NCBI GenBank assembly: GCA_963793265.1
Contig: CAWBZI010000006.1
Span: 800,001 to 864,000, forward strand
DNA: 64,000 nucleotides
Direction: 5' to 3'
Source of the DNA: an uncultured cyanobacterium
Lineage (GTDB): Bacteria > Cyanobacteriota > Cyanobacteriia > Phormidesmidales > Phormidesmidaceae
The notes under the pieces were generated by a model. It searched no databases, was not told where the DNA came from, and saw only the letters and a program-made list of their open reading frames with translations. Shown one piece after another: positions 1 through 64,000 of the stretch. Numbering within the stretch: position 1 is the first letter of the stretch; every line of letters starts with the position of its first letter. The translations under genes and the position numbers were made by a program.

Positions 1-1
1 T

Positions 2-1993
2 TTGGAATACGCCCAGTATGCGATTCAAGATGACATTGTGCTACCTGAAGGCTTTACATATGACGTGATTGCCTCTTGGGGAGATCCGGTAGGCGACTCT
101 CGCTTTGGTTATAACAACGACTACCTTTCATTTATTCCAACCGGCCCAGATGAAGGCTATCTAACCGTTAACTTCGAGTACATCAGCACGGAGACGTGGG
201 AGCAAACTTATCCAGAAGTTATCGGCAAGGCTTTGCCTTTTGAAGACGTTAAGAAGGCGGTAGAAAGCGAGGAAGTCGATGCGTTTAGTTTGCCTGACGA
301 TAGCGCACTTAAAGCTCAAATTAGAGAAATCTCAAAAGCAGCGCTGATCGATCAGGGGCTAGGCGTAATCGCTGTGCGCAAATCAGCCGATGGCCAGTGG
401 GCGCGCGTACCTGGCTCAAACGACCGCCGCGTATCAGGCATATCCGGGCTAGAAGATGGCCGCTACTTAAAGACAACTGGCCCCGCAACGGCTGTGTTTA
501 TGAAAAGTGAGGTGACTGGCTACACTGATGGACTAGGCAATAAAGCTATCGGGACTTTTGGCAACTGCGCAGGTGGAACAACGCCTTGGGGAACCGTTCT
601 AAGCGCTGAGGAAAATATCCAAAATCAGGTGCCAGAGGCCGTTCATAAAGATGGGTCTTCTTTTGTACCGGGAGCAAGATCCTTTGATATCGGCTTCGAT
701 GGTCAGGGTAATGTGTTGGGGCTAGCGGGCAATAAATACGGATGGATTGTGGAGATCGATCCAGCGAACGCGGATGACTATGGCACTAAGCACACTTGGC
801 TGGGTCGGTATCGGCATGAGGCGGTAGGCGTGAGAGTTGAGGCGGGGAAGAAGCTGGCGTTTTATTCAGGGTGCGATCGCCGGGGCGGACACGTTTACAA
901 ATTCATCAGCGCTGGCACCGTCACTAACCCAACAGACAAAGCAAACTCCACCCTGCTCTCAGATGGAATGCTCTACGCTGCAAAGCTTAATGCTGATGGC
1001 ACAGGGGAATGGATAGCGCTGAATCCAAGCACGCCTGTAGATCCCGTTTTGCCTAGCGAGGTGATGGGCGGCATGGTGACGTTGCCGAAGCGGCCTGATG
1101 GAGGATTTGAGGAGGTGGAAGATGATGCGATCGCCCTCCAGCTCAAAGAAAAATTCGCCACACTAGGCGATCTTTACGAAGGCAGCGACCTCGAAAAACA
1201 AGGCGCTATCCTCATTGACGCCCACTTCGCAGCCAATGCCGCCGGAGCCACCGCAACGGCTCGCCCAGAAGACACAATCGTTAATTCAGAAGGCACCCTT
1301 TTTATCGCCTTCACCTCTGGCACCCCAGGCGGCGACGGTGGCCCAGACAAAGCCATTTTTATTGGCCCCAACGGCGAATCCGACTACGAAGCTGGCTGGA
1401 TTGTGAAATTCACCGAAACCAACAACGACCCGGCTGCGCTCACCTTCAACTGGGAAAAAGTCGTCGCAGGTGGCGAGCCTACAGACGGCGGCTTTGGATT
1501 TGCTAATCCAGACAACCTAGAGTTCGACAGCAAAGGCAACCTGTGGACAGTCACCGATATGTCTACGAGCACGCACAATAAGCCTGTCCCATCTCAGCGC
1601 AAAGACGAGGAGGGCAAACCCATCAGCGGCAAAGACTTATTGGGGCTATACGGCAATAACTCTCTTTGGCAAATTAGCCTCACGGGTGAAACTGCCGGGG
1701 AAGCGAAAATGTTCGCCTACGGCCCAATGGAATGCGAGCTAACCGGGCCATTTTTTACAGAGGATGATAGCACCCTGTTCATAGCAGCGCAGCATCCTGG
1801 TGAAAAGAACGGTGCGCGTCAAGCGATGGCATCTGAAATCCGCGAGTTTGAAATGAAGACAACCGCAGGGGAAACTTTTTTACAGCGACGTGAGGTGCCA
1901 GTAGGTTCTAATTGGCCTGGTAAAACAGAAAGCTCTTTACCAAAACCGTCAGTAGTCGCAATCAGACGGGCAGCAGGCGGTAGCATAGCTTAA
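2..1993 (+). CDS. phoX: PhoX-family (DUF839) alkaline phosphatase, 5'-truncated by window edge
   Basis: Motifs FGYNNDY, NCAGGTTPWGTVLSAEEN, LGRYRHEA, RPED, NPDNL, ELTGPFF, QHPGE. Confidence 0.9.
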   Translation: MEYAQYAIQDDIVLPEGFTYDVIASWGDPVGDSRFGYNNDYLSFIPTGPDEGYLTVNFEYISTETWEQTYPEVIGKALPFEDVKKAVESEEVDAFSLPDDSALKAQIREISKAALIDQGLGVIAVRKSADGQWARVPGSNDRRVSGISGLEDGRYLKTTGPATAVFMKSEVTGYTDGLGNKAIGTFGNCAGGTTPWGTVLSAEENIQNQVPEAVHKDGSSFVPGARSFDIGFDGQGNVLGLAGNKYGWIVEIDPANADDYGTKHTWLGRYRHEAVGVRVEAGKKLAFYSGCDRRGGHVYKFISAGTVTNPTDKANSTLLSDGMLYAAKLNADGTGEWIALNPSTPVDPVLPSEVMGGMVTLPKRPDGGFEEVEDDAIALQLKEKFATLGDLYEGSDLEKQGAILIDAHFAANAAGATATARPEDTIVNSEGTLFIAFTSGTPGGDGGPDKAIFIGPNGESDYEAGWIVKFTETNNDPAALTFNWEKVVAGGEPTDGGFGFANPDNLEFDSKGNLWTVTDMSTSTHNKPVPSQRKDEEGKPISGKDLLGLYGNNSLWQISLTGETAGEAKMFAYGPMECELTGPFFTEDDSTLFIAAQHPGEKNGARQAMASEIREFEMKTTAGETFLQRREVPVGSNWPGKTESSLPKPSVVAIRRAAGGSIA

Positions 1994-2027
1994 TCTTTGC
2001 ATTAAGCCGCTGTGCTTCTCCCCTGAT

Positions 2028-2669
2028 ATGTCCCTTTCTCAAAAACTCTGGCAGGCAAATCAAGACTTAGCCAAAGCCTCTCTAAACAACCCGTTTGTTC
2101 AGGGCATTAGTGACGGCTCCTTACCTGCCGATAAGTTCGCCTACTACGTCGGACAAGACGCATTCTTCTTAGAATCCTTTGCACGTGCATACAGCGTTTG
2201 CGCAGCTAAAGCGCCTACGTGGGAGAGCTTTCAAACGTTTCATGCCCTAGCAGAAGGCGTTTTACAGGAGCTAAACCTACACAAAAGCTATGCACAGTCT
2301 TGGAACGTAGATATCACAAGCGTTGAACCTGACACAGCCACACGTCAGTACACTGATTTTTTACTGTCAACAGCCTGGAGTCAGCCTATAGCAACAACGG
2401 CTGTCGCCATGTCGCCCTGTATGCGTCTGTACGCCTACTTAGGACAGACGCTTCTCCATAAAAGAGGGACTAACAATACAAATGCCATAGATTCTAATCC
2501 TTATAAAGACTGGATAGAAACCTATGGCAGTGATGATTTTGAGCCTTTGGCCACGCAGCTAGAGGCTATTGTCGATGAGCATTCTGAAGATACGCAGGTC
2601 ATACGCTCAACGTATCGGTATGCGATGACCTGCGAACGAGACTTTTTCCAAGCAGCTTGGCATCAATAA
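2028..2669 (+). CDS. tenA: TenA/thiaminase II family protein
   Basis: NPFVQGISDGSL..FAYYVGQDAFFL, PCMRLYAYLG, YKDWIETY, ERDFF. Confidence 0.85.
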   Translation: MSLSQKLWQANQDLAKASLNNPFVQGISDGSLPADKFAYYVGQDAFFLESFARAYSVCAAKAPTWESFQTFHALAEGVLQELNLHKSYAQSWNVDITSVEPDTATRQYTDFLLSTAWSQPIATTAVAMSPCMRLYAYLGQTLLHKRGTNNTNAIDSNPYKDWIETYGSDDFEPLATQLEAIVDEHSEDTQVIRSTYRYAMTCERDFFQAAWHQ

Positions 2670-2696
2670 ACGTCAGACGCAAGCTACGTGAAAGCC

Positions 2697-2984
2697 CTAT
2701 TCTTCAACGTACATTTCAGGCTCAATGGCAAAGTTATTCATTCGACCTGAGTCATCAACAACAAATCCGCCTGTTGTCTTTAAATCAGAGCCTTCTTCAC
2801 TCTCTTTAGCAGCAGCAATGTCCTCTTTGTCCTCTTCAGGGTGACCGCCGGGCATTGACTTTGTGCCGGGTGGCTGTACGGCGTCACCGACTGGCTGAGC
2901 AACTTGTACGGCCCACTGATCGCCTGCCGCACCTTTTCCAGGTTCTGCTTCAGTTTGGATATTTTCGTTTTGATTAGTCGCCAT
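2697..2984 (-). CDS. Small acidic protein ending in a Psb34/Ssl1498-like motif
   Basis: 95 aa ORF with GGAG RBS; C-terminus DDSGRMNNFAIEPEMY. Confidence 0.65.
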   Translation of the reverse strand: MATNQNENIQTEAEPGKGAAGDQWAVQVAQPVGDAVQPPGTKSMPGGHPEEDKEDIAAAKESEEGSDLKTTGGFVVDDSGRMNNFAIEPEMYVEE

Positions 2985-3107
2985 AAAAAGGGCTCCTTCT
3001 ACTTACGTATGTCATCATCTAACTTAAGAGGAATGAGCTACCTAGCGCGTCTTACGTTAGATGAGCTTTCGTTCTATCAATAGTGATATTTTTACAGCGC
3101 TCGTTTT

Positions 3108-3713
3108 TTAGTTGGGTAGCGCAAAGTCGTAGTGTTCCTTAGCCGTCCACATTTTGCCATCGTACGCTAGCAGCGTAAGCTGATGAACGGTGAAATCGAA
3201 ATGGATTTCTTGGTGTTCAAAAACTGACCACGCCTTGCGAAACATGTTGGGCTTGAGATCGCGGAAGGCGACGGTAAGGTGGGGGACAAATGAGCGGTTG
3301 CGATCGCGCTTACTCACCAACCCAATCTGCTCCTCCAAATAATCCAAGAGCTTAGACTGAACCGTCATCAGGCGATCGCGCTTCACTACATTGATATAAA
3401 TCACGTGCGGCGCAAACGCAGCGAAGCCATTAAGCGTCATTGGAATCGGCGCTTGCGTAGCGGCAAAGGCATTCAACGCGCTGCCAAGGTTAGCGACATC
3501 TCTTACAGGCCAATCGAAAGGAGCTAGTAGGGTGACATGAGGCGGAGAGCGGAAGGCGGCTTTGCTAGCGTAGCGATCGCGCATCACACCTTTTATCTCA
3601 TTCGCCTTTACCCGTACTTCCTCAGGCGGCAGCAGTCCGACAAAAAAACGCTTACAGACTGGCGGCGGTGACTTCGACCTTTCATTAAGTTCCACAGATT
3701 TTTCAATGGCCAT
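3108..3713 (-). CDS. 2H phosphoesterase / 2'-5' RNA ligase family protein
   Basis: Two HxT motifs: PPHVTL and PHLTVA. Confidence 0.85.
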   Translation of the reverse strand: MAIEKSVELNERSKSPPPVCKRFFVGLLPPEEVRVKANEIKGVMRDRYASKAAFRSPPHVTLLAPFDWPVRDVANLGSALNAFAATQAPIPMTLNGFAAFAPHVIYINVVKRDRLMTVQSKLLDYLEEQIGLVSKRDRNRSFVPHLTVAFRDLKPNMFRKAWSVFEHQEIHFDFTVHQLTLLAYDGKMWTAKEHYDFALPN

Positions 3714-3749
3714 AGAATAGTCTGTTTAGAGGAGGCACAAGGAATCGCG

Positions 3750-4037
3750 ATGGCATGGTTCGTCAAAATTGAGCGCGGCATTGTTGACAAGCCCAGATTC
3801 GATCAGTTCGTAGGCGCTCATGTTGCATACGTTAACAGCTTGAATTTAAAAGGGCATCAAGCAAGCAGTGGATATTGGGCGGAGCGCGGCGGCGGTATGC
3901 TCATTTTTGAAGCCGATTCTATGGACGCGGCCAAAGCAATCATTGAGGCTGATCCCCTAATTTCTAACAACTGTGTCACCTATGAGATGCATGAATGGTG
4001 TCTTGTCGCACATCCTGACAAAAATTCTTCAACATAA
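3750..4037 (+). CDS. YciI family protein
   Basis: AHVAYV..GGGMLIFEADS..EADPL. Confidence 0.85.
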   Translation: MAWFVKIERGIVDKPRFDQFVGAHVAYVNSLNLKGHQASSGYWAERGGGMLIFEADSMDAAKAIIEADPLISNNCVTYEMHEWCLVAHPDKNSST

Positions 4038-4135
4038 ATCTTAAGACGACGCGATACGAGCGCAGGCTGATGTCAGAAATGGCAGCGAGCCTCTAGACTT
4101 AAAACGCTAAGAACTCTTCAAACACTGACTTCATC

Positions 4136-4627
4136 ATGGCCAAACCCGGCAAAGATAGCGGCGGCGGTGGCATCAAAATTGCAGCGAACAATCGCCAGGC
4201 CCGCTTTCAATACGAAATTTTAGACACCTACGAAGCAGGCGTCGCGCTGCTGGGCACTGAGGTGAAATCTATCCGCGAAGGCAAAGTGAACTTGCAGGAT
4301 GGATTTGCCAACGTCAAACGAGGTGAAGTGTGGCTGCATAACGTGCATATTTCGCCGCACAGAATGACGAATTTGGCCTACAACCACGAGCCGCGTCGGG
4401 TTCGCAAGCTGCTACTGCATAAGCAGGAAATCCGTAAGCTGATTGGTCAGACTGAGCAAAAGGGCTTAACGTTGGTGCCGCTCAAAATGTACTTTAAGGA
4501 TGGAAAGATTAAGGTCAGCATTGCGCTGGGCAGAGGTAAAAAGCTGCACGACAAGCGCGAAAGCCTGAAGAAAAAGCAGGACAATCGCGAGATGGCAAGG
4601 GTGATGAAGAGTCGAGGCCAGGAATAA
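4136..4627 (+). CDS. smpB: SsrA-binding protein SmpB
   Basis: NRQARFQYEILDTYEAGVALLGTEVKSIR, RKLLLHK, GKKLHDKRE. Confidence 0.97.
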   Translation: MAKPGKDSGGGGIKIAANNRQARFQYEILDTYEAGVALLGTEVKSIREGKVNLQDGFANVKRGEVWLHNVHISPHRMTNLAYNHEPRRVRKLLLHKQEIRKLIGQTEQKGLTLVPLKMYFKDGKIKVSIALGRGKKLHDKRESLKKKQDNREMARVMKSRGQE

Positions 4628-4628
4628 C

Positions 4629-6254
4629 CTACCGCGAATGACCTACCGCGGTTACTTGCAGTGGTTGCTCACAGGTCGCCCGATCAATGGTCGCGACCAC
4701 CTGTTCATAAATGTCCTCAGCTTCTTGCGGCGTGTTGCCAATGCAGGTAAGCCCCAGCTTGCCGTGCTCGCTCAAGCAGCCCATCAGGTGAAACACCACG
4801 CCCACGCCATCAATAGAGCTGAAGTGCAGTTGCTCGCCCATGATGATATCCATCAGGTCGTTAGGCAGTAGCCCTTTGTACGCCTGATTTTGCAGGTTAT
4901 CAGAGGCGCGATAGTATTTTGCCTGACCGTTTTTGGTGTAGAACTTACCGTCTTTGAGGCTGTAAGTCCCATTGGTCAGCAGCTTTAGCGCCATGAATGG
5001 ATGCGTTGTGCCACCTTTGCGTAAGTTGATTTCAATTGCATTCAGTTCCCAAGGATTAGCCACGTTCTCAGGATTATGTACGGCGATAAAGTCTACGCTA
5101 TAGCGCTCTAGTGCGCCTTTGGCTGCTAAGTTCTTGCCCACTTTACGGCCCATATCTTGCAGCGCCATTCGATAGGCGTCAGCAGCCGGGAATGTGCAGC
5201 CTAGAAAGATTTGACCGTCAGGGCCACCTAATACCTGATCATGAGTGGAAAGGATTTCGACATCCCCTTTGGGGGTAACGCGCCCCTGTACGCTTGGGGA
5301 GTATTTTTCCTCGCCTTCGATAAAGGCTTCTGCGATCGCACCCAACTCCTCAATCTTCCGCTCAAACGAAGCCCAAGTCTCGGTATTACACTGAAACCGC
5401 AGCTCAGGCAAAGCCCCTTCAATTGCAGCTACTCGCGCATCGTGACTTGCCTTACCTGGAGCCACATCAGCCAGCGGCTTCAGCGAAAATAGAGCATTCC
5501 CCTCACCCGAGAATCCTTCATTGAGCTTAATGACAATTCGCTGCAACTCGGGCTGTCGCTCCCACAGCGCTGCCGTCACCTCAGACAAGTCCGCCGTGTT
5601 ATGCGTTAGCTCGCTACCGTCTGGCAAAGGCAAACCGCACTCGGTAAAGATCTGACGACTGCCGCCCTTAGTCCCCCAGTACAAAAGATCAGGATTGACC
5701 GCAAGCAAAGGCAAATCTAGCGTGAGCGCCAAGTCCCGCTCTAGCTCGGTAGAGTTGTAGCAGGTCATGTAGGCTTCATCAGGCTTGATTTTGGCTTTAA
5801 TACGCCGCATGAGCCTGGGTCGGGCCAGGATTTTCTCTGAGAGCGGGCGGAGGGAGGAGTCGTAGGTGGCGAAAAGATCGAGGCGATCGCGCGCATGAGA
5901 ACTCGGAATCCCCGGCAGTAGCTCTAGATAATAGTCCACGATGCTCGGATGCAATGGCTGAGACGTGACGTAGATAATCCGCGTCTCTGGATTGCGCAAG
6001 CGGATTAGCGAAAACAGCAGGCGCTCCTCGTAGTGATGAACGCCTTTCACCTTCATCAGCTCAGCCTGATCGAGGCTCAGCGAAGGCACTACTAAAATTT
6101 GCCGGGGCTGTCGGTCAAAATCATCAATCGATCGCCATCGGTTAGGCAGCTCGGCCTGCAATCGCAAAAACTTTTTGGCAATCTCATCGGTATCAGCTTC
6201 CAGGCTACTTGCTGAAATATGATCTTGACGAAAAGGTGCTTCAGCTATGGCCAT
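4629..6254 (-). CDS. PGM1-related ATP-grasp peptide ligase
   Basis: HYEERLLFSLIRL, KLNEGFSGEGNA, SPSVQ, EINLRKGGTTHP; ATG at 6254 preceded by GGAGG. Confidence 0.8.
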   Translation of the reverse strand: MAIAEAPFRQDHISASSLEADTDEIAKKFLRLQAELPNRWRSIDDFDRQPRQILVVPSLSLDQAELMKVKGVHHYEERLLFSLIRLRNPETRIIYVTSQPLHPSIVDYYLELLPGIPSSHARDRLDLFATYDSSLRPLSEKILARPRLMRRIKAKIKPDEAYMTCYNSTELERDLALTLDLPLLAVNPDLLYWGTKGGSRQIFTECGLPLPDGSELTHNTADLSEVTAALWERQPELQRIVIKLNEGFSGEGNALFSLKPLADVAPGKASHDARVAAIEGALPELRFQCNTETWASFERKIEELGAIAEAFIEGEEKYSPSVQGRVTPKGDVEILSTHDQVLGGPDGQIFLGCTFPAADAYRMALQDMGRKVGKNLAAKGALERYSVDFIAVHNPENVANPWELNAIEINLRKGGTTHPFMALKLLTNGTYSLKDGKFYTKNGQAKYYRASDNLQNQAYKGLLPNDLMDIIMGEQLHFSSIDGVGVVFHLMGCLSEHGKLGLTCIGNTPQEAEDIYEQVVATIDRATCEQPLQVTAVGHSR

Positions 6255-6395
6255 GGGTGCCTCCAGGTGCGATCGCAATCAAAAACAAAGATAGGTGTCC
6301 TAATCATTAGAGCTTAATACGCACGCGGATCAGCAGCCTTATCCCTATCGACGGGATTTTCACCCACTGGCGCTAGAAAGATAAAACCTGAGAGC

Positions 6396-6433
6396 AAAAA
6401 AAGTCGGTGCAACTCATAGAGAACTACACCGAC
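6396..6433 (-). terminator. Intrinsic terminator downstream of sigF
   Basis: GTCGGTG/CACCGAC stem with a 7-A run (U-tract on the minus strand). Confidence 0.6.
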
Positions 6434-6496
6434 CGATTCACTTAGGTGAGCCGAGGACAACGGCTAAGGAAACATGAAAAAACGGAAAGTCTAATA

Positions 6497-7342
6497 TTAA
6501 GGATCAGTTTGCAGCTCTTGCTGTGGCTGCAAATAAGCGATCATTTGCTCAACACCGCGCTGAATGCGACGTGTGACCGTCATGGGGCTCACACCGATGC
6601 GCTCAGCAACTTCCTTACGAGAAAGCCCTTTGAAAAACACAAACTCAATAGCAGAGCGCGTCTTTTCTTCAAGCTGGTTCATCGCCCGCTGAATCTGCTG
6701 ACGGTCTTCTTCCAAACCCTGCAACATCATGTAGTGAATATCAGGCAGCGTATCGCCCAGCGTAATGCTCGAATCAATTTGGTGGCAGACAGTCGCATCT
6801 AGGCTCAGCGGCATCCGATTTTTGTTCGCCATCTTTACCTGTCTCCACTCTTGTACAGAGACATTAACCGCTTCAGCCATTTCAATATCAGAGGGCTGAC
6901 GGCCATAGCGGCGGATGAGTTCAGCCTGCTTCTTTTGGCCTTCTTTTTGCAAGTCTTGCCAGCGACGAGGAATTTTTACGGTGGTGCCGCGATCGCGCAA
7001 AAAGTGGAGCATTTCACCACGAATGTAAGGCACTGCAAAAGAGCTAAACGCACAGCCCTGGCCAGGATCAAAACGCTCAATAGAACGAATCAAACCGATA
7101 TAGCCAATCTGCTCAAGATCTTCATAAGGCTCAGCACACTGATGACTAACGCGGTGGGCAATCTTACGAACCAAACCAGCATTGAGGCGAACAAGCTGAT
7201 TACGGAGCCGAACTGATTTATCTACCTTGTACTGCATGAGCAGTTCCATACCGCGAGAACGAAGCTGAGCTGATTTTGAAGAAGCCATGTTAATTGCAGT
7301 GATTACTGCATCGAAGCGAGCGTTTGCGTGAATTGAATTCAT
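6497..7342 (-). CDS. sigF: Group 3 RNA polymerase sigma factor SigF
   Basis: RNQLVRLNAGLVRKIAH, DLEQIGYIGLIRSIERFDP, AVPYIRGEMLHFLRD, C-terminal HTH; true start may be downstream. Confidence 0.92.
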   Translation of the reverse strand: MNSIHANARFDAVITAINMASSKSAQLRSRGMELLMQYKVDKSVRLRNQLVRLNAGLVRKIAHRVSHQCAEPYEDLEQIGYIGLIRSIERFDPGQGCAFSSFAVPYIRGEMLHFLRDRGTTVKIPRRWQDLQKEGQKKQAELIRRYGRQPSDIEMAEAVNVSVQEWRQVKMANKNRMPLSLDATVCHQIDSSITLGDTLPDIHYMMLQGLEEDRQQIQRAMNQLEEKTRSAIEFVFFKGLSRKEVAERIGVSPMTVTRRIQRGVEQMIAYLQPQQELQTDP

Positions 7343-7882
7343 TTTCGGGAACAGCCCCTTTACTCACCATCGTTGAAACACGGTAGTCGCTAACTAGGCA
7401 CCCCAATATGGTCAGCGGATACACGCACAAAGACGCATTTCGCACACATCTTCCCAAATGCAAAACGCCCTGCTAAAAGCCACTCCAGCTATCAAATTCA
7501 GTAAATATTCTGAAAAAACTATTTAACCCAACAAATTATTTTAGAATCGCCTTTTGCTTCCCTTGCACCTCAAAAACGCCCATCATCTGCACCGAGTTTT
7601 CACGGAAACTAGCCTTCATTTTCAGCTACGCATAGCATCAGTAACTTCCATCATTCTTCGCTCCAGAAATATCAATTTGAGTTGATAAAAAGTACCCAGC
7701 CGACACAAAAGAGTTCAAACCGTTAGCCTACGAAGCGATATTTCTTAAGCCGGGCTTTATAAAGTGGCCAGATAAAATAGCGAGCCGAAAAGAATATTAA
7801 GGGTGGAGAGCCGTAATGCCGCAGCCCTGTAAATTCAGTACAATTCAGATTAGATAACTCTTTTAGGACAACCCTTTAGCTA

Positions 7883-8611
7883 ATGAGTAACACCAGTAAT
7901 TTTCGCAAAGCCATTCGCGATGCTCAGGGCGGCTCGATTATCGGCCCTAACGTCATTGCCAATGCCCTTCCCTACGTCGGCGGCGGTCTGATTCTCACCG
8001 CTTTAGGTACTTTCGGCGGACTCAACGTTCAAGCCGCTAGACCTGATATCTTCATGCCCACGTTCATCGTGGCAATCATTGCCGAGCTAGTTCTATTCTT
8101 CGTCGCTCGCAGCGTTGCGCTTAAAGGTAATAACTCAGTCGCTTTACCGCTGCTAGCAACCTACGGCCTGTTATCTGGCTACACCCTAAGCGGTATTGTT
8201 GGCATCGCCTTAGCTAGCAGCGGCGTAGGTCTTACGGGTGTAGGTGCTGCTGCATTAGGCTGCGGTGTTACGTTCATCGCCGCCAAACCAATTGGCTCCA
8301 ACCTCTCAGAAGAAGACGGCTTTGCTCTCACTAAAACTATTCAGCTCGGCATCATCGCGCTGATAGTGGTAATCGTCGGTCAGCTCGTATTTAGCCTGTT
8401 TGGCGTAGGCACCCCTGGCTTCCTTGAAATCGCCATTTCTGCCATCGGCGTGCTGCTATTCGTTGGCGCAGCCGTTGTAGACTTCTTCATTCTGCCTCGC
8501 ACCTACCGCGACGATCAGGCCATTCCCGCCGCGCTGTCGATGTATCTCACTTACATCAATTTGTTTGTCTTCATCCTGCGCCTATTGATCGCTATCAACG
8601 GCAGAGACTAG
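7883..8611 (+). CDS. Bax inhibitor-1/YccA family membrane protein
   Basis: About 7 hydrophobic segments; C-terminal AALSMYLTYINLFVFILRLL. Confidence 0.88.
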   Translation: MSNTSNFRKAIRDAQGGSIIGPNVIANALPYVGGGLILTALGTFGGLNVQAARPDIFMPTFIVAIIAELVLFFVARSVALKGNNSVALPLLATYGLLSGYTLSGIVGIALASSGVGLTGVGAAALGCGVTFIAAKPIGSNLSEEDGFALTKTIQLGIIALIVVIVGQLVFSLFGVGTPGFLEIAISAIGVLLFVGAAVVDFFILPRTYRDDQAIPAALSMYLTYINLFVFILRLLIAINGRD

Positions 8612-8652
8612 ACTAAGTAACCAGTTCTCAGGCAATTCAGGTAATTAATATG

Positions 8653-8688
8653 AGGGGTCTGGATTTGGTTCAGACCCCTTTTGTTTTT
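8653..8688 (+). terminator. Intrinsic terminator
   Basis: AGGGGTCTG/CAGACCCCT stem followed by TTTGTTTTT. Confidence 0.8.
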
Positions 8689-8713
8689 GACTTAATCCTC
8701 AAACAACACGTTT

Positions 8714-9839
8714 ATGTTCGATACCACCACCCTCAAACAAGAAATCGATTCAATCGCTGAGCGCCTGGGCAAAGCTCAGGACTATCTTTGACATTCCTGC
8801 CCTCAATGCCAAAATCAATGACTTAGAGCAGCTATCCGCGCAGCCCGACTTTTGGGACGATCAGGCCAGTGCGCAAAAGCAGCTCCAAGAACTCAGCGAC
8901 TACAAGTCGAACTTAGATCAGGTGAAAGGCTGGTCTACAAGCTTGGAAGACTCGGGCGCGATTCTAGAGCTGTTAGAGCTAGAGGCGGATGAAGGTCTGC
9001 TATCTGAGGCTGAAAATACGGTCAACCAGCTCAATCGCGAGCTGGATCAATGGGAGCTACAGCAGCTTCTTTCTGGCCCCTACGATAAAGAGGGCGCAGT
9101 GCTGACGATCAATGCAGGTGCGGGGGGTACTGATGCTCAAGACTGGGCTGAAATGCTTTTGCGCATGTACACCCGATGGAGTGAGCAAAACGGCTATCGG
9201 CTCAGCATGGTCGAAAAGTCTGAGGGCGATGAGGCGGGCCTCAAGTCGGTGACGTTAGAGATAGAGGGGCGCTATGCCTATGGCTATCTCAAAGGTGAAA
9301 AAGGAACGCATCGTCTAGTCAGAATTTCGCCGTTTAATGCAAATGGCAAGCGGCAGACGAGCTTTGCGGGCGTAGAGGTGATGCCTATTCTTAATGATGA
9401 TGTCGAACTGGATATTCCTGATAAGGATCTAGAGGTTAAGACATCAAGATCGGGAGGTGCGGGCGGTCAGAATGTGAACAAGGTGGAGACGGCAGTTAGG
9501 GTAACGCATTTGCCAACGGGACTTTCGGTGCGGTGTACTCAGGAGCGATCGCAGCTCCAAAACAAAGAAAAAGCCATGGCCCTCTTGAAGTCTAAGCTCC
9601 TTGTCATTGCCCAAGAACAGCGCACCCAAGAAATTGCCGACATCCGAGGCGATATGGTGGAAGCGGCCTGGGGCAACCAGATTCGCAACTACGTTTTTCA
9701 TCCTTATCAGATGGTGAAAGATCTGCGCACAAATGTTGAAACCACGGCGGTATCCGATGTGATGGATGGCGATTTAGAAGCGTTTACACAGGCTTATTTG
9801 CGCCAAGAAAATCAAATGCTTCAGGAAAGCACCGTCTAA
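8714..9839 (+). CDS. prfB: Peptide chain release factor 2, +1 programmed frameshift
   Basis: ATG 8714 reads to CTT TGA at 8786-8791; the +1 frame joins ORF 8922..9839 containing SPF and GGQ motifs. Confidence 0.96.
8778..8792 (+). promoter_or_regulatory. prfB +1 frameshift cassette
   Basis: AGGA-CTAT-CTTTGAC: SD-like element upstream of the canonical slippery site/stop. Confidence 0.93.
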
Positions 9840-9927
9840 AGAACTGCACAAGACCATCTCCTCATTTACGATAAATGAAAGGCAGCTACTCAAAATTCTG
9901 TCAACACAAATAAAACACAAACAAACC

Positions 9928-10119
9928 ATGAGCACCGATCAATCAGTCGCTACCGAACTAGAGAAGAAGTCGTCAGAGCTAAATGAGCCGCCGCCAAGCT
10001 ACGTCAAGCTAGCGATGCGAAACATGGTAAAAAAAGGAGGCAAATCGCTCTATCATTTCTTTTTATCTTCCGTTGCTTTGCTAACCCTGTTTATTGGGCT
10101 TGCCTACCTCACTCGCTAG
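9928..10119 (+). CDS. Small cyanobacterial membrane protein (DUF3285-like)
   Basis: PPSYVKLAMRNMVKKG plus C-terminal TM helix; usual prfB-ybeY context. Confidence 0.8.
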   Translation: MSTDQSVATELEKKSSELNEPPPSYVKLAMRNMVKKGGKSLYHFFLSSVALLTLFIGLAYLTR

Positions 10120-10134
10120 GGTCGAACTTCTTTT

Positions 10135-10644
10135 ATGACAGCTACGATTCAGACAAAGGCGATTCAGGTAGAAACGATTGTAGATGGTGATGCGGTAGAG
10201 CAGGTGCCAGGAGTAGCGATCGCCTACTACCAACACTGGCTCCACACCTGGCTAAATGACCTATCTATCCAACTCTCACCCATCAACGCCTACGAAGTCA
10301 GCCTTCGCCTCACCACCGACGCCGGAATTCAGCAGCTAAACACCGACTACCGCCAGCAGGCAAAACCCACTGACGTATTATCTTTCGCCGCTTTAGAAAC
10401 TAATATTCCAGGTGCAGGCGTCCTACACGCTCAACAGCCTCTATACTTAGGCGACATCATTATCTCCGTCGAAACCGCCGCCCGTCAGGCTCCCACCCAC
10501 GACCATTCCTTACCCCAAGAAATGGCTTGGCTCACGGCCCACGGACTCCTTCACCTGCTAGGCTGGGATCACCCGGACGAGATAAGTCTGGTGCGAATGT
10601 TAGATCGGCAGGCGCAGCTACTCCAATTGATAGATCTCTCCTAA
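10135..10644 (+). CDS. ybeY: rRNA maturation RNase YbeY
   Basis: PTDVLSF, LGDIIIS, HGLLHLLGWDH. Confidence 0.95.
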   Translation: MTATIQTKAIQVETIVDGDAVEQVPGVAIAYYQHWLHTWLNDLSIQLSPINAYEVSLRLTTDAGIQQLNTDYRQQAKPTDVLSFAALETNIPGAGVLHAQQPLYLGDIIISVETAARQAPTHDHSLPQEMAWLTAHGLLHLLGWDHPDEISLVRMLDRQAQLLQLIDLS

Positions 10645-10742
10645 AGTCGGCACCCATCAAGTTACGTCAGCATAAGAACTGGGCAACGTTTAGAGTCTAA
10701 CAAGCGTCTCAAGACATCTACATACAACGAAGCCAGCTAGGT

Positions 10743-11312
10743 TTGATCTGCCTTATGTTTTCTCACGATAGCCAGTTCTCCCCCGATAGCAAGATGACCC
10801 GTGATAAAGAACTCGCTGACCGTAGCGAAAGCCAGTCGGGCAAGCCGGGCGACAAGCTATCGATTCGTAAAAAGACCCGTGATGTGACAGAGGCGATCGC
10901 ACCCGACAAAGACAAGCGATCGCAATCCTGGCAAATCGCACCCGATCTATTCACCAGCTTCAAATACGCCTGGGCAGGCATTTCCTACGCCTTCACCACC
11001 CAAAGAAATTTCAGAGTCCACACAGGTATCGGCATCATCGCAATTAGCCTCTGCTGGATACTTAAAGTAAGCAACATCGAAACTGCCGTCGTCTGCCTAA
11101 CCATCGGCGCAGTTTTGGTCATGGAAATCCTCAACACCGCCCTCGAATCCCTTGTCGATCTCACCGTAGGACAGACCTACCACGAGCTTGCAAAAATCGC
11201 GAAAGACTGCGCAGCCGGTGCAGTCCTCATGGCCGCAATCATCGCTTTACTTATTGCCGCGCTCATCTTCATCCCGCCAGTCTGGCTACTACTACAGGCC
11301 CACCTCGCGTAA
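10743..11312 (+). CDS. dgkA: Diacylglycerol/undecaprenol kinase family
   Basis: SFKYAWAGI, QRNFRVH, EILNTALESLVDL, AKIAKDCAAGAV; start uncertain. Confidence 0.9.
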   Translation: MICLMFSHDSQFSPDSKMTRDKELADRSESQSGKPGDKLSIRKKTRDVTEAIAPDKDKRSQSWQIAPDLFTSFKYAWAGISYAFTTQRNFRVHTGIGIIAISLCWILKVSNIETAVVCLTIGAVLVMEILNTALESLVDLTVGQTYHELAKIAKDCAAGAVLMAAIIALLIAALIFIPPVWLLLQAHLA

Positions 11313-11351
11313 TTCTGCCTCAAGCCCCATCTACGCCCCACCTTCCGAACC

Positions 11352-11945
11352 ATGATTCTGGTAATCGACAACTACGACAGTTTCACCTATAACCTCGTTC
11401 AGTATCTAGGCGAACTCGGCCAAACCCTCAACGTGGCCAAAGACATTCAAGTCTTTCGTAACGATCAAATCACCCTCGAAGAAATTAAAGCCAAAGCGCC
11501 TGACGCCATCGTCATCTCACCCGGCCCCGGTACGCCCGACGACGCAGGCGTTTCTTTAGAAATTATCGAAAAGCTAGGGCCAAAAACGCCCATCCTCGGC
11601 GTTTGCTTAGGCCATCAAAGCATCGGCCAGGTATACGGCGGCAAAGTTATCTCCGCAGCAGAACTCATGCACGGCAAGACATCTCCCGTCCGCCACAGCA
11701 ACACAGGCGTTTTCACAGGTCTTGCCGATCCACTTACCGCCACTCGCTATCACAGCCTTGTCATCGAAAAAGAAAGCTGCCCCAAAGTACTCGAAATCAC
11801 TGCCTGGGTAGACGACGGCACCATTATGGGCGTTCGCCACCGCGACTATCCACACATCCAAGGCGTTCAGTTCCACCCTGAAAGCGTTCTGACCGAATCA
11901 GGAAAAGACCTGCTAAGGAACTTTTTGCAGGAACTCGACACCTAG
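11352..11945 (+). CDS. trpG: Anthranilate/aminodeoxychorismate synthase component II (TrpG/PabA)
   Basis: [36 protein letters not shown]. Confidence 0.92.
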
Positions 11946-12109
11946 ACAGTTAGTAAGGGATCTAAGCTTCAAACAGCTGAAAGTAGCCGCGTTTAAGCAA
12001 AATCTATAGCCATCCACCATCACAAACTGGCCCAGTTTAGCTGTGCTACGTGTCACACAACGCGGCAAAATGTAGCCTAACCCCTGTGGATAAGTCGATA
12101 AGGAAACAC

Positions 12110-12880
12110 ATGAAACGGCGACAACTGCTTCAATACGCTAGCGCAACCTTCGTAAGCACATTAGGACTCGGCCTCGCTTCTCAATATCAGTCTTACCAGG
12201 CTCAAAGCGGTCAGCTCACCATCACAGCCCTCGGCCACACCGCCTTCTTATTCACAGGCGGCGGCCATAGCATTCTCGTCAATCCCTTCAAAGCAGTCGG
12301 CTGCACCGCTGGCTACGCCCAACCCACAGCCAGCGCTGACCTGGTGCTGCTCAGCAGTCGCCTATTTGACGAAGGCTTTCTAACCGATACCTATGCCAGC
12401 ACTCAGGTCATTGACGAACCTGGAGACTTTACGGTCAATGGACTAGCCGTTCAGGGCGTAAGTATGCCTCACGATCGGCTTAACGGTCGGCGTTTTGGCT
12501 CCAACGTAGCCTGGGTTTGGAACCAAGCAGGCATCAAAATTGTGCATTTAGGCGGAGCTGCCGCCCCCATCTCAATTGAAGACAGAATCCTCATTGGTCG
12601 GCCTGACGTTTTGCTGGTGCCGGTAGGCGGTGGCCCTAAGGCTTATACGCCAGAAGAAGCGGCTGAAGCTATTAGGTCACTTAATCCGAAGGTTGTTATT
12701 CCGACGCACTACCTCACGCAAGCTGCTGACACAGACAGCTGTGATCTAGTAGGCGTAGGCGACTTTACAGCGCTGATGTCAGGGACACCCGTCGCGCAAA
12801 ACGGCAGTACGCTTAGCCTGAGTGCAAGCAACCTACCCAGCAGCGGAATGCGGATTGAAGTTTTGAGCTATGCTTTTTAG
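12110..12880 (+). CDS. Tat-exported MBL-fold protein
   Basis: MKRRQLL signal; LGHTAFL, IVHLG, VVIPTHY; the HxHxDH motif is degenerate. Confidence 0.8.
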   Translation: MKRRQLLQYASATFVSTLGLGLASQYQSYQAQSGQLTITALGHTAFLFTGGGHSILVNPFKAVGCTAGYAQPTASADLVLLSSRLFDEGFLTDTYASTQVIDEPGDFTVNGLAVQGVSMPHDRLNGRRFGSNVAWVWNQAGIKIVHLGGAAAPISIEDRILIGRPDVLLVPVGGGPKAYTPEEAAEAIRSLNPKVVIPTHYLTQAADTDSCDLVGVGDFTALMSGTPVAQNGSTLSLSASNLPSSGMRIEVLSYAF

Positions 12881-12937
12881 AGCTTAAAGTTCTTAAAGGC
12901 TTTCAAAGTTAGTCTTTCAAACCTCTTCCAGACATTT

Positions 12938-14261
12938 ATGCACAGTGAGTATCAGCAACGTCGGCAGTCTGTATTAGATGCGATTGGTCAGGGCACTGCA
13001 ATTTTTTGTAGCGCCCCCACCGCTGTCATGCACAACGATGTGGACTATCTATACCGTCAAGACAGCGATTTCTTTTATCTAACAGGATTTAACGAACCTG
13101 ATGCGGTAGCGGTACTCTCTCCGACTCACGACGAGCATAAGTTTGTGCTGTTTGTGCGTCCTAAAGATCCTGAGAAGGAAACTTGGAGCGGCTACCGTAC
13201 TGGCGTAGAAGCAGCGAAGGAACGCTACGGAGCAGACAAGGTTTATCCCATTGAAGAACTCGGCAAAGAGCTGACGCAGTATGTTGCTAAAGCTGACCGG
13301 CTGTACTACCACTTCGGTCACAATATTGCTTTTAACAATCGTATTATTCGCCTGTGGCAGCAATTGCTCGGCAAGATGACGAAAAAAGGCACCGGCCCGG
13401 TTGCTATTGAGGACGCTAAGCTGCTGATGCAGCAGTTTCGGCGGGTTAAGAGTCCGTTTGAGTTAGAGAAGATTAAAAAGGCGATCGCAATCAGCACCGA
13501 GGCTCACAACGTTGTTCGCGAAATGGTACGCCCTGGCATTTACGAATACGAAATTCAAGCAGCCCTCGAAAATATCTTCCGGCGTGAAGGCGGCATGGGG
13601 CCAGCCTATCCTTCCATTGTGGCAACCGGCGAAAACGCCTGCATCTTACACTACGTTGAGAACAATCAGCAGCTAAAAGACGGCGATCTGCTACTGATAG
13701 ACGCTGGCTGTGCTTACGAATATTACAACGCAGATATTACTCGCACACTACCTGTTGGTAGATAGCCAGTCAGAAGAACAGCGATTGCTTTACGATCTAA
13801 CTCTGAAGGCGCAGCTAGCAGCTATCGATCAGGTAAAGCCGGGTACACCCTTTAATGCGTTTCACGATGCGGCCACTCGCACCATCACCGAAGGGCTAGT
13901 CGAACTAGGACTACTCATAGGCGATGTAGACAAACTCATCGAAGAGAAGAAACACAAAGCTTTCTTTATGCACGGCACAGGTCATTTTCTGGGACTTGAT
14001 GTGCACGACTCTGGCATTTTGCGCAATCCTGATCAGACTTGGAAACCATTCGCGCCTGGCAACATTGTCACCGTAGAGCCAGGTATCTACATTCCTCCCA
14101 ACTATAAGCCTGCTGAAGATCAGCCCAACGTTCACGCCCGCTGGCGAGGTATTGGTATTCGTATAGAAGACGACGTGCTAGTGACTGAAACAGGGCATGA
14201 AGTTCTGACCTCAGCCGTCCCTAAAACGTTTGACATTCCAGCGCAATCACTAGCTGCCTGA
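12938..14261 (+). pseudogene. pepP: Xaa-Pro aminopeptidase split by a frameshift near 13760-13770
   Basis: ORF1 has YRQDSDF, LHY, DAG, ADITRT; ORF2 (+1 frame) has HGTGHFLGLDVHD, TVEPG, IRIEDD. Confidence 0.85.
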
Positions 14262-14745
14262 TCGGATTGGGCAGAATTCAAATGCTAAAAACAAAAGTCT
14301 TTAGGTACAAACACTCATTAATACTCTGATATCTTCAGGCTTATTTGGGAAGCCTCCGTGATGCCACGGTCAAAAAGTTTGAAGATCGCAATAACTTTGC
14401 TGATAGGCATTCTCGGTCTTTGAACATTAGCAGTAGGATGCAAACATCTAGGCTAGGCGCTTAGCCTGTGGCACTGCATACAAACATAAGTTGTTATATG
14501 CCTTATCAGGCGGGGCAAGCTAATAAGCGGAACGTTTGATAAGAGTTACGGTCTTAGTGAATATTGCTCAGGCCCGTATCTTTGTAAATTCAGGCGTCTA
14601 TAGCGAGTTTTAGGGCAACTGCGCAATCTAATCACGTTTTTTAGCCACATTTCTAGATTTACAAAGTGCTGATAAACCTTCACAGTACTTAAAGGTATGA
14701 AAGGTAAAGATTAATCAGTTCGTTTACTCGGTATTGAGGAACCTA

Positions 14746-16257
14746 ATGGTGAGATTGAATCGTCTACTGCCCGGCTTGACTTTAGTGGGGGCTCTTATGT
14801 TAGCGCTACCCGCAGAGGCAGCTAGGCTACAGTTCTGGCGGTTCGATACCGAAGAGAACCAGCTAATTTTTACCACGGATGATAGCGTTCAGCCTACGGC
14901 TCAACTGCTGGCTAACCCTACCCGTCTGGTGATAGATCTGCCCGGCACCACTATCATCGACCCCGATACACAGGCTTTTGGTGGCGCGGTTAAAGAGGTG
15001 CGTGTGGGTGAGCTAGATGCTGAAACCACTCGCCTGGTCGTGGAATACAACTCGGGCTACACGGTCGATCCGACGCAGGTTCAAGTACGAGGTGAAGGCG
15101 CACGACAGTGGACGGTGCAGTTGCCTGAAGCCGAAGAAGTGAGCAGTCGTGATATTGCCGATGAGCAAACAGACGGTGAGCAGGCCAGTGAGCAGGAAGC
15201 CGCTCGAACGTCAGCGCGATCGCTCGCCAACAGAGTCAGCAACCGCCCCGTACAAGGTGCAGACACTCGCATTCAGGGCGTAACAGCAACAGCAGACGGT
15301 TTCTTTATTCGCACAGTTGGCGAAACGCCGCAGCTAGAAGTTAGCCGCTTTGAAGAAGACGGGCAGCGCTACATTACAATGACTTTCGAGCAAACTGCCG
15401 TGGCTTTGGGCGTAACGACCGCGCGATTGCCGGTCAACAGATACAGCATTGATAGCTGGCGAGTAAACCAAGCGTCGGCTAATCCAGCTAGAGCTGAAAT
15501 TACGCTGGCATTAGGTGAAGGAAGTCCTGACTGGGATATTTCTGCTAACGATGGCGGCGTGGTGATTTTGCCAAAAGATGCTTCTATTAGCAGTATTCCT
15601 GATGCAGGCAAACCCGAAGCCGGTGCCGCAACCATGGTAGCGAGTAATGAGCGCCGACCTGCTGAAGCGCGCCAGGTACCAACGACCGGCGAGTTGCCTA
15701 CGTTGCCAAACGGCAGGTTTACGGTAGTGATTGATCCCGGCCATGGCGGACGCGATCCAGGTGCGGTCGGCATCAACGGACTTCAGGAAAAACAAGTTGT
15801 CAACGATATTGCTCCTAGAGTAGCGGCTATTTTGCGCGAACAGGGCGCGAACGTAGTGATGACGCGCGATAGCGATATTGAGGTCGATCTTGCGCCTCGT
15901 GTTCAAACGGCTGAAAGAGTTAACGCTTCTATTTTCGTAAGCATTCATGCAAACGCTATTAGCATGAGCCGCCCTGATGTGAACGGGCTAGAGACTTTCT
16001 ATGCCTCCGATTCGGGCCAGCGGCTAGCGAATACGGTTCATGCGACGGTGCTTAGAGCGATGGGAATGCGCGATCGCCGTGTCCGATCAGCTCGCTTCTA
16101 CGTCATTCGTCGCACGTCCATGCCCGCTATTTTGGTTGAAACCGGCTTTGTCACTGGAGCAGAAGATGCGCCTAATTTGGCTGATCCAGCCTGGCGCGAG
16201 CGGATGGCAGAGGCGATCGCTGAAGGCATTTTGCTACACCTCCAGCGCGGCCTATAA
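14746..16257 (+). CDS. N-acetylmuramoyl-L-alanine amidase with AMIN domain
   Basis: Signal peptide; AMIN NPTRLVIDLP; Amidase_3 IDPGHGG, SIHAN, ILVETGF. Confidence 0.92.
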   Translation: MVRLNRLLPGLTLVGALMLALPAEAARLQFWRFDTEENQLIFTTDDSVQPTAQLLANPTRLVIDLPGTTIIDPDTQAFGGAVKEVRVGELDAETTRLVVEYNSGYTVDPTQVQVRGEGARQWTVQLPEAEEVSSRDIADEQTDGEQASEQEAARTSARSLANRVSNRPVQGADTRIQGVTATADGFFIRTVGETPQLEVSRFEEDGQRYITMTFEQTAVALGVTTARLPVNRYSIDSWRVNQASANPARAEITLALGEGSPDWDISANDGGVVILPKDASISSIPDAGKPEAGAATMVASNERRPAEARQVPTTGELPTLPNGRFTVVIDPGHGGRDPGAVGINGLQEKQVVNDIAPRVAAILREQGANVVMTRDSDIEVDLAPRVQTAERVNASIFVSIHANAISMSRPDVNGLETFYASDSGQRLANTVHATVLRAMGMRDRRVRSARFYVIRRTSMPAILVETGFVTGAEDAPNLADPAWRERMAEAIAEGILLHLQRGL

Positions 16258-16275
16258 AATCTGCTTTTCAAAAAC

Positions 16276-17409
16276 TTACTTTTTCTCAGGATGTTCGACC
16301 GCCTCGCAGGCAGTGCCCAACTTACCTAGAAAGTGAATCATCTGATGCAAACGTCCGGCATCTCGCTGATTGAAGTGAAGCGCTAGCCGAGGCAAATTTT
16401 CAGTTTCATCGCCGCGCTCTACGTCAAAAGCTGACACCTCTCTAATCGTGCCTTTACTCAAGATGTCAGCAAACTTCGCATTAAGCTGATCAATGCCACC
16501 TTCACTCAGCGGTGCCTTGAGGCGAATCACAAGCTGACCACGTACGTATCGGCTAGAGTGATATACCCGGTAGAAGCTTTCGACATAGTTTAGGGCGTCA
16601 TCTAGGCTATCGGTTAGGTGATACAGACTGGTGTCATCAGGGCTGATCAGTCCTTGGTCGAGAAGACGGTTGCGCACATAGTAGTCCCAGCTCTTCCAAT
16701 ATTCACCGCCGGGTCGGTCGATGAGAATGAGTGGAATGGGATCGGACTTTCCGGTTTGGATGAGGGTAAGCGATTCAAAGGCTTCGTCTTGGGTGCCAAA
16801 GCCGCCGGGGAAAAGGGCGATCGCATCACTCTCTTTTAAAAAGAACAGCTTGCGCGTAAAAAAGTATTTAAAGTCCAGCAGCTTAGGATCGCCTGCCATC
16901 ACCGGATTGGCACCTTGTTCAAACGGAAGCTGAATGTTCAGCCCGAATGAATAATCACGACTGGCCCCTTCGTTGCCCGCTTGCATGATACCGCCACCCG
17001 CCCCGGTCATCACCATAAAGCCGTGCTGCACCAGCCGACGCGCAAATTCGGCGGTCATTTGGTATTCGGGGCGATCGCTAGGCGTTCGAGCAGAGCCAAA
17101 GATCGTAACCTTACGAGTGTGCCGATACGGAAAGAACGACTTAAAACCCTTCTCCATATCCATGAGTGAATGGCTTAATATTTTCCAATCTAAAGGCTCT
17201 GCCTCTTGAGTCGCCATCCGCACTAAAGTCTCAAGAATCTCCTTAATTAGCCCACCGCTTTCCATCGTCGGCAGTTGATCCATCACACGCAGCAGGTCAC
17301 CGCGCAGTTGATTATTCAACGGCGAACCTGAGCCCTGATCCGAGCTGCGATCTGAATATTGAAAAGGAGAAACGTCCATCATGTACGTATGTAAAGAATA
17401 TTCGTTCAC
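16276..17409 (-). CDS. LOG family protein
   Basis: VTIFGSAR, TGAGGGIMQAGN, FFTRK, FPGGFGTQDE. Confidence 0.88.
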   Translation of the reverse strand: MNEYSLHTYMMDVSPFQYSDRSSDQGSGSPLNNQLRGDLLRVMDQLPTMESGGLIKEILETLVRMATQEAEPLDWKILSHSLMDMEKGFKSFFPYRHTRKVTIFGSARTPSDRPEYQMTAEFARRLVQHGFMVMTGAGGGIMQAGNEGASRDYSFGLNIQLPFEQGANPVMAGDPKLLDFKYFFTRKLFFLKESDAIALFPGGFGTQDEAFESLTLIQTGKSDPIPLILIDRPGGEYWKSWDYYVRNRLLDQGLISPDDTSLYHLTDSLDDALNYVESFYRVYHSSRYVRGQLVIRLKAPLSEGGIDQLNAKFADILSKGTIREVSAFDVERGDETENLPRLALHFNQRDAGRLHQMIHFLGKLGTACEAVEHPEKK

Positions 17410-17527
17410 TAATGAATGATCATCAGTGAGCCTATTTTAATCTGTGATGACTTTCCTCTAAACAGCCCATATACAGAGAAACTAGACAGTAAAAGTTACC
17501 CGCTCGAGCAAGATAGATGTAACCAAC

Positions 17528-17558
17528 AAAAAAGGCTCCAGTATTTTTCTGAAGCCTT
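17528..17558 (-). terminator. Probable terminator downstream of trxA
   Basis: AAGGCTCCAG/CTGAAGCCTT imperfect stem plus A-run. Confidence 0.5.
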
Positions 17559-17653
17559 CCTTTGATATTTATTCTATAGATAGTCATCTTGACTGACTGT
17601 CAGCGTGGCTACATCAAAGCCCTGTCGATACCATTACTCTTTTAAGGAATGGC

Positions 17654-17974
17654 TTAAAGATACTTCTCTAGCGTATTTGCCAAAGTCGTCTTAGGAACAG
17701 CGCCAACCACCATATCTACACGCTGGCCGCCCTTGAAAATCATCAGCGTTGGAATACTGCGAATACCGTACTGGCTAGCTACGCTAGGGTTTTCGTCTGT
17801 ATTTACTTTAACGACCTTGACCTGACCGTCGTATTGTTCAGAAATTTCGTCAACAACGGGAGCCACCATTCGGCAAGGCCCACACCAAGGAGCCCAAAAG
17901 TCTACTAAGACTGGGGCTTCGCTCTCCAAAACTTCTTGCTTAAATGTCGAATCAGTAACCTGTGCGGCTGACAT
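17654..17974 (-). CDS. trxA: Thioredoxin (m-type)
   Basis: [21 protein letters not shown]. Confidence 0.96.
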
Positions 17975-18194
17975 TCTTAAAACCCTTGTCACTCGTGTAT
18001 ATCGATCTTACCATAGCCAAAACCCCAGCCCAATCGCGCGTATCTACAGATTTTTTACTGACTGGCTAACAATACTTAGCATTGCGCGATAGATCGCAAA
18101 ACCCTCTCTGCCAAAAGACACATTGGCAGACTACAGACTCATTGGCAACAAGTCCCACCCAGTTACTCAGAAGAACGTCCTTGGAAATGCCTTT

Positions 18195-18285
18195 AAAGAG
18201 GAACCGCCCAAACCCGAAACTAAAAGCTTCGCTGGTTTAGGCGGAGTGTGGTGTGAGGAGTGAACGGAAACTTGCGTCTCCGCTT
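18195..18285 (-). ncRNA. yfr1: Yfr1 small RNA
   Basis: Minus strand GCGGAGACGCAAGTTTCCGTTC-ACTCCTCACAC-CACACTCCGCC then a terminator hairpin; Yfr1 undecamer at 18251-18261; typical guaB-trxA intergenic location. Confidence 0.92.
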
Positions 18286-18292
18286 ACACCTA

Positions 18293-18298
18293 ATTGTA
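18293..18298 (-). promoter_or_regulatory. -10 element of yfr1
   Basis: TACAAT on the minus strand, about 7-9 nt upstream of the predicted 5' end. Confidence 0.6.
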
Positions 18299-18495
18299 AG
18301 AGACTCTTCGTAATTTGCCACCAGTCTTAGCGGTTATCAGAGACAAGTCTTAAAATTTGTATACCTGACAATTACATGAGCCCTATTATCTGATAAAACC
18401 TTTCCAAAATACCGGAAAAAGCAAGCTCGTGCGAGTAGAAGCAACCGTAGCTCCACGCAATTTTTGACTAACTTTATTCGCACGAGCTTACTTGG

Positions 18496-19659
18496 CTACT
18501 TACCCATTCCCAAATGCTGAGCCTTCTGATAAACCTTTCCTTCAGTCAAAAGAGAAGGCGCAATCACGACCTCCACGTTCTGCATTTCCTTAAGATCTTT
18601 AGCGCCCAACGTTCCCATGCTAGTTTTCAAAGCCCCTAGTAAGTTATGTGTGCCATCATCAAGCTGGGCTGGGCCTCGCAAAATTTGCGCTAACGTCCCT
18701 GTCTTACCAACTTGAATGCGAGTGCCTCTGGGTAAAACTGGGCTAGGTGTTGCCATTCCCCAGTGAAACCCGCGACCAGGTGCTTCTTCAGCTCTAGCAA
18801 AAGGCGAGCCAATCATCACGCCATCCGCACCCGAAGCAATGCACTTACAAATGTCTCCACCTGTCACTAGCCCGCCATCTGCTATCACTGGCACGTATTT
18901 GCCTGTTTCCTGCTGATAGTCATCTCTAGCCGCCGCACAGTCTGCAACTGCTGTCGCTTGAGGAATTCCAACACCCAGAACCCCGCGAGAAGTGCAGGCG
19001 GCTCCTGGGCCAATTCCCACCAATACGCCCGCTGCGCCCGCCTTCATTAGCTTCAACGTCACTTCGTAGGTAACACAGTTACCCAGCAAGACAGGGATAG
19101 GCATTTCTTGACAAAACTGCGCTAAGTCCAAGGGGCTAACCGACTGCGGTGAAATATGGTCGGTTGATACCACCGTTGCCTGCACAAAGACCATATCTGC
19201 ACCAGCATCAGCGACCGTCTTACCGAACTTGACAGCTCCAGCAGGCGTTAGGCTCACAGCCGCAATGCCATCTTGGGTCTTAATTTCCTTAATTCGTTTT
19301 TCGATCAGTTCTGGCAGAATCGGCTTTGCATAAATTTCCTGCATCAGCGGTACAAATTCTGTTTTACCGACCGAGGCAATGCGATCCAATATCGGATTAG
19401 GATCTTCGTAGCGGGTCTGAATACCTTCTAAGTTGAGTACGCCTAGTGCGCCTAGCTTAGAGAGTTCGACGGCCATTTTTACATCAACAACCCCATCCAT
19501 TGCACTGGCAATAATAGGAATTTCTCGGGTGACCCCACCAATTTCCCAGCTAGCGTCTGCTAGCTGCGGATCCAGCGTTCTGGCCCCAGGAACTAGGGCG
19601 ATTTCATCAATTCCGTAAGCGCGCCTGGCTGTTTTACCACGACCAATTTGAATATTCAC
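18496..19659 (-). CDS. guaB: GuaB3-type IMP dehydrogenase
   Basis: [27 protein letters not shown]; no CBS domains. Confidence 0.92.
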
Positions 19660-19852
19660 GTCCGTACTTATCCCAAGGAAGCATCTAGCTAGCCTAGCAA
19701 AGAAAGAAATCTATTGCGTATCGGGTTTTCGTACGGGTATTGGAAAATACGAACAGATGCGCCTGTAAGCAATAAAAGCGGATTGATGGATACTATAGAG
19801 CGCAGCCAAACCAGTAAGATGCTTAGAGGTTCTCAATTGCTAGCGATCGCCC

Positions 19853-20572
19853 ATGGTGAACATCTCATCTCTTAAGTTCTTCAAAAACCTCAGAGCTACC
19901 AACCGTCAGTTTGCGGTTATCGGTTTAGGCCGCTTTGGCAGGGCCGTTTGCCTCACGCTACACGGCATGGGCTACGAGGTCATGGGCATAGACTCTAACG
20001 AATCACGAGTCGCTCAGGTATTGACCGACCAAATTGCCGCTCATGCCGTGCAGCTTGACTCGACGCAGCCCTCAGCGCTGGTTGAAGCCGGTATTCCTGA
20101 TTTTGATACAGTGATTATCGCTATCGGCAACTACGTTCAAGAAAGCATTATTACGACGCTAAACGTGAAAGAATCGGGCGTGGCTAACGTGGTCGCCAAG
20201 GCATCTTCTGAAATTCATGGCAAGCTGCTGATGCGAGTAGGAGCCGATCACGTGGTTTTCCCAGAGCATGAGATGGGCTGTGAACTGGCCAGATCGCTCA
20301 CTCGACCCGGCATTTTAGATCGCTTTGAGCTAGATCCTGATCACAGCATTGTAGAAGTAATGGTGCCTCAAGCTTTCAATGGCAAAACCATTATGGAAGT
20401 AGATTTGCGCAATCACTATGGCTTAACGCTCATGGCAATTAGTAAAGATGACGCCAAAGAGGATGACAACAATAAGTTCATCATTAACCCCAGCCCAATC
20501 ACGCGGCTAAGAGGCGGTAGCTTGATGGTAGTGATTGGGGACAACAAAGGTATCGACAAGCTGCCCGTATGA
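19853..20572 (+). CDS. TrkA/KtrA potassium uptake regulatory subunit
   Basis: FAVIGLGRFG, GADHVVFPE, TrkA-C domain. Confidence 0.92.
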   Translation: MVNISSLKFFKNLRATNRQFAVIGLGRFGRAVCLTLHGMGYEVMGIDSNESRVAQVLTDQIAAHAVQLDSTQPSALVEAGIPDFDTVIIAIGNYVQESIITTLNVKESGVANVVAKASSEIHGKLLMRVGADHVVFPEHEMGCELARSLTRPGILDRFELDPDHSIVEVMVPQAFNGKTIMEVDLRNHYGLTLMAISKDDAKEDDNNKFIINPSPITRLRGGSLMVVIGDNKGIDKLPV

Positions 20573-20622
20573 ACGATATTCGAAGGCATTAGCTATAGCA
20601 AAAGCTGGATGGTGAGCATAAG

Positions 20623-21780
20623 GTGATAAATGTAATTGGGCTCATGAGCGGCACGTCAGTGGATGGGATTGATGCTGCCCTGACGCAGGTGTCTGGAGAA
20701 GGATATGCGGTTGAGGCCAAGTTGGTTAAAGGGATTACGTATCCTTATCCGAAAAAGGTGCGATCGCGTATCCTAGCGCTATGTGCCAATGAGCCAATTA
20801 CCTTAGCTGAACTAGCTGATTTAGATGATGCGATCACCCATCACTTCATCTGCGCCATCCACACCCTCAACATCGATCTATCTACTGTCGATCTCATCGG
20901 CTCTCACGGCCAAACCCTTCACCATAGACCGCCACAACCCAACCGCCTTGGCCACACCCTTCAGCTCGGACGCGGCGATCTCATTGCCCGCAAAACTAGC
21001 ATTCCTACAGTCAGCAACTTCCGCGTCGCTGATATTGCCCTCGGCGGACAGGGCGCACCGCTAGTCCCGATTATTGACGCTTGCTTACTCAGCCAGCCCA
21101 ATCACGATCTAGCCGTTCAAAATATTGGTGGAATTGGCAACGTTACATATCTTCCTCCGTGGGACAAAACATTAGAGGGATCTAAGCAAGCAATACCTCA
21201 AGGCGTTAGAGGCTGGGACACTGGGCCAGGGAATGCGCTGATAGACTGGGCGGTTGCAAAACTATCAGAAGGACAGCAAACCTACGATAAGAACGGACGT
21301 TGGGCAGCGCAGGGTAAGCCAGATCAAGCGCTGATAGATCAATGGCTGCAAGCACCGTTCTTTCAAGAAGTACCGCCTAAGTCTACTGGGCGCGAGCTTT
21401 TTAGCGTTGAGTATGCGCAGCAGTGTTGGCAGCACGCACAAGATAAAGGGCTAAGCGATCGCGATTTTCTAGCGACCCTTACCGACTTTACTGCGGCCAC
21501 CATTGAGTTAAGCTACCGGCAATTTTTGCCACAGATTCCTGCCGAAACATTGATCGGCGGCGGCGGCAGTCGGAATCAGTACCTTATGAGCAGGCTTCAG
21601 CAACGGTTGCCTGAATCAAAGGTGATTTCGACCGATGAGCGCCAGTTAGACGCTGATTATAAGGAGGCGATCGCCTTTGCTATTTTGGCCTATTGGCGCT
21701 GGCACAATACGCCAGGCAACTTACCCAGCGTGACAGGCGCAAGCCGAAGCTGTTTATTAGGCGAGATTTGGACACCGTAG
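20623..21780 (+). CDS. anmK: Anhydro-N-acetylmuramic acid kinase
   Basis: GLMSGTSVDGID, GSHGQT, GGQGAPLVP, NIGGIGN, DTGPGN, PKSTGRE. Confidence 0.95.
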   Translation: MINVIGLMSGTSVDGIDAALTQVSGEGYAVEAKLVKGITYPYPKKVRSRILALCANEPITLAELADLDDAITHHFICAIHTLNIDLSTVDLIGSHGQTLHHRPPQPNRLGHTLQLGRGDLIARKTSIPTVSNFRVADIALGGQGAPLVPIIDACLLSQPNHDLAVQNIGGIGNVTYLPPWDKTLEGSKQAIPQGVRGWDTGPGNALIDWAVAKLSEGQQTYDKNGRWAAQGKPDQALIDQWLQAPFFQEVPPKSTGRELFSVEYAQQCWQHAQDKGLSDRDFLATLTDFTAATIELSYRQFLPQIPAETLIGGGGSRNQYLMSRLQQRLPESKVISTDERQLDADYKEAIAFAILAYWRWHNTPGNLPSVTGASRSCLLGEIWTP

Positions 21781-21918
21781 ATTCGGTGCTGCCAGCTCAG
21801 CAATTACAGGTCAAATACAGCGTGACGATGGTAACCTACCGCAAACTTAAGGATCGCAAACTTCAGACAAGATATCTGAGTGGGCATTCTAAAAAAGCTG
21901 GTATGAAGGAATAGCGCT

Positions 21919-22359
21919 GTGGCCCACAGCTTTTTATTAGAACCTGGCAAATGGACGTTGCAAGGAACCTGGCTCACTCGTGACGCACTGCCAACGCCTG
22001 TTAAGGGGAAAATGTTGGTTGCCTGGAAACAAGATAGCTACTTCAGGGTAGTGACTAAGCTTGCCTTTCCTGAAAGCGATCTTGAAGATATTGTGATTCA
22101 GTCACGAGGCCGCATGACCAGTCAAGAACGGCAATATACCTTCGTGCTACAGCATAGCCTGCTTGGCAAAGTAGAAGGTGAAGGCTGGATAGCCCCAGAA
22201 ACAATTGTGCAGCGCTACTGGGGCCTGAGTGACAAACAGCGCCGTTCAGGCTTTGAAACGCTGCGTCAAACTGGCCCAGCGCAATACTACTTGTCGGGTG
22301 GAGAGATGGCCGGACACTATCTCACCAGCACCGTAGAAGCTGAACTCACTCGTCAGTAG
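21919..22359 (+). CDS. Conserved hypothetical protein (beta-rich)
   Basis: 146 aa ORF (HSFLLEPGKW...) 11 bp upstream of the kinase. Confidence 0.7.
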   Translation: MAHSFLLEPGKWTLQGTWLTRDALPTPVKGKMLVAWKQDSYFRVVTKLAFPESDLEDIVIQSRGRMTSQERQYTFVLQHSLLGKVEGEGWIAPETIVQRYWGLSDKQRRSGFETLRQTGPAQYYLSGGEMAGHYLTSTVEAELTRQ

Positions 22360-22370
22360 ACAACCCTTGA

Positions 22371-24017
22371 ATGTCAGATCCTAACACTGGTCGCAAAATT
22401 TCTAATCGGTACGAGCTGATAGAATCCATCGGGCAAGGCTCTATGGGCAAAGTCTATCTAGCAGGCGACTCTTTGCTCGGGGGCGTACCTGTTGCCGTTA
22501 AGTTTTTATCTCAAACGCTGCTCAACGAGGACATGCGGACACGCTTCTTTCGAGAGGCCATGACCTGCGCGCAGCTTGGCCAAAAAAGTATGCACGTGGT
22601 CAGAGTGACTGACTATGGTGTCAACGAGGACGACATTCCGTTCTATGTAATGGAATATCTCAAAGGCGAGAACATTGGCCGATTAGTCCATAAAAAACCG
22701 CTGCCAGTACCTAGATTCATTGGGCTAGTGCGTCAGATTTTGCTGGGCCTTAGAACGGCACACCACGGAATATTGGTCAAAGGTGAAGTTGTTCCTATCA
22801 TCCACAGAGATATTAAACCCAGCAACATTTTGGTAACCTCCGATCCTTCTATGGGTGAGCTGGTCAAAATTTTAGACTTCGGCATCGCTAAGCTTTTGCA
22901 GGCAGGCTGCAAACAGACCAGCACGTTCATGGGTACGCTGGCCTACGCTTCTCCAGAGCAGATGGAAGGTCGTGAGCTAGATAGCCGCTCAGACATCTAT
23001 AGTCTGGGCGTGATGATGTATCAGATGCTATCAGGTACGCTGCCGGTAAAGCCCGCTAACAATACGTTTGGAAGCTGGTATAAAGTTCACCGCTTGTCTG
23101 TTCCTAAGTCACTAGCTGAGTTCAAACCTGATCTAAAAGTGCCGAAAGCGCTAGAAGAAATCGTAATGGCCTGCTTAGCCAAACAGCGAGAAGATAGACC
23201 TGAAACAATCGATCAAATCATAGATGCAATTACGCCCCTAGAGGAACGCTTCGGATCAGGGTTTCAAATTTCACAGAGAATCAATACGACGCTCTCAAAG
23301 CTGCCTGTAGTGGGCCACAGCGAATCCGAACAGCAGCCGAACGGAACAGAACGCCTACTAGAAAGCCTGGAAGCTGATGGCACTTCAGCAGATAGCGCTT
23401 TAGACAATTCAACCGGCAGCGCGTCTGCTAACTACCCGGCAGTAGATGACTTCTACTCGCAGCAGAGCTGGCCGTCAGAAATGCCGATTGCGCAAATTGT
23501 GTTTCCCCGACTATTAACCCAGGATAAGAACGAGATTCCGGCACTGTGGGCAATGATGCCAGCCGTCGAAATCGACAAGCGAATTCGCAACACTCGCTAT
23601 AACAATTTTATGTGCACGATGACGCCGCATCCGATGGTGCTGTGGCTGACTGCTTTTTATAACAAGCTAGAAGGGCCGCGTTGGCTACCGTGCTACCTAG
23701 ATTTAAAAGCTGAGTCTGCTCAAAAGATACTTTGGGCCTTAGCCGAAACTCGTCAGTATCGTATTTTGTTTTTTACGAAAGAAGCGCCAAATCGATGCGT
23801 CAGCGTACGGCAGCTAAACGTGGCTACAAGCCAGCAAAAGCTGTTCAAGGAATGGGCTATGACAGCGCGTAGCCTACGTACAGTTGGCAATCCGCAATAT
23901 AGTAAAACACTGCTTAAGCGAGAGCTAGAAGATAATCTTAAGCCTAAGATTATCATGAACTTTGAAGCTATGCATTCCGATTCCCAACCCGGACTTGACG
24001 CATCTCTGGGCTTCTAA
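22371..24017 (+). CDS. Hanks-type Ser/Thr protein kinase (SpkA-like)
   Basis: GQGSMGKV, VAVK, HRDIKPSN, DFG, YASPE, DIYSLG; soluble C-terminal domain. Confidence 0.92.
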   Translation: MSDPNTGRKISNRYELIESIGQGSMGKVYLAGDSLLGGVPVAVKFLSQTLLNEDMRTRFFREAMTCAQLGQKSMHVVRVTDYGVNEDDIPFYVMEYLKGENIGRLVHKKPLPVPRFIGLVRQILLGLRTAHHGILVKGEVVPIIHRDIKPSNILVTSDPSMGELVKILDFGIAKLLQAGCKQTSTFMGTLAYASPEQMEGRELDSRSDIYSLGVMMYQMLSGTLPVKPANNTFGSWYKVHRLSVPKSLAEFKPDLKVPKALEEIVMACLAKQREDRPETIDQIIDAITPLEERFGSGFQISQRINTTLSKLPVVGHSESEQQPNGTERLLESLEADGTSADSALDNSTGSASANYPAVDDFYSQQSWPSEMPIAQIVFPRLLTQDKNEIPALWAMMPAVEIDKRIRNTRYNNFMCTMTPHPMVLWLTAFYNKLEGPRWLPCYLDLKAESAQKILWALAETRQYRILFFTKEAPNRCVSVRQLNVATSQQKLFKEWAMTARSLRTVGNPQYSKTLLKRELEDNLKPKIIMNFEAMHSDSQPGLDASLGF

Positions 24018-24034
24018 AATAGCTGGCCTAGAGA

Positions 24035-24907
24035 TTACTTCTGCCGAGGAAAGTGGATGATAGGATGCCAGGAAGCTCTGAGGATAGCGTTGGTGAAGCT
24101 AGGTACGGTGAGCTTGAGCAATCCGCCACTTTTGCCAGAGCAGACAGCGATCGCGCTAATATCGTTCATCTCACCCGACTTCATAATTTCCTCTAGAGGA
24201 TCGCCAACGCGAACCTCAGTCTTGATCTCAGTGCCTTTATCGTCTAGATCAGCCTTGACTCTATCCAACTCAGCCTGCGCTTTTTCCATGGGACTGTTGC
24301 TCGATATCCGTCCACCATCATCAACGACCCAGCATAGCGTGCAAGTCTCCAAAGCACCCTTCGGCTCGGCCTGAATTATCTCCTTGATTTTGCTTACTAA
24401 GTACTTAGCGCTACCGCTGCCGTCATAGGGAACTAGCAAATAGTCGAATAAATTTTGACAGCGCTGCGCTAGCTCAGCTTCGCGGTATGTAGAGACAAGC
24501 TGAGGGCGCATAATTAATATCGGCACGTCTATCTTGTCAGCCATGTCCAAGGTAGTACTGCCAAAGAGCTTTTCATTCAAAGCTGAACGTGTAGGCATTC
24601 CTGAAAAAACGATATCGGGCTTGTACTTTTTAGCGGCCCTAGCAATGTTTTCACTCGCCCGGCCCGAGGCAATTTCGATCTCAACGGTCGTACCGGCTGG
24701 GACATCTACCTCAGCAGCGGCAAGTACTTCGTGAGCTTCACTAACACGCTCTTCGTCCACACAGGGAATCTCACGAGAGGTCATCAGCGGTACATTGTGA
24801 AAAAACACAATATGCTCCATGCCACCTTTGGCTAAGTCAGGGACGAAGTTAGCCAGGCGCTGAAGAGAATCAGTGAAATCAGTGCAAATTAGTACACGCT
24901 TAAACAT
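24035..24907 (-). CDS. Tandem universal stress protein
   Basis: VLICTDF, FGSTT, LLVPYDGS: two USP domains. Confidence 0.88.
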   Translation of the reverse strand: MFKRVLICTDFTDSLQRLANFVPDLAKGGMEHIVFFHNVPLMTSREIPCVDEERVSEAHEVLAAAEVDVPAGTTVEIEIASGRASENIARAAKKYKPDIVFSGMPTRSALNEKLFGSTTLDMADKIDVPILIMRPQLVSTYREAELAQRCQNLFDYLLVPYDGSGSAKYLVSKIKEIIQAEPKGALETCTLCWVVDDGGRISSNSPMEKAQAELDRVKADLDDKGTEIKTEVRVGDPLEEIMKSGEMNDISAIAVCSGKSGGLLKLTVPSFTNAILRASWHPIIHFPRQK

Positions 24908-25150
24908 AAAATCGCACCTAAATAAAATGCCTTGACTCGCAGCACGCTCGAAAGGATAAGGCAGGTGCTACGAAGATATATTTCAACAGTATCACTCTCT
25001 TAAAGCGATCATCTCGAATCAGAATCATCTAAAAGCAAAACCTTAGAGCACCGTAGAACAAAAATCCTGACAAATCAATCCGGCTATAGATAGACAACTT
25101 TGAAGCTGTTAGCTGAAACGCTGGCATAGGGCAGCTAAAGCAAAGGAACT

Positions 25151-25885
25151 TTACAAAAAAAGTGCGATCGCCGTGATGTTATCGCGACCGCCCTGTGCCT
25201 TAGCGGCTTCAGCTAGTCGATTGACCGACTCTTCACAGGTATCAGCGGACTGTAGATAGGTAATGATTGCATCGTCAGACAGTTCGTCTGTGAGCCCATC
25301 GCTACACAGCAGTATTCGATCTGATGGTTCGACATAAACTCGCTGAGTCTCGACCGATAAAAGATCTTCGCGACCCACGCACTGAGAAAGGACGTGCCGC
25401 CAGGGATGGTGCTGCTGTTGCTCAGGCTTCAGATTGCCGTTTTTTATAGACTGAGCGACCCAGGTATGGTCTTGCGTCAGTTGAAAAAAACCACTCTCTC
25501 TAAGCAAATAGAGACGAGAGTCGCCTACGTGCGCACACCAGATCTGATCTCCTCTAAGCATTAGCGTGACAACGGTCGTACCCATATCTGCTCGCTCAGG
25601 GTGGGCCTGCTGGTCGTCTAGAATCGCATCGTTGGCTAGTAGAATAGACTGCTCTAGCAGCATCGAAGAGCTAATATCGCTAGCAGTGTAAGCAGCTATA
25701 TGACCCAGAATTGTTTTAACGGCAATTTGGCTTGCCTCGTGACCACCCGCATGACCACCCATTCCATCAGCCACGATAAACAGATCACCCGCTGGCGATA
25801 AGTAGTAGCTATCTTGATTCGTACGGCGCTGTAAGCCAATATCTGAAAGACCAGCACAGGACAAAGCGGGTAGGGAATGGCGCAT
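25151..25885 (-). CDS. PP2C-family Ser/Thr phosphatase
   Basis: RRTNQD, VADGMGGH, MGTT, HVGDSR, LCSDGL, GGRDNIT; start taken at ATG 25885. Confidence 0.92.
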   Translation of the reverse strand: MRHSLPALSCAGLSDIGLQRRTNQDSYYLSPAGDLFIVADGMGGHAGGHEASQIAVKTILGHIAAYTASDISSSMLLEQSILLANDAILDDQQAHPERADMGTTVVTLMLRGDQIWCAHVGDSRLYLLRESGFFQLTQDHTWVAQSIKNGNLKPEQQQHHPWRHVLSQCVGREDLLSVETQRVYVEPSDRILLCSDGLTDELSDDAIITYLQSADTCEESVNRLAEAAKAQGGRDNITAIALFL

Positions 25886-25908
25886 GAAAACAGTTTTGAG
25901 AACTGAGC

Positions 25909-27966
25909 CTAAGGCATCCGGTCTGCTTTGGCAATTCGCATGAGCAGGCGAACAAACGAAACACCCGTAATTGCGGCAATCACACCCATCACTATCGCTG
26001 GCCAAACTGTCAGCGTGCTAGCAAATATTGCTAATAGTGTGGCCGATAGCGTAAAGGTTCCAACCAGCAGTGCATAGCTGTTTGCTAGTGATAGATCGCT
26101 GTTGCGGCGAAGAATGCGATCACTCTCAATAGAACGCACTCGCACTCGAATGTCGCCTCTATCCAACCTATCTAGCGTATCTTCGATCCGCCGAGGCAAG
26201 CTCAAAGCAGATGAACCAACTTGCGCCGCCTGCCGACTAATTTCACCCAATAGACCGTTCGTCTCTCCAGGGCCACCGTTTGTCATAAGTTCACTCGCAT
26301 AGGGTTTTGCAGCTTCCATAAAATTGAACTCTGGATCGAGTCCTTTTCCAACCCCTTCTAAGGTAGAAAATGCTCGCATCACAAACGTAAAAGTAGCCGG
26401 AAAGCGGAAAGGCTGATCGTAGGCAACCGCGTATAAGTCGTCGCTAATGGCCGCGACCGACTGCTCCTCAAACGGCTTATCCATCAGGTTATCTAAGATG
26501 TACTGAATAGAACGGCGTACTGGCCCCATATCATCGATTTCGGCAAGCGCTCCCAAGTCTACTAACGCAGACATCACCAGGCCAGCGTTTCGCTGAGAAA
26601 CACCTACAAACGTATCCATCAGCCGGGCCCGAGTTACCGCTGGGATCTGGCCCATCATGCCAAAGTCATAGAATATCAGCGCGCCGTCGGCTGGATTCAC
26701 CGCAATATTGCCGGGGTGAGGATCGGCGTGAAAGAAACCATCTGTTAGCAGCTGTCGCAAATATGCTTCTGCGCCTAACTTCGCTAAGCGCTTTCGATCT
26801 AAGCCTGCCGACTCCAAAGCCTCGTAGTGGCTAATCTTAATACCGGGCATATACTCCATCGTCAGCACGCGAGGAGATGTATAGCGCCAGTAGATGCGCG
26901 GCACCTGCACCCACTCAACACCACGGAAGTTACGCCTGAACTTGTCACCGTTTCGGCCTTCATGTAGGAAGTCAATCTCTAGCCACAGCAAGCGGCAGCA
27001 TTCTTCGTAAATGCCCATCCAGTCACGACCTTTGCCCCAATCAGGATGGTTTTGGAAGTATTGAGCAATGCCTTTAAGGATGGAAAGATCAATTGCAAAT
27101 AGTCTGGAGAGTCCTGGCCTCTGAACCTTGACAACGACTTCTTCGCCTGAGTGCAGTTGAGCACAGTGCACCTGGCCTAAGCTTGCTGCTGCGATAGGTA
27201 CCGGATCAAAGGTGTTGTAGAGTTCTATGAGCGATCGCCCAAAATCACCCTCAATTGTCGCCTTTACTTGCTCGTAGCTAAAAGCAGGCACCCGGTCTTG
27301 AAGCTTGGACAGCTCGTTGACATATTCGATCGGAAATAGATCGGCGCGCGTAGAAAATAGCTGACCAATTTTAATAAAGGTTGGGCCTAAGCTGAGGCAC
27401 GTCTCTCTAATCCAAACCGCCATCTCTTCGCGGCGCTTGGTCTTTTTCTCGGGCGTTACCTCGCCTGCGTAGCTCCACTTCTTGTTGTACAGCCACCGCT
27501 TAGAAAGCAGCTTAAGTACAAATGACCAAATGTCTATAAATCGCTGGGGTCTAGAATAGCTACCTCGATTCCATCGATAGTCGCCGTCGCTATAAGAGCT
27601 ACCACTATATGTCGAAGTAGAAGCAGGTATCGGTGCCTGTATTGGGACACTGGGAATCCTTTGCGCTGCGCTTTGCGCTTTTTCTCTTTGCGCATTTCTT
27701 TGATCGGGGTGCTGATGCAACTCTGTCTGCGCTGGCGGTGTAACTAAGCTGTCGTCAAGAACAGGAGCAGGGATCTCTAAGCGAGATCTCATATGACCTG
27801 CTGTATGGCCTTCTATGTGATTGCTGTGACCACTAGCGGTATGACCATTGTGGTGATGATCAGTCGGGCGTACTTGAGGCTCGCTAGAAGACAAAGCAGC
27901 ATCTAGCGTATCTGCCGGTGAATCGGGCAGCGGGGAAGATTCACTTTCTTTAGAAACAGCAGACAC
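25909..27966 (-). CDS. AarF/ABC1/UbiB kinase family protein
   Basis: LGPTFIKIGQ, AAASLGQVH, VKVQRP, FFHADPHPGN, DFGM; C-terminal TM helices. Confidence 0.93.
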   Translation of the reverse strand: MSAVSKESESSPLPDSPADTLDAALSSSEPQVRPTDHHHNGHTASGHSNHIEGHTAGHMRSRLEIPAPVLDDSLVTPPAQTELHQHPDQRNAQREKAQSAAQRIPSVPIQAPIPASTSTYSGSSYSDGDYRWNRGSYSRPQRFIDIWSFVLKLLSKRWLYNKKWSYAGEVTPEKKTKRREEMAVWIRETCLSLGPTFIKIGQLFSTRADLFPIEYVNELSKLQDRVPAFSYEQVKATIEGDFGRSLIELYNTFDPVPIAAASLGQVHCAQLHSGEEVVVKVQRPGLSRLFAIDLSILKGIAQYFQNHPDWGKGRDWMGIYEECCRLLWLEIDFLHEGRNGDKFRRNFRGVEWVQVPRIYWRYTSPRVLTMEYMPGIKISHYEALESAGLDRKRLAKLGAEAYLRQLLTDGFFHADPHPGNIAVNPADGALIFYDFGMMGQIPAVTRARLMDTFVGVSQRNAGLVMSALVDLGALAEIDDMGPVRRSIQYILDNLMDKPFEEQSVAAISDDLYAVAYDQPFRFPATFTFVMRAFSTLEGVGKGLDPEFNFMEAAKPYASELMTNGGPGETNGLLGEISRQAAQVGSSALSLPRRIEDTLDRLDRGDIRVRVRSIESDRILRRNSDLSLANSYALLVGTFTLSATLLAIFASTLTVWPAIVMGVIAAITGVSFVRLLMRIAKADRMP

Positions 27967-28083
27967 TCAAGCTTCCTACTACAGTTAAAATGGACTTTCT
28001 TGTCGAAAATGGGATACTAAAGAAACCATTTTGTTGAATAGCTTTTGAAGATCTAAACAGACGGGCGAATTGGCTAGCGCGCT

Positions 28084-28431
28084 TCAAGAGGCTTGCTTGT
28101 GCTGTTGAATGGCCGCTCTGGCTTGAGCAATTTCAGCTCTTAAGTCGTCAATGGTTGCCTGAAGATCTTCGTTATCAGGAGCACCGCCCGGTGGTGTAGG
28201 TGCCGCCACAGAAGCGTCGCTGGTGTAGCCACCATTTTCTTCAGCCGCTACCTTTTCTTGCTCTGCTCTAGCCATGACTTCTTCAGTGAACTCGCGCAGC
28301 TTCTCACGCTGTTCAGCGTCAAATTTGCCTAACTGGCTTAGGCCGTCACTTACAACGTGTCCAGCTCTCTCACTGACAGCCGCTGCTAGCGCTCGTCCAA
28401 CAAAAAAAGCTTGCAGCATTGGGTTACTCAT
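28084..28431 (-). CDS. Conserved cyanobacterial coiled-coil protein upstream of aarF
   Basis: AFFVGRALA, GKFDAEQRE, DLQATIDDLRAEIA. Confidence 0.8.
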   Translation of the reverse strand: MSNPMLQAFFVGRALAAAVSERAGHVVSDGLSQLGKFDAEQREKLREFTEEVMARAEQEKVAAEENGGYTSDASVAAPTPPGGAPDNEDLQATIDDLRAEIAQARAAIQQHKQAS

Positions 28432-28574
28432 AAAAAATTCACGCGTTCACATCTGCAATTATAAACACCCTTCAGACAGTTCTGGCAGATTTAACCCCTA
28501 GCAAAGTTTTTTTAGGAATGCTTATGAAATTGACTGGGGGTACAAATAATCGCTAGATGCAGACATCGCTAGGT

Positions 28575-29078
28575 CTACTGCTGCCCTTCGTCATCATAGT
28601 AGTATGTTTCATCGCTCCAGGTAGAGCCTTCTACCGGAGGATAGTTCTCTGAGTCAAAGTAGCTCTCCGGGTCGGAATAGCTTTCTGAGTTAGGGTAGCT
28701 CTCTAGATCTTCGTCAAAGGTAGGGATTTGAGGGGACTCTGGGAAAGCTTCATTGCCCTTTACATCACCGCTGTTGTAATCACTACTGTCATCACGGCTA
28801 GGCAAGCCCCCACCCCCCGGTAGATAATGCGAATCAGCAGTGCCCTGAGGCAGCTCAGGGGCCCAAGTAGAAAGCGCTGGGAAGGTTTGTAGCGGGCTTA
28901 AAAAGCGAACATTCGATGAGTTAGCAAGCGAAAATCGAATGAGCCCGCCGATGAATAGTCCGACTAAACCAGCTAGCCCAGCCGTGATTAGCAGCGCTTG
29001 GGAAACGCTCAACCGCTCGTCTTTCGACTGAGTTGAGGGTGCCTGCTCGGCGTTGGAGTTGAAGGGTGATAGGGACAT
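28575..29078 (-). CDS. Hypothetical single-TM protein with acidic repeat tail
   Basis: TM segment ALLITAGLAGLVGLFIGG; acidic C-terminus with ESY repeats. Confidence 0.65.
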   Translation of the reverse strand: MSLSPFNSNAEQAPSTQSKDERLSVSQALLITAGLAGLVGLFIGGLIRFSLANSSNVRFLSPLQTFPALSTWAPELPQGTADSHYLPGGGGLPSRDDSSDYNSGDVKGNEAFPESPQIPTFDEDLESYPNSESYSDPESYFDSENYPPVEGSTWSDETYYYDDEGQQ

Positions 29079-29152
29079 ACCAAATTTGGAGCCGGTAGTT
29101 TAGGTGGTTACCTGGAGACTTACTTGAACGAAAGGCTACTTGAACGGAAGAC

Positions 29153-32050
29153 TTATTGAGAAGGAAAATGAGCTAGCACGTAGCTTTGGGTCGCCTGGGC
29201 GGTGGTTAACTCGCCATTTAGCGTTAGATGGTGCACTGTGGTTAGGATGTCTCGAAACTGTGGGCCAGGCTTGTAGCCAAGCTGCTTGAGCACGTCACCA
29301 TTGAGGAGGGGCGGCTGATGGCTAAGCTGAACTATATATTGCCAAATCTGAGGGCCTAGTGTGTAGGGGTGGCGATCGCTCATAAGTAGCAATTCCGACT
29401 GCCCATATTTCTTCAGCAGGCGATAGATTTCGCTGGGCTTCTCCGCATTGGGCAACTGTTTAAGCAGATCGGCTTCCCACAGATGGAGGTGCTTGAGGCG
29501 TTGCTGGCTTTGGGTATCTAGGTGCAGATTAGCCGCGGTGAGCGCACGCGCAGAAGGCTCTAGTTGAGCAATGATTAGCTCTAGCAACATCAACCACTGG
29601 GGCGCTACTGCAGCTAAATAGCTATCGTCAGAATTGACATCAAACTTATTGAGCCAGCGAGTCATTCGTCGGAGCTGTCGCCATATAGCAGGCGTCATTT
29701 CTAAAGAGCTGTGCAGACAGGCAAGCGCGCCCAGCCGAGAGATTTTAGTCAACGAAGCCTCCCAGTGATCAGCGGACAGCAAGTACCTCAGCTCTGCTTT
29801 TAGCCGAGTTTGGAGTGCGGGCGCTTTAGCCTCGTTCGCCTGAGTTTGTTCATACACGCCGCTACTAATGGCGTAGCGGATAAACGTCTCAGTTTGAGAA
29901 TCGATTGAGAAGCCTAATCGCACTGCAAACCGCACTGCTCGAAAAATGCGTGTGGGATCTTCAATGAAGCTATTGGAATGAAGCACACGTATCTGACGCT
30001 GCTGTAAATCTAGCCAGCCGCCGAAGAAGTCTAAGAGCTGTCCCTGCTGTGCACCGTCTCCACTGCCACAATTAAGGCGAATAGCCATGGCATTGAGTGC
30101 AAAGTCACGGCGGTAAAGATCTTGGCGAATGGTACTCGCTTCAACCTCTGGATTAGCGGCTGGGTAGGGATAAAATTCTGTTCGCGCCGTTGCAATATCA
30201 AGCAGGAGTGGATCGTCAGAGCCTACTGAGTGCCAAATTAGCGCAGCCGTTTGGAACTTGCCATGAACTTGAAGCTCGACCTGAGAATAGCGCTGTTGAA
30301 TAGCTTCGGCTAGCGCGACACCAGCTCCTTCGCCTGCCCCATCTACCACTAAATCGATATCCGTTAGCGGGTGAGACTCACGGGCTGAATCTGGCACGAG
30401 ATCGAGCAGTAGATCGCGCACGCCACCGCCTACTAGATAAATCGCCCAGCCTTTTTGATCAGCAATATCAGCTATCAGCATGAGCGCTGGCCATATTTCC
30501 GAAAGGCGCGCTTCGAGCTGTTGAAAGAGCGTTTGAGCTGAGGGCGGACGGCTCAGAGAAGAGGGACGATAGATGGAGGTTGCAGGCGCGTCTTCTAGAT
30601 CGCGTGACGATTTGACAGTCACTTCAGGACGTGGGCCCTCGACACTGTTGTGGTCTTGATGTGCTTGATGAAGCTGTCTGAGCAGGTCTGTTCTGGTGAC
30701 AATGCCGACCAGCCGACCCTGGTCGAGCACTGGCAATCGACCGATGTCATAGGTCGTCATCAGGTCTTGAATGTCGGTTACAAAAGTCTGTGGCTCTATA
30801 CTCTTTATCTGACGGCTCATACAGCCTGTAACAGGCGCGTGGCCTAAACCATGGCGAAGCGACACGTCAATATCGCGACGGGAGATCAGGCCGAGCAGTT
30901 TGCCTGACTCGTCAACAACGCAAAGGCCCGTGTGGCCGTAGCGCAATAAGATGCGTTGCGCTTCGTCTATAGACGTTTTGGGTAATACGGTACGCACAGG
31001 TGAGGACATAATCAACCGGGCGCTTGGCGGCTGAGGCACCTGATCGCGCACTGCCTTTAGAGCAGATTCAAACAGGTCGTTGATGGCTGCTTCATCTGTA
31101 TCTAAGACGGCTGAGGCTGCCTGGGCATGACCGCCGCCGCCTAAGGCTTCAAAAATTGGGCTGAGATCGATACTGCTTTGGGGCAGCAGTGGATTGGCGT
31201 GCGATCGCCCAATTACCACAGCCTTATAGGTCTGCTTTTGAGCCTGCTGCGTCTCTTTTACATACATCGCGCTCAGCAAAAGCGTATCTAGATTGAGCAT
31301 CGCGATTAGATGTTCTGTTAGCCCAGAGAGCCCTGGGACGAAGTGAGCTGTCTTCAGCTGCACCCAGCCTAGATAATGGCCCCGCACATGCTCCGTCTGG
31401 ATAGCATCTAGCGCTTCACTCAGCAAAGACTGTAGCTTTGGCGATAGCCCAGGTTCTCTGTTATCGGCGATAACCTGTTGGTTCGCGCCCTGACGCATCA
31501 GCCAGGCGAGTGCTTCAGCGTCGCGAACTGTCGCCTGCTCAAATCCGAGAGAGCCTGTATCGCTGTGAATACCTAAGGCCATCACTGTCGCCTCAGAAGA
31601 GTTGATGGGAATAGATTGCAATCGCAATGCTTCCGTAATCAAGGTTGTAGCTGCACCTACCGCCTCTAGATGGGCCTCCGCTGAGGGCAATTCAGCGAGT
31701 TGGTCTGAGGACTCTGAACTGTTATCTAAGTCGTGGTGATCGTAGACGTAGATAGGTAGGTTCAACTGTTTGGCTTGGGTAAACCAATCGCTGACAGGGG
31801 AGAAGCGATCGGGGCTACTGGCATCTACTAGCGTGAGCGATCGCACGTGATCAAAATCTACCGCCTTGCGATCAATCAGCGGATATTCATCTCGCCAAAT
31901 AGCGAGAAACGACTGCACCGTTGGATGAGCCCCGCCGGTGAGCACAATGCGGCTACCCGGACGAAGCAAAGCCGCACCCACCGCCGCGCCTAGCGTGTCA
32001 AAGTCAGCAGTCGTGTGGCATAGAACCAAATGCATAAAATCTGAAGCCAT
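29153..32050 (-). CDS. DHH-CBS-nucleotidyltransferase, A-adding tRNA nucleotidyltransferase type
   Basis: CHTTADFD, DHH, GGGH, two CBS domains, VGGGVRD, DIDLVV, RRDF, EDPTRIFRAVRF. Confidence 0.88.
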   Translation of the reverse strand: MASDFMHLVLCHTTADFDTLGAAVGAALLRPGSRIVLTGGAHPTVQSFLAIWRDEYPLIDRKAVDFDHVRSLTLVDASSPDRFSPVSDWFTQAKQLNLPIYVYDHHDLDNSSESSDQLAELPSAEAHLEAVGAATTLITEALRLQSIPINSSEATVMALGIHSDTGSLGFEQATVRDAEALAWLMRQGANQQVIADNREPGLSPKLQSLLSEALDAIQTEHVRGHYLGWVQLKTAHFVPGLSGLTEHLIAMLNLDTLLLSAMYVKETQQAQKQTYKAVVIGRSHANPLLPQSSIDLSPIFEALGGGGHAQAASAVLDTDEAAINDLFESALKAVRDQVPQPPSARLIMSSPVRTVLPKTSIDEAQRILLRYGHTGLCVVDESGKLLGLISRRDIDVSLRHGLGHAPVTGCMSRQIKSIEPQTFVTDIQDLMTTYDIGRLPVLDQGRLVGIVTRTDLLRQLHQAHQDHNSVEGPRPEVTVKSSRDLEDAPATSIYRPSSLSRPPSAQTLFQQLEARLSEIWPALMLIADIADQKGWAIYLVGGGVRDLLLDLVPDSARESHPLTDIDLVVDGAGEGAGVALAEAIQQRYSQVELQVHGKFQTAALIWHSVGSDDPLLLDIATARTEFYPYPAANPEVEASTIRQDLYRRDFALNAMAIRLNCGSGDGAQQGQLLDFFGGWLDLQQRQIRVLHSNSFIEDPTRIFRAVRFAVRLGFSIDSQTETFIRYAISSGVYEQTQANEAKAPALQTRLKAELRYLLSADHWEASLTKISRLGALACLHSSLEMTPAIWRQLRRMTRWLNKFDVNSDDSYLAAVAPQWLMLLELIIAQLEPSARALTAANLHLDTQSQQRLKHLHLWEADLLKQLPNAEKPSEIYRLLKKYGQSELLLMSDRHPYTLGPQIWQYIVQLSHQPPLLNGDVLKQLGYKPGPQFRDILTTVHHLTLNGELTTAQATQSYVLAHFPSQ

Positions 32051-32159
32051 AGAATTGGAGATATCAGCGGCAGGTTTTTAGTAAAAGTCTTTTGGCAAGG
32101 GCACTGATTTTTGATAGCGTACATATAAGTGTTGTAAGCGTTTTGAGAGTACGAAGATC

Positions 32160-32348
32160 ATGTCTGTAATTTTTCAGCTAACCCTGTTTGTTTTAGTGCT
32201 TTGGTCCTTCGTTATGATCATAGGCGTTCCGGTCGCCTACGCCTCACCTAGCAACTGGGAACAGTCTAAGCGTTTGATTTTCTTAGGCTCAATCGTTTGG
32301 GGCGTGCTGGTCGTGCTGGTCGGTGGACTCAACTATTTAGTTGTATAG
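32160..32348 (+). CDS. psbZ: Photosystem II protein PsbZ
   Basis: 62 aa, two TM helices, [12 protein letters not shown]. Confidence 0.95.
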
Positions 32349-32433
32349 TCCAAGCCGATAGACTTCAGTCGAACCTAAGCGCACTTAGCGTTCAGAATCT
32401 TGTTCAATTTCCATCCTCATTACGTAAGTCTTT

Positions 32434-32988
32434 ATGGCAGTTTTCGAAGGCAATTTTACTCAAACAGGCTCCATGAAGTTTGCCTTCGTGATCGGCAGGT
32501 TCAACGACTTGGTGACCACTAAGCTGCTCGAAGGCGCTCAGGATTGTCTTAAGCGCCATGGAATAGACGTCAATCCTCACGGCACTCAGGTTGACTACTT
32601 TTGGGTGCCCGGTAGCTTTGAGGTGCCTACAGTCGCAAGACAAGCGGCTTTGAGCGGGCGTTACAGTGCCATTATTTGCCTGGGGGCTGTGATTCGGGGC
32701 CAAACGCCGCACTTTGACTATGTGGCCGGAGAGGTTGCTAAAGGCATCGCAGCGGCTAGTTTTCAGACGGGCGTGCCGGTTGTATTCGGCGTGCTGACGA
32801 CCGATTCTATGCAGCAGGCACTTGAGAGAGCGGGTATCAAGAGCAACCTGGGTTGGAACTACGCAATGAGTGCACTAGAAATGGCGAGCCTGATGCCTCA
32901 GGTTCTTAGCGGTGAGGTAGCGAATGCAAGCAATGGGATTGCGGGCAATCAATCGCCCATGCTAACGATGTCAGCCGAGCCTGTCTAG
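32434..32988 (+). CDS. ribH: 6,7-dimethyl-8-ribityllumazine synthase
   Basis: [35 protein letters not shown]. Confidence 0.96.
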
Positions 32989-33042
32989 CCCTACTGGTTT
33001 AGCTCTGTCGATTTACGCTCAAAAAATTATCTTTGAGGGCTA

Positions 33043-33071
33043 TTGACAAACCCTTGTTAATTTGCGACAGT
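33043..33071 (+). promoter_or_regulatory. Putative sigma70-type promoter of tRNA-Gly
   Basis: TTGACA at 33043, 17 bp spacer, then TGnGACAGT. Confidence 0.5.
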
Positions 33072-33092
33072 GATTGAACGTCAAAAAGACAC

Positions 33093-33164
33093 GCGGATGT
33101 AGCTCAGTGGTAGAGCGCGACCTTGCCAAGGTCGATGTCGAGAGTTCGAATCTCTTCATCCGCT
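33093..33164 (+). tRNA. tRNA-Gly(GCC), CCA not encoded
   Basis: Cloverleaf: GCGGATG/CATCCGC acceptor, GCTC/GAGC D-arm, CGACC-TTGCCAA-GGTCG, TTCGAAT T-loop. Confidence 0.97.
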
Positions 33165-33250
33165 TTTTAGGTTTAAGTATTTGGAAGTCTCATCTTCTAA
33201 ACAGTAAGCACTTATAAAACAAGCTAATAAAGCAAGCTATTTTTTTAAAG

Positions 33251-33297
33251 ACGCTAATGCCTTAAGCAATACATGGGCATTAGCGTTTACTTATTTT
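33251..33297 (+). terminator. Hairpin/terminator downstream of the tRNA
   Basis: ACGCTAATGCC/GGCATTAGCGT followed by T-rich sequence. Confidence 0.6.
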
Positions 33298-33310
33298 AAA
33301 GTGGGGGTAG

Positions 33311-33724
33311 ATGCTGGTGGAACGACCCGTGCACTCAAAAGAAAAACAGACGCTGGATTTTGATCAGACATATCCCTGTCCGGCTTGCCGTCATGGTGTG
33401 CTGGTGCCAATTACCTTGACTGAGGCTTGGGGGTGTGATCGCTGTAAGCAAATCTTTGAGCAAAGAGAGGAACCCAATACCGTTGGCAAGCTAGCAACCC
33501 CTTACCACCGGCAGCGTACCTGGCGATGGAACGGTAAGCAGTGGGTTATGGGCCGTAAATTTGTCAAGCCCAAAGCCATCAACGCAGTGACTATTGGGGC
33601 GCTCTCGGTTGTGCTGATTTGGTTTGTAGTAAGCCGAATCACGACATCAAGCGCTTTAATATTAGGAATACTCGCATTAATACTGCTTTTAGTTGTAATG
33701 TTTTGGGTGTTGCGGCAGCGCTAG
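33311..33724 (+). CDS. Zinc-ribbon protein with two C-terminal TM helices
   Basis: CPAC...CDRC, WRWNGKQW, hydrophobic C-terminus. Confidence 0.75.
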   Translation: MLVERPVHSKEKQTLDFDQTYPCPACRHGVLVPITLTEAWGCDRCKQIFEQREEPNTVGKLATPYHRQRTWRWNGKQWVMGRKFVKPKAINAVTIGALSVVLIWFVVSRITTSSALILGILALILLLVVMFWVLRQR

Positions 33725-33728
33725 ATGA

Positions 33729-34985
33729 ATGGCCCTATCTTCGTTTGATCTTACAGCGGCACTTGCGGATGTCCGTAAAGCGACCGAGCAGCTTAGTACG
33801 GCCGATTGCTCGGCTGATTTATGCTCCAAGGCGCTAGCCGCCATGGGCAAAACGATTGCTGAGCACCAAGACGACATTTTAGAAGCGAATACGCTGGATC
33901 TTGAAATTAGTCGGGATATGGCGGTACCTGAGCTGGTAGTTGACTGGCTAAAGCTGACGCCTGAGCGAGTGCAGACAGCCGCGAGTATTTTTCAAAGGCT
34001 GGCGTTAATGGGCGCAACGCTGCCATCATCTAGTCGCGAAGATGGCACTAATGCTTACTACCGCACCTGCCCGGTTGGGGTGGTGGGGTTTATCTATGAG
34101 GCATTTCCTGATTTGGGTGCGATCGCTGCTGCCCTCTCTATTCGCACTGGCAACGCGTTGGTTCTCAAAGGCGGCAGCGAGGCTAGCCACACCAATCAAG
34201 TCATTGCGGGCCTGCTACAAGACGCTTTAGCGCAAAGCGGCCTACCGAGCGCGCTCATATTTCCGATTGCATCTACCGCAGAAGTCTCGCGAGTAGAATT
34301 TTCTCAGTGCTCAGGCATAGATTTGATTATCCCTCACGGTCGGCCTAGCCTAGTCGAACAAGTCGTAAAGCACTCTAGCGTGCCTGTCATCCCTTCTAGG
34401 ATGGGGAATTGCTATTTGTATTGGTCAGCAAGCGGTAGCTTAGAGCAGGTTTACCAGATGATTGCCGAAAGTCATTTGGGCACGCCTGATGCGGTTAATC
34501 GAATCGAAAAGATATTACTGCACGAGTCTCACAGCGAAAACTCAGTGACACGGCTATGGAATCGACTGCTAGAAAACAAGTTCAAAGTGAAAGCAGACGA
34601 ATCTATCATCCGCTGGCAAAGTTCGACCCATACGCCAGATACCGCCTTAGAAACAGTAGCCACCAATGAGTGGGATACCGCTTACTTACAAAGGACAGTC
34701 GCCTTTCGGCAGGTTAAAAACAGTGCTGCCGCCATTCGCTGGATTAATACGCACAGTAGCGGTCATGCCGATAGCATCGTGACTACTGACTATACCGAAA
34801 GTCGAAAGTTCATTAGCCGCTGTCGAAGCGCTTCCGTGTACATCAACGCGTCACCACGATTTGTTCGCAATGCTAAGCAAACTGAAGAGATCTCGATAGG
34901 AGCCTCAGACTATAAAGATGCTGGCGGTGGGCTAATTGGGATGTCGGTGATGCAGGCGCGTCAGCGTATATTTCATAGCTGCTAA
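33729..34985 (+). CDS. Gamma-glutamyl phosphate reductase-like (ProA2-type), catalytic Cys apparently missing
   Basis: PVGVVGFIYE, GNALVLKGGSEA, HSSGHADSI, VYINASPRF. Confidence 0.8.
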   Translation: MALSSFDLTAALADVRKATEQLSTADCSADLCSKALAAMGKTIAEHQDDILEANTLDLEISRDMAVPELVVDWLKLTPERVQTAASIFQRLALMGATLPSSSREDGTNAYYRTCPVGVVGFIYEAFPDLGAIAAALSIRTGNALVLKGGSEASHTNQVIAGLLQDALAQSGLPSALIFPIASTAEVSRVEFSQCSGIDLIIPHGRPSLVEQVVKHSSVPVIPSRMGNCYLYWSASGSLEQVYQMIAESHLGTPDAVNRIEKILLHESHSENSVTRLWNRLLENKFKVKADESIIRWQSSTHTPDTALETVATNEWDTAYLQRTVAFRQVKNSAAAIRWINTHSSGHADSIVTTDYTESRKFISRCRSASVYINASPRFVRNAKQTEEISIGASDYKDAGGGLIGMSVMQARQRIFHSC

Positions 34986-35038
34986 GGGCCGTGATTGATG
35001 TGCTTTTGTAATCACTAGCTGCAACCATTGAATTTTAG

Positions 35039-35086
35039 TCAAACAAAAAAGCCCTGCTATTTTATCGGCAGGGCTTTTTTGTTTGA
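35039..35086. terminator. Bidirectional terminator between proA-like and desC
   Basis: 19-bp inverted repeat TCAAACAAAAAAGCCCTGC/GCAGGGCTTTTTTGTTTGA. Confidence 0.9.
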
Positions 35087-35106
35087 TTGCTCATGGAAGC
35101 TTCGGA

Positions 35107-35940
35107 CTAAAGCGCCTGGCTGGGTCGCTGCGCTTTAGCTAGCTTAACTTTGTCTGCTAGGCCCAAGGCTTGAAGCGTCCGAATAATCATCCAGGTAACG
35201 TCGATCTCCCACCATTGGAGGCCGTGGCGAGCTGAGTACTGATAAGCATGGTGGTTGTTGTGCCAGCCTTCACCAAACGTACAGAGGGCTACCCACCAGC
35301 AGTTGGTGGAATGATCGCCTGACTCGTAAGTGCGATAGCCAAACTTGTGAGTGGCGCTGTTGACGAACCAGGTAAAGTGGTAAACCACAACCAGGCGAAC
35401 GAAAATGCCCCACACAACGAAAGACCAGCCGCCAAGCGCATAGAGCACTGCGCCCAAAGCAAACTGAAGCAGCAAGAAGTAATCATCGACGAAGTTGTAA
35501 ACCGGGTCTTCGTTGATGTCTTGAGTGAACTTACGAATTTCAGACTTTGCAGGCACATCATGCAGCAGCCAGCCCATGTGGCTCCACCAAAACCCACGGC
35601 GGGAATTGTGGTGATCTTCTTTTTGATCGGAGAAGGCGTGGTGATGGCGGTGCAGTCCAATCCATTCGATTGCGCCACTCTGGCAAGAGAGAGCGCCACA
35701 GATAAGGAAGAAGTACTCTAGCCACTGCGGCACTCTAAAGCTGCGGTGAGAAATGAGCCGGTGCCAGCCCAATGTAATTCCTAGACAGCCTGTGATCCAG
35801 TAGAGTATGAAAGCTGCACCCACGGCCCCCCAACTAAAGTTAGCGGGCACCAGCGCGAACAACGCCCCGATATGAATGGCCACCATAAATAGGATGATGG
35901 GCCAGTTGAGCGGACGGTCAGATGATTTTGCAATAGTCAT
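35107..35940 (-). CDS. desC: Delta-9 acyl-lipid desaturase
   Basis: His boxes HRLISH, HRHHH, HNNHH; GEGW. Confidence 0.92.
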   Translation of the reverse strand: MTIAKSSDRPLNWPIILFMVAIHIGALFALVPANFSWGAVGAAFILYWITGCLGITLGWHRLISHRSFRVPQWLEYFFLICGALSCQSGAIEWIGLHRHHHAFSDQKEDHHNSRRGFWWSHMGWLLHDVPAKSEIRKFTQDINEDPVYNFVDDYFLLLQFALGAVLYALGGWSFVVWGIFVRLVVVYHFTWFVNSATHKFGYRTYESGDHSTNCWWVALCTFGEGWHNNHHAYQYSARHGLQWWEIDVTWMIIRTLQALGLADKVKLAKAQRPSQAL

Positions 35941-36058
35941 TTAAAGTTTCAGCACAAAATGTTTGGGCTTGTGATCGGATGAATCGCTTACGAATCGCTG
36001 AAACGCGAGACGGGATGAGAGCGAAACTAAAAGACATTACAGTTTAAAAGGAACAACC

Positions 36059-37279
36059 GTGTCAGCGCAATTAGAGTCTTCATCACTCCAAATTTTTTAT
36101 CAGATTGACACGCAGGTCAAAAAAAACTTGGCTAAGGTTCTAGCAGCGTTTAGAGCCTACCGGGTAGGGACTCACCATTTTGCCAGCGTATCTGGCTATG
36201 GACATGATGATTTGGGCAGAGAAGTACTCGATAAAGTATTTGCCCAAATCGTTGAGGCCGAGGCCGCTGCTGTCAGGATTCAGTTTGTCTCGGGCACTCA
36301 TGCGATCGCTTGCGCGTTGTATGGCGTGCTCAGACCCGGTGATGAAATGCTAGCGATAGCAGGCCCTCCATACGACACCCTCGAAGAGGTGATCGGCACC
36401 CGAGGAAACGGGCAGGGATCGCTCAAAGAGTTTGGCGTTCACTATCGAGAGCTGCCGCTTACGCAAGAAGGTAACGTAAATTTTGACGAGCTGGCCAGTT
36501 CTATAAGTAAAAAAACTAAGCTTGTCTTAATTCAGCGATCCTGCGGATATAGCTGGCGTTCTAGCCTCAGCATTCATAATATTAACAAAATTATACAATT
36601 AGTTAAGCAACAAAACCCAAATACAATATGTTTTGTTGATAATTGCTACGGAGAATTTACCGAGGAGCGAGAGCCTACGGCGGTTGGAGCCGATTTGATG
36701 GCGGGTTCACTGATCAAAAACCCAGGTGGCACGATTGTAACGACCGGGGGATACGTAGCCGGACGAGCGGATCTAGTCGAGGCTGCCGCCTGTCGGCTTA
36801 CAGCTCCGGGGATTGGCAGTAGCGGTGGGGCGACGCTAGATCAGAGTCGGCTGATGTTTCAGGGGCTTTTTTTGGCACCGCAAATGGTCGGGGAGGCCAT
36901 GAAGGGCAACTATCTATCGGCACTGACGTTCGAGCAGCTTGGGTATGAGGTGAATCCACCAAGTTCAGTGGTACAGCGCGAGGTGATTGGGGCTATTAAG
37001 CTGGGCTCCGCTGAGAAGCTGATTGCATTTTGTCAGGCGGTGCAAAAGCATTCGCCGGTAGAGTCTTATGTGAGCCCGATACCAGCGGCAATGCCAGGAT
37101 ATGACTCCGAGCTTGTGATGGCGGGGGGATCTTTTATTGACGGGAGCACTTCGGAGCTATCGGCAGACGGGCCTTTGCGGGAGCCCTATGTGGTGTATTG
37201 CCAGGGGGGAACGCACTGGACGCATATGGCGATCGCACTCGAAGCCGCCGCTGCTGCTATCGGCCACAACAAGTCTTAA
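36059..37279 (+). CDS. PLP-dependent methionine gamma-lyase family / aluminium-resistance (YnbB-like) protein
   Basis: GYGHDDLGR, VSGTHAI, QRSCGY, DNCYGEF, GSLIKNPGG, GSTSELSADG. Confidence 0.88.
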   Translation: MSAQLESSSLQIFYQIDTQVKKNLAKVLAAFRAYRVGTHHFASVSGYGHDDLGREVLDKVFAQIVEAEAAAVRIQFVSGTHAIACALYGVLRPGDEMLAIAGPPYDTLEEVIGTRGNGQGSLKEFGVHYRELPLTQEGNVNFDELASSISKKTKLVLIQRSCGYSWRSSLSIHNINKIIQLVKQQNPNTICFVDNCYGEFTEEREPTAVGADLMAGSLIKNPGGTIVTTGGYVAGRADLVEAAACRLTAPGIGSSGGATLDQSRLMFQGLFLAPQMVGEAMKGNYLSALTFEQLGYEVNPPSSVVQREVIGAIKLGSAEKLIAFCQAVQKHSPVESYVSPIPAAMPGYDSELVMAGGSFIDGSTSELSADGPLREPYVVYCQGGTHWTHMAIALEAAAAAIGHNKS

Positions 37280-37318
37280 GCTCAAACAAACCCTAGAAGG
37301 AAGTAGTCAGGCAAAACA

Positions 37319-37352
37319 ATAGGGAGATCTGCGCTTTGGCAAACCTCCCTAT
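37319..37352. terminator. Hairpin between convergent genes
   Basis: ATAGGGAG/CTCCCTAT stem. Confidence 0.55.
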
Positions 37353-37378
37353 AAAGTGATGCATTTAGACTAAATTTC

Positions 37379-37552
37379 TCAAGCAGCTTCCGATGAAGGT
37401 ATTGAGAAGTTCAGTGCAATATATTCTGGGCGACAGGCAAAGATTGTTTGGCCGTCTACCCGCATCAATGAAACACTAACTGGACTGGCCTCAAGAATTC
37501 TGTAGTAATACCCTTCGTGAGACTTTAGGATTTCGCCTGCTCTAATGTTCAT
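37379..37552 (-). CDS. Unannotated 57-aa protein
   Basis: Own translation: MNIRAGEILKSHEGYYYRILEASPVSVSLMRVDGQTIFACRPEYIALNFSIPSSEAA; hairpin follows the stop. Confidence 0.55.
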   Translation of the reverse strand: MNIRAGEILKSHEGYYYRILEASPVSVSLMRVDGQTIFACRPEYIALNFSIPSSEAA

Positions 37553-37814
37553 TTTGATGCACCGCGCAGTTGCTTTTCAAAACAGTGACGTTTCAGGAGT
37601 GTTTCAGGAACCCCACGTAATATATATACGGAGATACACACGCATTGGATGTGATCTGACTCACCCATAAAGCCTGCGTGTTAGATTTAATACTTTCTTT
37701 ATTATTTGGGTATGGGTGAGCAAATAGCGTCAAATGCATACACTGACTATCTATTAGGCGTATGATTGGTAGCATCTGCTCGCTTCATCTGAACTTCAAA
37801 GTTTGTCCAAAATT

Positions 37815-38459
37815 ATGATTACGGTTGCTCTACCAAAAGGTTCACTTCTCAAAGAGAGCATTTGCTTATTAAAGTCCGTTGGACTAAATTTTGAAGGCTT
37901 TTTAGAGAGCGGTAACCGGCAGCTACAAATTACAGACAGTAGCGGTCAGGCTAAAGGATTGCTAGTGAGAGCAAAAGACGTGCCTGTCTATGTGGAATAC
38001 GGTCAGGCGCAGCTAGGGATTGTTGGCTATGACGTTTTACGTGAGAAAAAGCCTAAAGTAGCGCATTTAGCCGACCTAGAGTTTGGCGGCTGTCGGCTGT
38101 CGGTAGCTGTCGCCAAAAGCAGTGGCTATCAGTCGGCGTTAGATCTGCCGCCGCACTGCCGGGTAGCGTCTACTTCCGTCAATAGTGCTCGTGAGTTTTT
38201 TCAGTCTATTGATTTGGCGGTGGAGATTGTGCCCTTGTCAGGATCGGTTGAGCTGGGGCCAATTACGGGAATGTCGGAGGCCATTGTCGATTTGGTTTCG
38301 ACGGGCACTACGCTTAAGCAAAATAATTTGGTTGAGCTAGATGTGCTCTATCACAGCACCGCTCGACTGATTGCGCATCCACTGAGCTATCGCATTAATA
38401 ACGATGGACTTGATGACATCGTTGAACGGCTGCGGGTGTCGGCTGAGATAACGCGTTAG
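37815..38459 (+). CDS. hisG: ATP phosphoribosyltransferase, short form
   Basis: [30 protein letters not shown]. Confidence 0.93.
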
Positions 38460-38500
38460 AGTATATAACTCTTGAGTTAAAGATTAGGTATGTCGGTGTA

Positions 38501-40360
38501 ATGGTGTCAGCTTCTTCGAGTCAACCGCCTGCTGAAAACCCGGATAAGAAACGGAGTGCTAAGGGCGATTGGCGACTGTTTTTGAGGTTAGCGCCTTATA
38601 TTAAGCGGAATCGCAAACAGCTAATCTTACCACTGACTTTATTGGTGCCGCTGTCTTTGGCCCAAGCGCTGCAGCCGGTTTTAATTGGCCAGGCGATTTC
38701 GCTGATTAAGCAGGAAAATGCAAGCTGGGATATTTTTGCATCCATGAGCCTGCGGGCAGGTCTGAACTGGATTATCGGTGGGCTTTTGTTGGCGATCGCA
38801 ACCCGTTTAGCTTTAGATGGCTGGCAGAGCTACCAAATTCAAAAAGTCGGACAGAGCATCACCGCCGACGTGCGCAAAGATCTCTTCAAGCACGTTACCG
38901 ATCTATCGATGGGCTTTTTTGATCGAACGCCAGTTGGCAGGCTTATCACCCGGCTCACTAGCGACGTGGATGCCCTCGGTGACGTGTTCGCGACAGGGGC
39001 TATTGGCATCATCAGCGACCTGTTTTTGATTTTGGTGCTGATGGGCACGATGCTTCAGCAGGAATGGCGGCTAGGACTCATGCTGATTGCAATGCTGCTG
39101 CCGGTCACAGCGCTGATTATTTATTTTCAGCAGCAGTATCGCAAAGCCAACTACATCGCTCGCGAAGAACTTTCGACCCTTAACTCTAATTTGCAGGAAA
39201 ACATCAGCGGCATCAATGTAGTGCAGCTCTTTCGTCGCGAGCAGTTTAATGCAGAGCTGTTTCGGACGGTTAATAATCGCTATGTCAGCGCGTTGGACAA
39301 AACGATTTTCTATGATTCGGCTGTGTCTGCGACGTTGGAGTGGATTGCTTTGGTGGCGATCGCAGGCGTTTTAGCCTTAGGCGGCACCCTCGTCACAGGC
39401 GGTCTGATGGAAATCGGCACCCTCACAGCCTTTATCCTCTTTGCCCAGAAGCTATTCGATCCGCTACGTCAGTTTGCCGACAAGTTCACCGCTATTCAGG
39501 CCGGGCTAACGGCAGTTGAGCGCCTGAACGATTTATTAAGTGAGCCCGTGACCATTCGCGATGCCAAAAATACGGTCGCGCTGCCCTCTAATACGCTAGC
39601 TGATAATGAAACCGTTGTACCCGGCGAAATTCGTTTCAAGAACGTATCTTTTAGCTACAAAGCAGATGCCGATAAAGCGGAATACGTTCTTAACAATCTA
39701 GATTTTACAATTCGACCCGGCGAAAAAGTTGCCCTGGTTGGCCCAACAGGCGCAGGGAAAAGCTCGATTATTCGGCTGCTGTGTCGCCTGTATGAAGTGA
39801 GCGAGGGGCAGATCTTGCTCGACAACGTGGATATTCGGGATATTGCTCAGCAGGATTTGCGCGATCGCATTGCCATCATTCTCCAAGACGGCTTTCTCTT
39901 CTCAGGCGACGTTACCCGCAACATCACGCTTGGCGAAGACTACAGCTTTGAGAAAGTTCAGAAAGCCGCCGAGCAAACCAACGTTGCGAAGTTTATAGAA
40001 CAGCTTCCACAGGGCTACGAAACCGTCCTACGCGAACGTGGGACTAACCTTTCAGGCGGCGAAAAGCAGCTCCTTGCCTTTGCCCGTGCCGCCATTCGCA
40101 ACCCTGGCATTTTGGTATTAGACGAAGCCACCGCAAACCTAGACGTAGGTACCGAAGCGATGATTCAGCAGGCGCTTGATAAGCTGCTCGAAAATCGCAC
40201 GGCCATTATCATCGCCCACCGCCTCTCGACCATTCGCGATGTGGATCGAATTTTAGTGCTTAAGCAGGGGCAGTTAATTGAGCAGGGATCTCATGATGAG
40301 CTGCTAGAAAAAGACGGCCTCTATGCAAGTTTGTACAAGCTACAAATGCTTGGTCAATAA
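38501..40360 (+). CDS. ABC exporter, fused TMD-NBD
   Basis: TM domain; GPTGAGKS, LSGGEKQ, LVLDEAT, IAHRLST. Confidence 0.93.
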   Translation: MVSASSSQPPAENPDKKRSAKGDWRLFLRLAPYIKRNRKQLILPLTLLVPLSLAQALQPVLIGQAISLIKQENASWDIFASMSLRAGLNWIIGGLLLAIATRLALDGWQSYQIQKVGQSITADVRKDLFKHVTDLSMGFFDRTPVGRLITRLTSDVDALGDVFATGAIGIISDLFLILVLMGTMLQQEWRLGLMLIAMLLPVTALIIYFQQQYRKANYIAREELSTLNSNLQENISGINVVQLFRREQFNAELFRTVNNRYVSALDKTIFYDSAVSATLEWIALVAIAGVLALGGTLVTGGLMEIGTLTAFILFAQKLFDPLRQFADKFTAIQAGLTAVERLNDLLSEPVTIRDAKNTVALPSNTLADNETVVPGEIRFKNVSFSYKADADKAEYVLNNLDFTIRPGEKVALVGPTGAGKSSIIRLLCRLYEVSEGQILLDNVDIRDIAQQDLRDRIAIILQDGFLFSGDVTRNITLGEDYSFEKVQKAAEQTNVAKFIEQLPQGYETVLRERGTNLSGGEKQLLAFARAAIRNPGILVLDEATANLDVGTEAMIQQALDKLLENRTAIIIAHRLSTIRDVDRILVLKQGQLIEQGSHDELLEKDGLYASLYKLQMLGQ

Positions 40361-40428
40361 GCTTATTGACAGATCAAGTTTGGTAACGCGCTTTGGTTTA
40401 ATAGAAGTGATTATCTAAAGATGAGGGC

Positions 40429-41508
40429 GTGGCCTTGGTTAGTACGAAGCATATTGAGTTTGATGGGCCGCAGCTATTGCAGCAGTTGATTGAGAGGCGA
40501 TCGCTCACCCAGGCCCAGGCCGAGGCCCTGATGGACTGCTGGCTTACCGAAACCCTTTCACCTATCCTCTCTAGCGCCATCCTCATCGCCATTCAGGCTA
40601 AAGGCGTCACAGGCGACGAACTCGCAGGGATGGCCCGAGTCCTTCAAGGCCAATCCCTCGGCGGTGCGGTCACTGATATTCTCGATCTGCCGCCTAATCG
40701 CATCGACACTTGTGGTACAGGCGGTGATGGATCATCTACCTTCAACATTTCTACCGCCGTCGCTTTTGTTGCCGCCGCCGCTGGCATTCCCGTTGCCAAA
40801 CACGGCAACCGCTCAGCCTCTAGCAAAGTAGGCTCTGCCGACGTGCTTGAAGGACTAGGAATAGACCTATCAGCCTCGCCCGACAAATCCAAAGCCGCAC
40901 TCAAAGAAGTAGGCGTTACCTTTTTGTTTGCTCGCGGCTGGCATCCCGCGATGAAGGCCGTCGCTCCTTTACGCGGTGAGCTAAAAGTTCGCACCGTATT
41001 CAACTTGCTTGGCCCCCTAGTCAATCCGCTGCGGCCGACAGGACAGGTAATCGGCGTCTATAGTCCTGCTGTTATTGAGCCAATGGCAGTAGCGCTGAAG
41101 CAGTTAGGAATGAAGCAGGCGATGGTTCTTCACGGCAGAGAAACCTTAGACGAAGCGGGCTTAGGCAAACCAACCGACGTTTCTGTAGTCAACAATGGCA
41201 TAGTCACCAAAGAAGTCCTAAACCCTGAAGCCTTCAATCTCACTCCTGCGCCTTTATCGGCATTGAAGGGTGGCGAGTTAGAGGAGAACACAACGATTCT
41301 GCGTAACGTGCTTCAGGGCAAAGGCACCCAAGCTCAGCAAGACGCGGTTGCTTTGAATGCAGCTTTAGCGCTGAAAGTGGGCGGTTTAGCCGAGGGTGAT
41401 ACTTTTGAAGCGGCCTGTGCAGATGGCGTTAACAGAGCCCAAAATATTATCAGAAGTGGCGCAGCATGGGACAAGCTAGAGCAGCTAGTGGCTTTCCTAC
41501 AAAACTAA
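40429..41508 (+). CDS. trpD: Anthranilate phosphoribosyltransferase
   Basis: [39 protein letters not shown]. Confidence 0.96.
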
Positions 41509-41533
41509 CGACTTACACTAGCAATAGATAGAA

Positions 41534-42112
41534 GTGGTACTGATAGCTATGGTTACTATTACAAAAGATCCTGTCGCTCAGAAATCTGATGCATTACGAC
41601 CCGATTCTTTAGAAGCTTGGTTAGAGAACCCACCAAAAGGAACCGAGTGGGTAGACGGTCAGTTAATTGAGAAGACAGGCATGACGCTGACACATAGTAA
41701 GGTACAAGGCAATCTGTATTACTTTTGGCGCTCGTATCAGGAGCAGCAAAAGTTGGATGGGCGAGCTTATACAGAAGTACCTTGCAAAACCAAGAAACAA
41801 GGTAGAAAGCCGGACGTGGCTTATCTCACTCAAGCGCTATTAGAACAGTATGGCGAACCTAATACTTTGCCGCGAAGCTTCCCTTTGATTGCAGAGATTG
41901 TGTCCCCGACAGACTACGCAGGGGACGTATATGACAAAGCCGATGAGTATTTAGACTCAGGCTGTGAAGAAGTTTGGCTAGTTTTCCCTGACAATCAAAG
42001 GGTCGTCGTGGTCACGGCTGAGAGTGAGCAAACTTTCAAATCTGGTGAAACAGTGAGAACCCAAGTGGTATTACCTGGATTCAGTATTTCAGTCGATAAT
42101 TTGCTGTCCTAA
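41534..42112 (+). CDS. Uma2 family PD-(D/E)XK endonuclease-like protein
   Basis: EWVDG, RKPDVAY, PLIAEIVSP, EVWLV, VLPGFSI. Confidence 0.88.
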   Translation: MVLIAMVTITKDPVAQKSDALRPDSLEAWLENPPKGTEWVDGQLIEKTGMTLTHSKVQGNLYYFWRSYQEQQKLDGRAYTEVPCKTKKQGRKPDVAYLTQALLEQYGEPNTLPRSFPLIAEIVSPTDYAGDVYDKADEYLDSGCEEVWLVFPDNQRVVVVTAESEQTFKSGETVRTQVVLPGFSISVDNLLS

Positions 42113-42123
42113 CACTTCTCAAA

Positions 42124-43527
42124 TTATTCTTCTATCGCATTGGTAAGCGGGATATCGGCAGCAGAGGTGACGAATAGAGAAAGGATTGCGCCGACGGCCA
42201 TGAAGCCACCGCCTAAAATGACGACTGAGAGGCGATCGCCTCCCAAAAAAGCACCCATAAACCGACCTAACCCTAACGCTGCCACAATCTCAGGAATCAC
42301 CACGAAGCAGTTAAAAATCCCCATATACAAGCAATTCTTCTCCAACGGTAGCACCTTTACCAACATGGCGTAAGGCAGCGACAGCATACTGGCAAAAGCA
42401 ATTCCTAGTCCGACCATCGGCAATAGCAGCCAGTATTGAGAATGAACATAGTGCAGCGAAGCTAAGCTGAGGGCTCCACAGATTAGGCAAAGGCCGTGAG
42501 CCATGGGCGCAGAAAATCGACGAGTTAAGGCAGGTAGTGTAAAAGAAAAGCCACAGCAAACCAGATTGTACAGCGCCATGCAGAGCCCGGCCCACTCGAT
42601 TCCAGCCGCATAAAGTGGAGTGCTTTGCTCAGTTGCGCCAAAGATGTTGTGAGCGATCGCAGGCGGAAAGTACAGGAATACGCAAAACATTCCCAGCCAG
42701 CTAAAACACTGCACCCAAGCCAACTGACGCATGAGCGGCGGCATGTCACGAACGGCTTGCCATGTGTCCAAGAAAAAGTTGCCCGAGTCCAGATCTTCTA
42801 ACTCGTTTTCTGGGAAAAACGGTTTTGGGGCGGCAACGATTGTCCAAAGAACAGCCCCTGAGAAAGCAGCCGCGCCGATATAAAAGGAAACTTTGACCGA
42901 CTGAGGAATCACTACGCCTAGATGTGGCGGTAAAAATCTGGCGATTATCCATGGTAGGGCAGACGCGACAACTGCGCCTAAACCTGTCGCAACGCCCTGC
43001 ATAGAGAAGGCTTTTGTTCGCTGATGTTCGGGTACAAGATCAGAGACGAACGAGCGAAAAGGCGTCATGCTGACGTTTGCTGAGGCGTCTAGTAGCCAAA
43101 GTGCAGCCGCAGCAACCCAGAGGGCGTGCGCGTTAGGCATGATTAGCAGTGCTAGGGAGCTAGACAGTGCGCCGAGTAGAAAATAGGGGCGACGGCGACC
43201 TAAGGAGGAACGGGTGCGATCGCTTAAATACCCCACCACTGGCTGAATAATTAAACCTGACATCGGCGCAGCCAACCACAGTATCGGTAGCTGCTCAGCA
43301 TCAGCACCTAGCGACTCAAAAATAGCGCTGGTGTTCGCCATCTGAAGGCCCCATCCAACTTGAATTCCAAAGAAGGCGAAGCTAATATTCCAAAGCTGTC
43401 GAAAGCTTAAATTTATTTTTATCGGCGTTACTTCCGGGAGCAAAGAATTCGCTGAAGTGTCTTCGTCTTGAGGCTCTAATTTGTTGCTTGAAACGTCAAA
43501 GAGCAAATCTAGCGGCCCATCTGCCAT
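42124..43527 (-). CDS. MFS/GPH sugar transporter (sucrose/maltose type)
   Basis: FFGIQVGWGLQ, QPVVGYLSDRT..GRRRPY, YMGIFNCFVVIPE. Confidence 0.85.
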   Translation of the reverse strand: MADGPLDLLFDVSSNKLEPQDEDTSANSLLPEVTPIKINLSFRQLWNISFAFFGIQVGWGLQMANTSAIFESLGADAEQLPILWLAAPMSGLIIQPVVGYLSDRTRSSLGRRRPYFLLGALSSSLALLIMPNAHALWVAAAALWLLDASANVSMTPFRSFVSDLVPEHQRTKAFSMQGVATGLGAVVASALPWIIARFLPPHLGVVIPQSVKVSFYIGAAAFSGAVLWTIVAAPKPFFPENELEDLDSGNFFLDTWQAVRDMPPLMRQLAWVQCFSWLGMFCVFLYFPPAIAHNIFGATEQSTPLYAAGIEWAGLCMALYNLVCCGFSFTLPALTRRFSAPMAHGLCLICGALSLASLHYVHSQYWLLLPMVGLGIAFASMLSLPYAMLVKVLPLEKNCLYMGIFNCFVVIPEIVAALGLGRFMGAFLGGDRLSVVILGGGFMAVGAILSLFVTSAADIPLTNAIEE

Positions 43528-43648
43528 CGTTGAACCATATATCTGACTTGGGCGATATCTAACCTAAGCGATCGCTCCACACCAACTATAGACAGCCCCG
43601 CTACATTTCGTCCGTAGATGAAAAATATTACTTATTACTGATATCTGT

Positions 43649-45040
43649 TTAGTTGAAATGCTTCTCTAACCAGCCTTTCATTTTTCCAGGATTCAGCAGA
43701 CCGTAAGGATCAACTTGCTCCTTAAACTTAAGTTGATTCTCATCGACAGTTTTGCGTCCGCCGTCTTCTAAAACGTAGGTATGAGGATTCGCAATAAAGG
43801 CTCCTTTCTCTTCGTGGTAGCGAATAATCTCTTTCAATCGCTCAGCCGTAGAATAGCGAACGAGTTGTAGAGCAGCAGGAAGAATCTTGCCCTGAGAGCG
43901 AATGTATTCCAGGTGCATGACTACTTCATTACCAAAGTGCTCGTACATGTGCGCCAGTAGCTTTAATTCAGGATCGTAGGGGAATACCGTTTGTAGATAC
44001 GTCCAAGATTCATCAGCGTTGCGAGCGTGAAGTGTTGTATGGTTCCAGGTAAATTCTCCAATAGCTGCGCCTTTACCTGCGGCCTGTGCGTCTTTTTGAT
44101 AGGTGATAGTTCCTGAGTAATCTTCTACTAGCTCGCTTAACGCAGTCAAATCAGCTTCGGAAACCATTAGCAAAGCGGCAGCTTTCCCTTCAGGCAAAGC
44201 ATCTTGAAGGGCAGCAAAGTAGCTGGGTATCGGCCAAGCGTGAATGCTGATGAGCTTTTTGATAATGCCATCAGCATCACCTAAGACCTGACCAAATCGG
44301 GCGGCGCTTATGAAGTCATCAAACACCACAATGACTTCAGCCCAGGGATAGGCTGGCCCCAGCGGAATTTCGAGTTCGGTGATGATGCCGTTGGTGCCGT
44401 AGGCATGGTTCACCTGCTGCACATCGTCGCCGCGCAGCTCAATAATGCGAGGCGTGTCTTCTAAAGTAGCGACGCGGACGGCCTGAAGATTGCCCCGATC
44501 GGCAAGCTGTCCGTACATCACTGAGCCAATGCCGCCGCTGCCGCCACCAATAAAACCGCCAATAGTCGCCGTGCGATAGGTCGAAGGAGCCATCCGAATC
44601 TCCCAACCTTGAGGGCGACTGAGGCGATCAATCGCGGCTAGCTTTGCTCCAGCTTCAACGCGGGCAACACCCGGCTTTATCCACTTCACGGCGTTCATGG
44701 CGCTAAGATCGAGAATGACGCCGCCTGATAGAGGAATTGCTTGACCATAGTTGCCGGTACCAGCACCTCTAACGGTCAACGAAACTTTGGCTTCTACACA
44801 GGCTTTGGCAACTTTCAGCACCTCAGCTTCGGTTTTAGGACGCACGACTAAATCGCCTACTTTGTCCTTGAGCTGCTCGGCTAGTAGCGGACTGAAATAG
44901 TAGTAGTCCTTAGAGAGCTTGCTGACGATAGCAGGGGCGATCGCGGTTTCAATACTCTCCAAACTCGCCGCAAAAGCTGACCAATCGATTGACTGAGCCG
45001 TCACTGCAAGCTGCGACAAAGATTGTGCTGAAGAGATCAT
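43649..45040 (-). CDS. FAD-binding oxidoreductase (FAD_binding_4/GlcD-like)
   Basis: VRGAGTGNYG, ATIGGFIGGGSGG, GTNGII, DPYGLLNPGK. Confidence 0.88.
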   Translation of the reverse strand: MISSAQSLSQLAVTAQSIDWSAFAASLESIETAIAPAIVSKLSKDYYYFSPLLAEQLKDKVGDLVVRPKTEAEVLKVAKACVEAKVSLTVRGAGTGNYGQAIPLSGGVILDLSAMNAVKWIKPGVARVEAGAKLAAIDRLSRPQGWEIRMAPSTYRTATIGGFIGGGSGGIGSVMYGQLADRGNLQAVRVATLEDTPRIIELRGDDVQQVNHAYGTNGIITELEIPLGPAYPWAEVIVVFDDFISAARFGQVLGDADGIIKKLISIHAWPIPSYFAALQDALPEGKAAALLMVSEADLTALSELVEDYSGTITYQKDAQAAGKGAAIGEFTWNHTTLHARNADESWTYLQTVFPYDPELKLLAHMYEHFGNEVVMHLEYIRSQGKILPAALQLVRYSTAERLKEIIRYHEEKGAFIANPHTYVLEDGGRKTVDENQLKFKEQVDPYGLLNPGKMKGWLEKHFN

Positions 45041-45152
45041 GCGATTGAAGAATACGACAGGGGAGATTGCTGGGAATAGAAGAGATTATAGACGTTTGGC
45101 AAACTTGAAGAATCATCAACTCGCCCTACGTACGCTGGCAACCATCCCGTAG

Positions 45153-45401
45153 GGTGAGAGGCGATCGCCTTTCAAATCATTCTACTTAATAGCCCTCAAG
45201 GGCGTCTTCGAGGACATGCGACATGACTTTGCCTCAAGGTCAGGAACCTTAGTCATTTCGGTATTCGGACTGCTGATCTACACCATCTTTTTGAGAGTGT
45301 CTTTAGAGAGCTTTATTACCATCATTCGGACTGCGGAAAATACGCGCATCCTTTCAGAAAACGTGCTTAACAATACGGCAGTTGATAACTTGAACACTTA
45401 A
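45153..45401 (+). pseudogene. Probable 5'-truncated DUF4282-like membrane protein remnant
   Basis: LLIYTIFLRVSLESFITIIRTAENT resembles the DUF4282 C-terminus; in-frame stop at 45150. Confidence 0.45.
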
Positions 45402-45511
45402 CTGGCGTGATATTACGGAGGGAGAACCGGCTATAGATTGCCAATTATTGATAGGTAAGCGCATCGCTTCACGACCGCTTTATCTCACCTTCGCTACACA
45501 ACATAAAGCTT

Positions 45512-45688
45512 ATGATGTCCGCTAATCCTATTTCTAAGTTTCCTATTTGGCAGTATTTGCGCCAGCCAATTGGGGAGCGCGATCATAAGCTGATCGTGAA
45601 CCCTATGAAATTCTGGCACACTCAAAAGGTGCACTACATTGAGCGCTGCTGGGTTATGTCTTATTCACCCGAAGAACGCGCTCACTAA
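45512..45688 (+). CDS. Unannotated 58-aa cyanobacterial-type small protein
   Basis: Own translation: MMSANPISKFPIWQYLRQPIGERDHKLIVNPMKFWHTQKVHYIERCWVMSYSPEERAH; terminator downstream. Confidence 0.7.
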   Translation: MMSANPISKFPIWQYLRQPIGERDHKLIVNPMKFWHTQKVHYIERCWVMSYSPEERAH

Positions 45689-45733
45689 GCAGCTTGAGGA
45701 ATCAGGGAAGCGCTGCTTCAGTATTAAAAGCAT

Positions 45734-45784
45734 CATAAAAAAGCACGGCTAGCTATCTTACTAGAGCAGCCGTGCTTTTTTATG
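45734..45784. terminator. Bidirectional terminator
   Basis: CATAAAAAAGCACGGCT/AGCCGTGCTTTTTTATG. Confidence 0.85.
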
Positions 45785-45831
45785 GTTGTAAAGAGGTAGT
45801 CATAAAAAGACGTTTGCTAGCTGTCAGAAGA

Positions 45832-48249
45832 TCACTCGAAGGTTTGGCTGAGTGCTTCTTTTGCGGTTGTCCAGTTAGCGATCGCTGGCGTCAGCCACAG
45901 CCAGTTACCACCCAGCGACTTCGCATCAAACTCAGTGGGAGCCTCGTCTATCACTTTCAAATAAGCCAATCCTGCTTGCTCTAACAGTCGTCTGCTCTCT
46001 AGCGGGTCAACTTCGTCCTCAGACAGCGCCAGCGCAGCCATTGCAATCCCAGCATAGGCATTGAGTACATACTGCTCCTCAGCGTCGTCTGCAAAATAAA
46101 CATTGAGCGCATCGCCCTGACGATCAGCTAGCTCAATCGCCTGCTCCCAGGCTTCTAGCGCCAGGTCTTCACGACCGTCTGCGTAATGGGCAAAGCCAAG
46201 CGCCATTGAAATTTCCATCCAATCAGGCTCGTTCTCTAACGCCGCTGCCCATGACCGCATAGCGTCGCTAGTGGAGATGACGGCGCTGCCCTGCTTAGCT
46301 AAACTCCACTGCGCTCTGCCTCTGAGAAATAGAACGATGACATCTTGCTGCTGTCGGAGATTTGCGGCATCTAAAGCATCAAGGGCAGCCTGGTACTCGC
46401 TGTTGTCAATTAAGCGCTTGGTAGCAGCCGTCGCAATATCCAAGCGATCCTGGTTAAGTGCAACTTCGATTTGAGCAGGTAAGCCTAGTTCGTTAAGGGA
46501 AGCAGCCGGTTGAAGCGGTTGGGGCTGGCGCGATCGCCCTAAGTAAGCAACTGTGCCCGCACCTAGCAGCGCTACCAAGGCAATCGAAGCGATTCCAGGA
46601 ACCGTCAGTAGCTTAGTGTGCAGCGTATGACTACGCGTAAGCCTCTCACCAATAAGTTCAGGCACCTCATCTTTTTGACGCGGCTTGCGAATTGACTCAT
46701 CAACAGCCCGTTCTGTAGACGGTTCGCGGTCATCACTTTGCGGAGGCGTTGCCGCTGTGCGCGGCTCTCCATAGAATCCGCTAGGTGTTTCTATCTCTTC
46801 TGGCACGCGCAGTTCTCCATCAATCTCAGCTTGGGTCAGTGGCGATGAGAGCTTTTGTACCATAGCGGCGGTTACCTCAACATCGTTGTTATTAACTAGA
46901 CGTGTCTCATTATTTGAACGGACAGCGTTTGTAGCAGCAGCGCCTGAAGGAGACTGAGGCGGAACCGGCCAGTCGATATCAGCTAATCCTGGCTCAGAGA
47001 ACATATCTCCAAACGGATCGTTGTGCGGATCAGGCAGATCGACAGCGCTGCTGCCGCCCTCCGTCATCAACAAATAACCCTCAAAAGACGGCTGCATATA
47101 GAGCGTTGGCAGCGCCCAGTAAAACTGGTGCGAACCGTAGGCCGAAATCAAGCCCTGGCGCGTTCGATTGAGACTCAAATCAATCGATTGCCCCTTTCTC
47201 AGATTGCGATAGAGCAACTGCGTAAACGTAATCGCCACATGATCGGGAATTCGCTCTGCCATCGCAATCACGCTAGGCACGCCCCGGTTCACCAGCGCCT
47301 GGGCCAAATTACGCTCTTGCCAGCCCTGCTTCGAGCTAGAGCTATAGCCACCTCTACATGAGTTAAACACCGCTAGCCTAATGCCGTTATTCACCAGCAG
47401 CCCAGCTAAATCTTCACCGCTCAATCGCTCTGTCAGGCCGGTTTGGCGACTGACCAAATAAAGATCGCCGCCCGCATCCCCTAAGTTGCTATGGCCCGCA
47501 TAGTGCAACACCTGATAGTCACCGCGATCTAACTCTTGAGTCAGCTCCGCGCGACCTGGCTGCTCTAATATCTTGAGCTGAACATCTAGCAGCGCATCGT
47601 CATCTGCTGCACCGACAGGATGTAGCTCAGTTTGCAGGTGATGCACCTCTTGCTTTAGCTCCAGGCGCTCTTGGTCATTGGGCGAGGCAATCACCATCAA
47701 AATCCTGAGCACTTTTTCAGGCGTGCTTTGATGGGGCACTTGCACCATATGGCTGTGTCGCTGATCGAGAATGTAACGGGAGAAAATAACGTCTGTGCCC
47801 GTTGCCAGCGGTCTGGTTCTAGCGTGCAGCGCCTCCCAGGGAAGCTGCTGAAGGCGGCTGTCTTTCATGCCAATTCGCAAGCGCAGCAGCTCTTGGCGGT
47901 TCTGAGCGACGCCTTGAGCGGTCACCCAGCTATCGTGAAGCTGACCTTTGAAGAGTTCGTCGTGTAGGGTTTGGCCTAGCTGAATGAGGGTAGAGGCGTC
48001 TGGGTTTTCGGGTAGCGATCGCAAATTACTGTGCCCGGCGCGAGCGCTACGCGGCTGTCTCTGTAGCAAACCCAGTAGCGGATCGTGCATAAAAGACTTC
48101 GTTTTCTCTAACCACTGAGCCACGGGCCAGCGCACTTTCTCTTCAGCAAGCTGCACGCCCTTCGCCACGTTTTCCGTACGTACCAAATACTGATCGCCGT
48201 ACTGATCGCCGCCAACGGCAGTGATGGATATTTCAAATTCCTGTATCAC
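45832..48249 (-). CDS. hetF: HetF-like CHAT (caspase-hemoglobinase) protease with TM helix and TPR-like C-terminus
   Basis: QEFEISIT..YLVRTE..GVQLAEE; LPWE; HYAGHS and FNSCRG dyad; FYWALP; GTG start at 48249 assumed. Confidence 0.85.
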   Translation of the reverse strand: MIQEFEISITAVGGDQYGDQYLVRTENVAKGVQLAEEKVRWPVAQWLEKTKSFMHDPLLGLLQRQPRSARAGHSNLRSLPENPDASTLIQLGQTLHDELFKGQLHDSWVTAQGVAQNRQELLRLRIGMKDSRLQQLPWEALHARTRPLATGTDVIFSRYILDQRHSHMVQVPHQSTPEKVLRILMVIASPNDQERLELKQEVHHLQTELHPVGAADDDALLDVQLKILEQPGRAELTQELDRGDYQVLHYAGHSNLGDAGGDLYLVSRQTGLTERLSGEDLAGLLVNNGIRLAVFNSCRGGYSSSSKQGWQERNLAQALVNRGVPSVIAMAERIPDHVAITFTQLLYRNLRKGQSIDLSLNRTRQGLISAYGSHQFYWALPTLYMQPSFEGYLLMTEGGSSAVDLPDPHNDPFGDMFSEPGLADIDWPVPPQSPSGAAATNAVRSNNETRLVNNNDVEVTAAMVQKLSSPLTQAEIDGELRVPEEIETPSGFYGEPRTAATPPQSDDREPSTERAVDESIRKPRQKDEVPELIGERLTRSHTLHTKLLTVPGIASIALVALLGAGTVAYLGRSRQPQPLQPAASLNELGLPAQIEVALNQDRLDIATAATKRLIDNSEYQAALDALDAANLRQQQDVIVLFLRGRAQWSLAKQGSAVISTSDAMRSWAAALENEPDWMEISMALGFAHYADGREDLALEAWEQAIELADRQGDALNVYFADDAEEQYVLNAYAGIAMAALALSEDEVDPLESRRLLEQAGLAYLKVIDEAPTEFDAKSLGGNWLWLTPAIANWTTAKEALSQTFE

Positions 48250-48429
48250 AGCTGCTCTTATCCCCTGATGTTTGCCCTTGATATTCAACCTCTCAAGATA
48301 GGCTCGCTGCACCGCTGTTCTACCATCTTAAGCACTTTAACCAGGCATTGTATCCGTGTCAGATGTGCCTATTGTTGTGCCCAAAGCGAAGCGGGTCTAT
48401 TCCTACGCTCGACTATCCGTTAAGAATGT

Positions 48430-48535
48430 GTATCTCCCGATCTTTCGTTCTCGTAATCCCTATGGTAGAAAGCAGACTTCTCCTTTAGGAAGCCGGTTGG
48501 GACACCTTAGGGCCGTGCCCACCTGATGGCTAACC
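48430..48535 (+). ncRNA. Candidate structured RNA divergent from hetF
   Basis: Several nested stems with G-U pairs, -10-like TAAGAAT at 48421; no family recognised. Confidence 0.35.
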
Positions 48536-49097
48536 AAACGAGCCTTTGATAAGTACTGAGCAATCTCACGGATAGCTTACCCGCCTAGCCCAAAACAGCA
48601 GGCATCGCCATAGTGCATATTACCGACACCAGGCTACTCAAACATACCTAAACCGCCGTTCTGTAGGAATTTTAGGCTTTTAAAAGGCTGTCGCTTTAGT
48701 CGATTTGCCAGCCACTAATCTCGGCATTAATACCCGCAGAAAAGCAAAATCTATCTCTCTATATAGCGCCCTCGAAGATAGCCGCAAAGAAAATGTAGGG
48801 GTCAACCGCGATGCCTGGCACCTTATCTTCGGCGCTCATGTAGCGCTACTCCTTTTGACTCATCTGATCTCGGCCTCAATGCTAAAGCAAACATTAAGCA
48901 TTTATCTCTGGGGACTTATTTATAGAAAGCAGGGGTTCTTTGAATCGCGCGCTGACATAGACTGTGTAAAGAAATACATATTTTTGTGAGTGGCTGGTTG
49001 TATCAGCACATGTTTGGAAACAAACGGCAACGTATAGCAACGAAGCGAAGCAGTCCTGTTCTCGTCTTTTCAAAACCTTTCTTAACAGCTTTATCGG

Positions 49098-50579
49098 ATG
49101 ACTTCTTTACAAATCGGAGCCACCAAACGTTCGTCAAAACCAGCGACACGCTCTCAGCTAGTAGAGAGGCCGCTAGTAGACGCCGCGCTACCTACAGCAG
49201 GTGATGAAAGCAACGCTACCAATAGCAGGCTGTCAAAGTCAGCCATTCGTAAAAGTCTTAAAGGCTCTACGCTCGACGGCACGTTCTCTTCAGTCTTTGA
49301 GAACGTCGTTAAAGGGGTGCTGATTAGCAACTTTTTGCTAGGACTTGGTGCAGGTGCTTTTGAAGTAGGTTTGCTGACGTCTATTCCGATGATGGGTCAT
49401 CTGTTGCAGCCGCTAGGGGCTTACTTTTCTGAGAAGACAACCAGTCGTCACAATTACTGTCTGTGGATTTATGGCATTGCGCGCGTACTGTGGCTGCTGC
49501 CAGCGGCAGGCATTTTCCTTTACAGCAACGGTACGATCACCGCTCACGTTCTTACGATTTTGACAATGATCGTGCTGACTATCAGCAACATTTTGGAGTC
49601 AATAGGCTCTGCGTCCTGGATGAGCTGGATGGCAGTGCTGGTACCCGGAAAGCTGAGAGGCCGCTACTTTAGTTTGAGGCGATCGCTCTCTAGTCTCACC
49701 GCTTTACTCACCATTCCAATCGGCGGCTGGCTTGTCTCGCAGTGGATGGGCGGTGAACTTGAAGGCTACGGCGTCGTTCTGATTATCGCGGTGCTAATGG
49801 GCTTAGTGAGCTTAGGCTTTCAATTCTATATGAGCGATGTTAATCCACAGGCTGAGAAGGCGGCGGTTGCGCAAAAGGCACAGACAGTAGCAAAGGCTAC
49901 TGGCGATGATGAGCGAGATTCAGGCTTGCTTAAAGACAAGAACTATCTCACGCTGCTGCTGTTTTTAGGCATATGGACATTTGGGGTGAACCTGAGTGCA
50001 CCCTTTTTTAACTACTACCTACTCGATAAGCTCCATTTGGATGTGCAGTGGGTGACGATTTACAGCAGCTTGAGGTATGGCGCATTCTTTCTAGCAATTA
50101 TGCTGTGGGGCCGACTGGCTGACAAAATTGGCAATCGCCCTGTTCTTATCATCAACTGCGTACTGGCGGCTTCGGTTCCTTTGATTTGGAGCTACACAGA
50201 CGGCGGTATCTCGTGGGTTTGGATAGGACTGCCACTGCTGCACCTGTTACAGGGTGGTAGTTTTGCAGCACTAGAGCTTTGTTTGGCGAATATTCAGCTT
50301 GAGCTAGCGCCTATCGGCAAGCAGTCGAGCTATTTCGCGATCGCTGCTGCCGTTATGGGCATCACAGGCGCACTCGGCACTACCGCAGGCAGCATGTTAG
50401 CCGAACTCTCTACCGTTGGCTTGCCTGCTCTGTTCGCGGTTACGGCTGTTGTACGGCTTGCTTGCATCACACCTTTGCTATTTGTGAAAGAAGGTCGGGC
50501 GCGCTCGGTGCGATCGCTCCTAGAAAAATATATAAAGCGCGACGCTAAAGCATTACAGCCCGTTAGAGTCAAAGCCTAA
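49098..50579 (+). CDS. MFS transporter
   Basis: About 12 hydrophobic segments; WMSWMAVLVPGKLRGRYF, WGRLADKIGNR. Confidence 0.88.
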   Translation: MTSLQIGATKRSSKPATRSQLVERPLVDAALPTAGDESNATNSRLSKSAIRKSLKGSTLDGTFSSVFENVVKGVLISNFLLGLGAGAFEVGLLTSIPMMGHLLQPLGAYFSEKTTSRHNYCLWIYGIARVLWLLPAAGIFLYSNGTITAHVLTILTMIVLTISNILESIGSASWMSWMAVLVPGKLRGRYFSLRRSLSSLTALLTIPIGGWLVSQWMGGELEGYGVVLIIAVLMGLVSLGFQFYMSDVNPQAEKAAVAQKAQTVAKATGDDERDSGLLKDKNYLTLLLFLGIWTFGVNLSAPFFNYYLLDKLHLDVQWVTIYSSLRYGAFFLAIMLWGRLADKIGNRPVLIINCVLAASVPLIWSYTDGGISWVWIGLPLLHLLQGGSFAALELCLANIQLELAPIGKQSSYFAIAAAVMGITGALGTTAGSMLAELSTVGLPALFAVTAVVRLACITPLLFVKEGRARSVRSLLEKYIKRDAKALQPVRVKA

Positions 50580-50645
50580 GCAAGCTAAGCCGCGCCACCG
50601 ATAGCTATACTAATCAGGACAAAAGGTCGTTCATTTGTACCAGAT

Positions 50646-53006
50646 ATGGTTGCGACTTCCGGTGAGCTGACTACTGATAGTAGAGTTGAAGACAAGCTAG
50701 CGAAAGAAACGCTAGCCGAAGAAAGGGCCGTACTGATTCAGCAGATAGTCAATAGCCTGCGGCCAGGACAGAAGTCGCTGGCACAATGGCACTCTGGGCC
50801 GCTAGCGGTTTCGGCAGTACCGGGTTCTGGTAAGTCTACTGGGATGGCAGCAGGCGCTGCGATTGCGATCGCCCAGCACCAGCTCCACGCCCGCAAGCAG
50901 CTCGTACTCGTCACCTTCACCCGCTCAGCAGCAGCAAACCTCAAGGCTAAAGTACGTCAGCATCTCAAAGCGCTTTCTCTGCCCCTCAACAGCTTTGTCG
51001 TCCATACGCTCCACGGCCTCGCGCTCAACATTGCTAGCCGCCATCCCGAAGTCTCAGGCATCAACCTTTCGCCCTTAGACTCGGAAGGGACAACGCTGGT
51101 TTCTCCGACGCAAAGTCACCGACTCATTCGCACGGCAGTAGAACGCTGGATTGAGGAAAGCCCGGCGAGCTATCAGCGGTTGATTGAGGGCAATAGCTTT
51201 GACGGGGAAGAGACGGAGCGCTTGCGCAGGCAGTCTGTATTGCGCACAGAAGTATTACCCGCGCTGGCCTACACCGTTATTCACGAAGCCAAAAGCTCAG
51301 GGTTACTCCCTGAAGCCTTAAGTGACGTTGCTCAGACGATGAGAATTAGCGTACCGGAAGGTAGTGCTGATTATGATGTGGTTGCGATCGCGGCCAATCT
51401 ATACGCTCACTATCAAACGCTGCTAACAGACAGAGGGCTAATCGACTACGACGATATGATCCTCGCAGCGCTGAAGACGTTGGAAGAACCCGCAATTCGG
51501 CAAATGTGGCAGAGTCGGGTGTTCGCAATTTTTGAAGATGAGGCGCAGGACTCGTCGCCCTTGCAGACGCAGCTATTAGAAGTGTTAGCAGCAAACCCAG
51601 AGGATTCGAGCGCGCCTGTGAATCTGGTGCGCGTGGGCGATCCGAATCAGGCCATTAACTCTACGTTTACGCCTGCCGACCCGGTGTTTTTTAATCAGTT
51701 TTGCGATCGCTGCCAGGAACTCGGACGGCTCGCCAGTATCGAACAAGCTGGTAGAAGCTGCGCAAGCATTATGCAAGCAGCCAACTTCACGCTTCACTGG
51801 GTTAATAAAAACGGAGCGCGGCAAGCCTTTCGCAGCCAGGATATTCTGCCGGTTGGCCCCAACGATCCACAGCCAGATGCCAATCCTGATCCAATCGGGG
51901 AAGGCGTAGAGCTAGTCAGACCCAAGACGACAACCGACGCTGTAAGGCAGCTCGCCAGAAGAGTTGTCGATGCCTTCAAGGAGAGTAGAGACACTAGCGC
52001 GGCGGTGTTGGTGAGAGAGAGCCGCCAGGGAAAGTTTTTGCGAGAGATATTAGAAGATCCGCAGCGCTTGGGATTTGATTTTGAGGCGACGGGGATTGAA
52101 ATTTATGACGTGGGGCAGCGCGATCGCAAAAGCCACATCCCCCGAGAAATCCTCGACCTATTGCAGTTCATCGAACGCCCGCACTCTCCCGACAACATCA
52201 AAGCAGCTCTGCGCGTACTTGTCTCCCGGCAGCTTGTACCCACTCAAGATCTCAACCCGCTCGCCACAAATCCAGAGCAATTCCTTTATCCTGGCCCACT
52301 AGACGCACCGCCCAAAACGACTGCTGCCCAACAGGCCCGTCGCTACTGCGCCGCCCTCATCCGGGCTCGATTGGAGCTGCCTGCCTATCATCTCATTCCT
52401 TTTCTTGGGCTCACCCTCGGCTACGACCAAAGCGAACTTGCTACCGCCGACAAGCTCGCCGCCCGCATCGCTCAACAAACCATGGAAGACAGTACCCTTA
52501 CCGCCATGCTAGGCGTGCTGCAAGAGCTTTTAGGCTCTGAACGCTTCCGCGCCGTAGAAGCTGAGGATACCGAGTCGCAATACACGCAGCCCGGTCAGCT
52601 CACTATCATGACCATGCACAAAGCAAAAGGCTTAGACTGGGACGCTGTTTTTCTACCTTTCCTACACAAGCGCAATATCCCCGGCGACGCCTGGGTTCCA
52701 CAGCAAATGCAGTTTCTCGGAGACTTCGCCCTAGATGAAGTCGCTCGCGCCCAGCTCCGCGCGCATACTCACGCCGTCTACGCACAAGATCACAAACCTG
52801 ACCCTATTCCTAATATCGAAGACGCCTGGCAACAGGCCAGCAACCTCAAACGCGCCGAAGAATTTCGCCTGCTCTACGTCGCCATGACCCGCGCCAAAAA
52901 GCTGCTGTGGATGTCCGCCGCAAAGCAAGCGCCGTTCACCTGGAGCAAACCCGAAAATCTGCAAGATTCAGAAGCCTCGCCTATCTTCACAGCCCTTCGT
53001 CAGTAA
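50646..53006 (+). CDS. UvrD/Rep-family SF1 helicase
   Basis: AVPGSGKS, TFTRSAA, DEAQD, VGDPNQAI, TMHKAKGLDWD, EEFRLLYVAMTRAK. Confidence 0.92.
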   Translation: MVATSGELTTDSRVEDKLAKETLAEERAVLIQQIVNSLRPGQKSLAQWHSGPLAVSAVPGSGKSTGMAAGAAIAIAQHQLHARKQLVLVTFTRSAAANLKAKVRQHLKALSLPLNSFVVHTLHGLALNIASRHPEVSGINLSPLDSEGTTLVSPTQSHRLIRTAVERWIEESPASYQRLIEGNSFDGEETERLRRQSVLRTEVLPALAYTVIHEAKSSGLLPEALSDVAQTMRISVPEGSADYDVVAIAANLYAHYQTLLTDRGLIDYDDMILAALKTLEEPAIRQMWQSRVFAIFEDEAQDSSPLQTQLLEVLAANPEDSSAPVNLVRVGDPNQAINSTFTPADPVFFNQFCDRCQELGRLASIEQAGRSCASIMQAANFTLHWVNKNGARQAFRSQDILPVGPNDPQPDANPDPIGEGVELVRPKTTTDAVRQLARRVVDAFKESRDTSAAVLVRESRQGKFLREILEDPQRLGFDFEATGIEIYDVGQRDRKSHIPREILDLLQFIERPHSPDNIKAALRVLVSRQLVPTQDLNPLATNPEQFLYPGPLDAPPKTTAAQQARRYCAALIRARLELPAYHLIPFLGLTLGYDQSELATADKLAARIAQQTMEDSTLTAMLGVLQELLGSERFRAVEAEDTESQYTQPGQLTIMTMHKAKGLDWDAVFLPFLHKRNIPGDAWVPQQMQFLGDFALDEVARAQLRAHTHAVYAQDHKPDPIPNIEDAWQQASNLKRAEEFRLLYVAMTRAKKLLWMSAAKQAPFTWSKPENLQDSEASPIFTALRQ

Positions 53007-53008
53007 CA

Positions 53009-54517
53009 CTAATCCATCTGCTCGTCTTGCGCCTGCATCAAAATTTCTTCAAAGCAGGCTTCACCAATCGTCGTCGCTGGCGTATCAGGATCGTCAAATA
53101 GAAATTCACCAATCGCTCGCACTTCTTCGACTGGCTTGTTAAAACTGATCCGCTTACTCTGAGCAACCTGCGGCGGCGAGGGGAGGTTAGGAATGTACCG
53201 TTGCTCAACAGCCATTTTTTTATCTTTTACCGCTGTCCAAAGTGAGGGGCTGCTGGCCTTACTGCTTGACTTCTTTTTAGATGAGCCGTTTGAAGAACTG
53301 GCCTTGACCAAAGTATCGCCTTCATCGACCGCTTTGACCTTTTCAAACATAGACGTAGGATCATAGGCTTTAGCGCTTTGCGTTCTCTGCTTTTCTTCTT
53401 TGGGCAGTCGCTTCCACTGACTCGTGTATGTCGTAAACAGCCGCATCCCCTCCCGCATTCGTTCTTTAATATGCAGATACAGTTCTGAAGAGGCATCAAT
53501 ACCGCGCTTGGTGGTCGTAATTGGGAGCTTTCGAGCATCGGTACTGTTAAAGCGCACAATGCCTGAGATAGAAATGTACTGAGGATGATATTTCGGAACG
53601 CCTGCTTCGCCCCATCCGGTCAAAATAGTTTTGTCATTAGCAACGACTACGCGATCGTTACAAACAATCGTCCAGCCCGCCGTATCTCGCTTGCGTCGTT
53701 TCTTTGTCTCAGCATCAATGACTTCTTCCTCGCTCGGCAGCGCCCGATGAAAGCCGACAGCAACGGTGACTTCTACGTCTTCTTCGTAGCCTTCGTATAG
53801 GTAGGGAGCGATCGCCTCAGCATCTTTCTTCTTCAGCTTGGTAATTCCCTCCCACTGCAACACCAGCGGCCTCGCCTTCACTAGCTTGTTATTTACCGAT
53901 ACTTCAAAGCCTTTAGCAATGATGTAGCTGTAGAGCGATTCAATTTCTTGAGCAAGTTCTGCCTGAAAAGACTTAGCCGCAAGCTGACTAGCAGCCTCGT
54001 CGCGCATCTCCAAAATTTCAACCACCGTACCGTTCCTATCCAAAGACGGCTTGATAGTCTGCAAGGGCAGATCCCAAGTCTCGTCACTCGTCAGCCAATC
54101 CGGCTGAATGAGCACCTTAAAAGCATCAGATTCGGTTTGAGATACGACTTGAGCAGATCGCCCCATCTTAAAAATGGCTCGCTTCATACCGATGCCATAC
54201 GTGCCAATCGTGGCAATATCGTCATCGTCAGTAATGTTTCTAGGCTTGCCCATCCTGAAGGCATATCGCTGAGCAACCTCGAGCGGAATGCCGCCGCAGT
54301 TATCCGATATTCTGAAGCCCTTTTCTGAAAGTTCTAAACTTGCCCAAAAGCCTTCGTATGGCGTTTCCGAAGGTTCCCTGTCCCGAATCGTTCGCTGAAT
54401 GCCATCTATACAGTTGTCTAAAAGATCGAGGATGGCATCTTTGAGATCGATGTCTCGCGTCAGCATCTCTACAAAGAAGTTTTTAGTCGGCGCGGCATTA
54501 ATCGAAGTTGGGGCCAT
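53009..54517 (-). CDS. GHKL (MORC-like/HATPase_c_3) ATPase with S5-like second domain
   Basis: DLLDNCID (N box), DNCGGI (G1), GTYGIGMK (G2), GTVV; GWTIVCNDRVV, LPITTTKRG. Confidence 0.82.
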   Translation of the reverse strand: MAPTSINAAPTKNFFVEMLTRDIDLKDAILDLLDNCIDGIQRTIRDREPSETPYEGFWASLELSEKGFRISDNCGGIPLEVAQRYAFRMGKPRNITDDDDIATIGTYGIGMKRAIFKMGRSAQVVSQTESDAFKVLIQPDWLTSDETWDLPLQTIKPSLDRNGTVVEILEMRDEAASQLAAKSFQAELAQEIESLYSYIIAKGFEVSVNNKLVKARPLVLQWEGITKLKKKDAEAIAPYLYEGYEEDVEVTVAVGFHRALPSEEEVIDAETKKRRKRDTAGWTIVCNDRVVVANDKTILTGWGEAGVPKYHPQYISISGIVRFNSTDARKLPITTTKRGIDASSELYLHIKERMREGMRLFTTYTSQWKRLPKEEKQRTQSAKAYDPTSMFEKVKAVDEGDTLVKASSSNGSSKKKSSSKASSPSLWTAVKDKKMAVEQRYIPNLPSPPQVAQSKRISFNKPVEEVRAIGEFLFDDPDTPATTIGEACFEEILMQAQDEQMD

Positions 54518-55022
54518 GGCGATGAACGGTTGAAGTGATGTCTTTGCTATAAACCTTATCGCAGCGTTCCGTTTCTACACCGCTCATTGGCTGATAGCCA
54601 TTCTTTTCATACAGCCGGACGGCTTCTTTTAAGGCAGTGGCTGTTTCTACCCAGGCTTGAGAGAACCCGTTAGCCGCTGCCGCCTGCTCTAACTGAGCCA
54701 GCAAAAAGCGGCCTAGTCCATAGCCCCGAGCTTCAGGTAATAGATACATTTTTCGGATTTCAACCGCTTCTTTTCCCCGCTCAATCGGATGATAGCCTCC
54801 TGTGCCAACGATTTTGCCTGATTGCTCAACGACCCAAAACTCGCCGCCCGCTTCCAAATAGTATTTTTCGACTTCTACCGCATCTTGGTCGCTACAGCCG
54901 CCGCAGCTTACTTCCCAGCCGAGTCCGTATTCGGCTAGGACAGTTTTGATGACATTAGCGGCAGCGGTGCGATCGCTCGCCACCCAATCTCGAATCAAGA
55001 AATTCCTAAACCTAATCCGCAT
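54498..55022 (-). CDS. GNAT N-acetyltransferase
   Basis: EIRKMYLLPEARGYGLG, AVRLYEKNGY. Confidence 0.9.
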   Translation of the reverse strand: MRIRFRNFLIRDWVASDRTAAANVIKTVLAEYGLGWEVSCGGCSDQDAVEVEKYYLEAGGEFWVVEQSGKIVGTGGYHPIERGKEAVEIRKMYLLPEARGYGLGRFLLAQLEQAAAANGFSQAWVETATALKEAVRLYEKNGYQPMSGVETERCDKVYSKDITSTVHRHGPNFD

Positions 55023-55054
55023 CTACATTTCCCGCTCAATGTATGCCAATATCT

Positions 55055-55660
55055 CTAGCTATGTATTCGAGGCTCAGGATACAGATTGCTAAGTATCTCA
55101 CTCTCTTGTACAGCTAGCTCTCTCAGTCGATCGTTGACACTATCAATATCAAAATACGTAGTCGCCAGCAACCAATAGCTGCCGTAATGTCTGGCTTCAG
55201 AGGCCATTAGCGATCGATAGAACTTGGCAAGCTGCGGATCTGGGCAGTGCTCGCCAATTAAGCCTAGTCGCTCGTGGCTACGAGCTTCTATCAGCGCCGA
55301 CACTAGCAAAAAGTCGAGCATCCGATCTGGCTCCTGCCTGCGTACTAGCTTTTTGAGGCTGGCACCATAGGGCGGTGGTGTCACTGGCTGCAAGGGAATG
55401 CCGCGCTTGTCTAGCCACTGGTTGACCTGTTCGTAATGACTGAGTTCTTCTTGCGCAATCGCCGTTAGCTCTCGAACCAACCTATCACTCGAAGGATACC
55501 GCGACATCATCTGAATCGCAGTGCCCGCTGCCTTGCGCTCACACTGAGCATGGTCGAGCAAGATAGTGTCTATGTTTGCGATCGCCTGCTCTACCCAAGC
55601 CTGCGAGGTCGGCGTCTTTAAAAACTTAATCTTTGACTTAGCCGGAACAGTAGCAACCAA
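55055..55660 (-). CDS. miaE: tRNA-(ms2io6A37) hydroxylase
   Basis: DHAQCERKAA, EELSHY, IEARSHER, SEARHY, PRIHS. Confidence 0.92.
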   Translation of the reverse strand: MVATVPAKSKIKFLKTPTSQAWVEQAIANIDTILLDHAQCERKAAGTAIQMMSRYPSSDRLVRELTAIAQEELSHYEQVNQWLDKRGIPLQPVTPPPYGASLKKLVRRQEPDRMLDFLLVSALIEARSHERLGLIGEHCPDPQLAKFYRSLMASEARHYGSYWLLATTYFDIDSVNDRLRELAVQESEILSNLYPEPRIHS

Positions 55661-55720
55661 GGCGCTCGTTACCCTATCGGAACAGGCCCATATTGTAAAC
55701 GTAATCGCAGACGCGTTCTA

Positions 55721-56158
55721 TCAGTTACGAAGATGCTTCACTAAGCCTTCTAAACCCAACCGATAGCTATCCGCGCCAAAGCCGCTAATTTGGCCGACCG
55801 CAACTGGCGCAATATAAGAATGATGCCGAAAAGCTTCGCGCTGGTGAATATTACTCAAATGAATCTCTACCGTGGGAATCGCCACCGCTGCAATGGCATC
55901 TCTAATCGCCACGCTCGTATGCGTATAGGCACCTGGATTGATCAAAATGCCCTGGTGGAGATTCAAGGCTTCTTGAACCGTGTCCACCAGGGCACCTTCA
56001 TGGTTAGATTGAAAAAAAGTTAGCTTCACCTCTAAAGATTCGGCCACTTTGACTAGAGCTTCATTGATATCTTGCAGGGTTTGAGAACCGTAAATACCTG
56101 GCTCCCTTTTGCCTAACATGTTGAGGTTAGGCCCATTCAATACCAAAATGCTGATCAA
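55721..56158 (-). CDS. aroQ: Type II 3-dehydroquinate dehydratase
   Basis: [35 protein letters not shown]. Confidence 0.96.
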
Positions 56159-56167
56159 AACAGTGCG

Positions 56168-56314
56168 CTACCGGCGATGACGGCGACCGTCTCTATCATC
56201 TACGGGAATAGGAATAGGCTCGTGTTCAGGCTGCGTTTGCGGCCCAAATAAAGCGTCTACTACCTTATCAATCCATTCTCCGAGTTTTTCTAAAACCTGA
56301 TCGATATAGTCCAT
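56168..56314 (-). CDS. Unannotated 48-aa protein upstream of aroQ
   Basis: Own translation: MDYIDQVLEKLGEWIDKVVDALFGPQTQPEHEPIPIPVDDRDGRRHRR; GGGAG RBS; ends 9 bp before aroQ. Confidence 0.75.
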   Translation of the reverse strand: MDYIDQVLEKLGEWIDKVVDALFGPQTQPEHEPIPIPVDDRDGRRHRR

Positions 56315-56561
56315 GAGCTAGATTGCTCCCTCTCATCTTCTTGCAATAATTCGCCTTGGCAGAGCAACTAGGAAAACCTAATCGAGGCCGGAAGGGAACA
56401 AAGCCATACGCTTTCGGCACATTCGATGATGGCCTAAACAGACGACGACTTATGTATTTATGATAACCAATTAAGAGGAATGATCAAGGTTGGGGCGGTA
56501 GATTTAACATAATCTCCTATATTTCTTTAGACAGAGGCGATCGCACTGCTCCCCATACCTT

Positions 56562-57815
56562 TTAGCCCAAGAGCTGTAGCCGCAAAGCGTTAAGCGCACT
56601 CAGCGCACTCCGCTGGCGAATCTGATCGCGACTGAGATCTGCGCCGAACAGGTGCTTGTGTGTTAAAGTTCCGGCGGCTGAGGACAGGCCGATGTAAACG
56701 AGCCCTACTGGCTTTTCATCGCTACCGCCGCCCGGCCCGGCAACACCTGTGATGCTAATGCCCCAGTCTGTGCCAAGGCGATCGCGCACCCCTTCAGCCA
56801 TCGCCGCTGCTACTTCCGCGCTCACGGCTCCCACGCTATTCAACAGCGCTTCATCAACGCCTAAAACGCCTCGCTTCACCCGGTTGTCATAAGAGATAAC
56901 GCCACCCCAAAAGTAGCTAGAGCTGCCGGGCGTCGCCGTAATCATTTGGCCAAGCCCACCGCCCGTACAAGATTCGGCCACGCTGAGCGTCGAGGCGTTC
57001 TGCTGCAAAAGCGCGCCCACCACGCTCGCTAACGTATCGTCGTCCTGTCCATAGCAGTGAGCAGATCCAATCTGACGAATTTCTTTGGCAATCGGATCGA
57101 TTAACTTGTCCGCCTCGGCAACTGTCTCAGCGCGTGCCGAAATTCGCAGCTTAACTTCGCCATCACCTGCATAAGGCGCAACGGTTGGATTTTCCAGGTC
57201 TAGCAGTGATCGCACCTTCGTCGCCAGCGTCTCCTCGCCAATGCCCCAAAACTTCAGCGTTTGGCTATGAATCACGCCATCGGCCCAGCCGTTTGCCTGA
57301 AGATAGGGCCGCGCCGTTTGCTGCCACATCGCTTTCATTTCACGCGGAACGCCTGGGAATGTCATCACCAGCAAGCCTTTTCGAGGCTCCCAAAGTACGC
57401 CAGGCGCGGTGCCGACTGGATTAGGGAGAATGCTCGCCTCGACAGGAAGCTGCGCCTGGCGGCGGCTGATATCGTTAAGCTCGCGGCCCCGGCTAGCAAA
57501 TTTTGCCTTGAGGTCAGCAACGATTTCACGGCGCTCAGAGAGCTGCGAACCAAAGAAATCGGCCAGGGTCGCTATGGTCAAATCATCGGGGGTAGGGCCG
57601 AGGCCGCCTGTAAAGATGAGCAGTCGGGCGCGTTCACAGGCGATCGCAACGGCCCGTTGAATGCGCAAAGGATTATCACCCACCACGGTTTGATAGTGAT
57701 GGGTAATTCCAAGGCTGGCGAGCTGTTGAGCTATATATTGCGCATTGCCGTTTACAATGTCGCCCAGCAGTAGCTCTGTGCCCACACAAATAATTTCAGC
57801 GCTTCGGCGGCTCAT
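56562..57815 (-). CDS. cinA: Competence/damage-inducible protein A (MocF-like + PncC)
   Basis: AEIICVGTELLLG, GGLGPTPDDLT, PGVPREM, AESCTGG, ITGVAGPGGG; start 57815 or 57827. Confidence 0.94.
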   Translation of the reverse strand: MSRRSAEIICVGTELLLGDIVNGNAQYIAQQLASLGITHHYQTVVGDNPLRIQRAVAIACERARLLIFTGGLGPTPDDLTIATLADFFGSQLSERREIVADLKAKFASRGRELNDISRRQAQLPVEASILPNPVGTAPGVLWEPRKGLLVMTFPGVPREMKAMWQQTARPYLQANGWADGVIHSQTLKFWGIGEETLATKVRSLLDLENPTVAPYAGDGEVKLRISARAETVAEADKLIDPIAKEIRQIGSAHCYGQDDDTLASVVGALLQQNASTLSVAESCTGGGLGQMITATPGSSSYFWGGVISYDNRVKRGVLGVDEALLNSVGAVSAEVAAAMAEGVRDRLGTDWGISITGVAGPGGGSDEKPVGLVYIGLSSAAGTLTHKHLFGADLSRDQIRQRSALSALNALRLQLLG

Positions 57816-57825
57816 GAGATAGGCC

Positions 57826-59415
57826 ATGGACTACGAAAGCGAGTATAGCGCTCGTCAGCCAGATAGGCGGGCCTCAATTTGGGGGCTTTTAGGCGGCGGG
57901 CTTCTCTTTCGAGGCATCATCGCCTGGTTTCTACCGCCTGGCTTCGATGAAGCCTACTATTTTCTCTACAGCCAGCATCTCGACTGGAGCTATTTTGATC
58001 ATCCGTTAGCGGTTGCATTTTCGACAGGCATTGGCGTTTGGCTGACGGGCGTAGTGTCGCCTTTTACAATTCGGATTGGGGCTTTAGCGCTATTCACTGG
58101 CAGCGTTTGGCTGCTGTATGAGACGGGGCGATCGCTCTTTGGCAAGCGGGCAGGTTGGATTTGTGGTGCGATCGCGTCCCTTTCCCCACTATTCCTACTC
58201 ACCTTTGGCACCCTCACCGCGCCTGATAACGCGCTGATTTTCTTTTGGAGCGCCACTCTTTATCTATGCGCTCAAGAATTCTTCAGGCAGACTTATTACT
58301 ACCAGCCAACGTTTCGACTCGCACTGATTGGTCTAACGGTTGGGCTTGCTTGCTTGAGCAAGTACCACGGCGGGCTGCTTGGCTGGGGGTTAGTATGCTT
58401 TTGCCTTACCAGCTCTCACCATCGCAAAGCCCTGCGTTCTAGATGGATGATCGGCAGCGTTCTACTGTTCGGCCTATGCTTGCTACCTATTTTGTACTGG
58501 AATAGCCAGCATCACTGGATTTCGTTTCAGTTCCAATTAGGTAGCAGATTCGCAGGCAGTGCGCTCAAATATTCACTGTCCAATCTATGCGGGGTGCTTT
58601 TAGCAGAGATAGGCTTTTTGTTTCCGACAATTGGTCTGCCGCTCTGGTGGATTGTCTTAAGCGCGAGCCTCCGCCAGTCAACTAATCAGTACAGTTCTCC
58701 TCAAAGCGCTAAAACGCGATTCGTTCTATGGGTCAGCTTACCTATAGCCGTTGGCTTTACAGCACTAGGCGGCCTCACACAAATTTATCCCGCCTGGCCC
58801 GCACCGGGACTGTGGGGTTTGACGCTTTTGTTGGGACGAGCCGCCGTAAGCTGGCCTCAAAGTCAAGTTCGCAACTGGCTCAATGGCACCAGCCTTGCTA
58901 TCGGATCGCTACTTATGTTTGCACTGCTGCACATCACACTTGGAACGCTTCAGCAGCCCAGCACTCATTCGATTTTTGGCGGCTTCATCGCCCCCCAGCA
59001 AGATCCTTCAACAGCACTCATCGACGTAAGGCAGCTTCGCCAGCAGCTCAATAATTCAGGTGAGTTTCAAGCAGCTTTACAAACCACTGACTTTGCTATC
59101 ACCCACGAGTTTTGGCTGAGCGGATACGTTGCGATGGCGCTGCCGAATGCCATGAGCTTAGAGATTGGCAGCTTTACAGAAGATCCGAGGGGCAGCGCTT
59201 TTTGGTTTGACTCCCGCCGCTGGTTGACCAAAAACGCTCTATTCTTTAGCCTGACAGACTTTGCTCAGCCAGAGGTGATTAAAGAAGTCGCTCCCTACTT
59301 CCAGTCCATCACGCTATTGACTACGCTCGACACTAAACGCGGCAAAGCCACCACAGAAACTTTCTATATCTATCAAGCGCGCAACTTGATCAGGCCCTAC
59401 CCCTATCCCTACTAA
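57826..59415 (+). CDS. GT-C glycosyltransferase (family 39/ArnT-like)
   Basis: DEAYY, YFDHP, PDN, LSKYHG; many TM helices. Confidence 0.88.
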   Translation: MDYESEYSARQPDRRASIWGLLGGGLLFRGIIAWFLPPGFDEAYYFLYSQHLDWSYFDHPLAVAFSTGIGVWLTGVVSPFTIRIGALALFTGSVWLLYETGRSLFGKRAGWICGAIASLSPLFLLTFGTLTAPDNALIFFWSATLYLCAQEFFRQTYYYQPTFRLALIGLTVGLACLSKYHGGLLGWGLVCFCLTSSHHRKALRSRWMIGSVLLFGLCLLPILYWNSQHHWISFQFQLGSRFAGSALKYSLSNLCGVLLAEIGFLFPTIGLPLWWIVLSASLRQSTNQYSSPQSAKTRFVLWVSLPIAVGFTALGGLTQIYPAWPAPGLWGLTLLLGRAAVSWPQSQVRNWLNGTSLAIGSLLMFALLHITLGTLQQPSTHSIFGGFIAPQQDPSTALIDVRQLRQQLNNSGEFQAALQTTDFAITHEFWLSGYVAMALPNAMSLEIGSFTEDPRGSAFWFDSRRWLTKNALFFSLTDFAQPEVIKEVAPYFQSITLLTTLDTKRGKATTETFYIYQARNLIRPYPYPY

Positions 59416-60476
59416 CGAGCGTGGCGAAGCGCCTGCCAGCCCGTGTAGCTCAGCAGCGCCGTCGAGGCAAATACAAAGGGAATGCCAGCACGTAGCCCAG
59501 AGAACGCCATCGCTAAACTGCCTACCCATAGCGCCAGCACATATATAAATAAAACCGTAAAGCGATGGGAGAAACCAGCTTTGAGCAAACGGTGGTGCAG
59601 ATGACGCTTGTCGGCTACGAAAGGCGAGAGCCCTTTACGCAATCGCAGCAAAATAACTGCCGACATATCCAGAATCGGAATCGCCAGGATTAGAGATGGC
59701 AGCACGACTGCAACCGTTGTCACACCTTTGACCAATCCGATAATGCCGACGCCCGCTAGAGTAAAGCCAATAAAATACGCACCGCCATCGCCCATGAATA
59801 TTTGCGCGGGGTTGAAGTTGTAGCGCAAAAAACTTAGCAAGCCGCCTGCCAAGGCTGCTGCAATCAAGGCCGCCGCAGGCTGCTGCATATATAGGCTCAC
59901 GACCATCATCACAACAGCAGCAATACCCGACACGCCAGCCGCTAAACCATCCAAACCGTCGATCCAGTTAATCGCATTGGCCATACCCACCAGCCAGAAG
60001 ACAGTCACGATGAGACTGATCCAATTAGGCAGTTGAATAATGCCGGTTTCAACTAAAGGCAGGCTTAAAAAGGCAATATCGACGCCTACATACCAGGCCA
60101 CAGACGCCACTGCCGCCTGCATAATTAATCGGCTAACTGCAGATAGTCCGAACAGGTCGTCAACGAGGCCAATTAGGAAGAACGCCAGACCACCAATGGT
60201 GACGCCCCAAATCGAATTGTCTGCCACCGGATCGAGGGGTAGGCCATCGGAGTCTAGAAAACCACCTAAAAACCACACCACTAAGAGCGCGATCAGTACG
60301 CCAAAAAAGATAGACACACCACCAAGACGAACCATCGGCTGGCTATGGACTTTTCTACCCCCAGGCAAATCAACTTTTCCGCTAGCGAGCCCGGCCCTCC
60401 TAACGATGGGCGTTAGAACTAGGACGATAACGGCTGAAATAACAAAAGCGGCGAGATGGTAAGACGGGAATGCCAT
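59412..60476 (-). CDS. WecA/TagO (MraY-family) undecaprenyl-phosphate GlcNAc-1-P transferase
   Basis: GLVDD, NAINWIDGLDGLA, NFNPAQIFMGDGG, DKRHLHHRL. Confidence 0.92.
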   Translation of the reverse strand: MAFPSYHLAAFVISAVIVLVLTPIVRRAGLASGKVDLPGGRKVHSQPMVRLGGVSIFFGVLIALLVVWFLGGFLDSDGLPLDPVADNSIWGVTIGGLAFFLIGLVDDLFGLSAVSRLIMQAAVASVAWYVGVDIAFLSLPLVETGIIQLPNWISLIVTVFWLVGMANAINWIDGLDGLAAGVSGIAAVVMMVVSLYMQQPAAALIAAALAGGLLSFLRYNFNPAQIFMGDGGAYFIGFTLAGVGIIGLVKGVTTVAVVLPSLILAIPILDMSAVILLRLRKGLSPFVADKRHLHHRLLKAGFSHRFTVLFIYVLALWVGSLAMAFSGLRAGIPFVFASTALLSYTGWQALRHAR

Positions 60477-60806
60477 CAGGACAGATTGTGTAGGGTGGGC
60501 AAACTTAGGAACACACTTTCTGTAAAAGGCTACGAATTCACAACAGAGACATCCGGCACTTTACCGAAGCCGTCTGCTGACAATGAAGCACTCTAAAAAC
60601 TTAGATATTGTGTGCAGAACGATTAATAGGTTAGTAACGAAGGTTTGAAATATGAGTCAGAGATGTAGGCAAAAACGGACTGAACGCACCTGATTAGAAG
60701 GGTTTGAACGCCATTTAAAGCCTACTGGGCGACAGTATACCCCTTTACAATCTACCTAACGTATGAAAAATATCAACAATCCCTCATACGAATTAATGAG
60801 AAAAAG

Positions 60807-60852
60807 CAAAAGACCTCAGGCACGCCGGTAGAAACATGTCTGAGGTCTTTTG
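60807..60852 (-). terminator. Terminator downstream of glyA
   Basis: AAAAGACCTCAGGCA/TGTCTGAGGTCTTTT. Confidence 0.8.
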
Positions 60853-60882
60853 ACTATTCTTTTGCTTTATAAGAAGCAGTGA

Positions 60883-62166
60883 CTACACCAAAGCAGGCTC
60901 GGCAACCTGCAAATGAGGGTACAGCGGGAATCGATCGCACAAGTTCAAAACCCGTCGCTTGCAATCATCACCCACCGAACTATCCTCTGGATTGAGCAAA
61001 CAATCAGCAATAATATTCGCAATCTCCGTAAACTCGGACTCACCCATGCCTCGAGTGGTCATCGCAGGCGTGCCTAAACGCAAGCCGCTGGTTACAAACG
61101 GAGACTCAGGGTCAAACGGCACCGTGTTTTTGTTAGCTGTGATATTTACCTGGCTCACCAAAGCATCTGCAATTTTGCCGGTCATGTTAATAGAGCGCAA
61201 ATCCATCAGCACCAGATGGTTGTCGGTACCGTCAGACACTACCTTAATGCCTCGCTTTTGAAGCTGAGCAGCGAGCGCCTGTGCGTTCTTAATCACCTGC
61301 TGGCAGTAGTCCTTAAACGATGGGCGCAAGGCTTCACCAAAGGCAACAGCTTTGGCCGCAACAACATGCTCTAAGGGGCCACCCTGACTACCAGGGAAGA
61401 CGGCCTTATCAAACTTTTTACCTAAATCTGCATCGCGGGTCATAATCAAACCGCCGCGTGGGCCGCGCAGCGTTTTGTGGGTCGTAGTGGTAACTACGTC
61501 ACAGTGAGGCAGTGGGTTGGGGTGGAGGCCAGTGGCAACCAGGCCCGCAATGTGAGCGATGTCGGCCATGAGATAGGCACCGACTTCATCTGCGATCGCC
61601 CGAAACTTCTCAAAGTGAATCGTCCGCGGATAGGCCGAATAGCCGCAGATGATCATCTTTGGCTTGTGCTCTAAGGCAATGGCTCGAATCTCGTCAAAAT
61701 CTAGCTGCTCGGTTTCACGGTTAACGCCATACTGCACCACGTTGAACCACTTACCCGAAAAGTTCACCGGAGAGCCGTGCGTGAGGTGCCCGCCGTGAGA
61801 TAAGTCCATGCCCAAGATAGTATCGCCGGGCTTGAGTAGCGCTAAGAACACCGCAAAGTTTGCCTGTGCGCCTGAGTGAGGCTGCACGTTGGCATGGGCT
61901 GCGCCAAAAAGCTTCTTCACCCGGTCAATCGCAAGCTGTTCAGCCTGGTCAACAAATTCGCAGCCGCCGTAGTAGCGCTTAGTCGGCAGACCTTCTGCAT
62001 ATTTGTTGGTCAGCACAGAGCCCTGAGCAGCCATTACGGCTGGTGAGGTGAAGTTTTCGCTAGCAATTAGCTCCAGGTGAGTTTGCTGGCGATTTAGCTC
62101 CTGGCCCATAATGGCCGCTAGCTCTGGATCTTCCTGCTGCAAAAAGTCAATATTGGCCTTACTCAT
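60883..62166 (-). CDS. glyA: Serine hydroxymethyltransferase
   Basis: [32 protein letters not shown]. Confidence 0.97.
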
Positions 62167-62645
62167 CTACTCAAGTCCTCTGGCAATTCATCTGGCAATT
62201 TAGAACATTTATGATAGCGCCTTGTAACCCTGAAGCTGCGGGCGATCGCGCATAAATTCTATGAGTAAACAGAATGTAACCTGATGCGGAAGCTGGATAG
62301 ATTGCCCTAAGGGTGCCAAATTGTAACGCTTTGAAACATATAATAGAAAAATTAAGCATTGCTCAGGATCTATCGACTGTTCAGGCCACACACATGTAGC
62401 CCTGAAGCGATGAGCCCGAAGCTGCTTTTTGAGCCGCTGCCCTGTTGGCATCACCAAAACCTCTGCTGTAATCGTCGCTACACTAGCTAGCCCCACGGCC
62501 CTGTTGGCGTATAAAGTAATGAAAGCGATTCGCTCGGTACACACTTGTTTGCCCGGTTTCAAATGTTACCCGACGCGGTTAATACATCAGAGATTCTGCC
62601 AAAATTAGCGACTTGCCACTGTTCATTTTCCAGTTTGAGGCATTG

Positions 62646-63584
62646 ATGCTGCAACTGACCCATCCTTCCACTACCACCCCCGCTCCTAGATTTGTGTCAC
62701 TTGAGGAGTCTTACGAGCGATGTCGTCAGATTACGGCAGAGTATTCCAAAACGTTCTATATGGGAACGCGGCTGATGCCAGAGGCCAAGAGCCGGGCTAT
62801 TTGGGCTATTTACGTATGGTGTCGCCGCACCGACGAACTCGTTGATGGCCCTCAGGCCAAATTCACCACTGAAAGCACGCTGGACCATTGGGAATCTCAG
62901 CTAGAGTCTTTGTTTTTAGGCCATCCTAAAGACGATTTAGACGTAGCGATGGTCGATACAATTGACCGCTTTGAGCTAGATATTCAGCCCTTTAGAGACA
63001 TGATTGCAGGTCAGCGAATGGATCTGCATCGTTCGCGCTACGACACGTTTGATGAGCTAAAGCTGTACTGCTACCGCGTTGCAGGCACGGTCGGGCTGAT
63101 GTCTACGACGGTGATGGGCATGGATGACAGCGTGAATACGGCTCCCTGGCAGCGAGAAAACCCGGCACTGCCGCCCATTCCAGAGGCGGTGTCTTTGGGT
63201 ATGGCTAACCAGCTTACGAATATTTTGAGAGATGTTGGGGAAGATGCTCGGCGCGATCGCATATACCTACCGCTAGAAGACCTGGCGCTGTTTGACTACA
63301 CTCAAGAAGATCTGTTCAACAGCGTGATTGACGATCGATGGAGAGCATTAATGCGCTTCCAAATTCAAAGAGCGCTCAAATATTATCAAGAAGCTGAAAG
63401 TGGCATTGGCCGGTTGCATCCTGACGCCCGCTGGCCGGTGTGGACGGCGCTAATGCTGTATCGCAAAATCTTAGATGTGATTGTTGAAAACGATTACGAC
63501 GTGTTCAATCGCAGGGCATTTGTGCCTAAAGCGCGGAAGTTTGTGTGCCTGCCCCAGGCGTTGATCAGGGCTCGCATTTCGTAG
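62646..63584 (+). CDS. crtB: Phytoene synthase
   Basis: SKTFY, CRRTDELVD, YCYRVAGTVG, NQLTNILRDVGED, RIYLP. Confidence 0.95.
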   Translation: MLQLTHPSTTTPAPRFVSLEESYERCRQITAEYSKTFYMGTRLMPEAKSRAIWAIYVWCRRTDELVDGPQAKFTTESTLDHWESQLESLFLGHPKDDLDVAMVDTIDRFELDIQPFRDMIAGQRMDLHRSRYDTFDELKLYCYRVAGTVGLMSTTVMGMDDSVNTAPWQRENPALPPIPEAVSLGMANQLTNILRDVGEDARRDRIYLPLEDLALFDYTQEDLFNSVIDDRWRALMRFQIQRALKYYQEAESGIGRLHPDARWPVWTALMLYRKILDVIVENDYDVFNRRAFVPKARKFVCLPQALIRARIS

Positions 63585-63605
63585 CGGCTGGTCGATATAG
63601 CGATC

Positions 63606-63643
63606 AAAAAAGGCCATCTACCTATTGAGTAGATGGCCTTTTT
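63606..63643. terminator. Bidirectional terminator
   Basis: AAAAAGGCCATCTAC/GTAGATGGCCTTTTT. Confidence 0.88.
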
Positions 63644-63680
63644 GCTAATTCAGCACTGGTTCAGCTTTGAGAGTTCAGCG

Positions 63681-64000
63681 CTAAGAGGGCGTGGTTTGCG
63701 CAGCCAGCATTTCTTTGAGCTTGGCCAAGTCTTGTGCCCAGCGCGGATCGGGCTCAGCCGACGCTGATTGGGTTTCGGAAGCAACGGCTGTGTTGCCGCC
63801 GCGACGGTTGCCGCCTTTTTTAGACTTGCGATCGCCACCCGACTCGCGTCCTGCGGCAGGGACATCTTCTTTTTCAGTGCGCGGCATGGCCTTTTCGACC
63901 TTCAGCGTTGCGTCTTGCAGCGTAAATCCGTTGTACTTCTCTACCAGCGCATCTGCAATCTCATCGGTTTTAGCCGTCACGAAACCGAAGCCGCGACACT
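63681..64000 (-). CDS. RRM RNA-binding protein (Rbp3-like), 5' end outside window
   Basis: Frame continues to the edge with RNP1 CRGFGFVT; C-terminal PDPRWA..L..LKEML. Confidence 0.85.
   Translation of the reverse strand, partial: CRGFGFVTAKTDEIADALVEKYNGFTLQDATLKVEKAMPRTEKEDVPAAGRESGGDRKSKKGGNRRGGNTAVASETQSASAEPDPRWAQDLAKLKEMLAAQTTPS

Follow-up and report, generated by a model that had tools for sequence, protein, structure and literature searches.

Base composition switches from G-rich to C-rich at HIP1 palindromes in a Phormidesmis genome, a possible footprint of biased gene conversion

The DNA flanking HIP1 (GCGATCGC), an abundant 8-letter palindrome, is mostly G-rich to its left and C-rich to its right throughout the Phormidesmis genome studied here (G000). 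In the window, the whole stretch of 64,000 nt that was analysed, 58 of the 64 HIP1 sites showed this arrangement, five were reversed (3372, 36302, 51703, 58128 and 62242) and a single site, 17071, was tied. Summed over these sites, the 40-nt flanks contained 839G/501C on the left and 494G/811C on the right. HIP1 is spaced about 0.8 kb apart in the genome, giving thousands of sites, and G-left/C-right was found at 5,945/6,888 of them versus 3,263/7,000 random positions. The preliminary description had noted the flip from hand counts at three sites and a list of others; the three counts were exact on recount, the gene strands given for them agree with the gene calls, and the listed sites do show the pattern, with one position, '50864', corrected to 50865. 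Since most window sites share the lean, these examples were representative and not cherry-picked, and the skew flip is confirmed and stronger than first claimed. The sites concerned are as follows.

873..63835, unstranded: the set of 64 HIP1 sites, 58 G-left/C-right, 5 opposite and 1 tied.
3260..3347, unstranded: HIP1 3300 with 40-nt flanks, 19G/6C on the left and 2G/16C on the right, within a minus-strand gene (3108-3713).
10176..10263, unstranded: HIP1 10216 with flanks, 17G/4C and 5G/15C, within a plus-strand gene (10135-10644).
52080..52167, unstranded: HIP1 52120 with flanks, 16G/5C and 6G/14C, in a plus-strand gene (50646-53006).

Averaging over all HIP1 sites gave an antisymmetric skew of 0.185 at 6-40 nt (nominal z 92). 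When all 256 palindromic octamers served as controls, the runner-up by z, ATCGCGAT, reached 0.106 (n=298, copies overlapping HIP1 included). The full octamer was required: the skew was flat at CGATCG outside HIP1 (-0.008, n=484) and at GATC outside CGATCG (-0.012, n=8,894), and was 0.006 and 0.019 at the 7-of-8 matches GCGATCG and CGATCGC, and 0.012, -0.004 and 0.000 at first-position variants away from HIP1.

The skew persisted and increased when only four-fold degenerate sites were counted, being +0.65 before and -0.61 after HIP1 at 1-5 nt, and +0.40 and -0.40 at 31-40 nt. It was found in 8/8 four-fold codon families and, in line with the independence of gene orientation first proposed, was equal for plus- and minus-strand genes; on these observations a codon or amino-acid artefact was rejected. 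The flip thereby withstood each of the three refuting conditions named in the preliminary description, namely no skew on averaging, an equal signal at control octamers and loss under codon control. Base preferences on the strand 5' of HIP1 were about +0.5 for G and -0.5 for C, with T about equal to A, C thus being disfavoured roughly as strongly as G was favoured, and G+C near HIP1 was not lowered but only slightly raised. Intergenic skew was much weaker, with ln G/C of 0.1-0.3 versus 1.0 at four-fold sites beside conserved HIP1. Amino acids were shifted as well, with an excess of V, E, M and G 5' of HIP1 and of T, N, I, H and P on its 3' side.

The skew decayed on three scales, of about 5, about 60 (fit 63) and about 1,000 nt, the long component being needed; most of the signal lay within about 60 nt, and a tail extended to roughly 1 kb. 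A pure linear sawtooth between sites was far worse (-lnL 254937 vs 252788 for two exponentials), and a sawtooth used as the long-range term came near the 1-kb exponential and was slightly worse. Left and right amplitudes were 0.89 and 0.87 over 40 segments whatever the regional skew, and no leading/lagging dependence was found, with regional skew as the proxy for replication direction. No clear 10.5-nt helical period was seen around HIP1, and there was no dominant motif in the flanks, the effect being smooth across hundreds of bases. TGG showed no excess beyond single-base effects, and the idea of a RecA TGG motif was rejected; the main residual beyond single bases was GA over TC. A cruciform or mRNA hairpin between the flanks was also rejected, mirror complementarity being 0.254 vs 0.255 in shuffled sequence and depleted at positions 1-3.

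The skew tracks the HIP1 site through time, as the age comparison supports: conserved sites had a lnOR of about 2.1 (2.0-2.2), newly gained (private) sites 0.49-0.73 +/- 0.3, and the corresponding positions in non-carrier genomes 0.67. It is strong in Phormidesmis and in some sister genera, which were assessed by pattern counts only, and weak or absent elsewhere; the footprint thus differs by lineage and is not a uniform property of HIP1. In Leptolyngbya sp. BC1307, a cultured strain belonging to the genus, locus L106 gave a lnOR of +1.94 +/- 0.24. At the Nostoc mutS loci, 207 near and 536 far sites were too few to use.

Substitution rates were taken from another triplet of the genus because the genome studied has no close relative, its best match among 45 congeners being 81% on query. 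Three related Phormidesmis genomes, with 355-375 genes called in each, supplied 225 gene triplets. Changes toward G and C>T were about 1.4 times faster on the strand 5' of HIP1, where the opposite changes ran at 0.3-0.85 times. Pooled four-fold and two-fold rates at 0-70 nt were 1.41 for A>G, 1.42 for C>T, 0.73 for T>C, 0.84 for G>A and 0.33 for G>C, which was the most reduced change (0.33-0.43). At four-fold sites complementary pairs were mirrored (A>G 1.53 / T>C 0.68; C>T 1.20 / G>A 0.85). Also raised were A>C and C>A, and the total rate near HIP1 was about unchanged (0.99-1.03). With rates shifted both ways and a flat total, the pattern looks like one strand winning mismatches and not like extra damage. 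The earlier interpretation is supported in part. An outward, strand-asymmetric process at HIP1 is supported: the footprint follows site age and ignores gene strand and regional skew. A plain mutational footprint from damage or error-prone synthesis is less well supported, since T>C, G>C and G>A fall as other rates rise and total divergence is about unchanged.

On pooled sites a fixation-bias model of antisymmetric form, with a scale and two further parameters (AIC 123605), fitted no worse than a seven-parameter strand-choice model (123607). With four-fold sites alone, strand choice came out ahead (88174 vs 88179), and a free 12-rate model outperformed both, the raised A>C and C>A being accounted for by neither. 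Fixation bias fits the rates, and rate fits do not separate it from strand-choice repair. Increase-only and decrease-only models were worse at local baselines of 0.95-1.15; the measured control baseline was about 0.91, at which the increase-only model remains close. Allele-pair biases (GC 1.08, GA 0.61, TC 0.59, GT 0.53, AC 0.44, TA 0.09) ranked like the mean mismatch-stability differences (2.34, 1.62, 1.62, 1.29, 1.29 and 0.16 kcal/mol in the same order), with only four pairs independent. A nearest-neighbour test of context-level thermodynamics failed (r -0.06 for G/C, -0.04 for G/A and -0.12 for T/C), the relation being weakly positive for G/T and T/A only.

The reading we tentatively prefer is that HIP1 initiates heteroduplex formation with strand-specific biased gene conversion. 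HIP1 would start homologous strand exchange, with a RecA-loaded 3' end at the site beginning the tract and a putative HIP1-recognising protein taking part. Mismatches would arise in heteroduplex with incoming or sister-strain DNA, which is the weak link of the chain. The strand 5' of HIP1 would act as the donor; that it is the strand kept at mismatches is quite probable, a step common to the main rival. It would win G-mispairs (G:G, G:T, G:A) with higher frequency than C-containing ones, and G-mispairs or G-rich donors would pass more readily. Silent sites are G-rich into HIP1 and C-rich out of it likely because strand exchange starts there. In PCC 7002, a different genus, a homologous HIP1 increases transformation by as much as about 100-fold (bioRxiv 2024.09.10.611283), HIP1 is reported to track type IV pilus genes (PMC13756078), and at low RecA the stability of RecA filaments is highest on TGG and lowest on CCA (PMC3763553). 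The competence genes DprA and ComEC are present in the genome, and a search for the PF12705 nuclease family gave three short frames (284, 199 and 241 aa), none RecB/AddA-sized. Counted in favour of conversion were the two-way rate shifts with a flat total, the ranking of the allele-pair biases, the strain-variant clusters, contig breaks and one 98% pair described below, the lack of leading/lagging dependence, the presence of DprA and ComEC, the PCC 7002 transformation result, the link to pilus genes and the RecA preference. Counted against it were the absent between-species clustering, the context thermodynamics, the post hoc nature of the cluster test, the three other close pairs, the AIC values at four-fold sites, the missing TGG excess, the PF12705 frames, the use of another genus in the transformation work and the rises in A>C and C>A.

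Differences between conspecific strains form short clusters, mainly at third positions, and the following lie in the window.

53720..53815, unstranded: six same-frame strain variants (run X1, 53720-53807) abutting HIP1 53808-53815.
53816..54976, unstranded: interval between HIP1 53808 and 54969 with at least 13 X2 variants (54065-54281).
49553..49686, unstranded: six-variant cluster (X1/X2/X4) whose right end lies 77 nt before HIP1 49679.
32181..32228, unstranded: a counter-example, a six-variant cluster with the closest HIP1 337 nt away.

One X2 contig ends at 53818, 3 nt past HIP1 53808-53815, and the next starts at 54969; another ends 9 nt past HIP1 52120. In 6/107 cases a contig broke off no more than 15 nt past a HIP1 that it still contained, with 1.6 expected. 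Among the variants listed (40 of 165 for one region), 8/12 clusters had a HIP1 no more than 130 nt away (post hoc; 3.8 expected, P 0.012). At a 60-nt threshold 3/12 of these did so (2.1 expected, not significant), and single variants among those listed showed no enrichment (6/35, 7.6 expected). In one 98% pair, third-position differences numbered 9/170 within 50 nt vs 20/1,203 farther out; three more close pairs gave no clean near-HIP1 enrichment, L195/L197 being flat, L216/L217 mixed and L191/L193 lower. Between species, no lineage clustering of changes was found near HIP1 (ratio 1.02, CI 0.98-1.06, vs 1.05 far).

Polar, one-way mismatch repair directed by HIP1, a variant of Elhai's model, fits the rates equally well and is a possibility we take seriously. 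After a nick at (hemi)methylated HIP1, the leaving strand would be excised and resynthesised in the 5'->3' direction; a misinserted G or T would then be removed there and would survive on the strand 5' of HIP1, with both flanking HIP1 sites competing for each mismatch. Agreeing with repair are strand-choice rates that match fixation bias in the fit, the mirror-image pairs at four-fold sites, the strong reduction of G>C, the change expected from a G:G mispair on the leaving strand, the 1-kb or between-site sawtooth component, and the absence of between-species tract clustering. However, once two-fold sites are added the mirror pattern is no better than fixation bias, A>C is up where a decrease is expected, and a protection-only model fits worst unless the local baseline is about 1.3. 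Lying mostly within about 60 nt, the signal is also short by the standard of MutSL repair tracts.

The gene content also bears on repair from both sides. Profile searches of the genome found MutS and MutL, the C-terminus of MutL carrying EQHIAHERVLYE and CPHGRP, which we take to be nuclease-type motifs, but the MutH nickase (PF02976) had no match in this genome, which is 99% complete, and neither did the Vsr endonuclease (PF03852) or NucS (PF01939). A C5 methylase gene (C4:631026-632336) has homologues in 6/6 congeners searched and in 3/3 Nostocales, and homology together with the decay of HIP1, mainly via C2>T, suggests that it encodes a putative CGATCG m5C methylase (DmtC/XorII group). Its genus-wide presence and the C2>T losses are in keeping with repair, as are two HIP1-rich genomes (G029 and G032) with neither a methylase match nor a G/C skew. 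Against this, two genomes with a methylase homologue (G062 and G064) have a small skew (0.19), and Elhai's 7-mer G-mC sites have none.

It is improbable that breaks or nicks at HIP1 are resected and that the single-stranded 5' strand accumulates damage of the types C>T, C>G/A and A>G. The polarity would suit a 3' overhang that ends at HIP1, there are elevated rates of A>G, C>T and C>A, TC is depleted on that 5' strand beyond single-base effects, and strand-asymmetric C>N and A>N changes are reported at human hotspots (PMC7615360). An increase-only model would be best if the local baseline were 0.85 or less, yet controls put it at about 0.91, and in HIP1-bearing genes the far sites diverge slightly above average; G>C (0.35) and T>C (0.68) lie under any such baseline, G+C does not drop near HIP1, and by AIC the four-parameter damage model trails those of fixation bias and strand choice by 25-29.

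Natural selection for G-rich-then-C-rich DNA, whether for protein binding, uptake, hairpin or mRNA structure, is likewise hard to credit. Fixation-type rates do not separate selection from conversion, and the far weaker intergenic signal and the shifts in amino-acid usage would agree with it, but the flanks have no mirror complementarity, the effect is smooth and without dominant motif or clear helical period, the avoidance of C is about as strong as the preference for G, and sense and antisense strands are alike. The idea that HIP1 is preferentially born at existing G-to-C switch points, or that codon usage produces the flip, is largely refuted and very improbable: private sites and non-carriers retain a small skew, and the G/T-rich islands at E. 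coli Chi are reportedly ascribed to codon usage, but conserved sites far exceed new ones (2.0-2.2 vs 0.5-0.7), control words are flat, and the flip is seen inside genes on either strand and, at four-fold sites, in every one of the eight families.

Returning to biased gene conversion, a fuller and more speculative version would make HIP1 a palindromic recombination entry at which donor strands end; tracts of about 60 nt to 1 kb may stop at the next HIP1, and a G-over-C drive would rewrite silent sites and amino acids genome-wide. If true, bacteria would have a motif-anchored conversion bias unlike any described in them, strongest in a clade with a shortened ComEC channel. ComEC length as a general predictor was unsupported outside one family (G192 1.20; G234 2.24 vs G181 2.10).

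For three decades, by published accounts, there has been no agreement on what HIP1 does (PMC13756078, PMC5861425). The footprint supplies polarity, a length scale, a requirement for all eight letters, a spectrum of base-pair changes and the strongest lineage for the HIP1 process; each of these properties is directly testable, which would open the function of HIP1 to test. No report of the flank skew was found in the literature searched, which consisted of main texts with few subscription papers among them. Distance to a DNA word partly determines codon choice and amino-acid use here, which is relevant to analyses of codon bias, selection and skew in cyanobacteria.

Several known systems share features with this footprint. 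Replication-associated GC skew changes sign at a fixed point; the sign switch is alike, but here it occurs at thousands of sites with an amplitude independent of regional skew. GC-biased gene conversion raises forward and lowers reverse rates with a flat total, affects amino acids and decays from its initiation site, all of which is matched here; it favours G+C over A+T, whereas here G is favoured over C on one strand, pinned to a motif and in a bacterium. Dam/MutH repair shares MutS and MutL with this genome, where MutH is unmatched and GATC alone gives no signal. For very-short-patch and NucS/EndoMS repair, Vsr and NucS are unmatched, and for DNA uptake sequence systems, DprA and ComEC are present. 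Human meiotic break hotspots also have a mirror-image spectrum flanking a sequence-specified site, but rates there rise over about 2 kb, whereas here the total hardly moves, certain changes become slower and the main scale is about 60 nt (PMC7615360). Elhai's hypothetical G-meC-directed repair likewise has HIP1 as strand signal, a CGATCG methylase (a putative one here), no MutH and a reach of about 1 kb, comparable to the component of about 1,000 nt found here (PMC4390886). No prediction of flank polarity was found in it, and the terms 'skew' and 'asymmetr' are absent from its main text; it has active 7-mer G-mC sites and common outer-position variants, whereas here 7-mers are flat and four Phormidesmis genomes have few such variants, 0.11-0.20 for each HIP1 (PMC4390886). 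Chi (RecBCD/AddAB) is also an over-represented octamer, with RecA loading 5' of it as HIP1 is G-rich on its 5' side, and HIP1 stimulates homologous integration as Chi does, although deletion of addAB left the HIP1 effect in PCC 7002 (bioRxiv 2024.09.10.611283; PMC13756078; PMC5041463). Chi is non-palindromic and replication-oriented, whereas HIP1, a palindrome, works on either strand with equal amplitudes, and its G-richness holds up under codon control.

The genome that holds the window (on contig C6) is 5.68 Mb in length and probably belongs to Phormidesmis, as the nearest named relatives of its MutS are Phormidesmis records (86-89%). Among the 64 HIP1 sites in the window, 58 were richer in G before and in C after the palindrome on the + strand, five were opposite and one was tied; the flank counts made by hand in the preliminary description were exact on recount. 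Genome-wide, this arrangement was found at 5,945 of 6,888 HIP1 sites versus 3,263 of 7,000 random positions, with an antisymmetric skew of 0.185 at 6-40 nt. No other palindromic octamer approached HIP1 in significance, and the profile was flat at GATC, at CGATCG outside HIP1 and at 7-of-8 matches. The footprint at HIP1 is real and large, and gives the palindrome a polarity, a reach and a base-pair spectrum.

Genes were called with our own dicodon caller (5,258 genes, 86% coding), which placed 6,381 HIP1 sites within genes and the other 507 in intergenic DNA. The coding-strand skew at four-fold sites was +0.65 immediately 5' of HIP1 and -0.61 immediately 3', and was still +0.40/-0.40 at 31-40 nt. 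The flip had been described as independent of gene orientation, and the four-fold skew was indeed the same in plus- and minus-strand genes; the shift also survived codon control, being seen in each of the eight four-fold families and in either two-fold class. On the 5' strand, which runs into HIP1, allele biases were 1.08 for G over C, 0.61 for G over A, 0.59 for T over C, 0.53 for G over T, 0.44 for A over C and 0.09 for T over A, so that C is disfavoured about as strongly as G is favoured; this strand gains purines, and transversions are therefore involved. Codon positions 1 and 2 shifted less near HIP1, yet amino-acid use was altered, with V, E, M and G increased 5' and T, N, I, H and P increased 3'. 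Intergenic skew had the same sign and was far weaker, even at conserved HIP1 (ln G/C 0.09-0.32 versus 1.00), but since this class is partly constrained and contains uncalled gene ends it was not taken as discriminating.

The decay was fitted best by three components of approximately 5, 63 and 1,000 nt. A linear sawtooth between adjacent HIP1 sites was a near-equal substitute for the 1,000-nt term; as the sole component its fit was inadequate. Left and right amplitudes were equal (0.89 and 0.87) across 40 genome segments irrespective of background skew, no mirror complementarity was found between HIP1 flanks, and the biggest dinucleotide residual near HIP1 was GA over TC. At positions 1-3 on either side of all HIP1 sites, extension of the palindrome was avoided (at position 1, 0.193 where 0.265 was expected).

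The order of events was examined in 225 gene triplets from the congeners G004, G007 and G009 (83-86% identical), in which 186 of 262 in-gene HIP1 positions were common to all three. The log odds ratio (lnOR) of the G/C flip was 2.0-2.2 at shared sites, 0.73 +/- 0.30 at private sites (n=22) and 0.49 at strict gains (n=16), and at the 54 sites lost in one genome, chiefly by C2>T, the genome with the loss still gave 1.31. GTGATCGC away from HIP1 retained a skew of 0.126 and first-position variants retained none. From these values we infer that HIP1 precedes the skew around it, which develops later. G007 accounted for 32 of the 54 single-genome losses, mostly C2>T, and carried GTGATCGC at three times the level of its sister genomes; this genome is in the process of losing HIP1.

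Substitution rates were estimated on the 5' strand within 70 nt of conserved HIP1, relative to far sites. Among transitions at four-fold sites, A>G (1.53) and C>T (1.20) were raised and T>C (0.68) and G>A (0.85) lowered; among transversions, T>G (1.77), C>A (2.2) and A>C (1.5) were raised, C>G (1.0) was unchanged and G>C (0.35) lowered. Over 12 bootstraps the log multiplier had an SD of 0.05-0.09 in the transitions and of 0.15-0.7 in the transversions. The total rate was 0.99-1.03. Increase-only and decrease-only models fitted more poorly at baselines of 0.95-1.15. As the increase-only model was best at baselines of 0.85 or less and the control baseline was approximately 0.91, its exclusion by model score is not firm; it is disfavoured because T>C and G>C lie far below baseline. 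With two-fold sites included, fixation bias and strand choice were indistinguishable (AIC 123605 versus 123607; 128698 versus 128695), and a free rate model outperformed both. Both models agree that the strand 5' of HIP1 would retain its base, chiefly in G-containing mispairs.

The ranking of mismatches by MutS, GC-biased conversion and the convention for replication skew serve as general background here. The results leave the exact process between two testable models. In the first, which we tentatively favour by a small margin, a heteroduplex would start at HIP1 and undergo biased conversion; in the second, possible though somewhat less probable, mismatch repair directed by HIP1 would act one way. 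Both models share one step, replacement of the strand that leaves HIP1, and this step can be held more firmly. Conversion is preferred because rates changed both ways, strain tracts lie beside HIP1, and published evidence connects HIP1 with integration and pili: homologous HIP1 is reported to boost integration up to approximately 100-fold with AddAB not needed (bioRxiv 2024.09.10.611283), and HIP1 to co-occur with pilus genes (PMC13756078).

Where conspecific contigs departed from the window, the changes were same-frame and grouped in short clusters, a pattern that imports should leave. Boundaries in the window were as follows.
53807: end of a variant cluster, the last base before HIP1 at 53808
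53818: end of one contig from sequencing run X2
54969: start of the other X2 contig, at the next HIP1

Between the two X2 boundaries lay a cluster of at least 13 variants, among the 40 of 165 variants listed. A HIP1-sparse stretch held 22 variants and one cluster, the latter 337 nt from HIP1, and in a pair of 99.8% identical metagenome contigs (L184/L210) five of six clusters lay within 125 nt of a site. In tests selected post hoc, pooled clusters were within 130 nt of HIP1 in 8 of 12 cases (3.8 expected, P 0.012), within 200 nt in 9 of 12 (P 0.019) and within 60 nt in 3 of 12 (not significant), and 6 of 107 contig ends fell within 15 nt past an included HIP1 (1.6 expected), although low coverage breaks contigs too. 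Single variants were not enriched near HIP1. Counting against the import reading, the excess near HIP1 was clear in just one of four more diverged pairs, lineage-specific changes between species did not cluster near HIP1, and the bias did not match nearest-neighbour mismatch energies within G/C, G/A or T/C pairs, although allele-pair means do rank with these energies. At 33092-33149 of the window, depth spiked and runs X1-X3 left several contig ends loose, which suggests a short repeat with copies elsewhere.

The genome encodes MutS, MutL with a nuclease-type motif, DprA and ComEC; MutH, Vsr and NucS had no match in it, and its PD-(D/E)XK frames were all short. A C5 methylase, inferred to be the CGATCG enzyme, had homologues of approximately 70% or higher in all six congeners searched, and three Nostocales had homologues of 50-58%; of 16 genomes from other families, 15 had no match to this query. 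The match in G007 was truncated, and the copy in genome G020 had an internal stop. Genes of interest in the window's genome were as follows.
C4, 93031-94081: further C5 methylase gene, split or interrupted in appearance
C1, 809848-811017: further C5 methylase gene, of similar appearance
Locus L234 (on C1), 1486-3249: C5 methylase gene overlapping a probable nuclease gene, assigned to the HNH type by eye
C6, 84222-85778: ComEC gene

The L234 methylase and its probable HNH-type nuclease are likely a restriction-modification pair. Several words were nearly absent from the genome (CCCGGG, 6 copies; ACTAGT, 22; GGCGCC, 9; CCTCGAGG, 1), suggesting restriction-site avoidance. ComEC was approximately 520 aa in Phormidesmis (frames of 426-614 aa in 27 of 27 congeners with a match) and in genera g20, g22, g23 and g27, versus approximately 730-850 aa in most other cyanobacteria. 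Median HIP1 skew was 3.2 in short-ComEC family members versus 2.1; this association probably reflects a single clade, and independent short-ComEC cases did not conform to it.

The G/C lnOR was positive in all 31 genomes sampled from the genus (0.46-3.15). Among 15 HIP1-bearing genomes of other families, 12 were weakly positive (0.02-0.72) and three zero or slightly negative; pooled Coleofasciculaceae loci gave -0.39. Genomes G029 (194 HIP1 sites) and G032 were flat, and neither had a match to the C5 methylase. A GGGATCCC-rich genome was without G/C skew at GGGATCCC (40 sites). GnnGnnG was also counted against CnnCnnC 15-21 nt 5' of HIP1 in whole genomes, where the frame-matched baseline in the window's genome was 1.38. 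With three genomes of fewer than 20 matches excluded, and kin not being independent, the ratio was 3.1-3.6 for Phormidesmis and 3.3-5.5 for genus g20; of 13 long-ComEC genomes counted, 12 gave 2.0-2.7, and G192 and G029 gave 1.2-1.3. Together, the survey and the counts indicate that a faint skew is widespread and that the strong form marks part of the family. Loci from Nostocales and Coleofasciculaceae showed a flip from A-rich 5' to T-rich 3' (T/A lnOR approximately -0.5 to -0.8), with the G/C flip weak or absent; the skew spectrum may differ by lineage.

The footprint is apparently unpublished: literature searches, which covered main texts, found no report of HIP1 flank skew. "Skew" and "asymmetr" were absent from the main texts of Elhai 2015 and Xu 2018 (PMC5861425), and a 2026 paper used "skew" for sampling only. 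Among 17 genomes sampled, the ratio of outer-position variants tended to be low where the skew was strong (Spearman -0.74 across all 17; -0.43, not significant, with the genus excluded). First- and last-position variants of HIP1 were scarce in Phormidesmis (0.11-0.20 per HIP1), unlike the general pattern that Elhai described for outer-position variants.
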